From NCBI GenBank assembly GCA_937867025.1, contig CALMKH010000023.1, forward strand, positions 1 through 56,385: a DNA stretch of 56,385 nucleotides. Direction: 5' to 3'. This document shows positions 1 to 56,385 of the stretch, one piece after another. The notes beneath the pieces were generated by a model, which was not told the DNA's origin, did no database searches, and saw only the letters and a list, made by a program, of their open reading frames with translations. Each line of letters begins with the position of its first letter. Within the stretch, counting starts at the first letter, position 1. The translations under genes were made by a program, and so were the position numbers. This DNA is from an uncultured Bacteroidota bacterium. Lineage in GTDB: Bacteria > Bacteroidota > Bacteroidia > NS11-12g > UBA955.

Positions 1-166
1 AGGTAAACATTTTTCGGGATATGGAAGATTATCTGCTTGTTAAAGTACAATTCAAAAAGAAGAATATACCCATCATAGACAAAAATGTTTATCTATCAAC
101 AAATAAGTTCAGTATTTCTTTAATAAATAATGTCTTAACCGGCCTTTTGAGACCGCTTCTAATAAC

Positions 167-328
167 TTAAAATGGAACTATCACGATTACTCCGTTTTCA
201 TGTATTTGGCAACCATACCGCCACACCTGAACCATGTAAAGCCCCGGGGCCCATGACCTGATATCGATCTCCAGCCTGCCGGCGCCGGAATGCGATGTTA
301 ATATTTCTGCCTTTAAAAAATCGCCATT
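167..328 (-). pseudogene. Start-less fragment resembling the distal half of a T9SS type A C-terminal domain
   Basis: Manual translation gives NGDFLKAEILTSHSGAGRLEIDIRSWAPGLYMVQVWRYGCQIHENGVIVIVPF*. The IDIxxWxPGxYxV pattern matches the CTD at the end of 20902..23241 (LDLGHWPAGMYFVRV). An in-frame TAA lies immediately upstream (329-331). Confidence 0.35.
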
Positions 329-818
329 TTAAGGCGTCAATGAGACAAGGTAGAAATGAGTGAACACCAAGGGAGTATACATAAAAAAAGGTGGCACTTG
401 GGGCATCACATTCGGAACTGCCATTAACATGAGGCTGAAACGAAAAACTTACCTGAGGCTTGGATTTGATATGCTCCTGATAGATTACAGGCCTCAGGAG
501 TACGAAACCCTGGAAAAGGAATCAGTCAATTTTCCAAACAATAATACACTTTATAAAAAGACATTTAATTCAAATGGGCCTTCTTCCAAACATATAGCGC
601 CTTCCTTCAGCTTTTATAGTACAAATATCACCGCCGGGTTCATGTTTATATTTTAGTGTTCTGCTTTCTGTCCTGCAGTGGTTTGATGCTTTGATATATC
701 TTTTGGCTTTTTAATCAATTGCCTGTCGAATATTATTTAATGGATGTATATCGGCACAAACAAGTGTACAACTTGAACGCAGCCACAAGCAAAACTGTTT
801 TACATAATACTTTAAAAC

Positions 819-1850
819 TTACCGAAAGGGACTGTCCGGAATATAAATATCAAAAGTTGTCCCTATGTTCAATTTGGCCTGGGCCAGAATAATGCCATTG
901 TGACTTTCAACTATCTTCCTGACAATGGCCAGTCCTATACCTGTCCCGGCATATTCTTCCTTTGGGCGAAGCTTTTTAAACATTTCAAAGATATACTCCT
1001 TGAACCGGGACTCGAAACCAATCCCGTTATCTTCGAACGCGATATGACAATACCTCATCTTCGAGTCAATCTTGCCCTTCAGGGACGGATTGTCGGTTTC
1101 CAATTCCTCGCCTGTTTTGATCCTGCTCCTGATGACAAGTACCGGCCGAGTTCCCGGTCTTGCAAACTTTAGTGCGTTGCCTACCAGATTATGCATTAAC
1201 TGGCGAAACTGAAACTGGATAACGAAAGCCATACCCAAGCCTTCAGAATTTATACTGGCCTGTTTTTCCTCAATCATTTCAGAAAATTGTATTTTTATTT
1301 CATCCATTATGGAATTGAGGTCAATACACTTGAATTTCCTGTCAGCAGTATTAATGCGGGAAAAGGCCAGCAAGTCCTCTATAAGTTGTTGCATCAGCGC
1401 CGAAGATGATTGGATTTTTTTGAGGTATATTTTTCCGCTTTCGCTTAAGTTTTCTATTTCCTTTGCCAGCAACCTGTCGGCAAAGTTTCTGATCTTGCGC
1501 AGGGGTTCCTGCAGGTCGTGACTGGAAACATAGGCAAAAGAATGGAGTTCCTTATTTATGATCTCCAGTTCAGTGGCCCGTTTTTCCTTTTCCTGATTCT
1601 GGTACGCAAGTTCCCTGTTGGCAATGATCAATTCAGTGGCAAGCTTTTCCTTTTCCCTGTTCTGAGCGGCGAGTTTCCTGTTTATAATAACCAATTCAGC
1701 CGCGCGTTTTTCCTTTTCTTCATTCTCATAAGCAAGCTCTTTATAAGCAATAACCAATTCATCGGAGCGTTTTTCTGTTCCCTCGTCCTCAAAAGCGAGT
1801 TTACTGTTTAGAGGTTCGGGGTGGCTAATACGTTGTTCTTTAAATTTCAA
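819..1850 (-). CDS. Cytoplasmic sensor histidine kinase (HisKA + HATPase, bacteriophytochrome-type H-box) with N-terminal 21-aa coiled-coil repeats
   Basis: H-box SHDLQEPLRKI, N-box NLVGNALKF, G1 DNGIGF, G2 GTGIGLAIV. No TM segment. The TTG start is uncertain. Confidence 0.9.
   Translation of the reverse strand: MKFKEQRISHPEPLNSKLAFEDEGTEKRSDELVIAYKELAYENEEKEKRAAELVIINRKLAAQNREKEKLATELIIANRELAYQNQEKEKRATELEIINKELHSFAYVSSHDLQEPLRKIRNFADRLLAKEIENLSESGKIYLKKIQSSSALMQQLIEDLLAFSRINTADRKFKCIDLNSIMDEIKIQFSEMIEEKQASINSEGLGMAFVIQFQFRQLMHNLVGNALKFARPGTRPVLVIRSRIKTGEELETDNPSLKGKIDSKMRYCHIAFEDNGIGFESRFKEYIFEMFKKLRPKEEYAGTGIGLAIVRKIVESHNGIILAQAKLNIGTTFDIYIPDSPFR
1548..1799 (-). repeat. Four tandem 21-aa (63-nt) repeats, consensus LAxxNxEKEKRAxELxIxNxE
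   Basis: LAFEDEGTEKRSDELVIAYKE / LAYENEEKEKRAAELVIINRK / LAAQNREKEKLATELIIANRE / LAYQNQEKEKRATELEIINKE. Confidence 0.9.
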
Positions 1851-1976
1851 ACCTGGATTTCTTTTTGCTGATACTTCATCATTCTGAAATATTAAAGGAG
1901 ATTATTTTTCTGCGGGAACAGATGAGAAAAATTCTTGCAGATGTAATCGGGATTACCTGAAATATTCTTGGCAGAA

Positions 1977-1984
1977 CAAAGATA
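1977..1984 (-). promoter_or_regulatory. Candidate Bacteroidota -7 element (TATCTTTG) for the histidine kinase
   Basis: Exact TAnnTTTG match about 130 nt upstream of the CDS. No well-spaced -33 element seen. Confidence 0.45.
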
Positions 1985-2227
1985 AGCATATTTACACCCG
2001 TATCAGCGTCAAAAGCAAATAAAAACCTGCTGTTGACCGTTGAACTACCGGATTTGCCGGTTTTAAGGAGCCCTGGGAACCACAGGTTGTGCGATGCGCA
2101 TGGCGCCCTCTTTTAACAAGAATAGCCAGATATTTGGTTTTATTTCCCCTGGTATAACATCTTGTTCCTGAAAATGAAACGGGCGATTAATACTGAAACT
2201 ATAGCATTTGAGACGATGCCCTGTCAA

Positions 2228-2503
2228 TCAGATCATCAATTCAATGACCAGTGTTTTAATTGACCCGGATCCACTCGAATCAATTTCGATTTGAATCTGT
2301 ATGCCCCGTATTGTAAATCGTTGCTTAAAAACACTTATTTCCTGCCCTATACTTACATATTGTGGTTTGACCGGAAAGCGGATATCCTCCAGTGGATATT
2401 TGGTGGAATTGAAAATTTCTTCCTCGCCTTGCTTCACTATTATTTTAACAAGTTCTATCCCATATGGGATCTTTCCGAAGGGAAAATCGCGATCGAAGCT
2501 CAT
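2228..2503 (-). CDS. Hypothetical protein (91 aa)
   Basis: ATG-start ORF 34 nt downstream of the co-oriented DUF3788 gene, with protein-like composition. No motif recognised. Confidence 0.55.
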   Translation of the reverse strand: MSFDRDFPFGKIPYGIELVKIIVKQGEEEIFNSTKYPLEDIRFPVKPQYVSIGQEISVFKQRFTIRGIQIQIEIDSSGSGSIKTLVIELMI

Positions 2504-2537
2504 GTTTCAAAGATACAAAATTTCTGACAATAACCGT

Positions 2538-2954
2538 TTAACCGGATATTTTGATCTTGATTAATTTCAGGATGTCTTCTACAGGTGTCTGGTCTTTCAC
2601 GTCTATCCGTATACCACGTCCTTCTGCATATGGCCTGGCCTGCTTTAATTCCGTTTTAATGGATTCCGCGATATCGCTTTCCAGGATCTGATCCACAGCT
2701 TTCTGTCCAAATACAAATGCGGCTTTAAAAAAGTTGTCCCTTGGAAGCAAATAAATTATAACCCTCTTCTTATCCTTTATCCTGTAGCTCCATCCATATT
2801 TCTCTCCAGAAAAGTTCCATTCGGAAGTCGCTTGAGGACTGTTCTTCTTAGTGTAGTCTTCAAAGCGTTCCCACATGGGAAATGTCACACCCAGTGCACG
2901 CTTCAGGTCTTGAATGACCGGCATGGTGCCTTTATCGGTAAATATGCTCTTCAT
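2538..2954 (-). CDS. DUF3788 family protein
   Basis: The pattern EWNFSGEKYGWSYRIKDKKRVIIYLLP...FVFG...YAEGRGIRI is characteristic of DUF3788. Confidence 0.8.
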   Translation of the reverse strand: MKSIFTDKGTMPVIQDLKRALGVTFPMWERFEDYTKKNSPQATSEWNFSGEKYGWSYRIKDKKRVIIYLLPRDNFFKAAFVFGQKAVDQILESDIAESIKTELKQARPYAEGRGIRIDVKDQTPVEDILKLIKIKISG

Positions 2955-3077
2955 AATTCCGGCGGTTTATGATCGTCTGCAGCCATACAGATGCTTATGC
3001 CGGTAAAAATCGCAAAATTCCGCAAAAAAACAATACCGGCATGCCGAAATTAGTTACCCGGAGATGCATGCAGTATC

Positions 3078-3551
3078 TCACCTGACTATATAATATACGT
3101 TGGTCTTCCATTTAGCGGGATCAGGCTCCTTCATAGGGTCGGAGAAATATTCCTCAAGCACCCAGGCCTTTTGCAAATGATGATCTTCAACGTATTTATC
3201 CAGTTGGCCATACACTTCCGCCATGTTTTCATAGGGGCCGTAATAGGTGACCATAAGGGCTTTTGACTGCGGAATAGTAATCTTTTCAAATCCAGGCAAG
3301 GCTCCGTACGAGTCTGGGATGACAACAGCGGCGCCTAAGTCTGTTTCCCCTTTCTGTGGATCGACAGAAAAGTAAATGGCAAAAGGAGGATCTGTTGGAT
3401 TGAGGCCTGACTTGTTCAATGTGGAATAAATATCTTTGTAAGCCCCGGCAAAAAACTGGCTTAACTTGTCGAAATGCAATACCGCCCTGCGCATAACAAA
3501 TGTCCTGGCAGTCCAGTCGATCTCTTGAATCTGGTGTATCTTGTTGTTCAT
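3078..3551 (-). CDS. GyrI-like small-molecule-binding domain protein
   Basis: PFAIYF...YYGPYENMAEVY...EEYFSDP...WKTNVYY matches the GyrI-like/AraC effector-binding fold. Confidence 0.85.
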   Translation of the reverse strand: MNNKIHQIQEIDWTARTFVMRRAVLHFDKLSQFFAGAYKDIYSTLNKSGLNPTDPPFAIYFSVDPQKGETDLGAAVVIPDSYGALPGFEKITIPQSKALMVTYYGPYENMAEVYGQLDKYVEDHHLQKAWVLEEYFSDPMKEPDPAKWKTNVYYIVR

Positions 3552-3738
3552 AATACCAGCAAATATGCAATGGAAAAAATCCGGTTGTTGTGCCGGATAT
3601 CATGCCATACCCTGAATATTGTCATGCGTCAGGACGGTATGAATGTGCTGGCAGGCAATACATGAAAGCATACCCTTGAGACATTTGAAGGATCAGTCTT
3701 TTTTTCCACATGTCTTGGAAATGCGCAGGCTCCTCCTA

Positions 3739-3746
3739 TACTTTTG
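3739..3746 (+). promoter_or_regulatory. Candidate -7 element (TACTTTTG) for the two-component operon
   Basis: Exact TAnnTTTG match about 80 nt upstream of the kinase start. Confidence 0.5.
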
Positions 3747-3824
3747 GCGGCAGGGTGGAGGGAAGGGGCGGGAATGTCATCCATACGAAGCTTAATAAAT
3801 CATCTCCTGCCATACTGAAAATTA

Positions 3825-6758
3825 ATGGTTAACCGGTTCAATAACTTAAGAAGAGAGCTGTTGTTTTGCAGGGTTTTCACCATACTTTGCAGCCTGATGT
3901 ACACGGTCGCCACGTTTGCATTGTCGCCAAATGTGAACTGGTATTCAGTCAATGAAGGCTTGTCGCAGAGCATGGTCACCTGCTTTTATAAGGACAGGAA
4001 GGGCCTGATGTGGATAGGCACGGGCGATGGGCTAAACAGTTTTGATGGCAGGAACTTTGTAAAGTACAGGAAGAATCTTCCCAATTCACAAGGGCTTCAG
4101 AACAGCACCATTCGGCAGATAACGGAGGATGAACAGGGGAGGCTATGGGTGGCCACAGATCACGAGGTTTACATATTCGATCCGGCAAAGGGTGTGTTTA
4201 GTGAACAGCTTAATACCGGTACAGGTCTGGGAGGCTGGCGAATACTGGATTTTAAGCGTGGCGTTGCCACGATATTCTCAGCAGGCAGCGGTGTCTTTCA
4301 TTACCATCCTGAGCGCAGGTTCCTCGATACTTTCGGGATGGCCAGGGACCGCATGCGACACAATTATCATGTGGTTCCGCTTTCCGATAAGGTTATGATA
4401 CTGGCAGGGTCTGAGGGCATATCGAAAGCCACCTTCGAGGGCAACCGGCTGACCGGCGTTGACATGCTTGTTTCAGGGGATTTCCATGCTATTGAACGGT
4501 TTGGAGGCAGTATAGTTTCGGCCTGCAGAGACAAGCTGGTCATGATCGACAGCCATCTGAATGTGTCGGTTATTCCCATCCGCTTGCAGGATGATGTCTA
4601 CAGTGTTATCCAATACAGGGGTCAACTCCTGGCAGGTACAGCCAAAGCATTATTCAGGATCAATCCCGTAACAGGCCAAACCGATAAACTGAATATCGGA
4701 AACAGGGAGCAACTGGTAAAAGTACTTTGGTCGGATATGCACAACTTGTGGATTGGGACGGATGGGGCGGGTTTCGGGATATGGTCGTCCCAAAGGAATA
4801 AATTCGTGTATTTTGATCTGAAAGAAGGGAGTGAAGACAAGCCCAACTCGGTATTCGGGATTGTAGCGACTAAAAAATATATATGGCATTTCGTACAAAA
4901 CAGGGGTGTGGTTTTGACCGATTATGAAGGCAGGATCATTACCGAACTGAAGGGCCCTGAAAATTGTTTTGCCGGCCGGTTCCTCTGCATGAGAAAGTCG
5001 GGAAACACGGTATATATAGGTTCAGCCTGCGGTTTGTATGAAGTAGATGAGAATGGCCTGTCACCCCGGAAACTTACGCGCTTCCGGGATACTGTCCTCG
5101 ATGTGGTGCGCAGTGGCGGGCGACTATACACATTCGGGTACGGGATAAAGGAATACAATGTCCATGGAACTGAGCTCGTGTACCGTAACAGTTACAATCA
5201 CAATTCCGTCAGTGCCACAATGATCAAGTGTGCCGTGAGCCACAATCAAATGATCTGGGGTACTGACGGCCTTCTTGTGTTCAGCTTTAATGAAAACGAC
5301 CGCAGGTTAACAGAGTTTCGTTTCGGAAACAATTTCCCGAGGATAATTTCAGTGGTTGTTACACCTAAAAATGAGCTGGCCCTGGCCACATATAACGGTG
5401 TGTATGTGTATGACATGAATGAGCTGCATAAAAACACTCCCAGGCATGTCTTAAAGGGAGAAATGATCTATGGCATGGTGGCAAGCGGCAACAGGCTCTG
5501 GTGTTCAAGCAATTCCGGTATTTATGTGCTGGACGGCAACTACCGCGTTGACAGGCATTTTATGCTGGCGGATGGATTGCAGTCGCTCGAATTCAATTCA
5601 AAGGGATACGATAAAACGAACGAGGGCCTGATCTTTTTCGGAGGCATCAACGGCACCAACATGGTGCATGAGGACGAATTGAAGGAAAATACCGCTGTTC
5701 CGAGACTCATGATCAACAGCGTGTCCGTAAATGAGCAGGAAGTCGTTGCATCCTCCTATGCATCCACCTTAAAGCTCAGGTATGACGACAACGTTTTTTC
5801 AGCCAGGATCACTGCCCTTGAATATGCCATACCTGAACGCGTAAGATACCAGTATAAGCTCGAGGGTTGGGATAAGACCTGGAGCAACCCGAGCGCAGGC
5901 GGTTATGTGCGCTACACCGGCACAAGGCCAGGGAATTACAGCCTGTATGCAAGGGCCTGCAACGGGGATGGCATCTGGGGCCAACCGGTGCTTCTCTTTC
6001 ATGTACATGTCGTGCCTCCATGGTGGGCTACCTGGTGGTTCCGGATAACGGGACTGACTATATTTATCCTGATAGGCGGTCTCGCGGTCAGGTATATTGC
6101 AAGGAGAAAGCTGAAGCAACAACTGGCAGTTCTGGAAAAAGGGCAAATGCTGGAAGCTGAAAGAAGCCGCATATCGCGCGACATGCATGATGACCTCGGT
6201 GTAGAGCTCACCAAAATCAACCTCCTGAGCAAACATGTGCTGATGAAAGAGAAGGACAGGACTGAAAATATCCGGAAAATTGCAGACACTTCAGATACGC
6301 TGATTCAGAACATGCGCGAGATCATCTGGGCCCTGAACACCAATAACGACACCCTGGCCATCACGGCTGCCTATCTGCATGAATATGCCCTTAACCTGCT
6401 TGAAGAGCACCCTGTTCAACTGCAATTTGAGACACAAATGCAGAATGAGGATATGATACTGGGAGCCACCACTCGAAGAAACCTCTTTCTTATTTATAAG
6501 GAAGCACTCAATAACATCCTGAAACATTCCGGGGCGACACAGGTAATGGTTAAGATTGTGGGGGACCAGCATTCCGTAACGCTCAGCATAGAGGATAACG
6601 GCAGGGGGTTCAATACGCATGAACGCAGGCAGGATGCCAACGGCCTCCTGAATATGCAGACCAGGGCAAGGGAAATAAACGCGCGGATGGAAATTAAGTC
6701 TGTTCCCGGCGCAGGGACTTCATTACGACTGCACCTGGCAACGCCCGGTACATCATAA
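3825..6758 (+). CDS. Membrane sensor histidine kinase: periplasmic beta-propeller (Reg_prop) + Y_Y_Y + TM + HisKA_3/HATPase
   Basis: EGLSQSMV..D..G.MWIGT.DGL propeller repeats, DGLQSLEFN, YQYKLEGWD (Y_Y_Y), PPWWATWWF before the TM helix, ERSRISRDMHDDLG, KEALNNILKHS, DNGRGF. Confidence 0.93.
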   Translation: MVNRFNNLRRELLFCRVFTILCSLMYTVATFALSPNVNWYSVNEGLSQSMVTCFYKDRKGLMWIGTGDGLNSFDGRNFVKYRKNLPNSQGLQNSTIRQITEDEQGRLWVATDHEVYIFDPAKGVFSEQLNTGTGLGGWRILDFKRGVATIFSAGSGVFHYHPERRFLDTFGMARDRMRHNYHVVPLSDKVMILAGSEGISKATFEGNRLTGVDMLVSGDFHAIERFGGSIVSACRDKLVMIDSHLNVSVIPIRLQDDVYSVIQYRGQLLAGTAKALFRINPVTGQTDKLNIGNREQLVKVLWSDMHNLWIGTDGAGFGIWSSQRNKFVYFDLKEGSEDKPNSVFGIVATKKYIWHFVQNRGVVLTDYEGRIITELKGPENCFAGRFLCMRKSGNTVYIGSACGLYEVDENGLSPRKLTRFRDTVLDVVRSGGRLYTFGYGIKEYNVHGTELVYRNSYNHNSVSATMIKCAVSHNQMIWGTDGLLVFSFNENDRRLTEFRFGNNFPRIISVVVTPKNELALATYNGVYVYDMNELHKNTPRHVLKGEMIYGMVASGNRLWCSSNSGIYVLDGNYRVDRHFMLADGLQSLEFNSKGYDKTNEGLIFFGGINGTNMVHEDELKENTAVPRLMINSVSVNEQEVVASSYASTLKLRYDDNVFSARITALEYAIPERVRYQYKLEGWDKTWSNPSAGGYVRYTGTRPGNYSLYARACNGDGIWGQPVLLFHVHVVPPWWATWWFRITGLTIFILIGGLAVRYIARRKLKQQLAVLEKGQMLEAERSRISRDMHDDLGVELTKINLLSKHVLMKEKDRTENIRKIADTSDTLIQNMREIIWALNTNNDTLAITAAYLHEYALNLLEEHPVQLQFETQMQNEDMILGATTRRNLFLIYKEALNNILKHSGATQVMVKIVGDQHSVTLSIEDNGRGFNTHERRQDANGLLNMQTRAREINARMEIKSVPGAGTSLRLHLATPGTS

Positions 6759-6773
6759 TGTTATTGAAGGATT

Positions 6774-7424
6774 ATGAATAAAGACGGAACATTGCATAGT
6801 ATGATCAAGGTGGTGATTGTTGAAGACGACCCTCAGCTCAACGGGCAGTTGTGCGATATTGTCAAAGATATGCAGGACGGGGTTTTCCTCAGGAGTTTTA
6901 CAAATGCGGAGGATGCGCTCATCACCTTGCCTGAATTGCAGGCCGACGTGGTCGTGATGGATATCAATCTGCCCGGCATTTCCGGGATAGAATGCACACG
7001 TTCGCTTAAGGAAATACTGCCTTCTTTACAGGTTTTGATGTGCAGTGTATACGATGATGACGACCGTTTGTTTGAATCCCTGAGGGCAGGCGCCACAGGT
7101 TACCTCCTGAAATCGGAGGTGCTGGAAAAGCTTGCGGATGCCGTCAGGATGCTGATGCTTGGAGGTTCTCCCATGAGTCCGGGCATTGCCAGAAGGGTTA
7201 TCAGTTTCCTGCAGCAACCGCCCCGGCCTACGAGGCATATCGAATTGCTGACCACCAGGGAAAAGGAAATACTCGACTGGCTGAGCAAGGGTTATCGTTA
7301 CAAGGAAATAGCGTCAGGCTTGAGCCTTTCCATAGACACCATAAGAAAACACGTGCGGAATATTTATTACAAGCTGCAGGTGCAAAGCCGCACCGATGCA
7401 CTGAACAAGATATTTCCGAAATAA
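6774..7424 (+). CDS. NarL/LuxR family response regulator
   Basis: Receiver domain (VEDD, MDINLPG, GYLLK) plus LuxR HTH (LTTREKEIL...GYRYKEIA...IYYKLQV). Lies 15 nt after the kinase. The start may be the ATG at 6801. Confidence 0.95.
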   Translation: MNKDGTLHSMIKVVIVEDDPQLNGQLCDIVKDMQDGVFLRSFTNAEDALITLPELQADVVVMDINLPGISGIECTRSLKEILPSLQVLMCSVYDDDDRLFESLRAGATGYLLKSEVLEKLADAVRMLMLGGSPMSPGIARRVISFLQQPPRPTRHIELLTTREKEILDWLSKGYRYKEIASGLSLSIDTIRKHVRNIYYKLQVQSRTDALNKIFPK

Positions 7425-7753
7425 GTCAGACACGGAGGGCAATGTCCTGGCATCAGCGGGCTACAAGGCAAATCCGGCCGGCATTCTGAATTCTTTAGCA
7501 TCGGTGTACCCGAACCTGTATGTTGTGTATTTCGCACCGATCACGTCATATGGCGAATAAAGTGGCCGCAGCCGGGTTCAAATAACGCATACGGATGCCA
7601 GGCATTCAATTACGTGAAAGTATTATTATGGAATGGAAACTGCATCAGCAGGTTTAAAATTCGTAATGTAAAATAAAACATTTACAAATAAATCAGCAGA
7701 AACACGTATTTTTCAATGCAGAAAAGTGTTATGACAAGGCAAAAAAAGCTTGT

Positions 7754-9103
7754 TCAGATAATAAACCTGTTGTATGCCCCGTAATCATTCACAACCCTGC
7801 CTTTGCGAAAACTCAGCAATATCAGGATCAGGCCGCACAGTATTTCGTTCACAAGCGAAACAAATGACGGGAATCCAAGGGCAATGGGAGCTATGATGAT
7901 CCATGCGCCCAAAACGATATTGAAAAACCTGGCAGCCCTGGATACTTCACCCATCGCTATGACTGAAAATGTGATGATAAGGGCTCCGGCGGTGTGATCG
8001 CTGTCGGCAAGGGCGTTGTTGTAACCTAGCGCGGCAGGAGAAAGCATAAGCCAGATCCCGGCCAGGGATGTCACCACGAGATTCCAGGGAATGGACATGC
8101 CCGAAAAAATATTCCTGAAAATTGTTCCGGGCGGCATGACGGCTTCTTCCTTTTGGGGCTCTGCACCGGGGATGGAGCCTCCGTGCCAGAAAGCCTGCCA
8201 GAAAGGCTGTCCGCTCTTTTTGCTCTGCTTAAGGAACATGACAGAGGCGATCACTTCATCAAATGCGCAGGGTATCATGACCAGCATGGCTATTGCGGTC
8301 AGAAGACACATAAAACACCAGGCACCCACGACAGTAGGCTGAAGGATGATAAGCGTGATGCTGACGGCCCCCAGGGGTATGATCAGTATGCCAAAGAGAA
8401 TGACCGCCCAGGGCATTGTCCTCCAACGGTTGACACCTCCGATATAGCCCATCATGGCATCGAGCATATACGAAAACGCCCCAAGGCCTGCATCCGATAC
8501 GGGAAACGATTTGGAGATGTCGGAATCCAGTACATTATGCGTTCCCTGACCGAACAGGGGATCCCAAACCGCATCAATATATCCGAGCTGGTAAGCAGCC
8601 AGGTATGATGAGGCAAAAAAACCGAACCAGCCTAAACAGATGATGGGTATTCGCTGCTCCCAGGAGGAAGGGTTGACGTTCCAGCCGGGGGGAATATCCG
8701 GTCCTTCCGCTTCATGGAGTTTTGCTCCGGGAACCCCGGGAGTAATGATGGAAAATGTCATCACCAGTATGCCGACCAGCATGTCATTCTGATAAGTGGA
8801 AAGCTGCGGCGCCCAAAGCATCACCGGAGCGATGTTCAGCCACAGGCCGGTGAATGCAAGGACCCATGGGGCCCATAAGCGCGTGGGATTCAATGCCAAT
8901 AAGCTGAACACGCAGATAAGCAGGCCGCATGCCAGGTCGTTCAGTTCGGGTTTGCCGAATGTGCTGCTGAAAATCAAGGAACCGGCGGCCAGCCACATGC
9001 CGAGAAAAAAATTGGCGGAATACATCCAGGCGATTTTCCTGTGATGACTGTTATGCGCCTGTATCCTTTCCGGGCTTATGGCATATGTGTACTGTCCGTT
9101 CAC
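7754..9103 (-). CDS. Vitamin K epoxide reductase (VKOR) family membrane protein with SPW repeats
   Basis: CxxC motif WCFMCL, PPGWNVNPSSW, YQLG..WDP, DAGLGA. G.WL..(S/A)P-type SPW repeats lie at both ends. Confidence 0.85.
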   Translation of the reverse strand: MNGQYTYAISPERIQAHNSHHRKIAWMYSANFFLGMWLAAGSLIFSSTFGKPELNDLACGLLICVFSLLALNPTRLWAPWVLAFTGLWLNIAPVMLWAPQLSTYQNDMLVGILVMTFSIITPGVPGAKLHEAEGPDIPPGWNVNPSSWEQRIPIICLGWFGFFASSYLAAYQLGYIDAVWDPLFGQGTHNVLDSDISKSFPVSDAGLGAFSYMLDAMMGYIGGVNRWRTMPWAVILFGILIIPLGAVSITLIILQPTVVGAWCFMCLLTAIAMLVMIPCAFDEVIASVMFLKQSKKSGQPFWQAFWHGGSIPGAEPQKEEAVMPPGTIFRNIFSGMSIPWNLVVTSLAGIWLMLSPAALGYNNALADSDHTAGALIITFSVIAMGEVSRAARFFNIVLGAWIIIAPIALGFPSFVSLVNEILCGLILILLSFRKGRVVNDYGAYNRFII

Positions 9104-9104
9104 C

Positions 9105-10190
9105 CTATTTCAGTTTGTTAACTTTTAACCAGGCTTCCGGATCTTTTTTGAGCGAAGCTATGATTTTAGGGAGCGTCTGTTTCAATGAATGTTTAGGCTC
9201 CCAGCCGAGCAGCTCCCTGGCTTTGCTGATATCAATCTCCATATGGTCGTCTGTCAGGTCTATCATCCAGGGTTTGATAAAGTTTTTGCCAAACAGGTTC
9301 TGAATCCAGGCGCCTATCTTCGCCATCAGCTTGGGGATTTTATAGGTCTTCCATTTCCTGTTATGCAACAGCATGCCTATTTCGTTTTGAAGATAACCAT
9401 AGGAAAGGGTCACATCTTCGCCAATATTTATGACGGTTTCATGGGGAAGCTGTTTGCGTTTTTTTATAGCCAGTTCTATGGCTTCCACAAGGTCGTCAAG
9501 ATGTACAAATGGATTGCCGTATGATAGATTTCCAGGATAAAAATGGCTGCTAATCTGCTTTTCGTATATGCGCTGGATGTGATTGGTGATAGGGATGGAA
9601 TGCCCCTCGTCATTGTAAACGCCGGCTATTCTCAGGATGACCACCGGAATGTCTTCGTTTTCGGCCTGTATCACTTTCTGGGCTTTCACCTTTGACTCTG
9701 GGTAGTCCCATTTCGGCAACAAGGGTGACTCCTCTGTTATTTTGTGCTGTGGAGGCTGAGGGGCATATACCAGCAGGCTGCTTGAGAAGATAAACTGCTC
9801 AACCTTCAGGTCTTTGTGCTTCAAAGCTTCAATAAGCCTTTCGGAACCCTTAACAGTTATCTCGTCGTACAGGTCGCTTGGCCTCCCTTCAAAATCGTAG
9901 TACGCAGCCAGGTGAACCACCGAGGCTATCCTTGAACCGAAGTCGCTTTTGATCCTGGCAATGACAGAATGAACGTCTTCTTCTGAAGCCAGGTCCATCT
10001 TGTAAGATTTCAGCGGATCGGGATCATTAGATGCCGGTTCGCGGTCGAGGCTCAATACGCCATAATTCCGGGCAAGGCGATCCACCACAGCCTTTCCGAT
10101 AAGGCCGGTGCCTCCTGTGACGAGGATAAGTTCCCTTGCAGAGTCCCTGTCAGGACCTGCAGGCTGCGCCGCATAGTTAGATTCAGGCAT
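9105..10190 (-). CDS. NAD-dependent epimerase/dehydratase (extended SDR)
   Basis: TGGTGLIG Rossmann motif, HLAAYYDF, YPESK (YxxxK). Confidence 0.9.
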   Translation of the reverse strand: MPESNYAAQPAGPDRDSARELILVTGGTGLIGKAVVDRLARNYGVLSLDREPASNDPDPLKSYKMDLASEEDVHSVIARIKSDFGSRIASVVHLAAYYDFEGRPSDLYDEITVKGSERLIEALKHKDLKVEQFIFSSSLLVYAPQPPQHKITEESPLLPKWDYPESKVKAQKVIQAENEDIPVVILRIAGVYNDEGHSIPITNHIQRIYEKQISSHFYPGNLSYGNPFVHLDDLVEAIELAIKKRKQLPHETVINIGEDVTLSYGYLQNEIGMLLHNRKWKTYKIPKLMAKIGAWIQNLFGKNFIKPWMIDLTDDHMEIDISKARELLGWEPKHSLKQTLPKIIASLKKDPEAWLKVNKLK

Positions 10191-10369
10191 TCTTTGGTGT
10201 TATCTTACAAAATTCATTCTTTCCCTGCCATAAAATCTTGCGGCTAAATCACAATATGTTGCATGATTTCCAGTAAAGATTTCACGGAGTGTATGACGAA
10301 AGTGAAGGTGCGGGATATTCCTTTCAGGAATCAAACGGATATGTGTCGATGATTTTACAGGTTGCAGCC

Positions 10370-11548
10370 CTAGGTAATATCGTAAATTTCCTGGTCAACC
10401 GGTATGACCTTTCTCAGTGTCAGTTTAAGCCAGATATACCCACATATGGCGGAAAGGCATGACGCAGCGAGAATGGCGATCTTGGCCGCATTTACCATCG
10501 TATGGTTGTCGAAGGCCAGCAAACTTATAAAAATAGACATTGTAAACCCAATACCGCCCAGGAAGCCTGCACCCAGGATATGTGTTTTCTTTAGGTCACC
10601 CGGCAAAGCGCAAAGCCGGAAAGCTATGCCAAGAAGGATAAATAAACAAATGCCTGCCGGTTTCCCCACAAACAGGCCGAGAATGATACCAATGCCGGCA
10701 GGGTCGTTAAGTTGTGTATACCAGTCGCTGCTAACAGGGATGGATGTGTTCGCAAGGGCGAATAAAGGCAGTATCACAAAAGCGACAGGTTTGTGCAGAA
10801 CATGCTGAATAACGTATGAAGGAGACGTTTTTCCACCATCGCCGAAAGGTATGGCAAATGCCAGCAGCACGCCTGTAATGGTGGGATGGATGCCTGAATC
10901 CAGCATAAAAAACCACATAGTTGCGCCACCAGCCAGGTATATGACAAGATAATATATCTTCAGACGGTTACAAACGATCATAACTGCAAAAATCCCTAAA
11001 GCGACAAGCAGGCTGATAAAATTTAAAGTACCGGTGTAAAACAGGGCGATAACGATTATGGCGCCGAGATCGTCTATCACGGCAAACGCCGTAATGAAGA
11101 CCTTAAGCGAGGCGGGAACTTTATTGCCGAGCAATGACAAGACTCCAAGGGCAAATGCAATATCCGTAGCCATAGGAATTCCTGCACCTGACTGGGATGG
11201 CATTCCATAATTAATCAGCAGGAATATACAGGCAGGGACAATCATTCCACCGATAGCTCCGGCAATGGGCATGGCGGCATTTTTTATGTTGGATAGTTCG
11301 CCGATGTAAATCTCCCGCTCGAGTTCAAGTCCTATCAGAAGAAAAAAGATAGTCATCAGGCCATCATTTATCCAATGTGTTATGCTATGGCCGGCGAATT
11401 CAAAGTCCCAAAACCCCGTATATACATTTCCAAGTGAAGAATTTGCTATGACAATGGATAAAAGTGTAACCAGGATCAATAGTAAGCCTCCGGCCTTTTC
11501 ACTCCTGAAAAAATCATTAAAGAGATCAGTCAGTTTCATGGACTTCAA
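10370..11548 (-). CDS. nhaA: Na+/H+ antiporter NhaA
   Basis: WINDGLMTIFF..GLELERE, PMATDIAF, AVIDDLGAI, GIGFTMSIFI. Confidence 0.95.
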   Translation of the reverse strand: MKSMKLTDLFNDFFRSEKAGGLLLILVTLLSIVIANSSLGNVYTGFWDFEFAGHSITHWINDGLMTIFFLLIGLELEREIYIGELSNIKNAAMPIAGAIGGMIVPACIFLLINYGMPSQSGAGIPMATDIAFALGVLSLLGNKVPASLKVFITAFAVIDDLGAIIVIALFYTGTLNFISLLVALGIFAVMIVCNRLKIYYLVIYLAGGATMWFFMLDSGIHPTITGVLLAFAIPFGDGGKTSPSYVIQHVLHKPVAFVILPLFALANTSIPVSSDWYTQLNDPAGIGIILGLFVGKPAGICLFILLGIAFRLCALPGDLKKTHILGAGFLGGIGFTMSIFISLLAFDNHTMVNAAKIAILAASCLSAICGYIWLKLTLRKVIPVDQEIYDIT

Positions 11549-11621
11549 AGGTATGAAAAATAATCCTATTGACGGTTTCCATACCCGGACCGCGAACTGC
11601 GGTTTTTTTCAGTGGAGGATT

Positions 11622-12722
11622 TTAATGATCCGGGTCTGAATTCCTGTTTATTCTTGCCTGCCTGAGTTTTTCTATGGGTGCGGCAATAAAATGATTCAAT
11701 AAGATAGAGAGACCTAAGGTTCCCATCGTTACTGTCAGGCCACTGAGGTGAAACCCGAATGACTGGACACACAGGATGATAAATATATGCGAAATGTAAA
11801 TAGGGTAGGACAATTCACCTATCCAGGCATCGGTTTTCAAGTGTTTAAAAATCCGGAACACCAGGGGCAATGCAGCGAGCACACCCACATAATATAATAT
11901 TTCCTTATGCCATTCGCTGAAACCCATGGTCGGTATTTTGGAATACAGTATGGTAAATGCAAACACCCATAAACATGCCAGGGCAGAGACCCAGGAAGGG
12001 ATACGCATTGTTTCGGTGAACTTTAATAAGCGGTATGACAGATAGCCGGCCAGGAAGAACATGAGTTCAGCAGGGAAAAACCGGTAAATCCAAGGATCGT
12101 GTTTAAAACCGAGACCAAAATATATATAAAGCTTTGTTGCAAGGGAAACGGCAAACAGGGCCAGGACGGGTTTGATGCCTTTCTTCAGAATGAAAGGAGC
12201 AAGAACGTAAAACATCATCTCTAATCCCAATGACCAGGCTTGCGGGACAAACAATGAATGATACAGGGCCGGGCCGGTTTGCGTAAAATCCGAAGTAAAG
12301 AACAGGTTTCCGCTTTCGGGCGTTATACCCATGAACATGACTGCGTCCTGACCGAAGATCAGCAGATTTGTAAAGATAAGGAAAAACAGCGATGTGAAAC
12401 TGTGATTGATTGAATAATACTGGTTAAAGATCGGCGTATTGGCGACTCCATCCCTGAAGGCAACGACTGTGCAGGTTATAATCGTTAAGAGCAGTATTGT
12501 CCAGTATATGGGGAATAATCGCAGGAACCTGTTGCTGATAAACAATGCATATGAATTATTCTTGCCGGTATACTTTTCATTCAATACCATGGACATGTAA
12601 AATCCCGAGATGATAAAAAAGGTTTTAACGGCGATGAGTCCCCCTACAAAATGAAACCCTGCTATAGGGCCTGCATGTGCGATGACGACAGATAAAGCGA
12701 GTATTAATCTGAGTATTCCCAT
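11622..12722 (-). CDS. Acyltransferase family 3 (OafA/YrhL-like membrane O-acyltransferase)
   Basis: LRLILALSVVIAH, FFIISGF, RFLRLFP.YW, WSLGLEMMFY, GELSYPIYISH. Confidence 0.9.
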   Translation of the reverse strand: MGILRLILALSVVIAHAGPIAGFHFVGGLIAVKTFFIISGFYMSMVLNEKYTGKNNSYALFISNRFLRLFPIYWTILLLTIITCTVVAFRDGVANTPIFNQYYSINHSFTSLFFLIFTNLLIFGQDAVMFMGITPESGNLFFTSDFTQTGPALYHSLFVPQAWSLGLEMMFYVLAPFILKKGIKPVLALFAVSLATKLYIYFGLGFKHDPWIYRFFPAELMFFLAGYLSYRLLKFTETMRIPSWVSALACLWVFAFTILYSKIPTMGFSEWHKEILYYVGVLAALPLVFRIFKHLKTDAWIGELSYPIYISHIFIILCVQSFGFHLSGLTVTMGTLGLSILLNHFIAAPIEKLRQARINRNSDPDH

Positions 12723-12726
12723 TAGA

Positions 12727-13578
12727 TTATAAAAAATTGGATATGCGAATTTTTATGCTTTCCATTGAAAACCGTTTTGAGACTTTGATCCTGGGAAAGC
12801 TGATATCAGGATTAACAGCCACGATCAGGCCGTCCGTTGAAAAGCTCTCAGCCAGGGTGTGTTCGGCAATGATGCGGTAGCCATGTGATTTCAGCAGTTC
12901 CAGACAATTGAAATGAAGGGGTTCGGAATGGGTTGAAATAAAAATAAATCCTATACTCCTGCCTGACAGGCTTTTCTCGGCGCCTTTCAGCATCTCCAGT
13001 TCGGCACCCTGAATATCTGCATGCAATATGTTTAAAAAGGCTATCTGTTTTTCATCGAGGAAACCGTCGACATGAATCTGGAGCCGCTCGTAATATGTTC
13101 CATCCCAGTTTTTGAATGGTGCTTTTTTTGAAGTGAACCTTCCCACAAAAGCCTGAGTGAAATCACCCTGCATATTGTTGAGCCGGAAATTTTCCACGCC
13201 TTTCTCCATCATGTCAGGCATAGGTTCCACCATATAATTCCGACCATGCGGAACCTGTGATTTGAACCACATGGAATAATACGCCCAGAATGAACCCAGT
13301 TCCAGCATTGTGGCATGTTCAGGAATGGCTTTCAATACCTCGTAAAATACTTTTTCTTCCTGGGGTTCGTGAACACCTTTAAGCTGTTCTATGATCCGGA
13401 CGTTAAATTCACCGTAATGACTGTCGGTAAACACTTTTACCCCGTTATGCATCAGCTGGAATGACCTGCCGGTATGGTCATTGATAATCCTGCCGGCTTC
13501 TTTGATTTTGGGAATTCCATCAGAGTCCCTGCACCTGATGGCAATTTGTATTCTCTCCTCCGTCTCCATCTTCACCAA
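12727..13578 (-). CDS. FkbM family SAM-dependent methyltransferase
   Basis: ELGSFWAYYS SAM loop, ILHADIQGAE, ISTH. The start is either TTG 13578 or ATG 13569. Confidence 0.85.
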   Translation of the reverse strand: MVKMETEERIQIAIRCRDSDGIPKIKEAGRIINDHTGRSFQLMHNGVKVFTDSHYGEFNVRIIEQLKGVHEPQEEKVFYEVLKAIPEHATMLELGSFWAYYSMWFKSQVPHGRNYMVEPMPDMMEKGVENFRLNNMQGDFTQAFVGRFTSKKAPFKNWDGTYYERLQIHVDGFLDEKQIAFLNILHADIQGAELEMLKGAEKSLSGRSIGFIFISTHSEPLHFNCLELLKSHGYRIIAEHTLAESFSTDGLIVAVNPDISFPRIKVSKRFSMESIKIRISNFL

Positions 13579-13586
13579 TTCGGAGG

Positions 13587-13594
13587 CAAAACTA
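13587..13594 (-). promoter_or_regulatory. Candidate -7 element (TAGTTTTG) for the FkbM-acyltransferase pair
   Basis: Exact TAnnTTTG match just upstream of the start. Confidence 0.55.
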
Positions 13595-13748
13595 TGGAAA
13601 TGGATAAGTATTTCTATATCAATGTGTTATTTAGCCGAAAAATACGCTTTTTCGCTTAAGTGTTTTCTGTGTTCTATTTTAGAATTGCAAGGATTGGAAA
13701 AATAGTTCCGCACATATGAACGCACGGGAGTGATGAAATAAGTCTTGT

Positions 13749-15536
13749 CTATCCATATAAAGGCTTGTCCAGTTTTCTGGCAAGTCTGAACACTGCATTC
13801 ATAAGTCCAACATGACTGTATGTCTGTGGGAAATTTCCCCATTGGCTGCCGTCCAGGCCAACGTCTTCGCTGAACAGGCCTAAATGATTGGAGGTCCTGA
13901 TCAGGTTTTCCAACGCTTTATTGGCATCATCAAGCCTTCCGATGCATGCCAGGGCTTCGGCATACCAGAATGCGCAAACCAGGAAAGTAGATTCGGGCCT
14001 GCCGAAATCATCCTCGTGCCTGTACCTGTATATAAAGCCGTTTTCGGTTTTTAATTCCCGTTCAATAGCTGTTATATGGTCGTGCGCTTTCGCGGAATTC
14101 GGGTCCAGATAACCCATTGATACCAGTTTCAGGCAGCTGGCATCCATATGATCACTGCCTATGGCTTGCGTATAGGCTTTTTTTTCCGCACTATAGCATT
14201 TTTCAATCTGTTCGGATGATAAGAGGATCAGGTTCCGGGCTTTCTTTATCAGGGATTCATCATTCATCTCCGTGCCGATCTTCAGAGCGGCCCTGCTGCC
14301 GGCCCAATGGAAAAGAAAGGTATAACAGTGCAACTGCATGCTGTTCCTGAACTCCCACAATCCCGCATCAGGCGTGTAAAGTGTTTCTTCGATCTTATCC
14401 AGGAGAAAGTGAATGATCTGGAGAGGTTTGTTTGCCGAATGGATTGACAGGCGTTTGTCGACATATAACGGCATAAGGCTCACAAGAACCTGGCCATACA
14501 CATCGTTCTGAATATGCGTGTAAGCCTCATTTCCCAGCCTGACCGGCGCGTTATTGTCCATGTAGCCTTTAAGGCCGGTAATGGTTTCGGTAAGCACTTT
14601 TTCGCCGGTGATAGAGTAAAGCGGCTGTATCCGCGCTTTTTCAGTGGCGATGATATTCTCGATATACTGAAAATACTTCTGGGACTCTTCAAAATGACCT
14701 ATGCTGTTTAGGGCATACAGGGTGTAATACGTATCGCGCATCCAGCAATATCTGTAATCCCAGTTCCTGCCTGATTGATCGAACTCCGGCAAACTCATGC
14801 TGCCGGATGCGATAATGCCACCTGTGTCTTCGTACTGGTGCAGTTTCAGTACAAGGGACGATCTGATAATAGCTTCCTGGTAAATGGAAGGAATAGAAGT
14901 GGTTTTTACCCATTCACGCCAGTAACTGACCGTCTTCTTCAGAAAGGATTCAAACGTGTCTGTGAGTCCCGACTCAAGAGGTAACTCGCAAGAGAACAGC
15001 AGGTACCTGGGCTCAGAGAGCACAAAAGCTTTTTCATCGACAATATTGTTCAGCGATATGTCGGTGGTAAGCCTGATATGCGGACCAATGTTCATGTACC
15101 TGATATGGTTGCTGCCAAGTAAAACTTCAGGCAGGGCACGCCCGTATTCGCCGACAGGCCGGCACACAACCCTCACCATCGGCCTGCCTTCAAGAGGTTC
15201 GATTTTCCTGAGCAGCATTAAAGGACGGAAATACCTGTCATTCTGGTAAAAACGCGGGGCAAAGTCGGTGACCCGGAAAGCACCGTCCGCGCATTCGAAT
15301 TCGGTGCACAGCACGTTGGTGTTTTCAAGGTAATACTGCCTGTGCTGAATGATGTCCTCTGCCGGGGAGATCCGGAAGGTTCCGCCCTTTTCACTATCGA
15401 GCAGTGAACCAAAAAGAAAACTGCTGTCAAATCTCGGCATGCACATCCATTTTACTTCGGCATACATGTCAATATACGCCATAAAAGAACAATTGCCGAC
15501 AATGCCCATATTGTATGTATGCTGTTTGCCGTTCAT
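13749..15536 (-). CDS. Glycoside hydrolase family 15 (probable trehalase)
   Basis: PRFDS, SLPE....RNWDYRYCWMRD, GLWEFR, GLFSED, GNFPQTYSH. Overlaps the upstream gene by 4 nt (ATGA). Confidence 0.93.
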   Translation of the reverse strand: MNGKQHTYNMGIVGNCSFMAYIDMYAEVKWMCMPRFDSSFLFGSLLDSEKGGTFRISPAEDIIQHRQYYLENTNVLCTEFECADGAFRVTDFAPRFYQNDRYFRPLMLLRKIEPLEGRPMVRVVCRPVGEYGRALPEVLLGSNHIRYMNIGPHIRLTTDISLNNIVDEKAFVLSEPRYLLFSCELPLESGLTDTFESFLKKTVSYWREWVKTTSIPSIYQEAIIRSSLVLKLHQYEDTGGIIASGSMSLPEFDQSGRNWDYRYCWMRDTYYTLYALNSIGHFEESQKYFQYIENIIATEKARIQPLYSITGEKVLTETITGLKGYMDNNAPVRLGNEAYTHIQNDVYGQVLVSLMPLYVDKRLSIHSANKPLQIIHFLLDKIEETLYTPDAGLWEFRNSMQLHCYTFLFHWAGSRAALKIGTEMNDESLIKKARNLILLSSEQIEKCYSAEKKAYTQAIGSDHMDASCLKLVSMGYLDPNSAKAHDHITAIERELKTENGFIYRYRHEDDFGRPESTFLVCAFWYAEALACIGRLDDANKALENLIRTSNHLGLFSEDVGLDGSQWGNFPQTYSHVGLMNAVFRLARKLDKPLYG

Positions 15537-17704
15537 AACTTATCGGGTAACTGGCTAAGAAAAGCGATAACGGATTCTATTCGTTCAATACGGTATCTGG
15601 CAATGCTGCCGGCTTCACCAACCTTGACGGTAATGGCATCATAATGTTGCATTACTTCAAACAGGAATTCATCGGTCATGTCGTCGCCCACAGCCAGGCA
15701 AAAGTCGAAATCCCTGACATTGAAAGCATGCAGCACGGCTGTACCCTTATTGATCTGTGCGGGTTTGACTTCAATGACTTTATTTCCATCAATGATATGG
15801 GTGTTTGCGCCGGTAAGATAGTCGTGCAGCAGGCTTATCAGTTCCCGTGATTGTGAGAAACCGCTATAAGGATCAGAATTCCTGTAATGCCAGCATAACG
15901 AAAAATTTTTTTCTTCAACAAAAGCTCCGCTGCAATTGTCCGCAAATATCTGCATGATCCTGTGGACCCCATCCTTCCATATGAGTGGATCAACAATGGT
16001 GGAATGCCAGCTTTTCTGCCTGACAAAGCAGCCATGCTCGGCAATGAGCATAACAGGAAGATGACCGAACCACTCCTCCAGGGTTTGCCTGTCTCTTCCG
16101 CTTATAAGAACCACTTCATTCCCGGGATCGAGCGCCAACAGGGATAATACATCCAGCACATCCTGCCCGGGCCTTGCCATATGCGGAACCGGCTGAAATG
16201 CAGCCAGGGTGCCATCATAGTCCAGGAGTATCAGCCGCTTATGTGCCTTCAGGTATTTCCGGCGTATCATTCCTTTCGTCTCATCATGCATCCGGTCAGG
16301 GTATATTTTCCGCGCACATACTTCTTCGAGTTCCCTTATGAAATTATTTCCCCATCTCAGCACATCGTGCTTCCTGACCTGGTTGCGCATATTGGTCATT
16401 CTGAGCCTGCGCTCATCGAGTGTCATGCTCAGCGCCATTTTTATTTTCACAGATATTTCTTCTTCATCCAAGGGGTTGAAGAGCAGGGCGTCTGTCAGTT
16501 CTTTTGCCGCACCGGTCATGTCGCTCAGGAGCAATACACCATCTTCGTCACTCCTTGAGGCAACAAATTCCTTGGATACCAGGTTCATGCCGTCACGCAA
16601 TGGTGAAATAAGGGCAATGTCGCAACCCGTATATAAGCCGGTAAGTTCCTGAAAATTCAGTGAACCGTAATGGTACACCACCGGCGTCCACTGTGTCGTT
16701 CCGAATTTGCCGTTGATCTCGCTGATCAGCATTTCGATCATTTGTTTTCTTTCAATATATTTTCTGATCACTTCCCTTGAAGGCACAGCTACCAGGATGA
16801 ATACGATCTTTTCGCGCCACTCCGGATAATCATTTATGAAACGGGCGAAGCCTCTCAGCCTGAAACTGATGCCCTTGGTATAATCGAGGCGGTCCACGGA
16901 AAAAATGATGCTTTTATCCTGGTAAACCGATTTCAGTTTAGCGCGTTCCTGTTCTATCAGGGGATCCAGCAGGGCGTTGGTAAATTTATCAAAATCCACA
17001 CTGATGGGAAAGACCCCGACACGTACCGGCCTGTTGTTGTACAGGAGTTCGAACTGCTTATGCTGCAATCCCGCGATCATTTGTGCGGTAGTCAGGAAAT
17101 GCTGGGCGTATTCGTATGTATGAAACCCAATAAGATCGGCACTCAGCATGCCTTTTACAAGTGTGTCCCGGCAGTATTTAGGCAATAAGCGTATAAGCTC
17201 GTAAGCGGGAAACGGGATATGCAGGAAAAAACCTATCCGGGCGTCGGGTTTGATTTTCCTTATCATTTCTGCCAATGGCATCAGCTGGTAATCGTGTATC
17301 CAGATGATATCCCCCGGGCCTATGATCTTGCATGCTTCTTCCGCCAGGATGGTATTGGCCTGCATATACGCCGTGAAATGAGATGGCTTGAACTCTACAA
17401 AGGCTGGGAAGTAATGAAACAGGGGCCATAGTACAGTGTTTGAGAATCCATTGTAAAAGCCGTAGTTGACGTTCTTGTCCAAAAAAACCGGATGTAATGC
17501 GAAATTGCTGCTGAAGCGTGTTTTCCCTTCATGATAATCTGCCTTCAGGAAGTCGGCCACTCCTACCCAATGCAATTCGTTCGACTCATTTTTCAGGGAC
17601 AGCACAGCACTTACCAGTCCTCCGGCAGAAGACCGGACATCAATATTGCCCTCAATACGCCTGAAGGATACCGGTAACCTGTAAGAAATATTAATGATTT
17701 TCAT
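15533..17704 (-). CDS. Bifunctional trehalose-6-phosphate synthase/phosphatase (GT20 + HAD)
   Basis: SAGGLV, WIHDY, FFLHIPFP, DRLDYTKGI, RDGMNLV in the OtsA part. DYDGTL and GDD.TDE in the OtsB part. ATG 17704 (MKIINISYRLP) preferred over GTG 17728. Confidence 0.95.
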   Translation of the reverse strand: MKIINISYRLPVSFRRIEGNIDVRSSAGGLVSAVLSLKNESNELHWVGVADFLKADYHEGKTRFSSNFALHPVFLDKNVNYGFYNGFSNTVLWPLFHYFPAFVEFKPSHFTAYMQANTILAEEACKIIGPGDIIWIHDYQLMPLAEMIRKIKPDARIGFFLHIPFPAYELIRLLPKYCRDTLVKGMLSADLIGFHTYEYAQHFLTTAQMIAGLQHKQFELLYNNRPVRVGVFPISVDFDKFTNALLDPLIEQERAKLKSVYQDKSIIFSVDRLDYTKGISFRLRGFARFINDYPEWREKIVFILVAVPSREVIRKYIERKQMIEMLISEINGKFGTTQWTPVVYHYGSLNFQELTGLYTGCDIALISPLRDGMNLVSKEFVASRSDEDGVLLLSDMTGAAKELTDALLFNPLDEEEISVKIKMALSMTLDERRLRMTNMRNQVRKHDVLRWGNNFIRELEEVCARKIYPDRMHDETKGMIRRKYLKAHKRLILLDYDGTLAAFQPVPHMARPGQDVLDVLSLLALDPGNEVVLISGRDRQTLEEWFGHLPVMLIAEHGCFVRQKSWHSTIVDPLIWKDGVHRIMQIFADNCSGAFVEEKNFSLCWHYRNSDPYSGFSQSRELISLLHDYLTGANTHIIDGNKVIEVKPAQINKGTAVLHAFNVRDFDFCLAVGDDMTDEFLFEVMQHYDAITVKVGEAGSIARYRIERIESVIAFLSQLPDKL

Positions 17705-17877
17705 GCCGGGAACAGGTGATAACGACACCAGTGCAATATTAAAGAAGGAAACTCATAACAGAATTGATCAGGATCATGAATTGCAAACAGTCCAGGAAGA
17801 GTGGCTGGTGTTTTTCCCGGCGTTGAACATCGATGTAAAAACAGCAGGTAAGGGATTGGACATTCTTGAGGCGCATA

Positions 17878-18237
17878 TCAGGTAGCGAGCCTGCGGATCG
17901 CTTCTTGCACAGTTCCCACAAAATTGACATATCCCCGCTTGTTGCTTTCAAAAATAAAATCCCGGAGACTAAGGCTGGGTATGTTGCTGAAATCACCGAC
18001 TATGGCCAGCCGTACCCGGTAATTGGAAAATTTTTGCAGAATTTCACCGGCCACCCCGGTTTTCAGATCAAAGAATTCGGAACTGATGTTTTTTTTATGC
18101 AATATCACCTTGTCATGCCCCCGGAAATAGAGATCCCCGACAAGGTTCAGCCCCGCATCAGTAGAATGGATGATGAGTTGCTCTGCCAGCACTTCTGCTA
18201 TCGCCTGGCCTTCAGGTTCGTGTAGTTTTATTTCCAT
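17878..18237 (-). CDS. DUF4180 family protein
   Basis: FFDLKTGVAGEILQKFSNY...AIVGDFS...LRDFIFESNK. Confidence 0.9.
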   Translation of the reverse strand: MEIKLHEPEGQAIAEVLAEQLIIHSTDAGLNLVGDLYFRGHDKVILHKKNISSEFFDLKTGVAGEILQKFSNYRVRLAIVGDFSNIPSLSLRDFIFESNKRGYVNFVGTVQEAIRRLAT

Positions 18238-18513
18238 AGCCGGCTATTCGTTTTGAAAGATGCAAGAATAAACTTTTTTTATAAAAGCGACTTAAATATT
18301 TTAATAAAATTATCGGTATAAAAATTTATTTGCCACGTATAATTATTTCGCCTGATATGGATAAACGAAAACTGCTTATTGTATGAAACACCTTGGGTGA
18401 GGATCGTAATTATACCATCGCGTTTACACCTTGTCCCAGTACCAAGTCTTAGGTAATCTGGAACGACGGAATCTGTTCAACGGTAAATATAGCAATTGTT
18501 TATAATAGTTAAC

Positions 18514-18521
18514 TATATTTG
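18514..18521 (+). promoter_or_regulatory. Candidate -7 element (TATATTTG)
   Basis: Exact TAnnTTTG match 11 nt before ATG 18533. Confidence 0.6.
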
Positions 18522-18532
18522 TCAGGTCACCC

Positions 18533-19207
18533 ATGAACCGCATTGCCGAATTCCTGCCTATTCTTACCACCCTGCTCGCGGCGGTTTTCACGCGTGAAAT
18601 GTTCCAGCATTACCGCCGGAGGAAGACCAAATATTTTTTATGGTGGACAATCGGTATTATCACTTTCGGACTGGGAACATTATCTGAAAGTATCAATTTA
18701 CTTTTCGGGTGGTCGGAATTCAACCTCAGGTTCTGGTACATTACAGGCGCACTGCTGGGAGGTTTCACCCTGGCCCAGGGTACAGTATATCTGCTGATGC
18801 CGGAAAGATTCGGTGACTGGACCACAGTCATATGGATTATTTTTGTATGCGTGGCCGCCACATGCGTTATTCTGACACCGTTGACCATTCCCGAAGATTT
18901 TAACGGCAAACTGAGCGGAGAAGTGTTTGAATGGCAATGGGTAAGACTGTTTTCACCATTCATAAACACCTATGCATTTGTTTTTTCTTTCGGTGGTGCG
19001 GTGTATTCGGCCAACAAATATTTTCAGCAGATCGATAAGGAGGCACGTTTTATCGGAAATATTTACATTTCAGCCGGAACATTGTTGCCGGGCATAGGAG
19101 GATTTTATACCAAGATAGGATATGTGGAAGTGCTTTTTGTAACCGAGCTGATCGGTCTGTTCCTCATTTACAGGGGATACCGGATCATTAAGTTTAACCG
19201 TGAATAA
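18533..19207 (+). CDS. Polytopic membrane protein of unknown function (about 7 TM)
   Basis: 224-aa ORF with repeated hydrophobic segments and its own promoter-like element. Confidence 0.8.
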   Translation: MNRIAEFLPILTTLLAAVFTREMFQHYRRRKTKYFLWWTIGIITFGLGTLSESINLLFGWSEFNLRFWYITGALLGGFTLAQGTVYLLMPERFGDWTTVIWIIFVCVAATCVILTPLTIPEDFNGKLSGEVFEWQWVRLFSPFINTYAFVFSFGGAVYSANKYFQQIDKEARFIGNIYISAGTLLPGIGGFYTKIGYVEVLFVTELIGLFLIYRGYRIIKFNRE

Positions 19208-19692
19208 CTCTGCACTGCCGGGCAGATAACCTAAGCGGCATGAGGGCAGGAGATAAGGTTCGGATATGAAATAACCCCAAGACATCATCATACTTGCGAA
19301 ATATATTGGATCACCGGTTGTAAATGAAAGTGTTGCGGTGGGCTCAGAAAAGCAGTACTCCCAGCAATGCGAGTTTGAACTGCAATTTGATCAGACGGGT
19401 AGAAATTCTAACATTTTTTATCATGGTATTTGTGTAATTATTCTTATTAAGTAAATTAGCTTAAAATCTAGGTCTTTTTGCTATAATAGTAAATAAACTC
19501 ATTGATAATCAACTAATTATACTCAAAGATAAAAATCAGATCCCAATAACAAAATTAATTTTATACGTATTGTGCAACGTATTAAGAATCACCTTGTTAT
19601 TTTTTAAAAAGAACGTAAAAAAACACGAAAAAATCATAAAGATATATTGGAAAATACCGCATGCGGGGGCATGGCATAATTCAAACTGACAC

Positions 19693-19721
19693 AAAAAAAG
19701 GCAGGAATATTTCCTGCCTTT
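19693..19721 (-). terminator. Intrinsic terminator after the outer-membrane protein gene
   Basis: Stem aaaggcaggaa / tat / ttcctgccttt, followed by a U-run on the minus strand, 20 nt after the stop. Confidence 0.8.
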
Positions 19722-19741
19722 CAAGTTCATTCAGATACGTA

Positions 19742-20479
19742 TTAAAATGGTGCGGATGGAGGAGGAGGTGGTGCCATTCCGCCGGTTTTGCCAATGAAAT
19801 ATTTTAATCCTATATTGACTATAACACCATTCACTCCGACAACCCAATTGCTGGCTGTGCTGTTTGTCCGATTATCACCCGTGGTACTTTCAGTCTTTGT
19901 GGTATTGAAGCTGATCAATCCGAAGTTGCTGTTGAAAGCCAGGTTTTCCCTGACAAAAAAGAGCAAACCGGTATTAAACCCGAAGGTGGACAGATTGGTT
20001 TTGTTGTCGGTCGTAGTCGAGGTACCGTTCACCAGGGTAGTGGTGGTTTTTCCGTTTCCGGATCCAACGCCGAACTGAATACCGCCATAGCAGGCAAAAT
20101 TCCTGTCATTCCTGAAATAATAGTTTCCAAAGATACCGACACCATTCAAAGGGCTTTCAATCTTTTGTTCTTTTTGGGCGGTAGGAACGTTCGGCGGATA
20201 AAAGTCATTGGTTGTGGTGCTTTTTGTGATAGCCAGGGCGAGACCACCTTCTATCCTGTCGGTGAAAAAGTAGCTGAAAGCAGGTACAAAGGCAAAACCG
20301 CTTCTTTTCTGGCCAAATGTCGTAGTAGTTGCACCGGTGGGGACAAAGGTAGCTGTGTTTTCAGTCTTGCCACCGTTTAAACCGATAGTGCCTGTAAGAG
20401 CCATGGCTCCTTTGTTAATCTGTGCAAATAGTCCTGTGGACATACTTACACACAAAACAGATAGAATTAATCTTTTCAT
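19742..20479 (-). CDS. Outer-membrane beta-barrel protein with a Pro-rich C-terminal extension
   Basis: Signal peptide ending LFA|Q, alternating beta-strands, IGLKYF beta-signal, then GKTGGMAPPPPPSAPF. Confidence 0.8.
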   Translation of the reverse strand: MKRLILSVLCVSMSTGLFAQINKGAMALTGTIGLNGGKTENTATFVPTGATTTTFGQKRSGFAFVPAFSYFFTDRIEGGLALAITKSTTTNDFYPPNVPTAQKEQKIESPLNGVGIFGNYYFRNDRNFACYGGIQFGVGSGNGKTTTTLVNGTSTTTDNKTNLSTFGFNTGLLFFVRENLAFNSNFGLISFNTTKTESTTGDNRTNSTASNWVVGVNGVIVNIGLKYFIGKTGGMAPPPPPSAPF

Positions 20480-20497
20480 AAGTGTATAATTTTAAGG

Positions 20498-20505
20498 CAA
20501 ATGTA
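20498..20505 (-). promoter_or_regulatory. Candidate -7 element (TACATTTG)
   Basis: Exact TAnnTTTG match 18 nt upstream of ATG 20479. Confidence 0.6.
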
Positions 20506-20901
20506 AACCATTAAACCATATAAAAAATATGGGTGGATAAAATGTGCTGTAAAGTTGTCCGGTTGTAAGCCTGGCACGACCCTTGACAAACTATGCAGAT
20601 GCCTGATAATCAAAGCTAAATGACAGATTTTCAGATATTCTTCTGAAAAATTATGAGATTCGTCATACTATGTATATGACCTGTAATCTGGAATTATTTT
20701 ACGGTTTTTGCTTATTTAACGTATTGTTAACCTTGACTGATCATTTTGGGAGAAATGCTGATGTCCGTTTTTGAGGCAATTTCTACATATAAAAATGCAC
20801 TGCAAAAACCGGTGATTTAGCCATGACAGGTAACTGATCAATATTTTTATTTATTTTTCGATTATTTATTTTAACTTGCATTGAAAATTAACAAACTTCT
20901 C

Positions 20902-23241
20902 ATGAAGGCAAGGCTGTTTTTTCCCTGTTTATTACTGGCCGGACTATTGGCCCAGTCTTTATCCGCACAGGATCTGACGCCTTCCCAATGGCCGCACCTG
21001 AAGGGTTACTGGACATTCCAGGATCAGGGCAAGCTTACAAAGGCCACGGTAGGCAATGACCTTGCCCTCGTGGGCTCCCATCAGCATCTTGGCGGACCAT
21101 CCTTATACGATACTGCTGTGCGCATCACCATAGGCAATTATTACAAATGCCTGCATAATATGGCTCCGAACGGGGGAGGAGATTCTGTCAACCGTTATAC
21201 ACTGATGTTCGATTTCAGGATACTCAGCCTGCAGAAATGGCACACGTTTTTTCAAACGGATACAACTAACAAGAACGATGGGGAATGTTTTATAAGACCT
21301 GTAAATTCCGCCACGCCGGGAGCTATTGGTGTTGGTGCTACGGGCTATTCCTACGACAGGGTCAAGCCGAATACCTGGTATCGCCTGGTGATTTCCGTGA
21401 ACCACGGTCATTTTTACCGGTATTACCTCAATGGGAAACTCCTTCATGAAGGCGACACGCAGGAAGTGGATGGAAGGTTTGCCCTGACGCCGCAACTTTT
21501 GTTGTTTGCGGATGAAAACCAGGAAGACGATACAATGGATATTGCTTCTGTGGCGGTATTTGACACCTGCCTTTCACAGGCTGATGCCGCCCGGCTGGGC
21601 ACGATAGATCCATGCGCCAGGAATCCCATGACTCTCTCATTAGGCACAGATACGGTCATATGCGGAGACAACCTACTTAGCAAATCGCTCGGTTATGGGT
21701 ATACCTATAAATGGTCGACCGGGGACACATCTTCCACAGTCAGCTTCAGTATGAAAAAACATGGGAGCGGACAAAAGACGATATGGGTGAAAAAGACTGA
21801 TGTCAATAATTGCGTTTTGCTGGATACATTTGTTTTGGGGATTTACAATACACCACCGCTCAACCTTGGAAAAGACACAGGTTTCTGTGAAGGGCAGAAG
21901 CTCAGGATAACGGCTGGCAGTGCAGGGGGAAACAGTTTTGTCTGGACAATGCTCCCTGCAGGATCCATCGTTTCCAAAATCAATAATTTTACCATTGACA
22001 CTACAGGCAGTTATGCAGTGTTAATGACAAACCAGTCCGGCTGTTCCAGTTCAGATACCATACAGGTTACCGTATTCAGTCTTCCGCCAAAACCTGCTGT
22101 AGCAACATCTAATAAAGACATATGCCAGGGGGATACGGCTGTTATTTCGGGTCCGGCAGGATATAAAACGTATATCTGGAGCAATGGACAAAATGCTCCT
22201 TCTATTTCTATTCAGCAGTCTGAGACTGTGAGTTTAAAGGTTCGCGATTACAATGGCTGTGAGAGTCCGTTCTCTGATGACATGCAAATAACCATGCACA
22301 ACAATCCGGAAGCTCCTGAACTGAAATTTTTTCCGGATACATCGGCCTGTGAAGGCGACAGCATCATTGTTTCCGTTCAGGGTGCGGCATCGTCTTATCT
22401 TTGGAATGATGGCCAGGGACCGGCAGTAAGGAACATTAAAGCAAGCGGTTCGTTTTATGTGACCATCAAGGATCAGATGGGTTGCCAGAGTCCCGTCTCA
22501 GACACCCTTAACATTACATTCAACCCCCGGCCTGCAAAACCCGTCATAGAACTTATGGGGTTGCTTAACCAATGCCTCGGAGACAGTGTGACCCTTCGTT
22601 GCAAAGATTCGTCAGCGCATTACGAATGGAGCAATAATGGCATTGAAAAACACATGGTTTCAACATCAACGGAAACCTTCAGGGTAAGACTGCGCAACCG
22701 GTTTGAATGCCGTGGCGAATGGTCCGACAGCATTACCGTCCTTTTCCATTCCATACCTCCCAGGCCCGAGGTGCAAACATTGGGTCAGGATAGCCTCACC
22801 TGCAGTATACATGCCAAAAGGTATCAATGGATCATAGATGGCAATACAGGGGACGACACCATGAAATCTGTCAAGGGCATCGACAAGGCCTCATTTATGG
22901 TAAAGACAGGATCAGATTACTGCTGGTCGCAGCCTTCCGAATCGTTCATTTTTGAAAAGAGCAGCATAGAACCGACCCTGACGTCAAGGATTATGTTCCG
23001 CATCAGTCCCAACCCGGCTGATGAAGTGATAAAACTGCAGATGGTAAATCTCCGGGGCAATAGTACTGTCGCCATCCGCATCAGCGATCTTCCGGGCAAA
23101 ATGGTTCTGGATCTTAACACGGATCCTGATAAAATCAAGTCGGGATTGGAGCTAGACCTCGGTCACTGGCCTGCCGGAATGTATTTTGTAAGGGTAAGCA
23201 CCCTGCAGGGGGTCTATACCGCGAGATTTATGCTGAGATGA
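20902..23241 (+). CDS. T9SS-secreted protein: LamG/concanavalin-like domain + Ig-like repeats + type A CTD
   Basis: Signal peptide ending LSA|Q (ATG 20902 preferred over TTG 20881). YTLMFDF...WYRLVISV...YYLNG (LamG-like), repeated C.GD...Y.W..G...GC units, and ISPNPA...G.Y.V CTD. Confidence 0.85.
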   Translation: MKARLFFPCLLLAGLLAQSLSAQDLTPSQWPHLKGYWTFQDQGKLTKATVGNDLALVGSHQHLGGPSLYDTAVRITIGNYYKCLHNMAPNGGGDSVNRYTLMFDFRILSLQKWHTFFQTDTTNKNDGECFIRPVNSATPGAIGVGATGYSYDRVKPNTWYRLVISVNHGHFYRYYLNGKLLHEGDTQEVDGRFALTPQLLLFADENQEDDTMDIASVAVFDTCLSQADAARLGTIDPCARNPMTLSLGTDTVICGDNLLSKSLGYGYTYKWSTGDTSSTVSFSMKKHGSGQKTIWVKKTDVNNCVLLDTFVLGIYNTPPLNLGKDTGFCEGQKLRITAGSAGGNSFVWTMLPAGSIVSKINNFTIDTTGSYAVLMTNQSGCSSSDTIQVTVFSLPPKPAVATSNKDICQGDTAVISGPAGYKTYIWSNGQNAPSISIQQSETVSLKVRDYNGCESPFSDDMQITMHNNPEAPELKFFPDTSACEGDSIIVSVQGAASSYLWNDGQGPAVRNIKASGSFYVTIKDQMGCQSPVSDTLNITFNPRPAKPVIELMGLLNQCLGDSVTLRCKDSSAHYEWSNNGIEKHMVSTSTETFRVRLRNRFECRGEWSDSITVLFHSIPPRPEVQTLGQDSLTCSIHAKRYQWIIDGNTGDDTMKSVKGIDKASFMVKTGSDYCWSQPSESFIFEKSSIEPTLTSRIMFRISPNPADEVIKLQMVNLRGNSTVAIRISDLPGKMVLDLNTDPDKIKSGLELDLGHWPAGMYFVRVSTLQGVYTARFMLR

Positions 23242-23243
23242 AG

Positions 23244-23278
23244 AATGGACAATTGTCCATTATCAATTATCAATTGTC
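23244..23278. repeat. Perfect 18-bp palindrome plus four GA(C/T)AAT(T/G) heptamers at a convergent gene junction
   Basis: aatggacaattgtccatt at 23244-23261. The minus strand reads GACAATT GATAATT GATAATG GACAATT. Confidence 0.6.
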
Positions 23279-24672
23279 TTATCATTCCTTATTCTGGCCA
23301 GCAGCAGTGATCCGATGATGAAGAAAACCATCAGCGACAGGACCGAGTACCTCAGGTTGGGCTGAATTTCTTTTTCCATGCCCGCCATGTCTATAACAAG
23401 TACCATAAGATATTTTGTGAAACCGAATACAAATGTGCCTATGACGATGGCGATCTTTTCAGAGAATTCATAGAAACTGAAGTACGACGCATGATCCATG
23501 GTGTCACCCGGTATCATTTTGGCATACGTGCTTCGCGAAAGGCTTTGAATTCCTCCCATCACAAATCCCACTACCGAAGCCAGCAGGTAAAAGGCATTGA
23601 TGCTGGTAATGTAATACGCAGCAATGCAGATAACCACCCAGACCATATTCAGAATGAGCAGGGCGTAAATATTGCCTATTATCCTGGACAATTTTGCAAA
23701 CAGGTATGCGCCCGGTATGGCAATAAGCTGTATCAGCAGCACAGTAATGATTAAATTCTGTGTTGGCATCTTCAGCTCCACGTCTGCAAAAAGAGTGGCT
23801 ACATACATAACGGTTTGAACCCCCATGCTGTAGAAGAAAAAGCCACCCAGAAATTTTCTGATCAGTCCGGATTGCCTGATCTGCATAAAGACCTGGCGTA
23901 GTTCCCTGTAACCTTTTGAAAAGGAAATACGCGCACTGGTGCCCGTCCTGCCCGGAAGATAATAAAACGGAATCAGTGAAAATCCCATCCACCACACACC
24001 GACACAAATAAACGCGAGCGAGCTGGCCGAGCCGGCATAGAAACCTTTGGCTTTTTTTAATGCCTCTTCTTCGGTAAGGGCGGGGTTGGCTGTCAGCAAT
24101 TCCTGCACTTTGCCGCTGACATCATACAGCAGGTCGGGTTTTATAATAAAGAGGAGATTGGCGACAAGTAAAATAACTCCTCCTATGTATCCCATGGAAA
24201 ACCCTTTGGCGCTAAGCTTGTCAAACCTATCTTCCGTGGCGATTTCCGGCAGATAGGCATTATAGAACACAATGCTACCCGCATAACCTATGGTGCCGAG
24301 GATAAAAGTGGAAACCCCGATCCATGTATGGTCGCTGTCAAAAAAGCTCATGCCCAGGCAGCTCATGCTTCCGATAATCACAAAAGCACGCATGAAGGAT
24401 TTTTTATTTCCTGCACTGTCAGCTATGCCGCCCAGGATAGGGTTTATCAGTGCGACCACGAGGAATGCAAACGAAAGGCAATATGTGAAAACAATGGAAG
24501 AATCTTCGAAATGAAAGCCCAGGATATCCACCCCTGCTTTTGTCTGGCTGGTCCAGTATATGGGGAAAACGGCCGAGGTGATGGTCAGTGGGAACACACT
24601 GTTTGCCCAGTCGTACATGCACCAGGCATTGGTTATTTTGGGATTGTTTTTTTCTATGGTTGGAGTTTGCAT
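23263..24672 (-). CDS. MFS transporter, UMF1/ATG22-like family
   Basis: AWCMYDWANS, FYNAYLPEIA, GYIGG, GGIQSLSRS. Confidence 0.9.
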   Translation of the reverse strand: MQTPTIEKNNPKITNAWCMYDWANSVFPLTITSAVFPIYWTSQTKAGVDILGFHFEDSSIVFTYCLSFAFLVVALINPILGGIADSAGNKKSFMRAFVIIGSMSCLGMSFFDSDHTWIGVSTFILGTIGYAGSIVFYNAYLPEIATEDRFDKLSAKGFSMGYIGGVILLVANLLFIIKPDLLYDVSGKVQELLTANPALTEEEALKKAKGFYAGSASSLAFICVGVWWMGFSLIPFYYLPGRTGTSARISFSKGYRELRQVFMQIRQSGLIRKFLGGFFFYSMGVQTVMYVATLFADVELKMPTQNLIITVLLIQLIAIPGAYLFAKLSRIIGNIYALLILNMVWVVICIAAYYITSINAFYLLASVVGFVMGGIQSLSRSTYAKMIPGDTMDHASYFSFYEFSEKIAIVIGTFVFGFTKYLMVLVIDMAGMEKEIQPNLRYSVLSLMVFFIIGSLLLARIRNDKTIDN

Positions 24673-24681
24673 GTTAATGGA

Positions 24682-25332
24682 TTAACGGAAGCAAAAATAT
24701 ATTTTATTGAGGTGTTCGCTATGGGTACGGGAATAAAATCCGGAAAAGACTTCACTCAGGCAGTTTTCGAATATCCTGCTTTCGTGAGACTCCATGTTCA
24801 TGGTGTTTCGCATATAAATGCCCTTGTCGGCCAGGAGCGCTGAATTGCCGGAAAGGTATTCGCGTGTGATGCAGAAATCGGGCATGCGGTTGTCCCAGAA
24901 TATGTCGTCGATAATCAGGTCGAACGAGGCAGCGGGCAGATGTTTTATCTCCTCCGTCACGTTCCCTTTTATCACCCGGAGGTTGTGGTATTTGCCAAGA
25001 TCAAAATGCCGGTAAGCGATATCAACCAGTTCAGGATCGATTTCAATGGCAGTGACCTGGTAGGGATGCCTGCACTTGTTGGCGAGGATGCTGAGAGCGC
25101 TTCCGCCGCCCAGGCCCAGCATGAGGATATTGGAGGGTTTGTGTTGGCGAAGGACTTCGGAAATGCCTTTGAGCATGATCTGGTGAAGGCTTCCGAAACT
25201 GTAATTGGCGTTTTCGCTGTTCAATACCTTGGATCCGTTCTCAAAATTGATCTCATAGGTTTGTCCCAGACTGGTTTTACCTTTCAGAATGGTCTGTTGG
25301 AAGACATAACTCAAAATTTTTCTTGAATCCAA
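24682..25332 (-). CDS. Spermidine-synthase-like class I SAM methyltransferase
   Basis: NYSFGSLH, LMLGLGGGS, IEIDP, FDLIIDDIF. Start reassigned to TTG 25332, 4 nt after the upstream stop. Confidence 0.8.
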   Translation of the reverse strand: MDSRKILSYVFQQTILKGKTSLGQTYEINFENGSKVLNSENANYSFGSLHQIMLKGISEVLRQHKPSNILMLGLGGGSALSILANKCRHPYQVTAIEIDPELVDIAYRHFDLGKYHNLRVIKGNVTEEIKHLPAASFDLIIDDIFWDNRMPDFCITREYLSGNSALLADKGIYMRNTMNMESHESRIFENCLSEVFSGFYSRTHSEHLNKIYFCFR

Positions 25333-25336
25333 GTTG

Positions 25337-26179
25337 TCAGAATAAAAATAAAAAACCTGCCTGTATACTGATGCTGTTATCTGAAACGCGGTATGCAAGG
25401 CGATCGGTGGCCTGGTTCTTGTTAAACCTTGCAGGCAACACATCGCGGTTGTTTCTTATCTCCGTCACATCCTTATGATAAACCGTTTCGCGGGAAGCCA
25501 CATCCGGATACACTTCTTCGATGCTGAGGCCTTTCGTGCCGGAATAGGAATCCACCTTGCGGCTCTTGACCGAATGATGCAGGATATTGACATCTGCATT
25601 CAGGAAAAACCTGATCCCTGAGGTTACACTTGTGCTGAGGCCCACGGAGCCGTTGAATCCGAAAGATGGATAATGTTTTACCTTGAGTATGGTAACAGAC
25701 TCACCCGACGAATCCCTCACATCATACTGCTCTTGGGCCGAACTGAGCAAAGGGAGGATAACCCCTGCAGAAACATTGACCTTGAATGTCCTCACCGCAG
25801 TAACATACGAAATCCTGGTGATGAAGCGAAGGGAATTGAGGGTCGCAGTGGCTGCCCTGTAATATGTTCCGGTGTCCCGGATAAGGCCTGTTACGACAGG
25901 ATTGCCCCCGAGATGATTGAAGCCCGCTGAGACATACCAGTTGGAACTGTCTGGGTATACATGCAGCATCAACTGCCTGCTGATGCCGCTTGCAAGGGAG
26001 TATTTTTTTTCTGAGCGGAACGGCAGGTCATTGTTCTTCAGGCCGTTTATGCCGAACTGGTGTCCGAATTCAATGCTGGCGCCGAATTTCTGTGCATTCA
26101 GGCCGGTGATGCACAGAAGGCATATTACAAAGGATAATAGCCTGATTCCGGATGGTATGATATGAAACTTCAAATTCAA
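25337..26179 (-). CDS. Probable outer-membrane beta-barrel protein
   Basis: Signal peptide ending LNA|Q, amphipathic strands, terminal IQAGFLFLF. Confidence 0.7.
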   Translation of the reverse strand: MNLKFHIIPSGIRLLSFVICLLCITGLNAQKFGASIEFGHQFGINGLKNNDLPFRSEKKYSLASGISRQLMLHVYPDSSNWYVSAGFNHLGGNPVVTGLIRDTGTYYRAATATLNSLRFITRISYVTAVRTFKVNVSAGVILPLLSSAQEQYDVRDSSGESVTILKVKHYPSFGFNGSVGLSTSVTSGIRFFLNADVNILHHSVKSRKVDSYSGTKGLSIEEVYPDVASRETVYHKDVTEIRNNRDVLPARFNKNQATDRLAYRVSDNSISIQAGFLFLF

Positions 26180-26187
26180 ATCAAATG

Positions 26188-26195
26188 CAAATATA
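26188..26195 (-). promoter_or_regulatory. Candidate -7 element (TATATTTG) for the OMP-methyltransferase-MFS operon
   Basis: Exact TAnnTTTG match 8 nt upstream of the TTG start. Confidence 0.55.
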
Positions 26196-26212
26196 GTTTT
26201 TTTGATCTATAC

Positions 26213-26298
26213 CTGTACCAGTTAGGTTTTCGAACCTAACGGTACGGCATTACTCATTCTACAGAGTGTTTTCTTCGAAAACCTACTTAGAATGAGTA
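26213..26298. repeat. Interleaved inverted repeats / REP-like hairpin
   Basis: Hairpin gttaggtt-ttcg-aacctaac (26221-26240). 12-bp IR 26223-26234/26274-26285. 11-bp IR 26251-26261/26288-26298. Confidence 0.7.
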
Positions 26299-26371
26299 TA
26301 ATTGGACCATTTCACTCCAATATACCCATAATATTCCTAAATACCAAATCTGAATTCTTAAATCTATTTTG

Positions 26372-26379
26372 TATCTTTG
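26372..26379 (+). promoter_or_regulatory. Candidate -7 element (TATCTTTG) for purQ
   Basis: Exact TAnnTTTG match 5 nt before ATG 26385. Confidence 0.65.
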
Positions 26380-26384
26380 CAGTG

Positions 26385-27083
26385 ATGAAATTAGGCGTGG
26401 TAATTTTTCCCGGCAGCAACTGCGACAGGGACCTGATTGAAACCCTTTCGGACGTTTCCGGCCAGGAGGTTGTGGAATTATGGCATAAGGATACGGACCT
26501 GAAAGGGGTGGACATGGTGTTTATACCCGGAGGGTTTACATATGGTGATTACCTGAGGACAGGCGCTATTGCCAAACTGAGTCCCATTATGCAGAGTGTC
26601 ATAGCGCACGCTGAAAAGGGTGGTTTTGTCATGGGCATCTGCAATGGCTTCCAGATACTTTGCGAGAGCGGCCTGTTACCCGGAGCATTGCTGAGGAATA
26701 CCAACATGAAATTCGAGTGCCGCAACATATTTCTCAAACCGGTCAATACCAACCTGATAATCACTGCCAAGCTGGATAAGAATAAGGCGTATAAAGTGCC
26801 TATTGCGCATGGCGAAGGCCGTTATTATGCAGACGCCGATACCCTGAAAAAACTTGAGGACAACCAGCAGGTGGTTTTCAGGTATTGTTCTGAAAGCGGT
26901 GAAATTGACGAGGCTTCCAATCCGAACGGCTCACTGAATAATATCGCGGGCATTTGCAATGAGGGAAGAAACGTATTCGGCATGATGCCGCACCCTGAAA
27001 GATGTTCATCCAGCCTCCTGGGTAATACGGATGGCAGGCTGATCTTCGAAAGTATCATCGAACGGGCCGGCGTGTTAAGCTAG
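26385..27083 (+). CDS. purQ: Phosphoribosylformylglycinamidine synthase subunit PurQ (glutaminase)
   Basis: FPGSNCDRD, PGGFTYGDYLR, GICNGFQ, AHGEG, MMPHPER. Start moved to ATG 26385 (MKLGVVIF). Confidence 0.97.
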   Translation: MKLGVVIFPGSNCDRDLIETLSDVSGQEVVELWHKDTDLKGVDMVFIPGGFTYGDYLRTGAIAKLSPIMQSVIAHAEKGGFVMGICNGFQILCESGLLPGALLRNTNMKFECRNIFLKPVNTNLIITAKLDKNKAYKVPIAHGEGRYYADADTLKKLEDNQQVVFRYCSESGEIDEASNPNGSLNNIAGICNEGRNVFGMMPHPERCSSSLLGNTDGRLIFESIIERAGVLS

Positions 27084-27217
27084 GCATCGTTTTTTAAAAT
27101 CCTTTTTAAATCACAAATCACTTCAGGGATTTATTTCCCTGCAGACAGGCTCATCCGGGTTATTGTGCATTCCATTCACTTCCGGATTAACATGGGCTAC
27201 ACACGTAATTCAGAAAC

Positions 27218-27250
27218 AAAAAAAAATGCCGTCCGGAGACGGCATTTTTT
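27218..27250. terminator. Bidirectional intrinsic terminator between purQ and the giant operon
   Basis: aaaaaatgccgtc / cgga / gacggcatttttt. The minus-strand loop is C(UCCG)G, with U-runs on both strands. Confidence 0.9.
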
Positions 27251-27268
27251 CATCAAATATTATATCCT

Positions 27269-30200
27269 TTATTTCACGAATATAAGTCTCCTGTTCTGTA
27301 CACCTCTCGAATTCCTGATCTTGATGATGTACGTTCCGTCGGCAAATGAATCATACAGGTCGAAGGAATGAATATCTTTTCCTACTACATTAAAGTTCAT
27401 GAACATTTTGCCGGTCATGTCAAATACTTCTATGGTGATTGGTTCGTCCAGGCCAAGTGCAGATAAGTTGGTGATCACCACATTTCCTGCGCTAGGATTA
27501 GGCTGCACTGCAATTGAAGCAGGTTCCGGAGCGTCGATGACAAGCACTGTGTCGATCTTCGAACATCCTTTGGCGTCGGTGACAGTCACTATGAACATTC
27601 CGGTTCCCAGGTTGACAGCGGTATCTGTGGCCTGGCTCCTTGAATCATCCCACTTGATGGTGTACGGCGCTGTTCCGCCTTGTATTTCCACCCAAGCATA
27701 GCCATTGGTTGCTGACTTGGTGGCGGATGTGCCATAAGCCTGCAGCAACAGTTCGGGTGGTTCGGGAACAACAGCAGTATCCCTGAATACGCAACTGTTG
27801 ACGTCTGTCACGGTCACATGATAGGAACCCTGTACGAGTCCGCTGATGTTCTGCGAGGAGGCCCCGTTGCTCCAGTTAAACGTGTAACCAGGAGTTCCGC
27901 CGGATGGCAGCAGGCTTATTGCGCCTGTGTTATCGCCGTAACAATCCACGTCGTCCACTGTCATTGCAGCGGTAAGCGGTGCGGCTGGCTCTGTAAGGGT
28001 AATGCTGTCCTTCAGGATACAGTTGTTGGAGTCTGTGACGGTGAGTACGTATTTGCCCTGCGGCACATTGGTGAGATCTTTGGTCAGCGCGCCGTTCGAC
28101 CAGTTGAATACATATGGTAAGGTACCGCCGCTGATATTGGCTGTCACCGAACCGTCATTTCCGCCGAAACAGTTGATATTATCATTAACGAGGGCGGACG
28201 CCAGCGGAGCTGAAGGCTGACGGACTGTAACAGTGTCTTTCAGTATGCAATTGTTGGCATCTGTCACGGTCACCATATAATCGCCTTTTATCAATGTATT
28301 GATATCTTCTGTTGAAGCCGCATTCGACCACGCAAAGGTGTACGGAGATGTTCCTCCTGATACAGTCAGGTCAGCGCTTCCGTCATTGCCTCCGAAACAT
28401 TTTACATCCAGTATAGTGACAGTGTTGCTCAGCGGAGCAAGTGGCTGGGTCAGGACAGAAGTATCCAGCAGGAAGCAGTTGTTCTTGTCTGTTATGCGGA
28501 TGGAGTAGGTGCCTTCCTTGACATTGTTCAGGTCTTCGGTTGTGGCGCTGTTGTTCCAGGCGAAACTGTACGGTATGGTACCGCCTGTAACGGTCAGGTC
28601 AATCTGTCCGTCGGAACCGTCGTAACAGTTGATATGATCCAGTGCCTTGCTGAGGGCAAGCGGTGCGGTAGGTTCTTTAATGGTGAGTGTATCCCTGCGC
28701 ACGCAGCTGTTGCCGTCGGTGATAACGACGCTGTAGACGCCCTTAATCTTTCCTGAGATGGCTGATGTGTTCTCGCCGCTCGACCACTGATACGTATAAG
28801 GCAGTGTGCCGCCGGTACCCAGGGCAGTGATGCTTCCGTCATTGCCTCCGAAGCACAGCACGTCATTTACCGTAATGTTTGATAGCAGCAGGGTTGGTTC
28901 GTTAATGACAACGGTATCCCTGTCGGTACATGCATTGGCATCTGTTACGCGCACAATATAGGTGCCTTTCACAAGGTTGGTGATATCCTGTGTGGTGGCG
29001 CTGTTGCTCCACTGATAGGTGTAAGGTGTGACGCCGCCTGTGACGCTCAGGTCAATACTTCCTGTATTGCCTGCAAAACATTTCACATCCTGGAATGTGT
29101 GTGTGGCTACGAGCAGGGCAGGTTCTGTAATGTTGACCGTGTCGTTGGCCACGCAACCGTTATTGTCGGCTACTACGACCGTGTATTTTCCGGCAACAAG
29201 TCCATTGAGGTCCTGGGTGCCGCCGCCATTGCTCCACATGTAGATATATGGAGTGGTGCCTCCTGTTACTGTCAGGTCGATGCTTCCATCATTACCGTTC
29301 TTGCATTTCACATTCTGGAATGTATGGGTAGCGATAAGCAGCGCAGGTTCTGTGATCACAACCGTATCCCTGCGTATGCAGCCGTTGGCATCAGTGATCC
29401 TCACTGTATAAGTGCCTGCAACAAGTGAGCTTATGTCCTGCGTAACGGCGCTGTTGTTCCAAAGATATGCGTAAGGGCTTACTCCTCCGGTAACAGTCAG
29501 GTCGATGCTGCCGGTATTGCCATTTTTACACCTGACATTCTGGAAGGTCTTGCTTGAAACCAGGAGTGCCGGTTCGGTGATGATCACTGTGTCGCGGACA
29601 ATACAACTGTTGCCGTCTGTCACCCTTACAGTGTATGTGCCGGCTGTGAGCGAACTCAGATCCTGGGTGGTGGCCGATGTATTCCAGAGATAGGTATACG
29701 GCGTGGTTCCACCACTGACGCTCAGGTCAATGCTTCCGTTATTGCCATTCTTGCACAGGACATGCTGGAATGTTTTAGTGGAGACAAGAAGGGTAGGTTC
29801 GGTGATGATCACCGTGTCGCGGGCTATGCAGCCGTTGAAATCGGTCACCCTCACAGTGTATGTGCCGGCAGTAAGGGAAGCCAGATCCTGGGTGGTGGCA
29901 CTGTTACTCCACAGGTAGTTGTATGGTGTTGTTCCGCCGCTTACGGACAGATCGATGCTTCCTGTGTTGCCGTTTTTACACCTGACATTCTGGAACGATT
30001 TGCTTGTGACCAGTAATGCAGGTTCGGTAATAATAATGGTATCTTTCTTCGTGCAGGCATTGGCATCGGTTATCGTTACAATGTAGGTGCCTGCTGTCAG
30101 TCCGCTGATATCCTGCGTGGTAGCGCTGTTGCTCCACAGGTAGGTATACGGTGTTGTTCCGCCGGTTACAGTCATATCAATGCTGCCTGTGTTGCCGTTT

Positions 30201-33200
30201 TTGCACCCTACATTCTGTACGGTCCTGGTTGTAGCAAGTTTGGCAGGCTGTGTGATGACTGTGGTATCGCGCAGAACGCAACTGTTCGCGTCGGTAATCC
30301 TTACAATGTAAGTGCCGGCTGTGAGAGACGACAAATCCTGGGTGGTAGTGCTGTTGCTCCACAGGTAGCTGTAAGGCGATACCCCGCCGCTGACGGTCAG
30401 GTCGATGCTGGCATTGTTTCCGCCGTTACAGGTGACATGCACAGGTGTCTTGCCGGCAACCAGCAAGGTTGGCTCTGTGATCGTTGCGGTGTCGCGCGCT
30501 ATGCAGCCGTTGGCGTCTGTGACCAGAACCGTGTAGGTGCCTGCGGCAATATTGCTGAGGTCCTGGGTTGTGGCGCTATTGCTCCAGAGATATGTATAAG
30601 GAGTGGTACCTCCGCTCACACTCAGGTCGATGCTGCCTGTGCTGTTTCCTTTACAAGCCACATTGCTGGGGGACTTGGAAGTGATCAGCAATGCTGGTTC
30701 GGTGATAACAACTGTATCGCGTCTTACGCATGCGTTTGCATCTGTTATCACAACCGTATAGGTTCCTGCGGAGAGTCCGGAAAGGTCTTCTGTAGTTGCG
30801 CTGTTGCTCCAGAGGTAACTGTATGGAGTAGTGCCCCCGGTGACTGTCAGGTTGATCGACGCGTCGCTGCCACCTTTACATTTTACGTTCTGTGTGGTTT
30901 TGGTGCTTACGAGCAGGGCAGGTTCGGTCACAATGCTGGTATCCCTGAGGATGCAACCGTTGAAGTCAGTGATCCTCACACTATAAGTGCCTGCAACAAG
31001 TGAAGAAATATCTTCAGTGGTTGCACTGTTGCTCCAGAGGTATGAGTAAGGGCTTACGCCTCCGTTCACTGTCAGGTTAATGCTTCCGTTGCTTTCATTC
31101 TTGCATTTGACATTGGCAATGGTCTTGCCGGCGGCAAGCAATGCAGGTTCAGTGATGACAACCGTATCGCGTGCGATGCAACCGTTGTTATCGGTTATTC
31201 TCACAGTATATGTGCCGGCAGTCAGCGCGCTGATATCCTGGGTGGTAGCGCTGTTGCTCCATAAGTAGCTGTATGGCGATGTGCCTCCGCTGACACTGAG
31301 GTCGATGCTGGCATTGTTGCCGTTTTTGCACAACACGTTGACACTGCTTTTGCTGCTGACAAGCAGGGCAGGTTCGGTGATCACTGTTGTGTCTCTTAAT
31401 GCACATCCGTTGGCATCCGTGATCAGCACGCTGTAGGTGCCTGCGGACAGGGACGACAGATCCTGGGTGGAGGCGCTGTTGCTCCATACATATGTATACG
31501 CTGTAGTTCCGCCGCTTACCGTCAGATCAATGCTTCCGTCGTTTCCGCTCTTGCATTTCACATGCAGGAGATTTTTTGTAACGGTTAGCAGGGCAGGTTC
31601 AGTAATGATCACTGTATCTCTGCGGATACAGTTGTTTGCATCTGTTATCACAACGGTATAGGTTCCTGCGGCAAGACTACTTACATCCTGGGTTGTTGCG
31701 CTATTGCTCCATACGTATGTGTATGGGGGCACGCCTCCGCTGACGGTCAGGTCGATACTGCCGTCGCTGCCATTTTTACATTTCACGTTGACACTTGTCT
31801 TGCTGCTGGTAAGCAGGGCAGGTTCAGTAATAAGGGTTGTGTCCCGGGCGATACAGCTTCTGTTATCGGTAACAGTGAGCATGTAAGTTCCGGCGGTAAG
31901 GGTCGAAATGTCCTCGGTAGAGGCGCTGTTGCTCCATAGGTATGAATATGGAGCGGTACCTCCGCTGACACCGATATTGATACTGCCATCATTTCCGTTC
32001 TTGCATTTCACATGATCGAAAGTTTTGCTGATAACAATCTTGCCGGGTTCTGTAATGACAGATGTATCTCTCACAAAACAACCTCTTTTGTCTGTTATCA
32101 ATATATGATAAGTGCCTGCGGACAATCCGGAAAGGCTTTGTGTAGTATCTGATGTATTCCAAAGGAAGGTGTAAGGACTCTTGCCCCCGGATGTTGAAAG
32201 GGTAATTGAACCATTGGTGTTACCGAAACAGGCGATATTCGATACGGTTTTTGAAGCGATGGTAGGTCGTATAGCCTTTGTCACAGTGACCTCATCAGAT
32301 GCTGTACAGTTGAAACTGTTGGTTACCGTTACACTATAAGCACCTTCCGTATTCACCCCTATGGTTTGTGACGTGCTGTTGTTGTTCCACAGGTAGGAGG
32401 CATATCCCGAGCCGGCATCAAGTACCAGGTTAATGCTGGAACCTTCGCAATAGAAGGTATCATTGCCGAGATTAACTGCCGGGATGGGTCTTACAATGAA
32501 TAACCTGGTGCTGTCGAGCACGCTGCCGGTGGTTGGTGAAACAGCCCTGATGCGGACATTGGCAGATCCTGAAGTAATGTTAGGTACCTTCCACCTGAAA
32601 ATCGTATCTGCTCCGCTTAAACCGGTCTGAAGGGTTACATACGCCTGATTGCCAACGGAGTATTGAAGGTTAAAGGTTGTTATAGGCACTTTTTTCCAGG
32701 TGAGGTCGAGGGTATCGTTCACGCAGATGCTGAGTCCGCTGTCCAGCGCATTCAGGAAGTTCTTTGGTGAAATGGTGATCACAAGATCAGGATTGGTCTT
32801 TGCCGCTTCCTTGTTCTCAACATTGTCTGATGCAACCGTATAGAATTTGTAAAGACTTCCGCTGTTGCCCCTGAATATAACGAAGGTATCGGTGATGTTC
32901 TTTGCATAGGAGATATATGGGCCGTTATTTTCTGATACCAGGAGTTCCACTCCTCCGACGCCGCTTCCCCCATTGTCATCCTGAGCTTCAAAGGTGATAG
33001 GGAATTGCAGGGAGTCGATAATCGGCGGCATTGAATCGATACTGCTCACGGGAGCTTTTGCATCGATGATATTATGTATCCTCGGGGTAAAGATGGAAGG
33101 GTTGTTGTCAAATACAATCTCTGCTTTCGCCCTCAGGCTGTCACCTGTTACAGTATTTGTTTTTGCCTTGATGGTGAAATCGACGAAACCTTCTCCGTTG

Positions 33201-35776
33201 TGTTTGGAAGTATCATTGACCGGAAGGAAGCCCCGTGTTCCTGATGTCGGTGGTAAACCTGTTGCAGGATCAATGGACTCAAATATCCAGAACGCCTTTT
33301 TGGATGATACGTCTATACCGGCCGTTACATCTACGTAAATGCCGAGTGAATCCCTCAGATCCAGTCGTTGCTGGTAAGTTGACACGTTGTTTGGCACGCT
33401 GAAAGTCCAGTTGTTGAAACCGAAGCTGGAAACCCTGAAGGTATTCATGTCCATATTGTTGTCGATCGGCAGGTCAACTGATACCCTGCTGGCTGGAGCA
33501 GTTGCGAATTTGGGATCGTTTTCAAAGCGTACCTTATAGGTTTGAGTTGCAAATTTTGAAACGAATTTCTTGTCCCCATAGCTGGGTGGCCCGATGATAT
33601 CGTTCGGGTCATAGGAGCAGAGTATCGGGATGAAGAAGACAAAAGCGCTTTTTTGTCCTTTGCATCCGTTCTTGTCGGTTATGGTAGCTGTTTTGGTACC
33701 CGATGATCCTATGGAACCTTGTGAAGCTACCAGCAACCGCCCGTTCGGCCAGCTGTAAGTATACGGTGGCGTGCCGCCTGAGCCGCTCACGTCAAGATAG
33801 ATTTCCGGACGGCGATCGCAAGGTCTTACATAGATACCTCCTCCGCTTATGCTACCGTCTACTTTCTCCGGTGCCTTTACCTCAGTTTCATCAACCACTT
33901 CGCATTTTGCGACAGTGTCTTTCACCCAGGCTACATATTTTCCGGTATCAAGACCTGTCAGGTCTTTGCTGGTGGATAAAACTGCATTGGTTGTATCTCC
34001 TTTATACCATTTGTATTCAAACGGTCCGTTCGATTTCTTGACAGTCAGCTTGATCTCACCGTCTTTGGAATCAATACATTTGGCATCTTTCACATCAAAT
34101 TCCAGTTCGATGGAATCAGGGCAGCACTTATCGCCTACATTCACAGCGAACCAGGCGTTGCAAACCTGTTTGTATTCTTCCGAAGTTTTGCCGTACAGGT
34201 CTTCGGCTGCCAGCAGGGTAGCTTTTCTGGCACCCTTGTAGTCCGAGGTGGCGATCAGGTAGCGTCTGAGGGCCTTGAAAGCGATCTTTTCAGCCTTGGC
34301 CCTGCCAATACCTGTTACATCATAATTGTCGTTGGCATCATTTGTTCCACTTCCGCCAATGGTGAGCAGGTAATACCAGTAAGCGGCCACCTGCGAGTTG
34401 AAATGGACGCCTCCGAAATCGTAAGCAGCTGTAGTGCTGCGCCAGTTTCCTCCTTTATAGGTATCTGGCAATGACCAGGGGCATGAACAATTCTTGGGGT
34501 CGGACATCAGTCGTTCCTGTGAAAAGCCATTTCCTGATTTTTGCAGGTCTTCGAACAGTGCCCAGTTACCGCTGTTTCCTTTTGCGTAAAACTCGATATT
34601 GGCGCCGAAAATATCAGCCCAGCCTTCATTTAATGCACCGCTTTCGCCCTGGTAAATAAGGCCTGCTGTTCTTGAGATGATGGCATGTGTAAATTCGTGT
34701 CCGCATATATCCAGGGAAACCCAGGCATTGGTCTTGTTGTCCCCGTCGCCGAACTTCATGGCCTTGTCCCCATTGGCCCAGAAGGCATTGGCGACATTAT
34801 TGCCGTAATGCACCCAGTTGGTGATGGTGGAACCTGCATTGTCGTAGGAGTTCCATGAGTGCGTGTTCTTGTAGTAGTCATACACCTTTACAATGCCATA
34901 GTGAACGTCCACAGCAGCCTTTTGCCTTACGCTATCCCACACGTTGTTCGGATCGTTGAAATTGACAGGTGCGCTGGTTCTTCCATTGCAGTCAAGTGTT
35001 TTGATCTTATTGATGGAATCGTAAAGAACATACCGGTTGGGAAGGGTTGTAGTATTGATATTGACATTCCCTGAATACAGGCTCGCCCCTGTTCCGTTAG
35101 CCGGGTGAAGGTTGTTGATCATATTAACCACTTGTCCTTTTTCAACATCTACGAATACCTCATATTCTGCAGGCTCGGTTGTAATAACCGTAATAATGCA
35201 GGTCAGTACCCATTTTCCTGTGAAGATATTTCCGGCAGGCGCATAGCAAAAACGGAACGTCGGTTTCAGCTCATCGGGAGATTTACCCTGATTCCTGTAG
35301 AAATTGATCTCAAAGGAGTCAAGCCACCTGTAAGGTTTGTCGCCCAGGTGTTGCAGGGCCAGGTCAATGTAAGGCTGGGGATCGTTTACCGGAATCGGCT
35401 TGAAATCCACATCTCTCGGTGTCCCTATAATAGCCGTTATGACGTTGTCCTTGCTGCGCTTCACAATCAGGTCGCTGCCGTACAAGATCCTTCCATTGAA
35501 ATACTGGTCGTATTTGGCGAAAGTAAATCCGTCTTCGGAAAAAGTTTCCCTTATATTATATACAGGAACAGCATCCAGATGATATACGCTTTTCATGATT
35601 TCGAATAAGCGGATATCATTCACTTTGTTCCATTCCCTGGATGGTTTAACAAAGAATATGTCACCATTTGAATTGTATTCCACATCTTCATAACGATATT
35701 CCTGTCCGAACATGAACTGGCATGAAAGCATCATGAAGGTCGCTAAAATATATCTTGTTATAGTCATTGTTTTCAT
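27269..35776 (-). CDS. 2835-aa T9SS-secreted protein: M4 (thermolysin-family) metallopeptidase with propeptide, DPND-motif domain, SprB repeats, type A CTD
   Basis: Signal peptide ending MFG|Q. NAFW, HEFTH (34685-34699), GALNEGWAD, GGVHFNS. SYDPNDIIGP (DPND at 33599-33610). 21 tandem SprB-type repeats. VQPNPS...G.YIIKI...RRLIFVK CTD. Confidence 0.92.
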   Translation of the reverse strand: MKTMTITRYILATFMMLSCQFMFGQEYRYEDVEYNSNGDIFFVKPSREWNKVNDIRLFEIMKSVYHLDAVPVYNIRETFSEDGFTFAKYDQYFNGRILYGSDLIVKRSKDNVITAIIGTPRDVDFKPIPVNDPQPYIDLALQHLGDKPYRWLDSFEINFYRNQGKSPDELKPTFRFCYAPAGNIFTGKWVLTCIITVITTEPAEYEVFVDVEKGQVVNMINNLHPANGTGASLYSGNVNINTTTLPNRYVLYDSINKIKTLDCNGRTSAPVNFNDPNNVWDSVRQKAAVDVHYGIVKVYDYYKNTHSWNSYDNAGSTITNWVHYGNNVANAFWANGDKAMKFGDGDNKTNAWVSLDICGHEFTHAIISRTAGLIYQGESGALNEGWADIFGANIEFYAKGNSGNWALFEDLQKSGNGFSQERLMSDPKNCSCPWSLPDTYKGGNWRSTTAAYDFGGVHFNSQVAAYWYYLLTIGGSGTNDANDNYDVTGIGRAKAEKIAFKALRRYLIATSDYKGARKATLLAAEDLYGKTSEEYKQVCNAWFAVNVGDKCCPDSIELEFDVKDAKCIDSKDGEIKLTVKKSNGPFEYKWYKGDTTNAVLSTSKDLTGLDTGKYVAWVKDTVAKCEVVDETEVKAPEKVDGSISGGGIYVRPCDRRPEIYLDVSGSGGTPPYTYSWPNGRLLVASQGSIGSSGTKTATITDKNGCKGQKSAFVFFIPILCSYDPNDIIGPPSYGDKKFVSKFATQTYKVRFENDPKFATAPASRVSVDLPIDNNMDMNTFRVSSFGFNNWTFSVPNNVSTYQQRLDLRDSLGIYVDVTAGIDVSSKKAFWIFESIDPATGLPPTSGTRGFLPVNDTSKHNGEGFVDFTIKAKTNTVTGDSLRAKAEIVFDNNPSIFTPRIHNIIDAKAPVSSIDSMPPIIDSLQFPITFEAQDDNGGSGVGGVELLVSENNGPYISYAKNITDTFVIFRGNSGSLYKFYTVASDNVENKEAAKTNPDLVITISPKNFLNALDSGLSICVNDTLDLTWKKVPITTFNLQYSVGNQAYVTLQTGLSGADTIFRWKVPNITSGSANVRIRAVSPTTGSVLDSTRLFIVRPIPAVNLGNDTFYCEGSSINLVLDAGSGYASYLWNNNSTSQTIGVNTEGAYSVTVTNSFNCTASDEVTVTKAIRPTIASKTVSNIACFGNTNGSITLSTSGGKSPYTFLWNTSDTTQSLSGLSAGTYHILITDKRGCFVRDTSVITEPGKIVISKTFDHVKCKNGNDGSINIGVSGGTAPYSYLWSNSASTEDISTLTAGTYMLTVTDNRSCIARDTTLITEPALLTSSKTSVNVKCKNGSDGSIDLTVSGGVPPYTYVWSNSATTQDVSSLAAGTYTVVITDANNCIRRDTVIITEPALLTVTKNLLHVKCKSGNDGSIDLTVSGGTTAYTYVWSNSASTQDLSSLSAGTYSVLITDANGCALRDTTVITEPALLVSSKSSVNVLCKNGNNASIDLSVSGGTSPYSYLWSNSATTQDISALTAGTYTVRITDNNGCIARDTVVITEPALLAAGKTIANVKCKNESNGSINLTVNGGVSPYSYLWSNSATTEDISSLVAGTYSVRITDFNGCILRDTSIVTEPALLVSTKTTQNVKCKGGSDASINLTVTGGTTPYSYLWSNSATTEDLSGLSAGTYTVVITDANACVRRDTVVITEPALLITSKSPSNVACKGNSTGSIDLSVSGGTTPYTYLWSNSATTQDLSNIAAGTYTVLVTDANGCIARDTATITEPTLLVAGKTPVHVTCNGGNNASIDLTVSGGVSPYSYLWSNSTTTQDLSSLTAGTYIVRITDANSCVLRDTTVITQPAKLATTRTVQNVGCKNGNTGSIDMTVTGGTTPYTYLWSNSATTQDISGLTAGTYIVTITDANACTKKDTIIITEPALLVTSKSFQNVRCKNGNTGSIDLSVSGGTTPYNYLWSNSATTQDLASLTAGTYTVRVTDFNGCIARDTVIITEPTLLVSTKTFQHVLCKNGNNGSIDLSVSGGTTPYTYLWNTSATTQDLSSLTAGTYTVRVTDGNSCIVRDTVIITEPALLVSSKTFQNVRCKNGNTGSIDLTVTGGVSPYAYLWNNSAVTQDISSLVAGTYTVRITDANGCIRRDTVVITEPALLIATHTFQNVKCKNGNDGSIDLTVTGGTTPYIYMWSNGGGTQDLNGLVAGKYTVVVADNNGCVANDTVNITEPALLVATHTFQDVKCFAGNTGSIDLSVTGGVTPYTYQWSNSATTQDITNLVKGTYIVRVTDANACTDRDTVVINEPTLLLSNITVNDVLCFGGNDGSITALGTGGTLPYTYQWSSGENTSAISGKIKGVYSVVITDGNSCVRRDTLTIKEPTAPLALSKALDHINCYDGSDGQIDLTVTGGTIPYSFAWNNSATTEDLNNVKEGTYSIRITDKNNCFLLDTSVLTQPLAPLSNTVTILDVKCFGGNDGSADLTVSGGTSPYTFAWSNAASTEDINTLIKGDYMVTVTDANNCILKDTVTVRQPSAPLASALVNDNINCFGGNDGSVTANISGGTLPYVFNWSNGALTKDLTNVPQGKYVLTVTDSNNCILKDSITLTEPAAPLTAAMTVDDVDCYGDNTGAISLLPSGGTPGYTFNWSNGASSQNISGLVQGSYHVTVTDVNSCVFRDTAVVPEPPELLLQAYGTSATKSATNGYAWVEIQGGTAPYTIKWDDSRSQATDTAVNLGTGMFIVTVTDAKGCSKIDTVLVIDAPEPASIAVQPNPSAGNVVITNLSALGLDEPITIEVFDMTGKMFMNFNVVGKDIHSFDLYDSFADGTYIIKIRNSRGVQNRRLIFVK
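27540..32255 (-). repeat. 21 tandem SprB-type Ig-like repeats (about 75 aa / 225 nt)
   Basis: Units NVxCxxGxxGSIDLxVxGGxxPYxYxWSNxATTxDxxxLxAGxYxVxITDxNxCxxxDT counted by eye. The last unit is divergent. Boundaries are approximate. Confidence 0.9.
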
Positions 35777-35783
35777 AATCGTC

Positions 35784-38700
35784 TTAGTTATTTGGTAATA
35801 TAATGGTGAATCCTAAAGCTGTACTAGAAATTGAATAGATCATAACGCTGCCTTCACTTCCGGCCCGAAGCACTCCTGCCGGCCCGCTGTCATTTTCAAG
35901 AATGACTTTTAAGTTTATCGCTTTTTGTGTAAGACCCGGCTGTGTCAGTGAGATCGGCGCACCGCCGTTGCTTATGATTTCAAGGAAGCTGTTAACGAGG
36001 TCGACATTGCCCGTATTCCTGTAATTGATCTGGAAGGCATTCAATACATTGGTTCTCGAATTGGACGGACGCTGTACATCTATTACTACGGATGCAGGCT
36101 CAGTTGTTACCACTTTCAATCCGCGCCTCAGCATGGCTGTTTGTTCTTCTTTTTCTGCGATGACATTGTAAAGGCCGGTCGGTACCTGCACGAGCTTGAA
36201 TGTCGCATAAGCGACAGTCGGGTCTGCAACGATCAGTCCGGCATCTCCTCCCTGGGCGCTCGGATCAAGAGCGTTCATCTCTATATACAGTACGCCTGAG
36301 CTGTCTACAGTTGAAGGGTTGCCAGCAAATGCGGAATCTATGGCAATCCGGAATACGGTATTCTCAGTGAACTTGGCTCCTTCGATCTTTAAGGTCACCT
36401 GACCGTTGTTACCAACACTCACTGGCGTGACTTTCCTGATCTCGAAGTTGAGCTTCCTGGCCAGGAGTGTCACTTTCTGGAAGTTTGCAGTTGATGTGTT
36501 TCCATACGCCATAATATAATAGATACCTGTGTCGGCCGCCGGAATCAGTATCTCCTGGTTGCCGTAGAACGGAGTGGAGAATGCGTGATCAAAATTAGAC
36601 CTTGTAGGCACTTCGTTCAACCGGGCGTAAAGCTCATTATGACCGTTCACGGAGTCACCCTTTATGGTAATGAGGATGGATTCGCCTTTCAGTGAATCAG
36701 GAACTATCAGACGGTAATACAGGTTCTTGTCGTCATGAAGCGTATCATTGGTAAGAACATTAAGTGGCAGGACAGGAACATTAATGTCGATCGCATTGCC
36801 GTATCCGGTATTGTTTGTATCCCTGCTTTCATTGATATTATCCCTTACATCCGTGAATACGATGAAGTAGTGGGTACCGGTCTTGATGCCGTTGATATAC
36901 CCTCCGGCCGACAAATTACGCGTGGCGTTCGGAACCAGGCTCGACTGATCCTGCCTGCTTGCAAACAATACATCCGTTCCATCGAAAATAGTGTCTTCCG
37001 AAATGTAGATATTATCGGTTCTTGTACCGTTGATAGGGTTGCTTCCCCTGTTCCTGATCTGGTAGGACACGTTGACATAACCTCCGGCAATGGCGCTTGA
37101 AGGTGCAGTTACGGAACTTACGACAAGATCACCCGGCGGGGCCTGGCTTATGGTCATAACAGAGGCCTGTACGTTATTGTTCTCTGCATTATGCTCATAT
37201 TCCCTGTTTCCGTCATCTGTTTTTATCAGGACAATATATGCGCCCGTTATATCAGGTATGAACAGGCTTACAGTATCTGTATAGGAAGCTTTTTTCAGGA
37301 GGTTTCCTGCACGGGTACCATTGCCAAGGTTGATATCTGAATTGTCAATGGTATAATCTGTTGAGAGGTATACCCTGTCAGTCCATGATCCGGCTCTGGT
37401 TGTCGTATCACCCTTGTTCTCCACTTTCCAGATAAACTGTGCTGGCTGTCCGGCCGTGGCGGTCGAAGGAACATTCCAGGCAGTGATCTGCAGGTCTGAA
37501 GAGAGGGACAGGATCACCTTAATTGTTTTTGCAATTCCTGAACCGTTGCGCGCCACCCTGGTATTGTTTGAGGTGTCGTCATCATTGTTGTCATTCCTTG
37601 CATCGGTTTTCACCAGCAGGTAGTATGTGCCGCTTATGCCGTTAGGTGTAGTGTATACCAGGTTGCGGGTATAGGTGCTATCCTTGTCAAGCGGTGTGAA
37701 AATAGAGGTTTCACCGACAAACCTGTCGCTTCCGTCAAGGATGGAATCGCTTGAGAGGTAGGTCCTGTCGACCCATGTATTGGCTATGGTTTTGGCGAGG
37801 CCTACATTCTTGACTTTCCAGGTGATCGACAGATTGTTTCCGGAGAATACCGAATCAGGAGCTGTGATCGAGGTAACAGTCAGATCAACGGGCGGATAAC
37901 CTTTAATGAAGATTTTCGAACTGCGTTTGATGTTGTTGTTTTCAAACAGGTACTCATAGCGGACATCCGATGCATCCGTAAAGACATAGAAATAATAATT
38001 GCCTGCAGACAGCGCTGTTGGAATATCCACATCCTGTGTAATGCTGTATGTTGAATCCACGAGCAGGGTGGAGGCGATATTATTGGTTTTGAGCAGTGTG
38101 ACTTTAGAGGGGTTGTAAATGGAGTCTTTCGACATGTACACCCTGTCTTTCCACACCGGTATTGCAGAGCGGTTGCCTTTGTTCTGTACAGTATAGGTTA
38201 TACTGGCCTTTTTGCCGGCTTCCGAAGTATCAGGCCTGTTTACCGTTAAAACGCGCAAATCAGGATAAGGAGCAAGGTGAACGGTCATAACGCTGCTCCT
38301 GCGGGTATTATTGGTATCCTTGCCGTTTTCGTAGATGTTGTTATCGGCATCGGCAACCACATACACATACCTGCTGCCTTTGGTTCCGTCAGGAATTCTT
38401 GCAAATTTAGTTCTGAGCAGACTGTCGCCCGGATTTAATGCGGCATTATAATGAACGGTTTCAAGCAGTATCACGGAGTCAGGGTGGAATTTGTTATGAC
38501 GTGATATATAGATCTTGTCATTTCTGCCGCTGAAAATCTGTTTGCCTAAACCGTCATTTCTCACCTTCCAGTTCACCTGGATCAGTTTTCCGCTGGTGTC
38601 GGATGCCGGAACATTTACATTATAAATGATGAGATCCGGATTCAGGACGCGGGTTGTTTTCCTTGATATGTTATTGGTATCGTTGACACCTTCAAACTGG

Positions 38701-41700
38701 AGGTTGCCTGCGTCGGCGAAAACGTACACAAAATAACTTCCTGTAATGTTATCCGGTATGGTAACCGACTGCGAACAGGTTATGGTATCATCACTGCCTA
38801 TGTTATATCTCCACCATCCGCCTATGTAAATAGAGTTATTGGCATTGAATGGCGTTGTTTTACTTACATATGCCTGGTCATACCACGAATTAGTGGTGGC
38901 CGATCCTCCCTGGTTGATAAGATCGTAAGTCAGGTTTACAACCTCTTTGTTGCTGACAGAATCTTCTATGACTATATTTCTTACAATAAGGTCAGGCGGA
39001 GGGGTGAGGATAACTTTCAACGAGTCGCTGATCCTGTCATTATTGTTTTCGTTGGCATGCTCGTAAATGGCATTATAAGGATCAGTCCTGACGATTATAT
39101 AATAACCTCCTGAAATATTGTTAGGCAGGGGAACCGTGGTTTGTACCGTATATGAACTGTCGGGATCAAGGGCTCCGGTGTGCTGTAAGCTGCGGACATG
39201 GGTGCCTCCGACGACTGAATCAGAATGCAGGTACACATGGTCATACCAGCTGCTGCCCCGGGTGTTGCCTGTGCCACTGTTCTTCACAGTATAACGAACG
39301 TTGATGGTTTGTCCTGAAAATGCCTGCGAAGGCTTGATGATGGAAGTTACCTGGAGGTCAGGCGGAGGGGTAAGGCTTACATTGATGCCAAGCGAATCGC
39401 TCTTGTTGTTGTTGCCCTCATCCGATTCAAGTATATAACCGTATCCGTCTGTACGGACAATAATGTGATGTATGCCACTGATGCCATTAGGCAGAGTAAC
39501 GTTAGCGGACTGGGTATAAGATTGTGAAGCACTGAGTGAGGTGAGGTTAATCACACCGGTCAGCAATATGTCGCTTCCGTCAAGAATATTGTCTTTCGAC
39601 AGGTAAACCAGGTCGTACCAGTAACCTGAACCGGTAGAACCCGCACCTCTGTTTTTGGTGACCCATGATACCGAAATCGAATTTCCGGAGAATGCTGTCA
39701 GCGGCGAGTTTACTGTTGTGGCCAATACGTCCGGCAGGTGCCTGACCGTAAACCTTTGCACCGGTCCGGGAGTTGAGCAGGAAGGGTTGCGGGCAATGAT
39801 CTGCCACTTATAGGTTTGTCCGTAGCCCAGCCCGGTTGTGATCTGTTTGCTTATCTGTGTCAGTCCCGAATAGGCTGCCGTAGGAGGCCTGGTATTCACC
39901 GAATCGGGCCAGATATAGATATCATACAGTGTAGCGCCGTTGACCGGTGACCATGACAATGAGAATGGGAAATCCAGGTTCTTTGAGCTGTCTGAAGGGA
40001 TCATGATGCCTACCGAATCAGGAACCTGGTAGTTGGTCACCTTTACCTTAAGGGTGTCATTCAGGCGATATTGTTCGGCAGAAGCATCCGTCCAGACAAT
40101 AAAATTGTAATCTCCCACAGGTTTGGTGTTTACCTTGCCGGTAAATGTAAAGGTCTTGCTAAAGCCCGGCAATATGGAATCCGTAAAGGTCTGGGAAATT
40201 ACACTTCCGTTGTTGACCCTGTAACGCACAGGGAAATTCTTCTGCGTATTGCTGCCGTAGTTGAAGACTGTCACGTTCAGCAGTTGGGAATCGATCTCAC
40301 AGCCGTTGACGGGATTGGTGACTGCCAGGATAGACAGGTTGTTTGGCAGACTGTTGAATTCATCGGCTCCGATATCCGGCCTTGTGGCATTCCGGGTGTT
40401 TTTGTCGATATCGTCTGTTATTCCTGAGATCGGGGTTGCAGCGCTGTCAAGACTGATCAGTGTCGTATGGAGATCCGTATCGGTGATGAAATTCGGATTG
40501 ACGGACACGGAATTGGCATCTCTCGATACTCCCGATTTCCAGGCTGAGAGAGTTGTATAGTTATTGGAGCCAACAAAACCGATATTGGTACCTGATGTAT
40601 ACAGGTCGTTGTAATTGCTTAATGTAGGAACATTGTTGGCGTGTATGGCATAAGTGCCGGCCTTGTTACTCAGTATATTGTTCCTCAGGTCTGTATTGTT
40701 GGCCGACTGGAACCTTATACAGGCCGAGGTCGAAGAGCTGGCAGTGCCATACAGGTTGATGCTGTTAAAGAATATGCTGGTATAATTTGAACTGATAAGA
40801 TTTATTCCATGATAATAAGGGTCTGCAAGGGAAATGAAATTGTTGAATATCATTCCTTTTTTAGACGATGTGCCCTGGTGGTTATTAATATATATGCCTG
40901 TAGTGTAAGGGTATGAGCTGCTGAGCTTGTTATAACTTATTACCACGTCGTTGCTGACATCATTCATGTAGATCAGCTGGTCACCTGTATTAGTCAGAGG
41001 AGTAATGATATTGCGCCTTATTGCAGGGGCATTCATATACTGCATATAGATGCCTGAATACCTGAAGGAATTGATCGTGTTATTTTCAATCACCATGCCT
41101 GTTTCCTGCAGGGTGGATGAGGAGCCGCCTCCATAAACCTGTATGCCGTAGTATCCACCGCTTATTACGTTATTGAGGATCTTTGTATTATCATCCCTGT
41201 CGGAACCTGAAAGCACTCCAACCCCGTTGTAATATGACAAGGACATCAGTATCCTGTTATTCAGGATGCGGTTATTTGCAGCGCCGTTATCAATAGACAC
41301 CACTGTGCTGTAATACGAGTTGGTGGCTGACATGGTCATTTTACTGATGGTAATATTATCGGCTCCTTTCAGGGAGAAAATATAGTTGTTGTTATAATTT
41401 GGTGCACTGTATTGCAGTGTTACCTTGCTGCTGTCGCCTGATTCGGAGGTGAATGTCACAGGCCTGCTGACGGAAGAGCCGGGATACTGAAGAATCTGTA
41501 CCTGTTCATTATATGTGCCGTTTCTTACCTTGAATATCACCGTGTCAAGAACACCGCCGAGCATCAGGGCATTCCTGGCGTCATTAAAGGTATTGAAATC
41601 CGGAAGAGATCCGCCAATGGTATAGATGCCGTCCAGCCCGCTGTAAATATTGGATTTGGTGAGTGTATCGTTGTAATTCAGTGTGTCTGTTACGCCGTTT

Positions 41701-44700
41701 GGAGATGTTGGCCATGCTCTCAGGGTGTAATTAACGCCGCCGGTGAACGAGAAAGAGCCGATGCTGACAGTATCCGAGCCGCCGGATTTGATAGCCCCGC
41801 TCCAGCTGTAATTAGTTTGTGAAACACCATTCATGGTCCATTTTATCGTTGCGTTCTTGAGTGTATCTGAACCGAAGTTGTTCAGGATGACACGAACAGT
41901 GCGGGATCCGCTTGCAAACGGAGCATTGGGCCCTCCATAAGCCGATATACCGGCATCATTCGGGGATGGAATTTCAAATTCATCGGCTCCGATATCAGGG
42001 GTCAGGCTATCGCGTTTGTTGCCATCAAAATCTTTTTTCACGTCGGAAAGTGACTTTCCGGCTTTGTTCAGGTCAACAGCCCTAACGTGCAGATCAGTGC
42101 CCGACACAAAGAACGGATCGACTGAGATAGAATTGCCGTCTTTTGAGTTGGCCGATTTCAGCGCCGCGAGATCGCTGCGGTCGCCACCCCAGTACGCCAG
42201 GTATGAACCATTCGTGCGGTAACAGTTGTGGTTGGATTCGACAATTGTACCGGTAGAACTGGTGTAAAGCGCATAGCCGCTGCCGGTATGATCGAAGATG
42301 TTGTTGACGGATCGTATGTTATTGCTTGATGAATGCTGTATGGCATATGAAGAGGTGTACGTTGAAGCGACGCGGACGTTGTTGTTGTAAAAATTGATGT
42401 ACGAGCCGCTGTAATTATATATTCCATAAGCGTCATACTGTCCCAGAAGGCTTATCATGTTGTTTGAAACAATCGAAGGCCTGGAAGAATAGCTGTTGCA
42501 TGAATAGAGGTACAATCCCATATATCCTGATGGAAGTATGATGTTGTTGCCTGAAATGTTCATGGTTCCCCGTGCAACCTCCAGGCGCACGCCAAAGCCG
42601 TACTGGTACGTGCCCATAGTGATTTTGTTCGATGTAACGGCCGGAGTGTCTGTATAGTTCAGGAAAATGGCATTGTAATAAGGCGTTTCAAACGTATTGT
42701 TATGTACCTTTATATTCTTGTCGTATACTCCGTTGTTATAACCATAGGCGTAGATTCCGTAGGCACCGTTTTTAAACACGTTGGATGTGAAATGGTTGTT
42801 GTCATTGTTCCTGCTGTTAGTAATGGTAGAATAAACAATGGCGTGGTTGGCTCCGGATCCTGTGGATGAAACGCCCTCAAGGATATTGTTTTCCAATGAG
42901 GTCAATGTTGCCCCGTTCTCGAGATAGAATACAGTGGCGTAGGTTGAATTGACAGCACTGACGGTCATCTTGCGGAATGTGATGCCCCTGGCGCCGTTCA
43001 GTCTCACTGTATAATTATTGGAAGATCCTGCGGAGTTGGTCAGAGTAACAAGCGTGCTGTCGAGGTTTTCAGACTGGAACACGATGTCATTTCTCTCAGC
43101 CGCACCGGTTATGGCAGGAATATCCAGCTGTTCGTTGTAAGTACCGTTCCTTACATTAAACAATACGCTTCCTATGATGCCTCCGCGTTTCATGGCATCA
43201 ACCGCATCGGTAAAGGTATTGAAGTCAGGACTTGCCCCGCCGATGGTGTATGTTCCGCTCAAGGCAGGATACTGATTGACTGCTGATGCCGTGTCATTGT
43301 AATTCACGGTGTCATTGTAACTGTTGGGTAGCGAAGTCCAGGCTTTAAGGCTGTAAGCGCTGTCCGGATCAAAATTTTTTGTTCCCAGTATAACATGGAC
43401 TGTATCATTGGAGGCCAGTGAGCCGCTCCAGCTATAGCTGGTTTGCGCAGTCCCGTTGAACACCCAGCCGATGTTGACACTGCTGATGGAATTCATTCCG
43501 AAGTTTTTCAGCACCACTTTTACGAATTGTGTATCGGGCAGGAAAGGGGTCTTAGGGGTTATGATATCGGAAATACCTGCATCCAGCGCGGGAGGGTCAA
43601 ATTCATCCGCACCTATGTCAGGTGTTGAATCGCGCAGGTCACCTTCAAAGTCGGTGGTAAGACCTGTGTACCGGTCCGCTTTCGCATTGAGCCCGATTTC
43701 CCGGATGTGCAGATTGGTTGTTCCGGTAAACAACGGGTTGATCGAAAGTGAATTGGCATCTGTTCCGGATGCTGACCTGAATGAAGCAAGGTCCGTATAA
43801 TATATATTGTTCCTTCTTGCCAGGTTGGAACCTGATGACCTGAAGTTGTTCTTATCCGATTTCTGAATGGCTGAAGAGTTATAAATATTGATCGCCACGC
43901 CGGCTCCTGTATTTTCTATAATATTATTCAGCACATTCTGCGAACTTCCCGATTCAAGGTACATGCCTATTGAACTGGAATTTGTGGAAGTGCCAAGGCG
44001 TATGGTGTTGTTGATAAAATGGCCCCTGTTGACATTGTACATATAGAAACCGTAAACGTCACCGGATCCGCCCAGGTTCACCATGTTGTTTGCGACAAGT
44101 ATGGTATCGCCATTCCCATAACCTGAATAGATATAAATTCCGTATCTTCCGTAATCAGGACGTTTGATATTGTTCCTGGTGATCCGCACTTTATTATAGA
44201 GTTGCTCGCCCCTTATGGCCATAAAGTCGGAATATGTGGAGGTCGAGGAAATGGTGTTGAAGTCGACTACCGGTCCGTCCTGATAGATCAGCGCTACCGG
44301 ATTATAGAACTGGTTCAGGAATGTATTGTTTGTGATCCTCGTGCCGGACTCCCTGTAATTGGGCGGGCCGTAGCCATACCAGTACACGCCGTAACTTCCG
44401 CCCTCAAACACGTTCCTGTCAAATTCATTATATTGTTCGGTCGTGTTGCTGTTGAAAGAGCCTACCAGCGCCATGCTTGAGCTGGTAGTATTGCTTGTGC
44501 TGTTTTTAATGCGGTTGTTGTTCAGCTTATTGTAGCTGGCGTTTTCTTCAAACCGGAACACCACGCCGTTGCTTGAATTGAGCGACATGATGGTGAGGTT
44601 CCTGAATGTTATATTGGAGGCTCCTTCAAAGAACACCACATAATTCGTGTCGGAGAACGTGGAGTTGTATTGAAGGGTGACGCTTGTACTGTCGAGGTTG

Positions 44701-47700
44701 GAGCTTTCGAATATAACGCTTCCGGGCTGGTTGGCGCCATCGATCGGTGTCAGTACCAGTTGTTCCGTATATGTTCCCGACCTGACCCTGAACCGCACCC
44801 CGCCAGAGATGCCAGCTTCTTTCATCGCTTGGATGGCGGCCTTGAAAGTTGTGAAATCAGGCGTTGTGCCACCAATGGTATACACACCGCTCATGGCGGT
44901 TTTTTTATTCTTTATCCTGAAGGTGTCGTTGGATTTTTTCTGATCGGTAAGGTTGTTCGGCTGTGACGTCCAGGCAGTGAGATTGTTGACGCTGTCTCTT
45001 TTGAAGATGTAATTGCCGATGATCACCTGGGCGGTATCGCCTGAACCAAGGGTGTCATTCAGGGTGACGATCGCAAAGGTATCACTGTTGATCTTGCAAT
45101 GCACGCGTACAGATGTCAGGGTGTCAAGTCCGCGGTTTGTAACAATTACCTTGATCTGGACAGTGTCCGGTATAATGGCTCCGGCAGGGCTTATAAACCC
45201 GGTAACACCGGCATCCCTGGTAACAGGCACAAATTCGTCAGCGCCTATATCCGGCGTAGCGGAACGTGTTTCGCCGTCAATATCCCTGGTGACGAAATGA
45301 AGTTTTTTAGCTCTTGCGTTGAGGTTCACCTGCTCTACGTGCAGATCACTGTTGGATATAAAGCCCGGATCTACGGACCGTGAGTTGCTGTCAATGCCGT
45401 CAGCCAGCATGGAAGCCAGGTCGGAATATGAATTCGAGTTGATCTCTGTGAGGGTTGATCCGGTGCTGTAATAGTTGTTGTGGTCGTGAACAGTCTGGTA
45501 AGGTGACTGGATTCTCGCAGCCAGACCGCCTTTTGAGTTCACAAAAATATTGTTAAGTATTTTTGAATAATAAGGGTATACCAGCCTGGCGCCTATAGCC
45601 CCCGAACGCGTTCCATGCTGATGAACATTGTTGTTGGTGATATAGGCATTTTCTGTACTGTATATATAAAGGGCGTATTCTGCATTATCTCCGCCCACAT
45701 TTATAAAGTTATTGAAAATATAGCTGGAGTCAGTTGAATTGTTAGCCTCCAGATACTGAATATAAACCCCTGCATATTCTGATTTATCAGGGCCGGATAT
45801 GCGGTTCCCCGATATCCTGTTAGTGCCATACAGCTGGTAGATATAGAGACCATAGTGCCCGCTATATGCAGAGTTTGACCTTATGATGTTGTCCCTGAAT
45901 GTAAAGTTGGTTGACCTGTCTACATATAAGCCTGCATAATAGGCATCTTCCAACAGGTTGCCTGTTAACGACAGGTTGGTGTTTCCATAGGTATACATGG
46001 CCACGGATCCGTTCTTGAAACGGTTTCCGGCAAAGCTTATATTCAGGCCAGACTGGTCATTATATACCAGGCAATTGTAATAGTCATTGGTATTGGTCGT
46101 CGAGGCCGACTCCAGGACACAATGGAAGAAATCGACGTTCGATGTCCCGTTGTCAAGGGTCACAGCGCGTGTGGCCGTGCTGCTGCTTGTGCTCTTGATG
46201 GTCATATGCCTGAACGTCACCCACTGGGCAGCATCAAGATAGACAACCTCATAAGCCGAATAGCTGGTTCCAAAGCTCAGGGTGACCAGCGAGCTGTCTT
46301 TGTTCTGCGATTCAAATACGATGGCATTTTTTCTTGTGGCGCCCTGTATGGCCGGAATGGCGATGCGTTCGTTATACGTGCCATTCCTTACCTTGAACAG
46401 TACGGAATCGATAATGCCGCCGTCTGTCATGGCGGAAACGGCTGCTGTAAAGGTGCTGAAGTCAGGTGTTGTTCCACCAATAGTATACACACCGCTCAGG
46501 GCAGGTTTGCCTGATCGAGTGGCGGTGTCATTGAAATTCATGGTATCGGTAACGCTGTTCGGACTGCTGGTCCACACCTTGACATTATAGTTTGTATTGG
46601 TGAGGAACCTGTGCATGCCGATGCACAGCTCGGCAGTATCCCCTGAAAGCAGGTTGCCCGACCAGTTATAGGTAGTTTTGGCAGTGCCATTGATACTCCA
46701 TCTCACCTGTACCGAATTCAGGGTGTCCTCGCCGTGGTTCTTGAGTATGACGCGCACGCAGACACTGTCGGCCTTATACGGGAATATGCCTGCAATACCT
46801 GCATCCGCCGGCACAAGACTAAATTCGTCTGCTCCGATATCCGGATTGGTGCTGCTCCTGTTCTCGCCATCAATATCTTTAGTGATCCGGGCATCAGGTG
46901 TCGCGTTGCGGTTCATGTCCGATGAATAGGCATGCAGGTTGAGAGTGGTTTTGTAATTAGGATTTCCGAATGTGGAGGCGGAATCAAGGCTTGTAGAACT
47001 CTTCCAGCCGGCAAGTCCGCTAATGGTCGTGTTATAGTAAAAGGTGGGTGCGGTTGGTGAATAGAAGTTGTTGCGATCGGATGCTTCAATATTTTTAGTG
47101 CCGGAATACGATACGTACATAATGTTGCCCGTGCCATTTTGGGATACCGAATTGTTGCGTACCCTGATATTGCTGCCGTTGTAAATGTACAGGTTGCTGT
47201 AACCGCTGTAAAACGTGTTGCTGTACGTGCTGTTGTTATAAAAGTCTATATAATAGGAATAATACGAGTTCCATGCATAGGCATCTACATACGCAGCCTT
47301 TCCGGCGACAAGGAAGTTATTGGCTATGAGATTCCTGAAACTGCCGGTCCTGTTGACATTGTCCGTATAAATGGCTCCGCTGGCTCCATTGGGTTGCAGT
47401 ATCCTGTTGCCCATAACGGTAATGTTCCTGTTGTTATAGAAATAAATACCGTATCCGCTTGTATAAGCAGTATTTTCCCTTGACAAAAGATTGCCGCTGA
47501 TCTGTACCTTGCTAAAATAATAACAGAAAATATTCGAATAATACTGGTCGATAAAATTGCTTCCGGTGATGCTGAGGTCAGACACGGTGTTGGATGTGGT
47601 CCAGTAGAATCCCGTACTTCCTGATTTAAATTCACATTTGTCTATCTGTATTTTCCTGCTCGTGTTTCCTGTCAGCGAATTGGCCATGAACAGGGCATGG

Positions 47701-48923
47701 TTGGTTGATGTGGTGGAAACGGTAGAGCCTGATATGCGGCAGTTCATGAATGAAAGGTTCAGGAAAGTGCCGCCGATATCCACAACCCGTCCGTATGTTG
47801 AGCCAAGGGCTTCAAGTGTCAGCTGTGCAAACTTGACATGTGCCGCATTTTTGAGTTGAACCGTATAGTTAGTGCCCGATGCAAAGGACGCGTAATATAT
47901 GGTAACGTCCGAGCTGTCACCTGTGGAAGACCTGAAAGTCACGGTTTTAACCGAATCCGTTCCCGGGATAGGGCCAATGATCAATTGTTCGTTGTATGAG
48001 CCGGGCCGGATATTGATCACTACAGGTCCGCAAACACCATTCGCCTGCAGGTCATTGATGGCTGCCTGCACCGATCCGTAATCCGGATTGCTGCCCCCGA
48101 CCGTGAGCGTGTCTCCAAGGCTGGGTTTGATATATGCTATCAGGGTATCGTTCCTGGTCGCGGTGTCTGTCGCACCGTTCGGCAGGGAGGTCCAGACTTT
48201 AAGTGTATCGCGCCTTCCTGCGACAAGCGTTTTGGAGCCTAGTGTTATCCTGGCTTTGTTTGAACCCGAGCCACCTATTGTATCCAGAACGGAATTATGC
48301 CTGTATGTGGTTTGAGTAACCCCGTTGTATGTCCAGTTCACCTTGACAGAGTCGATGCGGTTCCTGCCGGTGTTGCCAATGGTGACGACAATGTTGCGGG
48401 CACCCGGACACACCCTGTAGGGCGAATCAATGGAATACATGGCAGCATCGTTGGTGGCAGTGCTTGAATATGTGCGTATGACAACAATCCTGTCAGCGCA
48501 GAGCTGTATGCCTGAGAATGTCAGGAAATTGGTGTCATTGTACTGGTAAGATCCCAGCAGGTTAAAATCTGCGGAAATCGTATCCACGGTACAGCTGTTG
48601 CATTGACACGAATATGCAGGACTGATCACACCAAGGGTGTCCCCGTTCATCATGGCATAAAAATTACCCGACCCGCAGGAGGTATGGTAAATCTTTACGA
48701 CGATTTTTGTCAGCCGTCCCGGCGAACCGTTGCCGATAAGCAAATGCTGCTTTGAGGTAAAGCAATCGTAATTGCTGCCACAAATGAGACAGCCGCTGCT
48801 GCCGTTTGTGTTGTAGTCATACACGGTGGTGTCGCGCAACTGGGCATTAGCCGGGGTTGAGGCGCAGAAAAGTAAAAAGACGAGAAATAGGGGGGTAATG
48901 AAGCTTTGTAGTTTTAGTCTCAT
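35784..48923 (-). CDS. 4379-aa exported giant protein: Cys-rich N-terminus, five beta-helix modules, eight CARDB repeats, PPC-like and IPT-like domains; no T9SS CTD
   Basis: Signal peptide ending ANA|Q. Five (Y/L)T(I/V)GG..PD(F/Y)...PDIGADEF modules. Eight PDL.V...W.D..YLS.D...E..E.NN units. Ends ...GFTIILPNN with no PNP or PNGDG motif. Confidence 0.9.
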   Translation of the reverse strand: MRLKLQSFITPLFLVFLLFCASTPANAQLRDTTVYDYNTNGSSGCLICGSNYDCFTSKQHLLIGNGSPGRLTKIVVKIYHTSCGSGNFYAMMNGDTLGVISPAYSCQCNSCTVDTISADFNLLGSYQYNDTNFLTFSGIQLCADRIVVIRTYSSTATNDAAMYSIDSPYRVCPGARNIVVTIGNTGRNRIDSVKVNWTYNGVTQTTYRHNSVLDTIGGSGSNKARITLGSKTLVAGRRDTLKVWTSLPNGATDTATRNDTLIAYIKPSLGDTLTVGGSNPDYGSVQAAINDLQANGVCGPVVINIRPGSYNEQLIIGPIPGTDSVKTVTFRSSTGDSSDVTIYYASFASGTNYTVQLKNAAHVKFAQLTLEALGSTYGRVVDIGGTFLNLSFMNCRISGSTVSTTSTNHALFMANSLTGNTSRKIQIDKCEFKSGSTGFYWTTSNTVSDLSITGSNFIDQYYSNIFCYYFSKVQISGNLLSRENTAYTSGYGIYFYNNRNITVMGNRILQPNGASGAIYTDNVNRTGSFRNLIANNFLVAGKAAYVDAYAWNSYYSYYIDFYNNSTYSNTFYSGYSNLYIYNGSNIRVRNNSVSQNGTGNIMYVSYSGTKNIEASDRNNFYSPTAPTFYYNTTISGLAGWKSSTSLDSASTFGNPNYKTTLNLHAYSSDMNRNATPDARITKDIDGENRSSTNPDIGADEFSLVPADAGIAGIFPYKADSVCVRVILKNHGEDTLNSVQVRWSINGTAKTTYNWSGNLLSGDTAELCIGMHRFLTNTNYNVKVWTSSPNSVTDTMNFNDTATRSGKPALSGVYTIGGTTPDFSTFTAAVSAMTDGGIIDSVLFKVRNGTYNERIAIPAIQGATRKNAIVFESQNKDSSLVTLSFGTSYSAYEVVYLDAAQWVTFRHMTIKSTSSSTATRAVTLDNGTSNVDFFHCVLESASTTNTNDYYNCLVYNDQSGLNISFAGNRFKNGSVAMYTYGNTNLSLTGNLLEDAYYAGLYVDRSTNFTFRDNIIRSNSAYSGHYGLYIYQLYGTNRISGNRISGPDKSEYAGVYIQYLEANNSTDSSYIFNNFINVGGDNAEYALYIYSTENAYITNNNVHQHGTRSGAIGARLVYPYYSKILNNIFVNSKGGLAARIQSPYQTVHDHNNYYSTGSTLTEINSNSYSDLASMLADGIDSNSRSVDPGFISNSDLHVEQVNLNARAKKLHFVTRDIDGETRSATPDIGADEFVPVTRDAGVTGFISPAGAIIPDTVQIKVIVTNRGLDTLTSVRVHCKINSDTFAIVTLNDTLGSGDTAQVIIGNYIFKRDSVNNLTAWTSQPNNLTDQKKSNDTFRIKNKKTAMSGVYTIGGTTPDFTTFKAAIQAMKEAGISGGVRFRVRSGTYTEQLVLTPIDGANQPGSVIFESSNLDSTSVTLQYNSTFSDTNYVVFFEGASNITFRNLTIMSLNSSNGVVFRFEENASYNKLNNNRIKNSTSNTTSSSMALVGSFNSNTTEQYNEFDRNVFEGGSYGVYWYGYGPPNYRESGTRITNNTFLNQFYNPVALIYQDGPVVDFNTISSTSTYSDFMAIRGEQLYNKVRITRNNIKRPDYGRYGIYIYSGYGNGDTILVANNMVNLGGSGDVYGFYMYNVNRGHFINNTIRLGTSTNSSSIGMYLESGSSQNVLNNIIENTGAGVAINIYNSSAIQKSDKNNFRSSGSNLARRNNIYYTDLASFRSASGTDANSLSINPLFTGTTNLHIREIGLNAKADRYTGLTTDFEGDLRDSTPDIGADEFDPPALDAGISDIITPKTPFLPDTQFVKVVLKNFGMNSISSVNIGWVFNGTAQTSYSWSGSLASNDTVHVILGTKNFDPDSAYSLKAWTSLPNSYNDTVNYNDTASAVNQYPALSGTYTIGGASPDFNTFTDAVDAMKRGGIIGSVLFNVRNGTYNEQLDIPAITGAAERNDIVFQSENLDSTLVTLTNSAGSSNNYTVRLNGARGITFRKMTVSAVNSTYATVFYLENGATLTSLENNILEGVSSTGSGANHAIVYSTITNSRNNDNNHFTSNVFKNGAYGIYAYGYNNGVYDKNIKVHNNTFETPYYNAIFLNYTDTPAVTSNKITMGTYQYGFGVRLEVARGTMNISGNNIILPSGYMGLYLYSCNSYSSRPSIVSNNMISLLGQYDAYGIYNYSGSYINFYNNNVRVASTYTSSYAIQHSSSNNIRSVNNIFDHTGSGYALYTSSTGTIVESNHNCYRTNGSYLAYWGGDRSDLAALKSANSKDGNSISVDPFFVSGTDLHVRAVDLNKAGKSLSDVKKDFDGNKRDSLTPDIGADEFEIPSPNDAGISAYGGPNAPFASGSRTVRVILNNFGSDTLKNATIKWTMNGVSQTNYSWSGAIKSGGSDTVSIGSFSFTGGVNYTLRAWPTSPNGVTDTLNYNDTLTKSNIYSGLDGIYTIGGSLPDFNTFNDARNALMLGGVLDTVIFKVRNGTYNEQVQILQYPGSSVSRPVTFTSESGDSSKVTLQYSAPNYNNNYIFSLKGADNITISKMTMSATNSYYSTVVSIDNGAANNRILNNRILMSLSYYNGVGVLSGSDRDDNTKILNNVISGGYYGIQVYGGGSSSTLQETGMVIENNTINSFRYSGIYMQYMNAPAIRRNIITPLTNTGDQLIYMNDVSNDVVISYNKLSSSYPYTTGIYINNHQGTSSKKGMIFNNFISLADPYYHGINLISSNYTSIFFNSINLYGTASSSTSACIRFQSANNTDLRNNILSNKAGTYAIHANNVPTLSNYNDLYTSGTNIGFVGSNNYTTLSAWKSGVSRDANSVSVNPNFITDTDLHTTLISLDSAATPISGITDDIDKNTRNATRPDIGADEFNSLPNNLSILAVTNPVNGCEIDSQLLNVTVFNYGSNTQKNFPVRYRVNNGSVISQTFTDSILPGFSKTFTFTGKVNTKPVGDYNFIVWTDASAEQYRLNDTLKVKVTNYQVPDSVGIMIPSDSSKNLDFPFSLSWSPVNGATLYDIYIWPDSVNTRPPTAAYSGLTQISKQITTGLGYGQTYKWQIIARNPSCSTPGPVQRFTVRHLPDVLATTVNSPLTAFSGNSISVSWVTKNRGAGSTGSGYWYDLVYLSKDNILDGSDILLTGVINLTSLSASQSYTQSANVTLPNGISGIHHIIVRTDGYGYILESDEGNNNKSDSLGINVSLTPPPDLQVTSIIKPSQAFSGQTINVRYTVKNSGTGNTRGSSWYDHVYLHSDSVVGGTHVRSLQHTGALDPDSSYTVQTTVPLPNNISGGYYIIVRTDPYNAIYEHANENNNDRISDSLKVILTPPPDLIVRNIVIEDSVSNKEVVNLTYDLINQGGSATTNSWYDQAYVSKTTPFNANNSIYIGGWWRYNIGSDDTITCSQSVTIPDNITGSYFVYVFADAGNLQFEGVNDTNNISRKTTRVLNPDLIIYNVNVPASDTSGKLIQVNWKVRNDGLGKQIFSGRNDKIYISRHNKFHPDSVILLETVHYNAALNPGDSLLRTKFARIPDGTKGSRYVYVVADADNNIYENGKDTNNTRRSSVMTVHLAPYPDLRVLTVNRPDTSEAGKKASITYTVQNKGNRSAIPVWKDRVYMSKDSIYNPSKVTLLKTNNIASTLLVDSTYSITQDVDIPTALSAGNYYFYVFTDASDVRYEYLFENNNIKRSSKIFIKGYPPVDLTVTSITAPDSVFSGNNLSITWKVKNVGLAKTIANTWVDRTYLSSDSILDGSDRFVGETSIFTPLDKDSTYTRNLVYTTPNGISGTYYLLVKTDARNDNNDDDTSNNTRVARNGSGIAKTIKVILSLSSDLQITAWNVPSTATAGQPAQFIWKVENKGDTTTRAGSWTDRVYLSTDYTIDNSDINLGNGTRAGNLLKKASYTDTVSLFIPDITGAYIVLIKTDDGNREYEHNAENNNVQASVMTISQAPPGDLVVSSVTAPSSAIAGGYVNVSYQIRNRGSNPINGTRTDNIYISEDTIFDGTDVLFASRQDQSSLVPNATRNLSAGGYINGIKTGTHYFIVFTDVRDNINESRDTNNTGYGNAIDINVPVLPLNVLTNDTLHDDKNLYYRLIVPDSLKGESILITIKGDSVNGHNELYARLNEVPTRSNFDHAFSTPFYGNQEILIPAADTGIYYIMAYGNTSTANFQKVTLLARKLNFEIRKVTPVSVGNNGQVTLKIEGAKFTENTVFRIAIDSAFAGNPSTVDSSGVLYIEMNALDPSAQGGDAGLIVADPTVAYATFKLVQVPTGLYNVIAEKEEQTAMLRRGLKVVTTEPASVVIDVQRPSNSRTNVLNAFQINYRNTGNVDLVNSFLEIISNGGAPISLTQPGLTQKAINLKVILENDSGPAGVLRAGSEGSVMIYSISSTALGFTIILPNN
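36775..39740 (-). repeat. Eight CARDB-like repeats
   Basis: Units start LPDVL, PPDLQV, PPDLIV, NPDLII, YPDLRV, PVDLTV, SSDLQI, PGDLVV. Boundaries are approximate. Confidence 0.85.
40356..48115 (-). repeat. Five tandem modules of about 530-545 aa (parallel beta-helix + PDIGADEF + Ig/CARDB-like spacer)
   Basis: PDIGADEF is encoded at 46821-46844, 45231-45254, 43599-43622, 41976-41999 and 40356-40379 (spacing 1590-1632 nt). Confidence 0.88.
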
Positions 48924-49007
48924 AAGCAGTGTAGTAAGGTTTTAAAAAGCGGTTAACAGGCGGTAAAAACCTATACAGCAATACGGTTTCAGGCTGATAG
49001 GAGAGGT

Positions 49008-49038
49008 CAAAAGTAGAGCATAATTTCGCAAAACCAAA
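49008..49038 (-). promoter_or_regulatory. Bacteroidota primary-sigma promoter for the giant operon (TTTG-N19-TACTTTTG)
   Basis: -7 element at 49008-49015 and -33 TTTG at 49035-49038, spaced 19 nt apart, about 85 nt upstream of the ATG. Confidence 0.75.
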
Positions 49039-49429
49039 ATTATTTTAATGCTAAAAAATTACTAAAAAAGCAAATTTTTAAGTCACTAGAAATCAACCAT
49101 TGGAGGGGTTTAGTGCGGAAAAAAAGACACTTTTCGCGTCGTTTTTTGCATGAAGCGGTATACTTAATTTTAAGTATTTTTACCCGGAAAAGAAGATGAA
49201 AAGTCAGAAAATTGTCACTTTTTGATTAAATTTTATCAGAAAAAGCTAGTAAAAAGTACTAAAATTTATTTCATGATATAATCCCTTGCAGATCAGTGTC
49301 CTGAATTGCTGAATGGTGAAAAATTCTTATCCTGTTAAAATACGCCGGATGCGTTATTGCAGAAATATGAATTGCATATCATTTTTGTATGCCGGCTGAG
49401 CAAAAAATGACAATACACAAATAATGAAG

Positions 49430-49470
49430 GAAGAACAGGGGCGAAACAGTTTGTTTGGCCCTGTTTTTTT
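49430..49470 (-). terminator. Imperfect hairpin immediately after the ligD stop
   Basis: AACAGGGCCAAACA / AAC / TGTTTCGCCCCTGTT followed by a pyrimidine run. Confidence 0.5.
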
Positions 49471-51634
49471 AATGATGAAACTTCTTTACAATCTTTTCAA
49501 GATCAATTCCCTTTCCCAGCACGGGCTTAAAAATATCTCCCTCGTTACTGATGCGGGCAAGCGCATTGAAGATCGTGAAATCCGTCATTTTCAGACCTTT
49601 TTTCACTTCCTCCCAATGCAAGGGCATTGAAACGGTGGCGCCGGGTTTAGGCCGTAACGAATATGCACATGCAATCGTGGCCTGCGCACGGTTCTGAAGA
49701 AAGTCAATATACATTTTGCCGTTCCTGTTTTTTACAGCTCTTTCAATGCTGGTGAATTTAGGTATTTCCCTGTGTACCATTGTAGCGATTACCCGGGCAA
49801 ACTCCCTGGATTGTTCGTATGTGTATTTAGCGCCTAACGGGATATAAATATGCAGCCCGTTTGAACCGCTGGTTTTACAGTAGCCCTTTACTCCCAGGTC
49901 GTCCAGAATCATTTTAGTGACGTTCGCTGCCTCTATCACCTGATCGAATGAATTTTTGTCGGGATCCAGATCGATAACGCACCAGTCGGGGTGATCAGGA
50001 CTCTGTTTCCGGCTGCTCCAGGGATTCATCTCGATACAACCAAGCGAAGCCATCAGCATAAGGCTCGCTTCATTGTTGACGACCAGGAAATGTTTGTCGC
50101 GCAAGTCGGTATCGCTGTGGTAAAGATACGTATCTATCCAATCAGGTACTTTCCCGGTAACGTCCTTCTGGTAAAAACTCTCGCCGGTAATGCCGTTGGG
50201 GTGACGGTTAAGCGACTGAGGCCTGTCTTTCAAATAAGGAAGGATATACGGAGCCACCTGGTAATAATAGTTAAGCATGTCGCGCTTGGTGACCTTTTCC
50301 CTGGGCCAGTACAGTTTGCTGAGATTAGTGAATTTCAGCTCATGCCCGCCAATCTTTCTCACCTGTTGTTTATCTGTGGGGTTGAGCAGGGTTTTCCGTG
50401 CGCCTTTAACAGGAGGTATTATTAATTTTTTTTCGGAAAGATTCTGAACGGTCTTCACCACTTTTTCGCTTGATGATGCCTGTTCCCTGACCACTTCCCG
50501 CGCTTTTTTATCAGTGCGCATGCCTTCAAATGAGGGGTGTCGCATAATGCCGTCACCGGTCATTTCGGTATAACTTACCTCGCACACCAGTTGCGGTTTG
50601 AGGAACACAGCGGTGGCGTTAGGGGGATCGGGCCTGAAACGCGACGGTTTGTTAATGTCGGGAAGTTCGGAGAAGGGCGGATGATCCGTTACCAGTGGCT
50701 TGAACAACTGCATCATTTCCTTTTGGGTCTTGTCATTAAAGCCCGTGCCTACTTTTCCGGTATACACAAGTTCTTTGCCTTCAAAGACCCCGACTAGCAG
50801 TGAGCTGAACAGTTTGGACGTACCGTCGTTTACGGTATAACCTCCTATCACCATTTCCTGGCGTTTATTGGCTTTTATCTTCAGCCACTCCTTGGTCCGG
50901 ATACCCGGGTAATACAAGCTGTCTGTCTTCTTCGCAATAATGCCTTCAAGGTTCATTTGCCTTGCTGCCTCAAAGAATTCGGCTCCGGATTCACCGAAAT
51001 TTTCGCTCATCCTGATAATGCCTTTCTGCGGCAGTATCGCACGAAGTATTTCTCTTCTCTTTTCCAGCGGCACTTCTGTAAGCATACGACCGTCATACCA
51101 TAACACGTCAAACACATAAAAGAACAGTTCACCGTCAGCTTCACTTCTCCAGTTCTGCAAATTTCCGAAATGCGAGATACCGCTGTCGTTTATTACGGCT
51201 ATCTCGCCGTCTATGATGGCATTGATGCCCCATTCCCCACATGCTTTGGTAATGGGGTAGAACTTTTCATTGAAGGACTTGTTGTTGCGGGATTTGAGTT
51301 CAACCCTGCCTTTGTTCATGAAAGCCATGGCGCGGTATCCATCCCACTTGATCTCGTAAGTCCAGCCGGGTTCATTGAACGGTTTGTCCACCAGTGTGGC
51401 TAACATCGGGGGCATATCCCATGTAAATTTTGCAGTTTTGCCCAGTGCAAGCAATTCTTCAATATTGCCGGCCTGTTTTTTTGCTGCCTTCGGCGCATCT
51501 GATGTTCTTCCCGCACCGTTTTTCTTTTCAGCATGAGTTTTCTTCCTGTTTTTGGGCGCTTGTTTCACCGCCTTGCCGGAAGGTTTGGGCGATGTCTTAG
51601 CACGGATATTCTGTTTCGGTTTGCTTAGCCCCAT
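49469..51634 (-). CDS. ligD: NHEJ DNA ligase D (ATP-dependent ligase + primase/polymerase), lacking the 3'-phosphoesterase domain
   Basis: PMLAT, EIKWDGYR, EGIIAK, WLKIK, MRHPSF in the ligase domain. DLDP, KTSGSNGLHIYIP, IDFLQN, AYSLRP in the Pol domain. The first ~55 aa are Lys-rich and low-complexity. Confidence 0.95.
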   Translation of the reverse strand: MGLSKPKQNIRAKTSPKPSGKAVKQAPKNRKKTHAEKKNGAGRTSDAPKAAKKQAGNIEELLALGKTAKFTWDMPPMLATLVDKPFNEPGWTYEIKWDGYRAMAFMNKGRVELKSRNNKSFNEKFYPITKACGEWGINAIIDGEIAVINDSGISHFGNLQNWRSEADGELFFYVFDVLWYDGRMLTEVPLEKRREILRAILPQKGIIRMSENFGESGAEFFEAARQMNLEGIIAKKTDSLYYPGIRTKEWLKIKANKRQEMVIGGYTVNDGTSKLFSSLLVGVFEGKELVYTGKVGTGFNDKTQKEMMQLFKPLVTDHPPFSELPDINKPSRFRPDPPNATAVFLKPQLVCEVSYTEMTGDGIMRHPSFEGMRTDKKAREVVREQASSSEKVVKTVQNLSEKKLIIPPVKGARKTLLNPTDKQQVRKIGGHELKFTNLSKLYWPREKVTKRDMLNYYYQVAPYILPYLKDRPQSLNRHPNGITGESFYQKDVTGKVPDWIDTYLYHSDTDLRDKHFLVVNNEASLMLMASLGCIEMNPWSSRKQSPDHPDWCVIDLDPDKNSFDQVIEAANVTKMILDDLGVKGYCKTSGSNGLHIYIPLGAKYTYEQSREFARVIATMVHREIPKFTSIERAVKNRNGKMYIDFLQNRAQATIACAYSLRPKPGATVSMPLHWEEVKKGLKMTDFTIFNALARISNEGDIFKPVLGKGIDLEKIVKKFHH

Positions 51635-51642
51635 CAGACGGA

Positions 51643-52659
51643 TTATTTTTTCCTGGCGGTCTTTGCAGTTTTGCCGCTTTTGCTTTTTGCCTTGGTTTTA
51701 GCGGTCGTACTGCTTTTTTTGGTTTTGACTGCAGACGATGCGGAAGCTGAAGTGATGCGTGTTCTCTTCGAGGCCGATGCAGTGGCCGTGGTCCTGCGTG
51801 CGGATTTGGCAGCCGATGCTGTGGTATTCCTGCCATCATTCTTATGTGATGATAAGCCTCCCAACCGTGCTATCTTCCTGACCTTCTCGGGATCCATGCT
51901 GGCAAACCCCCTGCGGCTGGTGCCGGTTTTTTTCTTTGTTTCCGCCTGGCTTCTCGCGCCGGATCCGCTGTGGGACGAAAGGCCGCCCATGCGCGCTATT
52001 TCACGAACCTGCTCAGGATCCATGCTGGCAAAACCTCTGCGGCTTGTCCTGTTATCCTGCTCTTCTAAAGGTTCCTGGTCAAACTCTTCAAAAGCACGTT
52101 GATCTTCAGGCCAATGTGCAGGCTGGGAAGAACCCCTGCGTCCTGTTTCGCCGAAATTCGGTCTTTCCATATTTTCAAAACCCCTGTTCCGCTGTGCATA
52201 TGGGTTATTGCCAAACCTTCCGGGATTGACCCTATTATTTTTATCATATTGTCCATAACGGTTGCCATTTTGCCCATTGTCATCGAAACCCTGGTCGAAA
52301 TACCCCTGATTCCTGCCCTGATGGCGATATGATCCTGTGTCGTAATAGTCCCGTTCATCATCAGGCTGATCAGTGTAATTGCCCATATTTCCAAATTCTT
52401 CCCGATTCCTGTTGTCAAACGGAATATTGCGATTTTCCAAACGCCTGTTCTGGGCGAATCTTTCTTCTTCGTTGCCATAATTTTCAAACTCCCTGTTCCT
52501 GTCATTTTCATAATATCCGAAATCCTCATTGTGCTCATTCCTGTACCCCTGGAAATTTTCCCTGTTAACAGGCTTATTGTTACGGCGTCTGTTCTGCCCG
52601 AATCGGTCGTACAAGTCCCTGTTGCCGGTTTGCGGACCCCTGTTTTGTCTTGTATTCAT
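51643..52659 (-). CDS. Hydrophilic disordered protein with two KGG (YciG/Con-10-like) stress repeats and a basic K/A/S/T tail
   Basis: RRGFASMDPEQVREIARMGGLSSH (51970-52041) and RRGFASMDPEKVRKIARLGGLSSH (51844-51915). N/R/E/G/Q-rich N-terminus. Stop lies 8 nt before the ligD ATG. Confidence 0.88.
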   Translation of the reverse strand: MNTRQNRGPQTGNRDLYDRFGQNRRRNNKPVNRENFQGYRNEHNEDFGYYENDRNREFENYGNEEERFAQNRRLENRNIPFDNRNREEFGNMGNYTDQPDDERDYYDTGSYRHQGRNQGYFDQGFDDNGQNGNRYGQYDKNNRVNPGRFGNNPYAQRNRGFENMERPNFGETGRRGSSQPAHWPEDQRAFEEFDQEPLEEQDNRTSRRGFASMDPEQVREIARMGGLSSHSGSGARSQAETKKKTGTSRRGFASMDPEKVRKIARLGGLSSHKNDGRNTTASAAKSARRTTATASASKRTRITSASASSAVKTKKSSTTAKTKAKSKSGKTAKTARKK

Positions 52660-53108
52660 AATTGTTGGTTTTTAAATCAACAAAGCTCAAAATTTTGTCC
52701 TGGACCTTCTTTATAACAATTCATTTTTATCTTATAGCTTCTCCATACGGAAAAGATTGTAACTATCCGGTTAATGGTTATTAATATACCGGACAGTATG
52801 GCCAATTCCTCAACTGACGGCGTGTATACCATGGTTATCCGTATCATTCTGCCCGCAATCCTGAAAAAAAATAAAAATTTATTTCTGCTCAGGCAACGAA
52901 TGCACACAAGCCTGTGTCTACGGATAGTAAAACTATCCGTATGTTCAGGAAAAATATCTCTAAATTGCTAAACAAAATGGCTTTCAGCCGTCGCTCAAAA
53001 CGTTCTGCCGCAAGTCTGATTTCCAATGATGCTCACATTCTATTCCAGCCCGCCGATATGAAGGGGCTTAAAAATATGCGAAAGCGTTTGGGAAAAGATT
53101 GATCCGTT

Positions 53109-53447
53109 TTAACTTCCCCTGAATTCTTCCTGATTCTCGTGGTTATCGCCGCCGAGGCTGTAATGATTATTCTCCTCATCCTCACTTCCGATCTCCTCCA
53201 GGGGATCATCCAGTTCGGCGCCCGGAATATCGAGATCTGAGCCGGAAACATCTTCTTCGAAATTTTTCTCACTCATCACACCCGGAGTTTCATAGGTTTT
53301 CAGCCTGGAGGGATCTTCAGGGTCGATCTCGCTTTCTTCCTTGAATTGGTAATAAATATCCTCGCTTGCCGGGTAAGGAGGGTACCCCGGAAATTGTTCT
53401 TGCTGCGGTTGTATATCGCTGCTTTTATTTTGCTTTTTTGGTTCCAT
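53109..53447 (-). CDS. Small acidic hypothetical protein (112 aa)
   Basis: PGYPPYPASEDIY and DLDIPGAELDD...EDEENNHYSLGGD. I recall these motifs from uncharacterised Bacteroidota proteins. Confidence 0.8.
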   Translation of the reverse strand: MEPKKQNKSSDIQPQQEQFPGYPPYPASEDIYYQFKEESEIDPEDPSRLKTYETPGVMSEKNFEEDVSGSDLDIPGAELDDPLEEIGSEDEENNHYSLGGDNHENQEEFRGS

Positions 53448-53575
53448 AGTATGTCAGATTGTTTTTATATTGTCTAAATGGCAGTCCGTTACAAAATTGA
53501 GAAAAAATGCCGCCTGAAGATTATATGTTTTATGAAAAAGCTTGCAAGTTTCCAAGGGAGAATGATAAACTTACC

Positions 53576-54040
53576 CTACACGCCCAGGTTCAGCATAAAA
53601 AAATCCCTTTTCAGGTATGGCTCCTGGCAATGGCCGTTGAATGTTATTATTTTATGCAGTATCCGTTTGAGAACGTTAAAGTCATGCGGTTTCTTTATGC
53701 ATACGTTAGCGCCCGACACCAGTAGTTCTTCCACATCGTTTTCATCGGTTGCAGTAGAATACATGCAAATGCAGAGGTCCTTGTACCGTTCATTCTGCCG
53801 TATGTTTACAAGGCATTCCCTTCCGCCCATGACAGGCATATTCATATCCAGGAACAGGATATCCGGGATAGGTTCTGAGTTATCCAGATAGTCCAGGGTC
53901 TCCCGGCCATTCCTTACCGTGTGGATATCAACATCCAGGTTCAATTCTCCGAATGCTTCAAGGAAGGTATTGGTGTCATCAGTATCGTCATCAGCGAACA
54001 ATACTGAAAACTGTTTGTTTTCTTTTAGTTTACCTTTCAT
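53576..54040 (-). CDS. Single-domain response regulator (CheY/Rcp1-like receiver)
   Basis: ADDDTDD, FLDMNMP, YST, KKP. Start reassigned to ATG 54040. Confidence 0.88.
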   Translation of the reverse strand: MKGKLKENKQFSVLFADDDTDDTNTFLEAFGELNLDVDIHTVRNGRETLDYLDNSEPIPDILFLDMNMPVMGGRECLVNIRQNERYKDLCICMYSTATDENDVEELLVSGANVCIKKPHDFNVLKRILHKIITFNGHCQEPYLKRDFFMLNLGV

Positions 54041-54464
54041 GGAGATAAAATTTTTTAGTTTGACTACTAATTGAAAATAGCAAATTTGAGATATGCAATC
54101 CTCAACCATATTATAACATTTTGGAATTAACTTGTATTTAATGCCTCTTTGCCGGAGGTGCATTCTTCCTTGCTCAGGTAAAACGGTTAGCCTGGTGTGC
54201 CTGGCACTCTGTGTAATTAAGCGTGGTGAAGCCTGCCTGTGCAGTGGATCAGCGACACGTTCGGAAAATGGAGGATGGGATGGTAATAATGATGATGCGT
54301 TTCATAGTGAGGCAATATTAATCTAATTATTTTATAATTGGAAGAAAAATATGTTTTTTTATTTAGCATGTATGATCTGCATGCCCGTATTAAATTATAA
54401 GATAAACATGCCAGGATATAATCGCATATATCCGCACGGGGTTCAAATTTGCATTAAAAATACC

Positions 54465-55277
54465 ATGAAGCAACAGGATAAAACAGTGCTGATAACAGGA
54501 GCAAGCAGCGGGATCGGTCTTGAACTCGCCAGGTTATTCGCACAGAACAGGTTCAATATGGTGATCGTGGCACGGCACAGCGAACACCTTCAGAAAACGG
54601 CGGAGGAATTGCGGGCGCTTGGAAGCGGGACTGTCACCATTATTTCCAAGGACCTGTCTCTTCCCGGTTCAGCGCGCGACGTGTACAACGAAACGACGCG
54701 CCAGGGTATACGCGTCAATATCCTGGTGAATGATGCGGGGGTGGGTACGTATGGACTTTTTACGGAGACAGACCTGGAAAAGGAGCTGGCACTTATACAT
54801 TTGAATATCGTATCCCTGGTAACCCTCACAAAGCTGTACCTGAAAGACATGTTAGCGTCGAAAGGCGGCCGCATACTTCAGCTGGCTTCAGTTGCGGCGT
54901 ATCAGCCGACCCCCAGGCTGGCCGTATATGCCGCTACCAAGGCGTTCATACTTTCATTCAGCGACGCACTGGGAACAGAGCTCGAGGGCAGTCCCGTAAC
55001 AGTGACAACACTTATTCCTAATGCTACAGATACTGATTTCTTCAGGAAGGCCGGCATGGAACATACAAAGGCGGCGTTGAACGACCCGGAGGATCCGGCA
55101 GTTGTTGCCAGGGTCGGGTATGAAGCCCTGATGAAGGGTGATGCCCATGCCCTGCCTCCCGGGGTCAAGAAAGAGGTAGTGAAGAGTTCGGTGCTTCCGA
55201 ACAGGGTTGTAGCCAGGCAGGCCGAAAAACAGGTTCAGGAAGAAGAACCCCGAAAAAGTAAAAAAGCCAAATCTTAG
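54465..55277 (+). CDS. SDR family oxidoreductase
   Basis: TGASSGIG, VNDAG, YAATK. Start reassigned to ATG 54465. Confidence 0.92.
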   Translation: MKQQDKTVLITGASSGIGLELARLFAQNRFNMVIVARHSEHLQKTAEELRALGSGTVTIISKDLSLPGSARDVYNETTRQGIRVNILVNDAGVGTYGLFTETDLEKELALIHLNIVSLVTLTKLYLKDMLASKGGRILQLASVAAYQPTPRLAVYAATKAFILSFSDALGTELEGSPVTVTTLIPNATDTDFFRKAGMEHTKAALNDPEDPAVVARVGYEALMKGDAHALPPGVKKEVVKSSVLPNRVVARQAEKQVQEEEPRKSKKAKS

Positions 55278-55307
55278 AATATGTATCTTTTGGTTTTTCT
55301 GAAAGGT

Positions 55308-55335
55308 AAAAGAGGTGTGTCACACACCTCTTTTT
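55308..55335. terminator. Bidirectional intrinsic terminator
   Basis: aaaagaggtgtg / tca / cacacctcttttt between convergent genes. Confidence 0.85.
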
Positions 55336-55356
55336 AGTATGTTTTAAGTATGCTGA

Positions 55357-56385
55357 TCAGCTAAGGATCATTTGAGCCGCATGTTTCCACGTGTACTGTT
55401 CCGACACTTTCCGGTGGAAGGCGCGGGCAATCAGGGTCCTTAGCCTTTTATCCGATACCAGCGAATTCATGGCTTTTGCAATGGAGTGCTCGTCGGGAGT
55501 GGTAAGTATCGCGTCAACATCCTTTTCCATAACGTCCAGGACAGGGGCGGTAAGGGGGGCTATAATCGGTTTGTTCATGGCGCCGTATTCGAAAATCTTG
55601 ACAGGTGAACCATACCAGTTTGACTTGACCATGACTGCTATGTCCATCAGGTCGATATAACTGAAGACATCTTCATTGGAAACACTGCCGGTAAATATGA
55701 TGCGATCTTCTAAATCCAGCTCCCTGCTAAGGGCTTTAAGTTCTGGAATAATTTCACCGTCACCGACTATCATAAGTACAGCATTTGGTTTTTCTCTGGC
55801 TGTGGAAGTAAAAGCCTTAATCAGCAGGTCCACGCCGTGATACGGAAAGATGGAGCCCACAAAGCCTATGATGATCTTGCCCTCGAGCTTGTATGTTTCA
55901 ATGAGGGAAGCCTTCAGTGCGGGGTTCGGAACAGCCTTGCGCATGTTCACGCAATTGGGCACCACCCTGATCTTGTCTTTTCCGTTGAGGTATTGCATGT
56001 AATATTCTTTTAGTACGCTCGATACCACATATACTTTGTCAGGATAGTTGGCCTGCATGTATTCGGAAGCCCTGGCTTTGTATTTCCATAAAGTGGGGAC
56101 TTTCTCAAATTTCCGTACCTCGTCCATAAACGGCGCATTAATCTCTATGTAATGCAGGCATTTTTTTTCCTTTGCAGCCTGAAGGCCTGACAACTGGAGA
56201 TAAGCAGCCCTCTCATACACAAGGTCGGGTTTGAACGTATCGATCTCATATGTGAGGATGGATTTCGCCTTCTTGTCAAATTGCATCAGGCGCAGCTCTT
56301 TCAGCGATCGCCAGATGATGGAAGGTACCGCTTTCTTCAGGACTGTTTTCAGCCTGTTTTTTCGGGATGGAAGGGTGGGTGAGGA
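55357..56385 (-). CDS. Glycosyltransferase family 4 (5' end beyond the window)
   Basis: GFVGS..YHGVD, IVGDG, SPVKIFEYGAM.KPII. The frame stays open to the window edge. Confidence 0.9.
   Translation of the reverse strand, partial: SSPTLPSRKNRLKTVLKKAVPSIIWRSLKELRLMQFDKKAKSILTYEIDTFKPDLVYERAAYLQLSGLQAAKEKKCLHYIEINAPFMDEVRKFEKVPTLWKYKARASEYMQANYPDKVYVVSSVLKEYYMQYLNGKDKIRVVPNCVNMRKAVPNPALKASLIETYKLEGKIIIGFVGSIFPYHGVDLLIKAFTSTAREKPNAVLMIVGDGEIIPELKALSRELDLEDRIIFTGSVSNEDVFSYIDLMDIAVMVKSNWYGSPVKIFEYGAMNKPIIAPLTAPVLDVMEKDVDAILTTPDEHSIAKAMNSLVSDKRLRTLIARAFHRKVSEQYTWKHAAQMILS

Follow-up and report, generated by a model that had tools for sequence, protein, structure and literature searches.

A giant CTD-less protein and its CTD-bearing neighbor: a candidate two-gene form of a modular T9SS surface-fiber family

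Introduction

How might a giant protein reach the bacterial surface when the only recognizable sorting domain lies on the product of the neighboring gene? This question is raised by two adjacent genes, here called gene 1 and gene 2, in a 56,385-nt stretch of DNA from an uncultured Bacteroidota bacterium (contig CALMKH010000023.1; hereafter, the window). According to one account, every known cargo of the T9SS (type IX secretion system) is thought to require its own C-terminal sorting domain (CTD; PMC11285876). A first-pass annotation of the sequence had proposed that a giant adhesin is split here into two co-encoded chains and that the CTD-less chain is exported or anchored by its partner. Literature searches covering DUF7619, T9SS together with CARDB or RHS proteins, T9SS cargo lacking a CTD, and RHS toxins of the T9SS returned no description of such a gene pair system, and those on piggyback or hitch-hiker export through the T9SS found no precedent. 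The host genome has a T9SS: SprA is encoded on contig C191 (TIGR04189, 2445.7 bits), and the PorP family is represented by two genes on contigs other than that of the pair.

Results

Gene 1 (35784-48923, 4379 aa) and gene 2 (27269-35776, 2835 aa) were delimited from the open reading frame listing and lie, like all features described below, on the minus strand. A 7-nt spacer (GACGATT, 35777-35783) separates the TAA stop codon of gene 1 from the ATG of gene 2 (TAA-GACGATT-ATG), in agreement with the first-pass annotation. The terminator that it had placed behind gene 2 corresponds to an intrinsic-terminator-like hairpin with a 14-pair stem and a T-run (27220-27251), which starts 18 nt past the stop codon. 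Two TAnnTTTG motifs, weak candidates for Bacteroidota -7 elements, are located 85-120 nt upstream of the gene 1 ATG (49008-49015 and 49035-49042). Across the window this motif occurs at chance level (40 found, 41.5 expected), so that one promoter for both genes is plausible, not more. A sigma-70 promoter scan also stayed at chance level, the sigma-70 model being ill-suited to Bacteroidota. Inspection of the neighborhood showed no PorP/SprF-type gene adjoining the pair, and its neighbors in the window are unrelated.

Contigs from three other samples and three other studies (X2, X3, and X4) span positions 35776-35809 without an indel; close to the junction they differ from the window by a single substitution, at 35826. 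The junction is thus not an assembly error, and these contigs give no sign of the single continuous reading frame that would have contradicted the split.

Both N-termini, as read from the translations, resemble Sec/SPI signal peptides and are followed by Gln, as had been noted. In gene 1, the signal peptide comprises residues 1-27 (48843-48923; ...PANA-Q, cleavage at 27/28). It precedes five units, each consisting of an Ig-like domain and a right-handed beta-helix and ending in ...DIGADEF (40284-48842, approximate boundaries); GADEF occurs at residues 697, 1227, 1771, 2312, and 2852, and Pfam matches to Beta_helix and NosD were found. The CARDB array that follows (36807-40283, approximate boundaries) matches PF07705 above the gathering score with 238 bits in 8 stretches, the best at residues 3188-3295. 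The protein closes with an end module (residues 4040-4379, 35787-36806; last residues ...GVLRAGSEGSVMIYSISSTALGFTIILPNN), which was defined by its AF2 model (pLDDT 89.1, pTM 0.84), fold matches and phmmer. Its PPC-like domain (36453-36752) matches the collagen-binding domain (CBD/PPC) of ColG with Z 11.3 and its IPT-like domain (36108-36443) matches IPT/TIG folds with Z 11-12, bearing out both domain calls of the first-pass annotation. The last beta-sandwich (35787-36089; model residues 240-340) was taken from the AF2 model and is barely covered by the VIA structure search. For the module as a whole, Foldseek against the PDB yielded generic multi-Ig matches alone (TM<=0.28), Pfam gave no match better than E 0.12, and the ESM Atlas returned unnamed CARDB/PPC clusters only.

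A sorting domain was not found on gene 1. The protein matched no NCBIfam family at E<=0.1, hence no T9SS sorting model of type A, B or C, and it gave no CTD match in Pfam. Profile-profile alignment (hhalign) of the end module with the type A CTDs of 10 partner proteins reached a probability of 1.4%. The type B model TIGR04131 has 39 matches in the host genome and none on contig C23, which carries the pair; the 39 matches elsewhere indicate that this model works in the genome. The type A model TIGR04183 has 148 matches in the genome, two of them on the contig of the pair, namely the end of gene 2 and an unrelated 786-aa ORF. The earlier statement that gene 1 has neither a type A nor a type B CTD thus stands.

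Of the two proteins, that of gene 2 alone has a T9SS CTD. Its signal peptide (residues 1-24, 35705-35776; ...FMFG-Q, 24/25) is followed by a payload made up of an FTP propeptide motif (residues 80-119) and an M4 thermolysin-type protease (residues 228-547; 34136-35539; PF07504, PF01447, and PF02868). With catalytic and helical domains above the Pfam cut-offs (128.8 bits to PF01447 and 132.6 bits to PF02868), HEFTH at residue 360 and ...GALNEGWAD providing the downstream Glu zinc ligand, the protease belongs to the M4 family and is apparently active. It falls below the NCBIfam equivalog cut-off (160.6 versus 1350 bits) and is therefore a member of the family, not one of its named orthologues. 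Two SprB-type repeats (Pfam SprB, 2 stretches) and a Cys-rich linker (33635-34129) lead to the DPND module (residues 715-1000, 32777-33634), which consists of a DUF7619/CnaA-like domain starting with ...SYDPNDIIGP (PF24595, 53.5-57.7 bits, cut-off 27) and an fn3-like domain seen in the AF2 model. The stalk behind it (27527-32776, approximate boundaries) continues with another Ig-like stretch and some 20 SprB repeats, and it includes a PKD domain resembling that of K319L (PF22352, residues 2673-2747); over the whole of gene 2, SprB repeats (PF13573) score 833.8 bits in 22 stretches. The protein ends in a type A CTD (residues 2759-2832, 27281-27502) with 150.1 bits to TIGR04183 (cut-off 23) and 117.2 bits to PF18962, which was also recovered by the genome-wide search. 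The first-pass description of gene 2, i.e., a signal peptide and an M4 protease ahead of DPND and a CTD at the end, therefore holds in each part.

The AF2 model of the DPND module is of high quality (pLDDT 93.3, pTM 0.84). Its first domain shares a fold with CLIPPER (DUF11) and with the CnaA-type/DEv-IgG domains found in the pilins of Gram-positive bacteria and in AgI/II adhesins: the matches were the SpaD pilin (Z 13.4, rmsd 2.7 over 133 residues), Sgo0707 (Z 12.6), FimP (Z 11.8), and CLIPPER (Z 9.8), and Foldseek also pointed to AgI/II C-domains. Fold matches to fn3 cover module residues 192-286. A survey of isopeptide domains describes DUF7619 as closely related to DUF11/CLIPPER (bioRxiv 10.1101/2025.04.25.650565). 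In our alignment of 25 DPND sequences, no Lys column was invariant or 90% conserved, which makes a conserved Lys-Asn/Asp isopeptide bond doubtful for the DPND subgroup. What sets the module apart from the CnaA and CLIPPER comparators is an invariant DPN motif at its N-terminus and an fn3 domain that always follows. D9, P10, and N11 are identical in 25/25 aligned modules and, in the AF2 model, mark the exact point where a disordered lead-in gives way to ordered structure. A cohesin-like reading of the domain appears less likely: cohesins reached Z 9.4-9.7, below the 11-13 of the CnaA-type pilin domains.

A phmmer search with the end module gave 2226 matches, and in 146 of the best 150 cluster representatives the C-terminus of the protein lies at most 20 residues from the end module; the DPND module was present in 0 of these 150. 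Judged by its homologues, the split is not peculiar to this locus and represents the usual condition in a large family. At all informative split loci (15/15, in 14 genomes), a downstream gene on the same strand encodes a signal peptide and a DPND module. This gene comes next in 9/15 loci and after 1 to 3 intervening ORFs in 6/15. Six split loci have further CTD-less signal-peptide proteins between the two genes (RHS toxins, a metzincin-like protein, and unknowns), for which a carrier would need to serve several passengers. A type A CTD is present in 13/15 downstream DPND proteins; in the other two, of 448 aa (genome G107) and 1679 aa (locus L045), no CTD was detectable, which a pure carrier model leaves unexplained. 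A search for related loci with the single protein found 0, and one with a 4-row alignment found 8. In the related MAG L043, several frameshifts disrupt both genes.

The one-chain arrangement that the first-pass annotation had described does exist. End module and DPND module occur in one ORF at at least 26 loci, two in the host genome itself (contigs C150 and C171) and at least 24 in other genomes, so the objection that fused homologues might be lacking fails. Their order is always the same: CARDB, PPC, IPT, a domain of the form YxNTGNxD...GVLxxG, a variable slot, DPND, an Ig stalk, and a CTD. Por_Secre_tail was found at the C-terminus of 5/5 same-class fused forms scanned. These one-chain members (e.g., C150, C171, L100-L107, and L029-L038) share with the pair an IPT domain and beta-sandwich, mostly preceded by PPC and CARDB, as well as the DPND module (DUF7619 and fn3), the Ig-type stalk and the type A CTD in the same order. 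They differ in being one polypeptide, whereas the pair is cut after the end module and its second part has a signal peptide of its own. As had been proposed, gene 1 stops directly after the YxNTGNxD...GVLxxG domain, and gene 2, following a signal peptide of its own and a payload, takes up the order again at DPND. DUF7619 was present in all partners and fused forms scanned except the RHS protein of G107, where the DPND module resides in a separate, DUF7619-positive protein further downstream.

The two forms also differ in the last half of the end-module beta-sandwich. In split forms the module is conserved to its final residues (...LRPG..G...Y......LGF.I.LP), and fused forms match the split-type profile only to position 250-260, approximately, of 314, i.e., only the first part of the last domain, which gives the split forms a distinct end. 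A profile of this last domain was found at 9 places in 8/401 genomes, all on known giants, and is therefore no general cargo tag. An insensitive word-indexed search with the last 105 residues against shorter proteins returned 4 matches, which were fragments or CARDB proteins. The end module occurs in 16/401 genomes, all among the 30 that encode DPND, a co-occurrence seen in related and hence non-independent genomes. In a tree of DPND modules, split forms are nested among fused ones; two label changes suffice to explain the pattern and the well-supported branches allow one. Positions conserved specifically in split-type DPND modules comprised 8 scattered columns, with no patch or cluster.

The slot ahead of DPND is exchangeable, as the first-pass annotation had suspected. 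Its occupants are an M4 protease, a domain of PLA2-like type, a lipase, M23, or RHS, and in some cases the payload is encoded by a gene of its own. In one-chain members the slot is occupied by 150-1000 residues of helical linker, an RHS shell or an M10/RTX protease. Relatives include DUF6531-RHS proteins with DPxGL cleavage motifs and C-terminal toxin regions, one of them followed by a small ORF that may be an immunity gene. Neither gene 1 nor gene 2 has an RHS match in Pfam, and the window does not qualify as a polymorphic RHS locus.

We also modeled the end module (340 aa, 36 rows) together with the DPND module (286 aa, 25 rows). The complex prediction scored 0.00 in both runs and speaks neither for nor against binding.

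Discussion

Read across genomes, the split is old and conserved and no error. The pair very probably represents the conserved fission of one functional unit. From gene fusion and fission and the strict neighborhood of the two genes, we estimate the chances that their products bind each other to be about even; passage of gene 1 over the outer membrane on the CTD of gene 2, for which the grounds are the same, is somewhat less probable than not. The one-chain form runs from a giant N-terminal part through CARDB, end module, slot, DPND, and Ig-type stalk to a type A CTD. In the pair, this chain is cut after the end module, which leaves gene 1 with the distal giant part and gene 2 with a new signal peptide, the M4 protease as slot content, the DPND module, a stalk of SprB repeats and the only CTD. 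Both proteins would enter the periplasm via Sec, where the end module of gene 1 would dock onto gene 2, with the DPND module or its vicinity as the most likely site. The gene 2 CTD would then bring the assembly through the T9SS and anchor it on the surface, and the outcome would be a two-chain fiber with an enzyme at mid-length. Taken as a whole, this reading of the locus as the two-gene form of a modular T9SS surface-fiber family, with docking and export on the gene 2 CTD, is in our view evenly poised. A folded assembly of 4379 and 2835 residues would presumably be a demanding substrate for the T9SS.

The conservation of the split-type end module to its last residues counts against export by a partner, since a C-terminal signal that acts by itself would look no different. 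Gene 1 may instead be exported by itself, with the end module, and especially its last beta-sandwich, acting as an unrecognized C-terminal signal for the T9SS or another route, in which case the two chains would meet only at the surface or never. The strictly C-terminal position of the module in 146 of the best 150 matches would fit such a signal, as would the end that sets split forms apart from fused ones and the two DPND partners without a CTD. We nevertheless consider self-export rather unlikely, given that the module shows no kinship to type A CTDs and no match to a type A, B or C model, that a related domain is internal in fused forms, and that no PorP/SprF-type gene adjoins the pair. 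The restriction of the last-domain profile to these giants, at 9 places in 8/401 genomes, also contrasts with the host genome's 148 matches for type A and 39 for type B. It is improbable that the operon is one of convenience, in which a giant adhesin and an anchored, enzyme-bearing stalk serve one process, e.g., substrate binding and degradation, and form no complex. The many kinds of enzymes and toxins in the slot and the absence of a split-specific patch on DPND agree with this idea. Yet fusion in the same order at no fewer than 26 loci and 15/15 linkage exceed what shared regulation explains, and gene 1 would be left with no route over the outer membrane.

A slightly smaller probability attaches to the DPN motif being a self-processing or release site, such that fused proteins also become two chains, split genes encode the products, and payload and giant are shed from the stalk. 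Asp-Pro bonds are self-cleavage sites in other secreted proteins, e.g., in the self-processing module of FrpC, and this precedent, together with the invariance of D, P, and N at the start of the ordered domain, favors such a role. The module has no homology to a known self-processing module, however, and the motif is equally compatible with a structural cap or a calcium site. In gene 2, moreover, it lies within the chain and C-terminal to the payload, so that cleavage would leave the attachment of gene 1 unexplained. That the pair arose by an artefact or a recent pseudogenizing mutation of a single 7,000-residue gene has next to no probability. The frameshifted genes of MAG L043 could be cited for it, but three independent assemblies share the junction, a separate signal peptide heads gene 2, and no fewer than 14 genomes from several families show the arrangement; the end point common to 146 of the best 150 homologues, this spread and the junction in the contigs of other samples refute it.

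We now compare the two-chain fiber with known systems. The SprB- and RemA-type gliding adhesins of Flavobacterium johnsoniae are, like the pair, giant repetitive surface proteins, and are T9SS-dependent. SprB has a type B CTD, with a dedicated PorP-like protein, SprF, encoded alongside; it is not known to carry a protease or a DUF7619 module. Gene 2, in contrast, has a type A CTD and no adjoining PorP-family gene, and is not an SprB orthologue despite its 22 SprB-type repeats (833.8 bits). In Tat hitch-hiking, signal-less subunits bind a signal-bearing one and cross the membrane as a folded complex, as proposed here. The E. coli PaoABC complex is co-exported in this way (PMC4273604). The membrane, the machine, and the signal are others, and Tat hitch-hiking was shown experimentally, whereas our proposal is inferred from genes. 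Polymorphic toxin and RHS systems share with this family a constant delivery scaffold that bears a swappable cassette, be it enzyme or toxin. The window differs in having an M4 protease as its cassette and neither RHS nor an immunity gene; the cassette moreover is located mid-fiber before DPND and not C-terminally. Another N-terminal domain defines the TANFOR polymorphic toxins of Bacteroidetes (PMC7073777).

We tentatively suggest that the T9SS may export complexes, with a CTD-less giant of about 480 kDa (at sister loci also RHS toxins and proteases) docking via its end module on a CTD-bearing DPND stalk and passing through SprA for display as a multi-chain fiber with a swappable cassette; we hold this to be possible, though less probable than not. 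If true, complex export would be the T9SS counterpart of hitch-hiker export and of polymorphic toxin scaffolds. The family is a natural experiment on the rule that each cargo has its own CTD, as the same fiber can be a single tagged chain or be divided among two or three, only one of them with a tag. Should the chains without a tag reach the surface, then the T9SS accepts pre-assembled complexes or else reads a signal that no current model detects, and either outcome would alter the prediction of T9SS secretomes from genomes. The enzyme or toxin slot is bracketed by two unnamed, well-folding modules, and this bracket could aid the search for new secreted effectors of Bacteroidota.

The Giant and Its Partner Are Two Adjacent Genes

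Gene 1 (35784..48923, minus strand) is an ORF of 4379 aa and gene 2 (27269..35776, minus strand) one of 2835 aa, and their junction reads TAA-GACGATT-ATG. Contigs of three other samples, from three other studies, span this junction without indels, so the stop codon of gene 1 and the restart of gene 2 are real; the first-pass annotation had correctly described two genes 7 nt apart and not one continuous ORF. A strong terminator-like hairpin follows gene 2 (27251..27220). Upstream of gene 1, at a distance of 85-120 nt, are two TAnnTTTG motifs; since this motif occurs in the window at chance frequency, a single transcript for both genes is plausible only. Both N-termini, read from the translations, are predicted Sec/SPI signal peptides followed by Gln, which fits the Bacteroidetes 'Q-rule' (PMC5837995).

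The neighbours are unrelated to the pair. The upstream flank (49469-52659, minus strand) holds a fusion of a LigD-type ATP-dependent ligase with a primase-polymerase, adjoining a 338-aa KGG stress-repeat protein, and a CobB/CobQ-like glutamine amidotransferase (GATase_5) lies downstream on the opposite strand. Elsewhere in the window, a fused trehalose-6-phosphate synthase/phosphatase beside a GH15/trehalase-like gene (13749-17728, minus strand) looks like a trehalose make-and-break pair, and one protein combines a VKOR domain with SPW repeats (7754-9103, minus strand).

Domain Architecture of the Two Chains

Gene 1 contains five repeats of an Ig-like domain plus right-handed beta-helix, each closed by ...DIGADEF (residues 697, 1227, 1771, 2312, and 2852), a CARDB array (238 bits, 8 stretches), and a 340-residue end module (residues 4040-4379) that no Pfam or NCBIfam model recognizes. 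The AlphaFold2 model of this module shows three beta-sandwich domains (pLDDT 89.1, pTM 0.84), the first resembling the PPC/collagen-binding fold (ColG CBD, Z 11.3, rmsd 2.4 over 97 residues) and the second the IPT/TIG fold (Z about 11); for the third, the fold search gave hardly any coverage.

Gene 2 opens with a signal peptide and an FTP propeptide motif. The M4 protease that follows shows HEFTH as well as the downstream Glu. Next come two SprB repeats, DUF7619, about 20 further SprB repeats, a PKD-like domain, and a C-terminal T9SS sorting domain (CTD). The DPND module of gene 2 (286 residues, 715 to 1000; model pLDDT 93.3, pTM 0.84) begins with a domain of the CnaA type as in Gram-positive pilins (SpaD Z 13.4, Sgo0707 12.6, FimP 11.8, CLIPPER domain 9.8), followed by a domain identified as fn3 by fold comparison. 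Foldseek on the module concurs, returning AgI/II C-domains and pilins. One preprint places DUF7619 beside the isopeptide-bond domain DUF11/CLIPPER (10.1101/2025.04.25.650565). Our alignment of 25 DPND modules has no conserved Lys. The first ordered residues of the module (window 32777-33634) are Asp-Pro-Asn without exception in all 25 sequences, with Gly-Pro four residues further on in at least 90% of them; a cap, a calcium site, a cleavage site, or a cross-link site are candidate roles.

The Split Form and Its Downstream Partner

The last 340 residues of gene 1, searched exhaustively with phmmer against 1.84 billion cluster representatives, returned 2226 proteins at E<=0.001, 191 of them at E<=1e-30. 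Among the best 150 of the 2226, many of which are giants with lengths of 4360-4450 or about 5470 residues, 146 end no more than 20 residues past the match (97 within 5 residues), three at 21-60, and one at 236; a DPND module in the same protein was found in none. The C-termini of the homologues have ...E..GP.G.LRPG..G...Y......LGF.I.LP in common, up to the final residues. The split form is the rule in this large family.

The genome search yielded 15 informative split loci from 14 genomes (L040, which runs off its contig, was dropped; L041 and L098 represent the same genome). All 15 carry, on the same strand downstream, a gene whose product has a signal peptide of its own as well as a DPND module. 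This gene is immediately next to the giant at nine loci (the window, L039, L041, L042, L043, L045, L027, L028, and L097), one gene away at four (L044, L094, L099, and L096), and two genes away at L095, while at L026 an RHS gene, a 238-aa ORF, and a gap intervene. At 13 of the 15 loci a type A CTD terminates the downstream DPND protein, the exceptions being the 448-aa protein of G107 (the genome of L026) and the 1679-aa protein of L045. An artefactual split is excluded by the common end point of the homologues, the split arrangement at other loci, and the three-sample junction. L043 (MAG ABC2.127) has the top best-segment identity, 63%, among eight named loci; its counterparts of both genes are fragmented by frameshifts, reflecting either decay or an indel-rich assembly.

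Slot Contents Differ Between Loci

The variable region before DPND, here called the slot, holds an M4 protease in the window, L039, and L041 (Pfam); for L042, L043, and L097 the same assignment comes from N-terminal similarity only. The slot is filled by a PLA2-like domain slightly under the Pfam cut-off in L044, an alpha/beta-hydrolase plus M4 in L045, DUF6531-RHS in L027 and (by similarity only) L028, and M23 in L096. Slot content is exchangeable, as had been proposed for the payload. In L094, L099, and L095 the slot is nearly empty. There, as in G107, the payload is encoded by its own gene between the giant and DPND genes; the product has a signal peptide and no CTD and is either an RHS protein with DPxGL and a C-terminal toxin region or a protein with HExxHxxGxxH.

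L026 (G107:C3:620900-636000) is a four-part version. Its giant ends in the end module and is followed by an SP-DUF6531-RHS protein (1442 aa, DPLGL, C-terminal toxin-like tail), the 238-aa ORF, which has no signal peptide and is a possible immunity gene, and, beyond the gap, the CTD-less 448-aa signal-peptide protein, hardly more than a DPND module. L094 and L099 (contigs C17 and C13 of genome G446) are two three-gene versions in one genome, composed of giant, SP-RHS toxin, and SP-acidic linker-DPND-Ig-CTD; G446 also carries two fused copies (L100 and L102). L095 (G500:C12), oriented 1022-3492, has two small signal-peptide genes between giant and DPND gene: a 510-aa protein with the metzincin-type motif HEAGHGLFGLRHP at its C-terminus and no Pfam match, and a 311-aa protein with a weak HEAT-repeat match.

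Fused Relatives and the DPND Tree

Single-chain homologues with the module order given in the first-pass annotation do exist: at least 26 loci have the end and DPND modules in one ORF, in unchanged order, two of them in the organism's own genome (G000). In the paralogue on contig C150 (G000:C150:187-6558, minus strand), a long repeat region of about 1400 aa leads into IPT and beta-sandwich; about 150 aa of linker separate these from SIDPNDK-DUF7619, after which come fn3 and a type A CTD. In the one on C171 (G000:C171:2781-7931, plus strand), about nine PPC-like repeats precede PKD, IPT, and beta-sandwich; the slot is helical and about 300 aa long, and SMDPNE-DUF7619 stands last before the chain runs off the contig. 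Family f25 has several fused copies whose slot is occupied by RHS, alone or together with an M10/RTX protease, and fused forms in GC-rich genomes have a helical slot of about 250 residues. Among eight fused loci of the same class (L100-L107), all five scanned end in Por_Secre_tail. Of 401 genomes sampled from the phylum, 16 match the end module and 30 the DPND module; the 16 all fall within the 30, an overlap that is descriptive only because the sampled genomes are related and non-independent. The junction modules are strictly linked genetically, occurring in one chain or in neighbouring genes.

Maximum likelihood was used to build a tree from 44 DPND modules, of which 14 are split, 26 fused, and 4 undetermined (fragments and duplicate loci excluded; midpoint root only). 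Every split form falls within one well-supported group of 22, together with 8 fused forms, and the deeper branches are all fused. The split label requires 2 changes, and the well-supported branches allow 1. The simplest reading would be that fission occurred once or twice, long ago, and that slot content was exchanged afterwards.

T9SS Signals and Possible Export of the Giant

G000 has a T9SS: SprA scores 2445 bits, and there are two genes of the PorP family. Gene 1 gave no match to type A, B, or C sorting-domain models at E<=0.1, and when the end module was compared profile to profile with the CTDs of ten partners, the probability was 1.4%; gene 2 ends in a type A domain at 150 bits. The earlier claim that only gene 2 carries a CTD holds, and gene 1 is devoid of any known T9SS signal. 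The type B model matches 39 places in G000, none on this contig, and the type A model 148, on this contig only the end of gene 2 and an unrelated 786-aa ORF. The latter is a separate T9SS cargo (Laminin_G_3, Ig_7, Por_Secre_tail; 20881-23241, plus strand), which lies on the opposite strand, 4 kb downstream of the pair. For a 3.7-Mb MAG, these matches amount to a very large predicted T9SS secretome.

The pair represents one modular T9SS fibre in split form, the distal giant having no CTD and the proximal chain bearing both CTD and payload, and this fission is conserved. Very probably, the two chains form one functional unit. Whether they bind each other, most likely via the end and DPND modules or their surroundings, is in our estimate evenly balanced. 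The end module of gene 1 would dock on gene 2, at the DPND module or nearby, in the periplasm, and the CTD of gene 2 would then take the giant through the T9SS and fix it to the surface; we regard this route as possible, if somewhat doubtful.

The main rival, that gene 1 exports itself by an unrecognized, family-private C-terminal signal, we consider rather unlikely; conservation up to the very last residues and the two DPND partners without a CTD speak for it. A profile of the last 105 residues, run against 401 genomes of the class, matched only nine places, all already-known giant ends, in 8 genomes; by contrast, some 190 ORFs of G000 alone have a type A or B CTD. Its confinement to giants argues against a general export tag, and would be compatible with a private one. 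A looser reading, in which the chains share a pathway and form no complex, is improbable and would leave gene 1 without a route out. That the invariant DPN is a self-processing site, which is compatible with the other readings, appears more improbable still.

Relation to Known Systems

The pair is most closely related to the fused members of its own unnamed family. SprB-type gliding adhesins are not known to have more than the repeats in common with gene 2, which differs in its type A CTD and the absence of a PorP neighbour. Polymorphic toxin systems follow a similar cassette logic, but here the cassette is internal and, in the window, a protease without an immunity gene. The proposed export logic of the pair would resemble Tat hitch-hiking (PMC4273604). 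Our literature search found no description of this architecture, nor of piggyback export by the T9SS. The pair would take its place among the T9SS surface fibres and might, as a tentative prospect, reveal a new mode of export.
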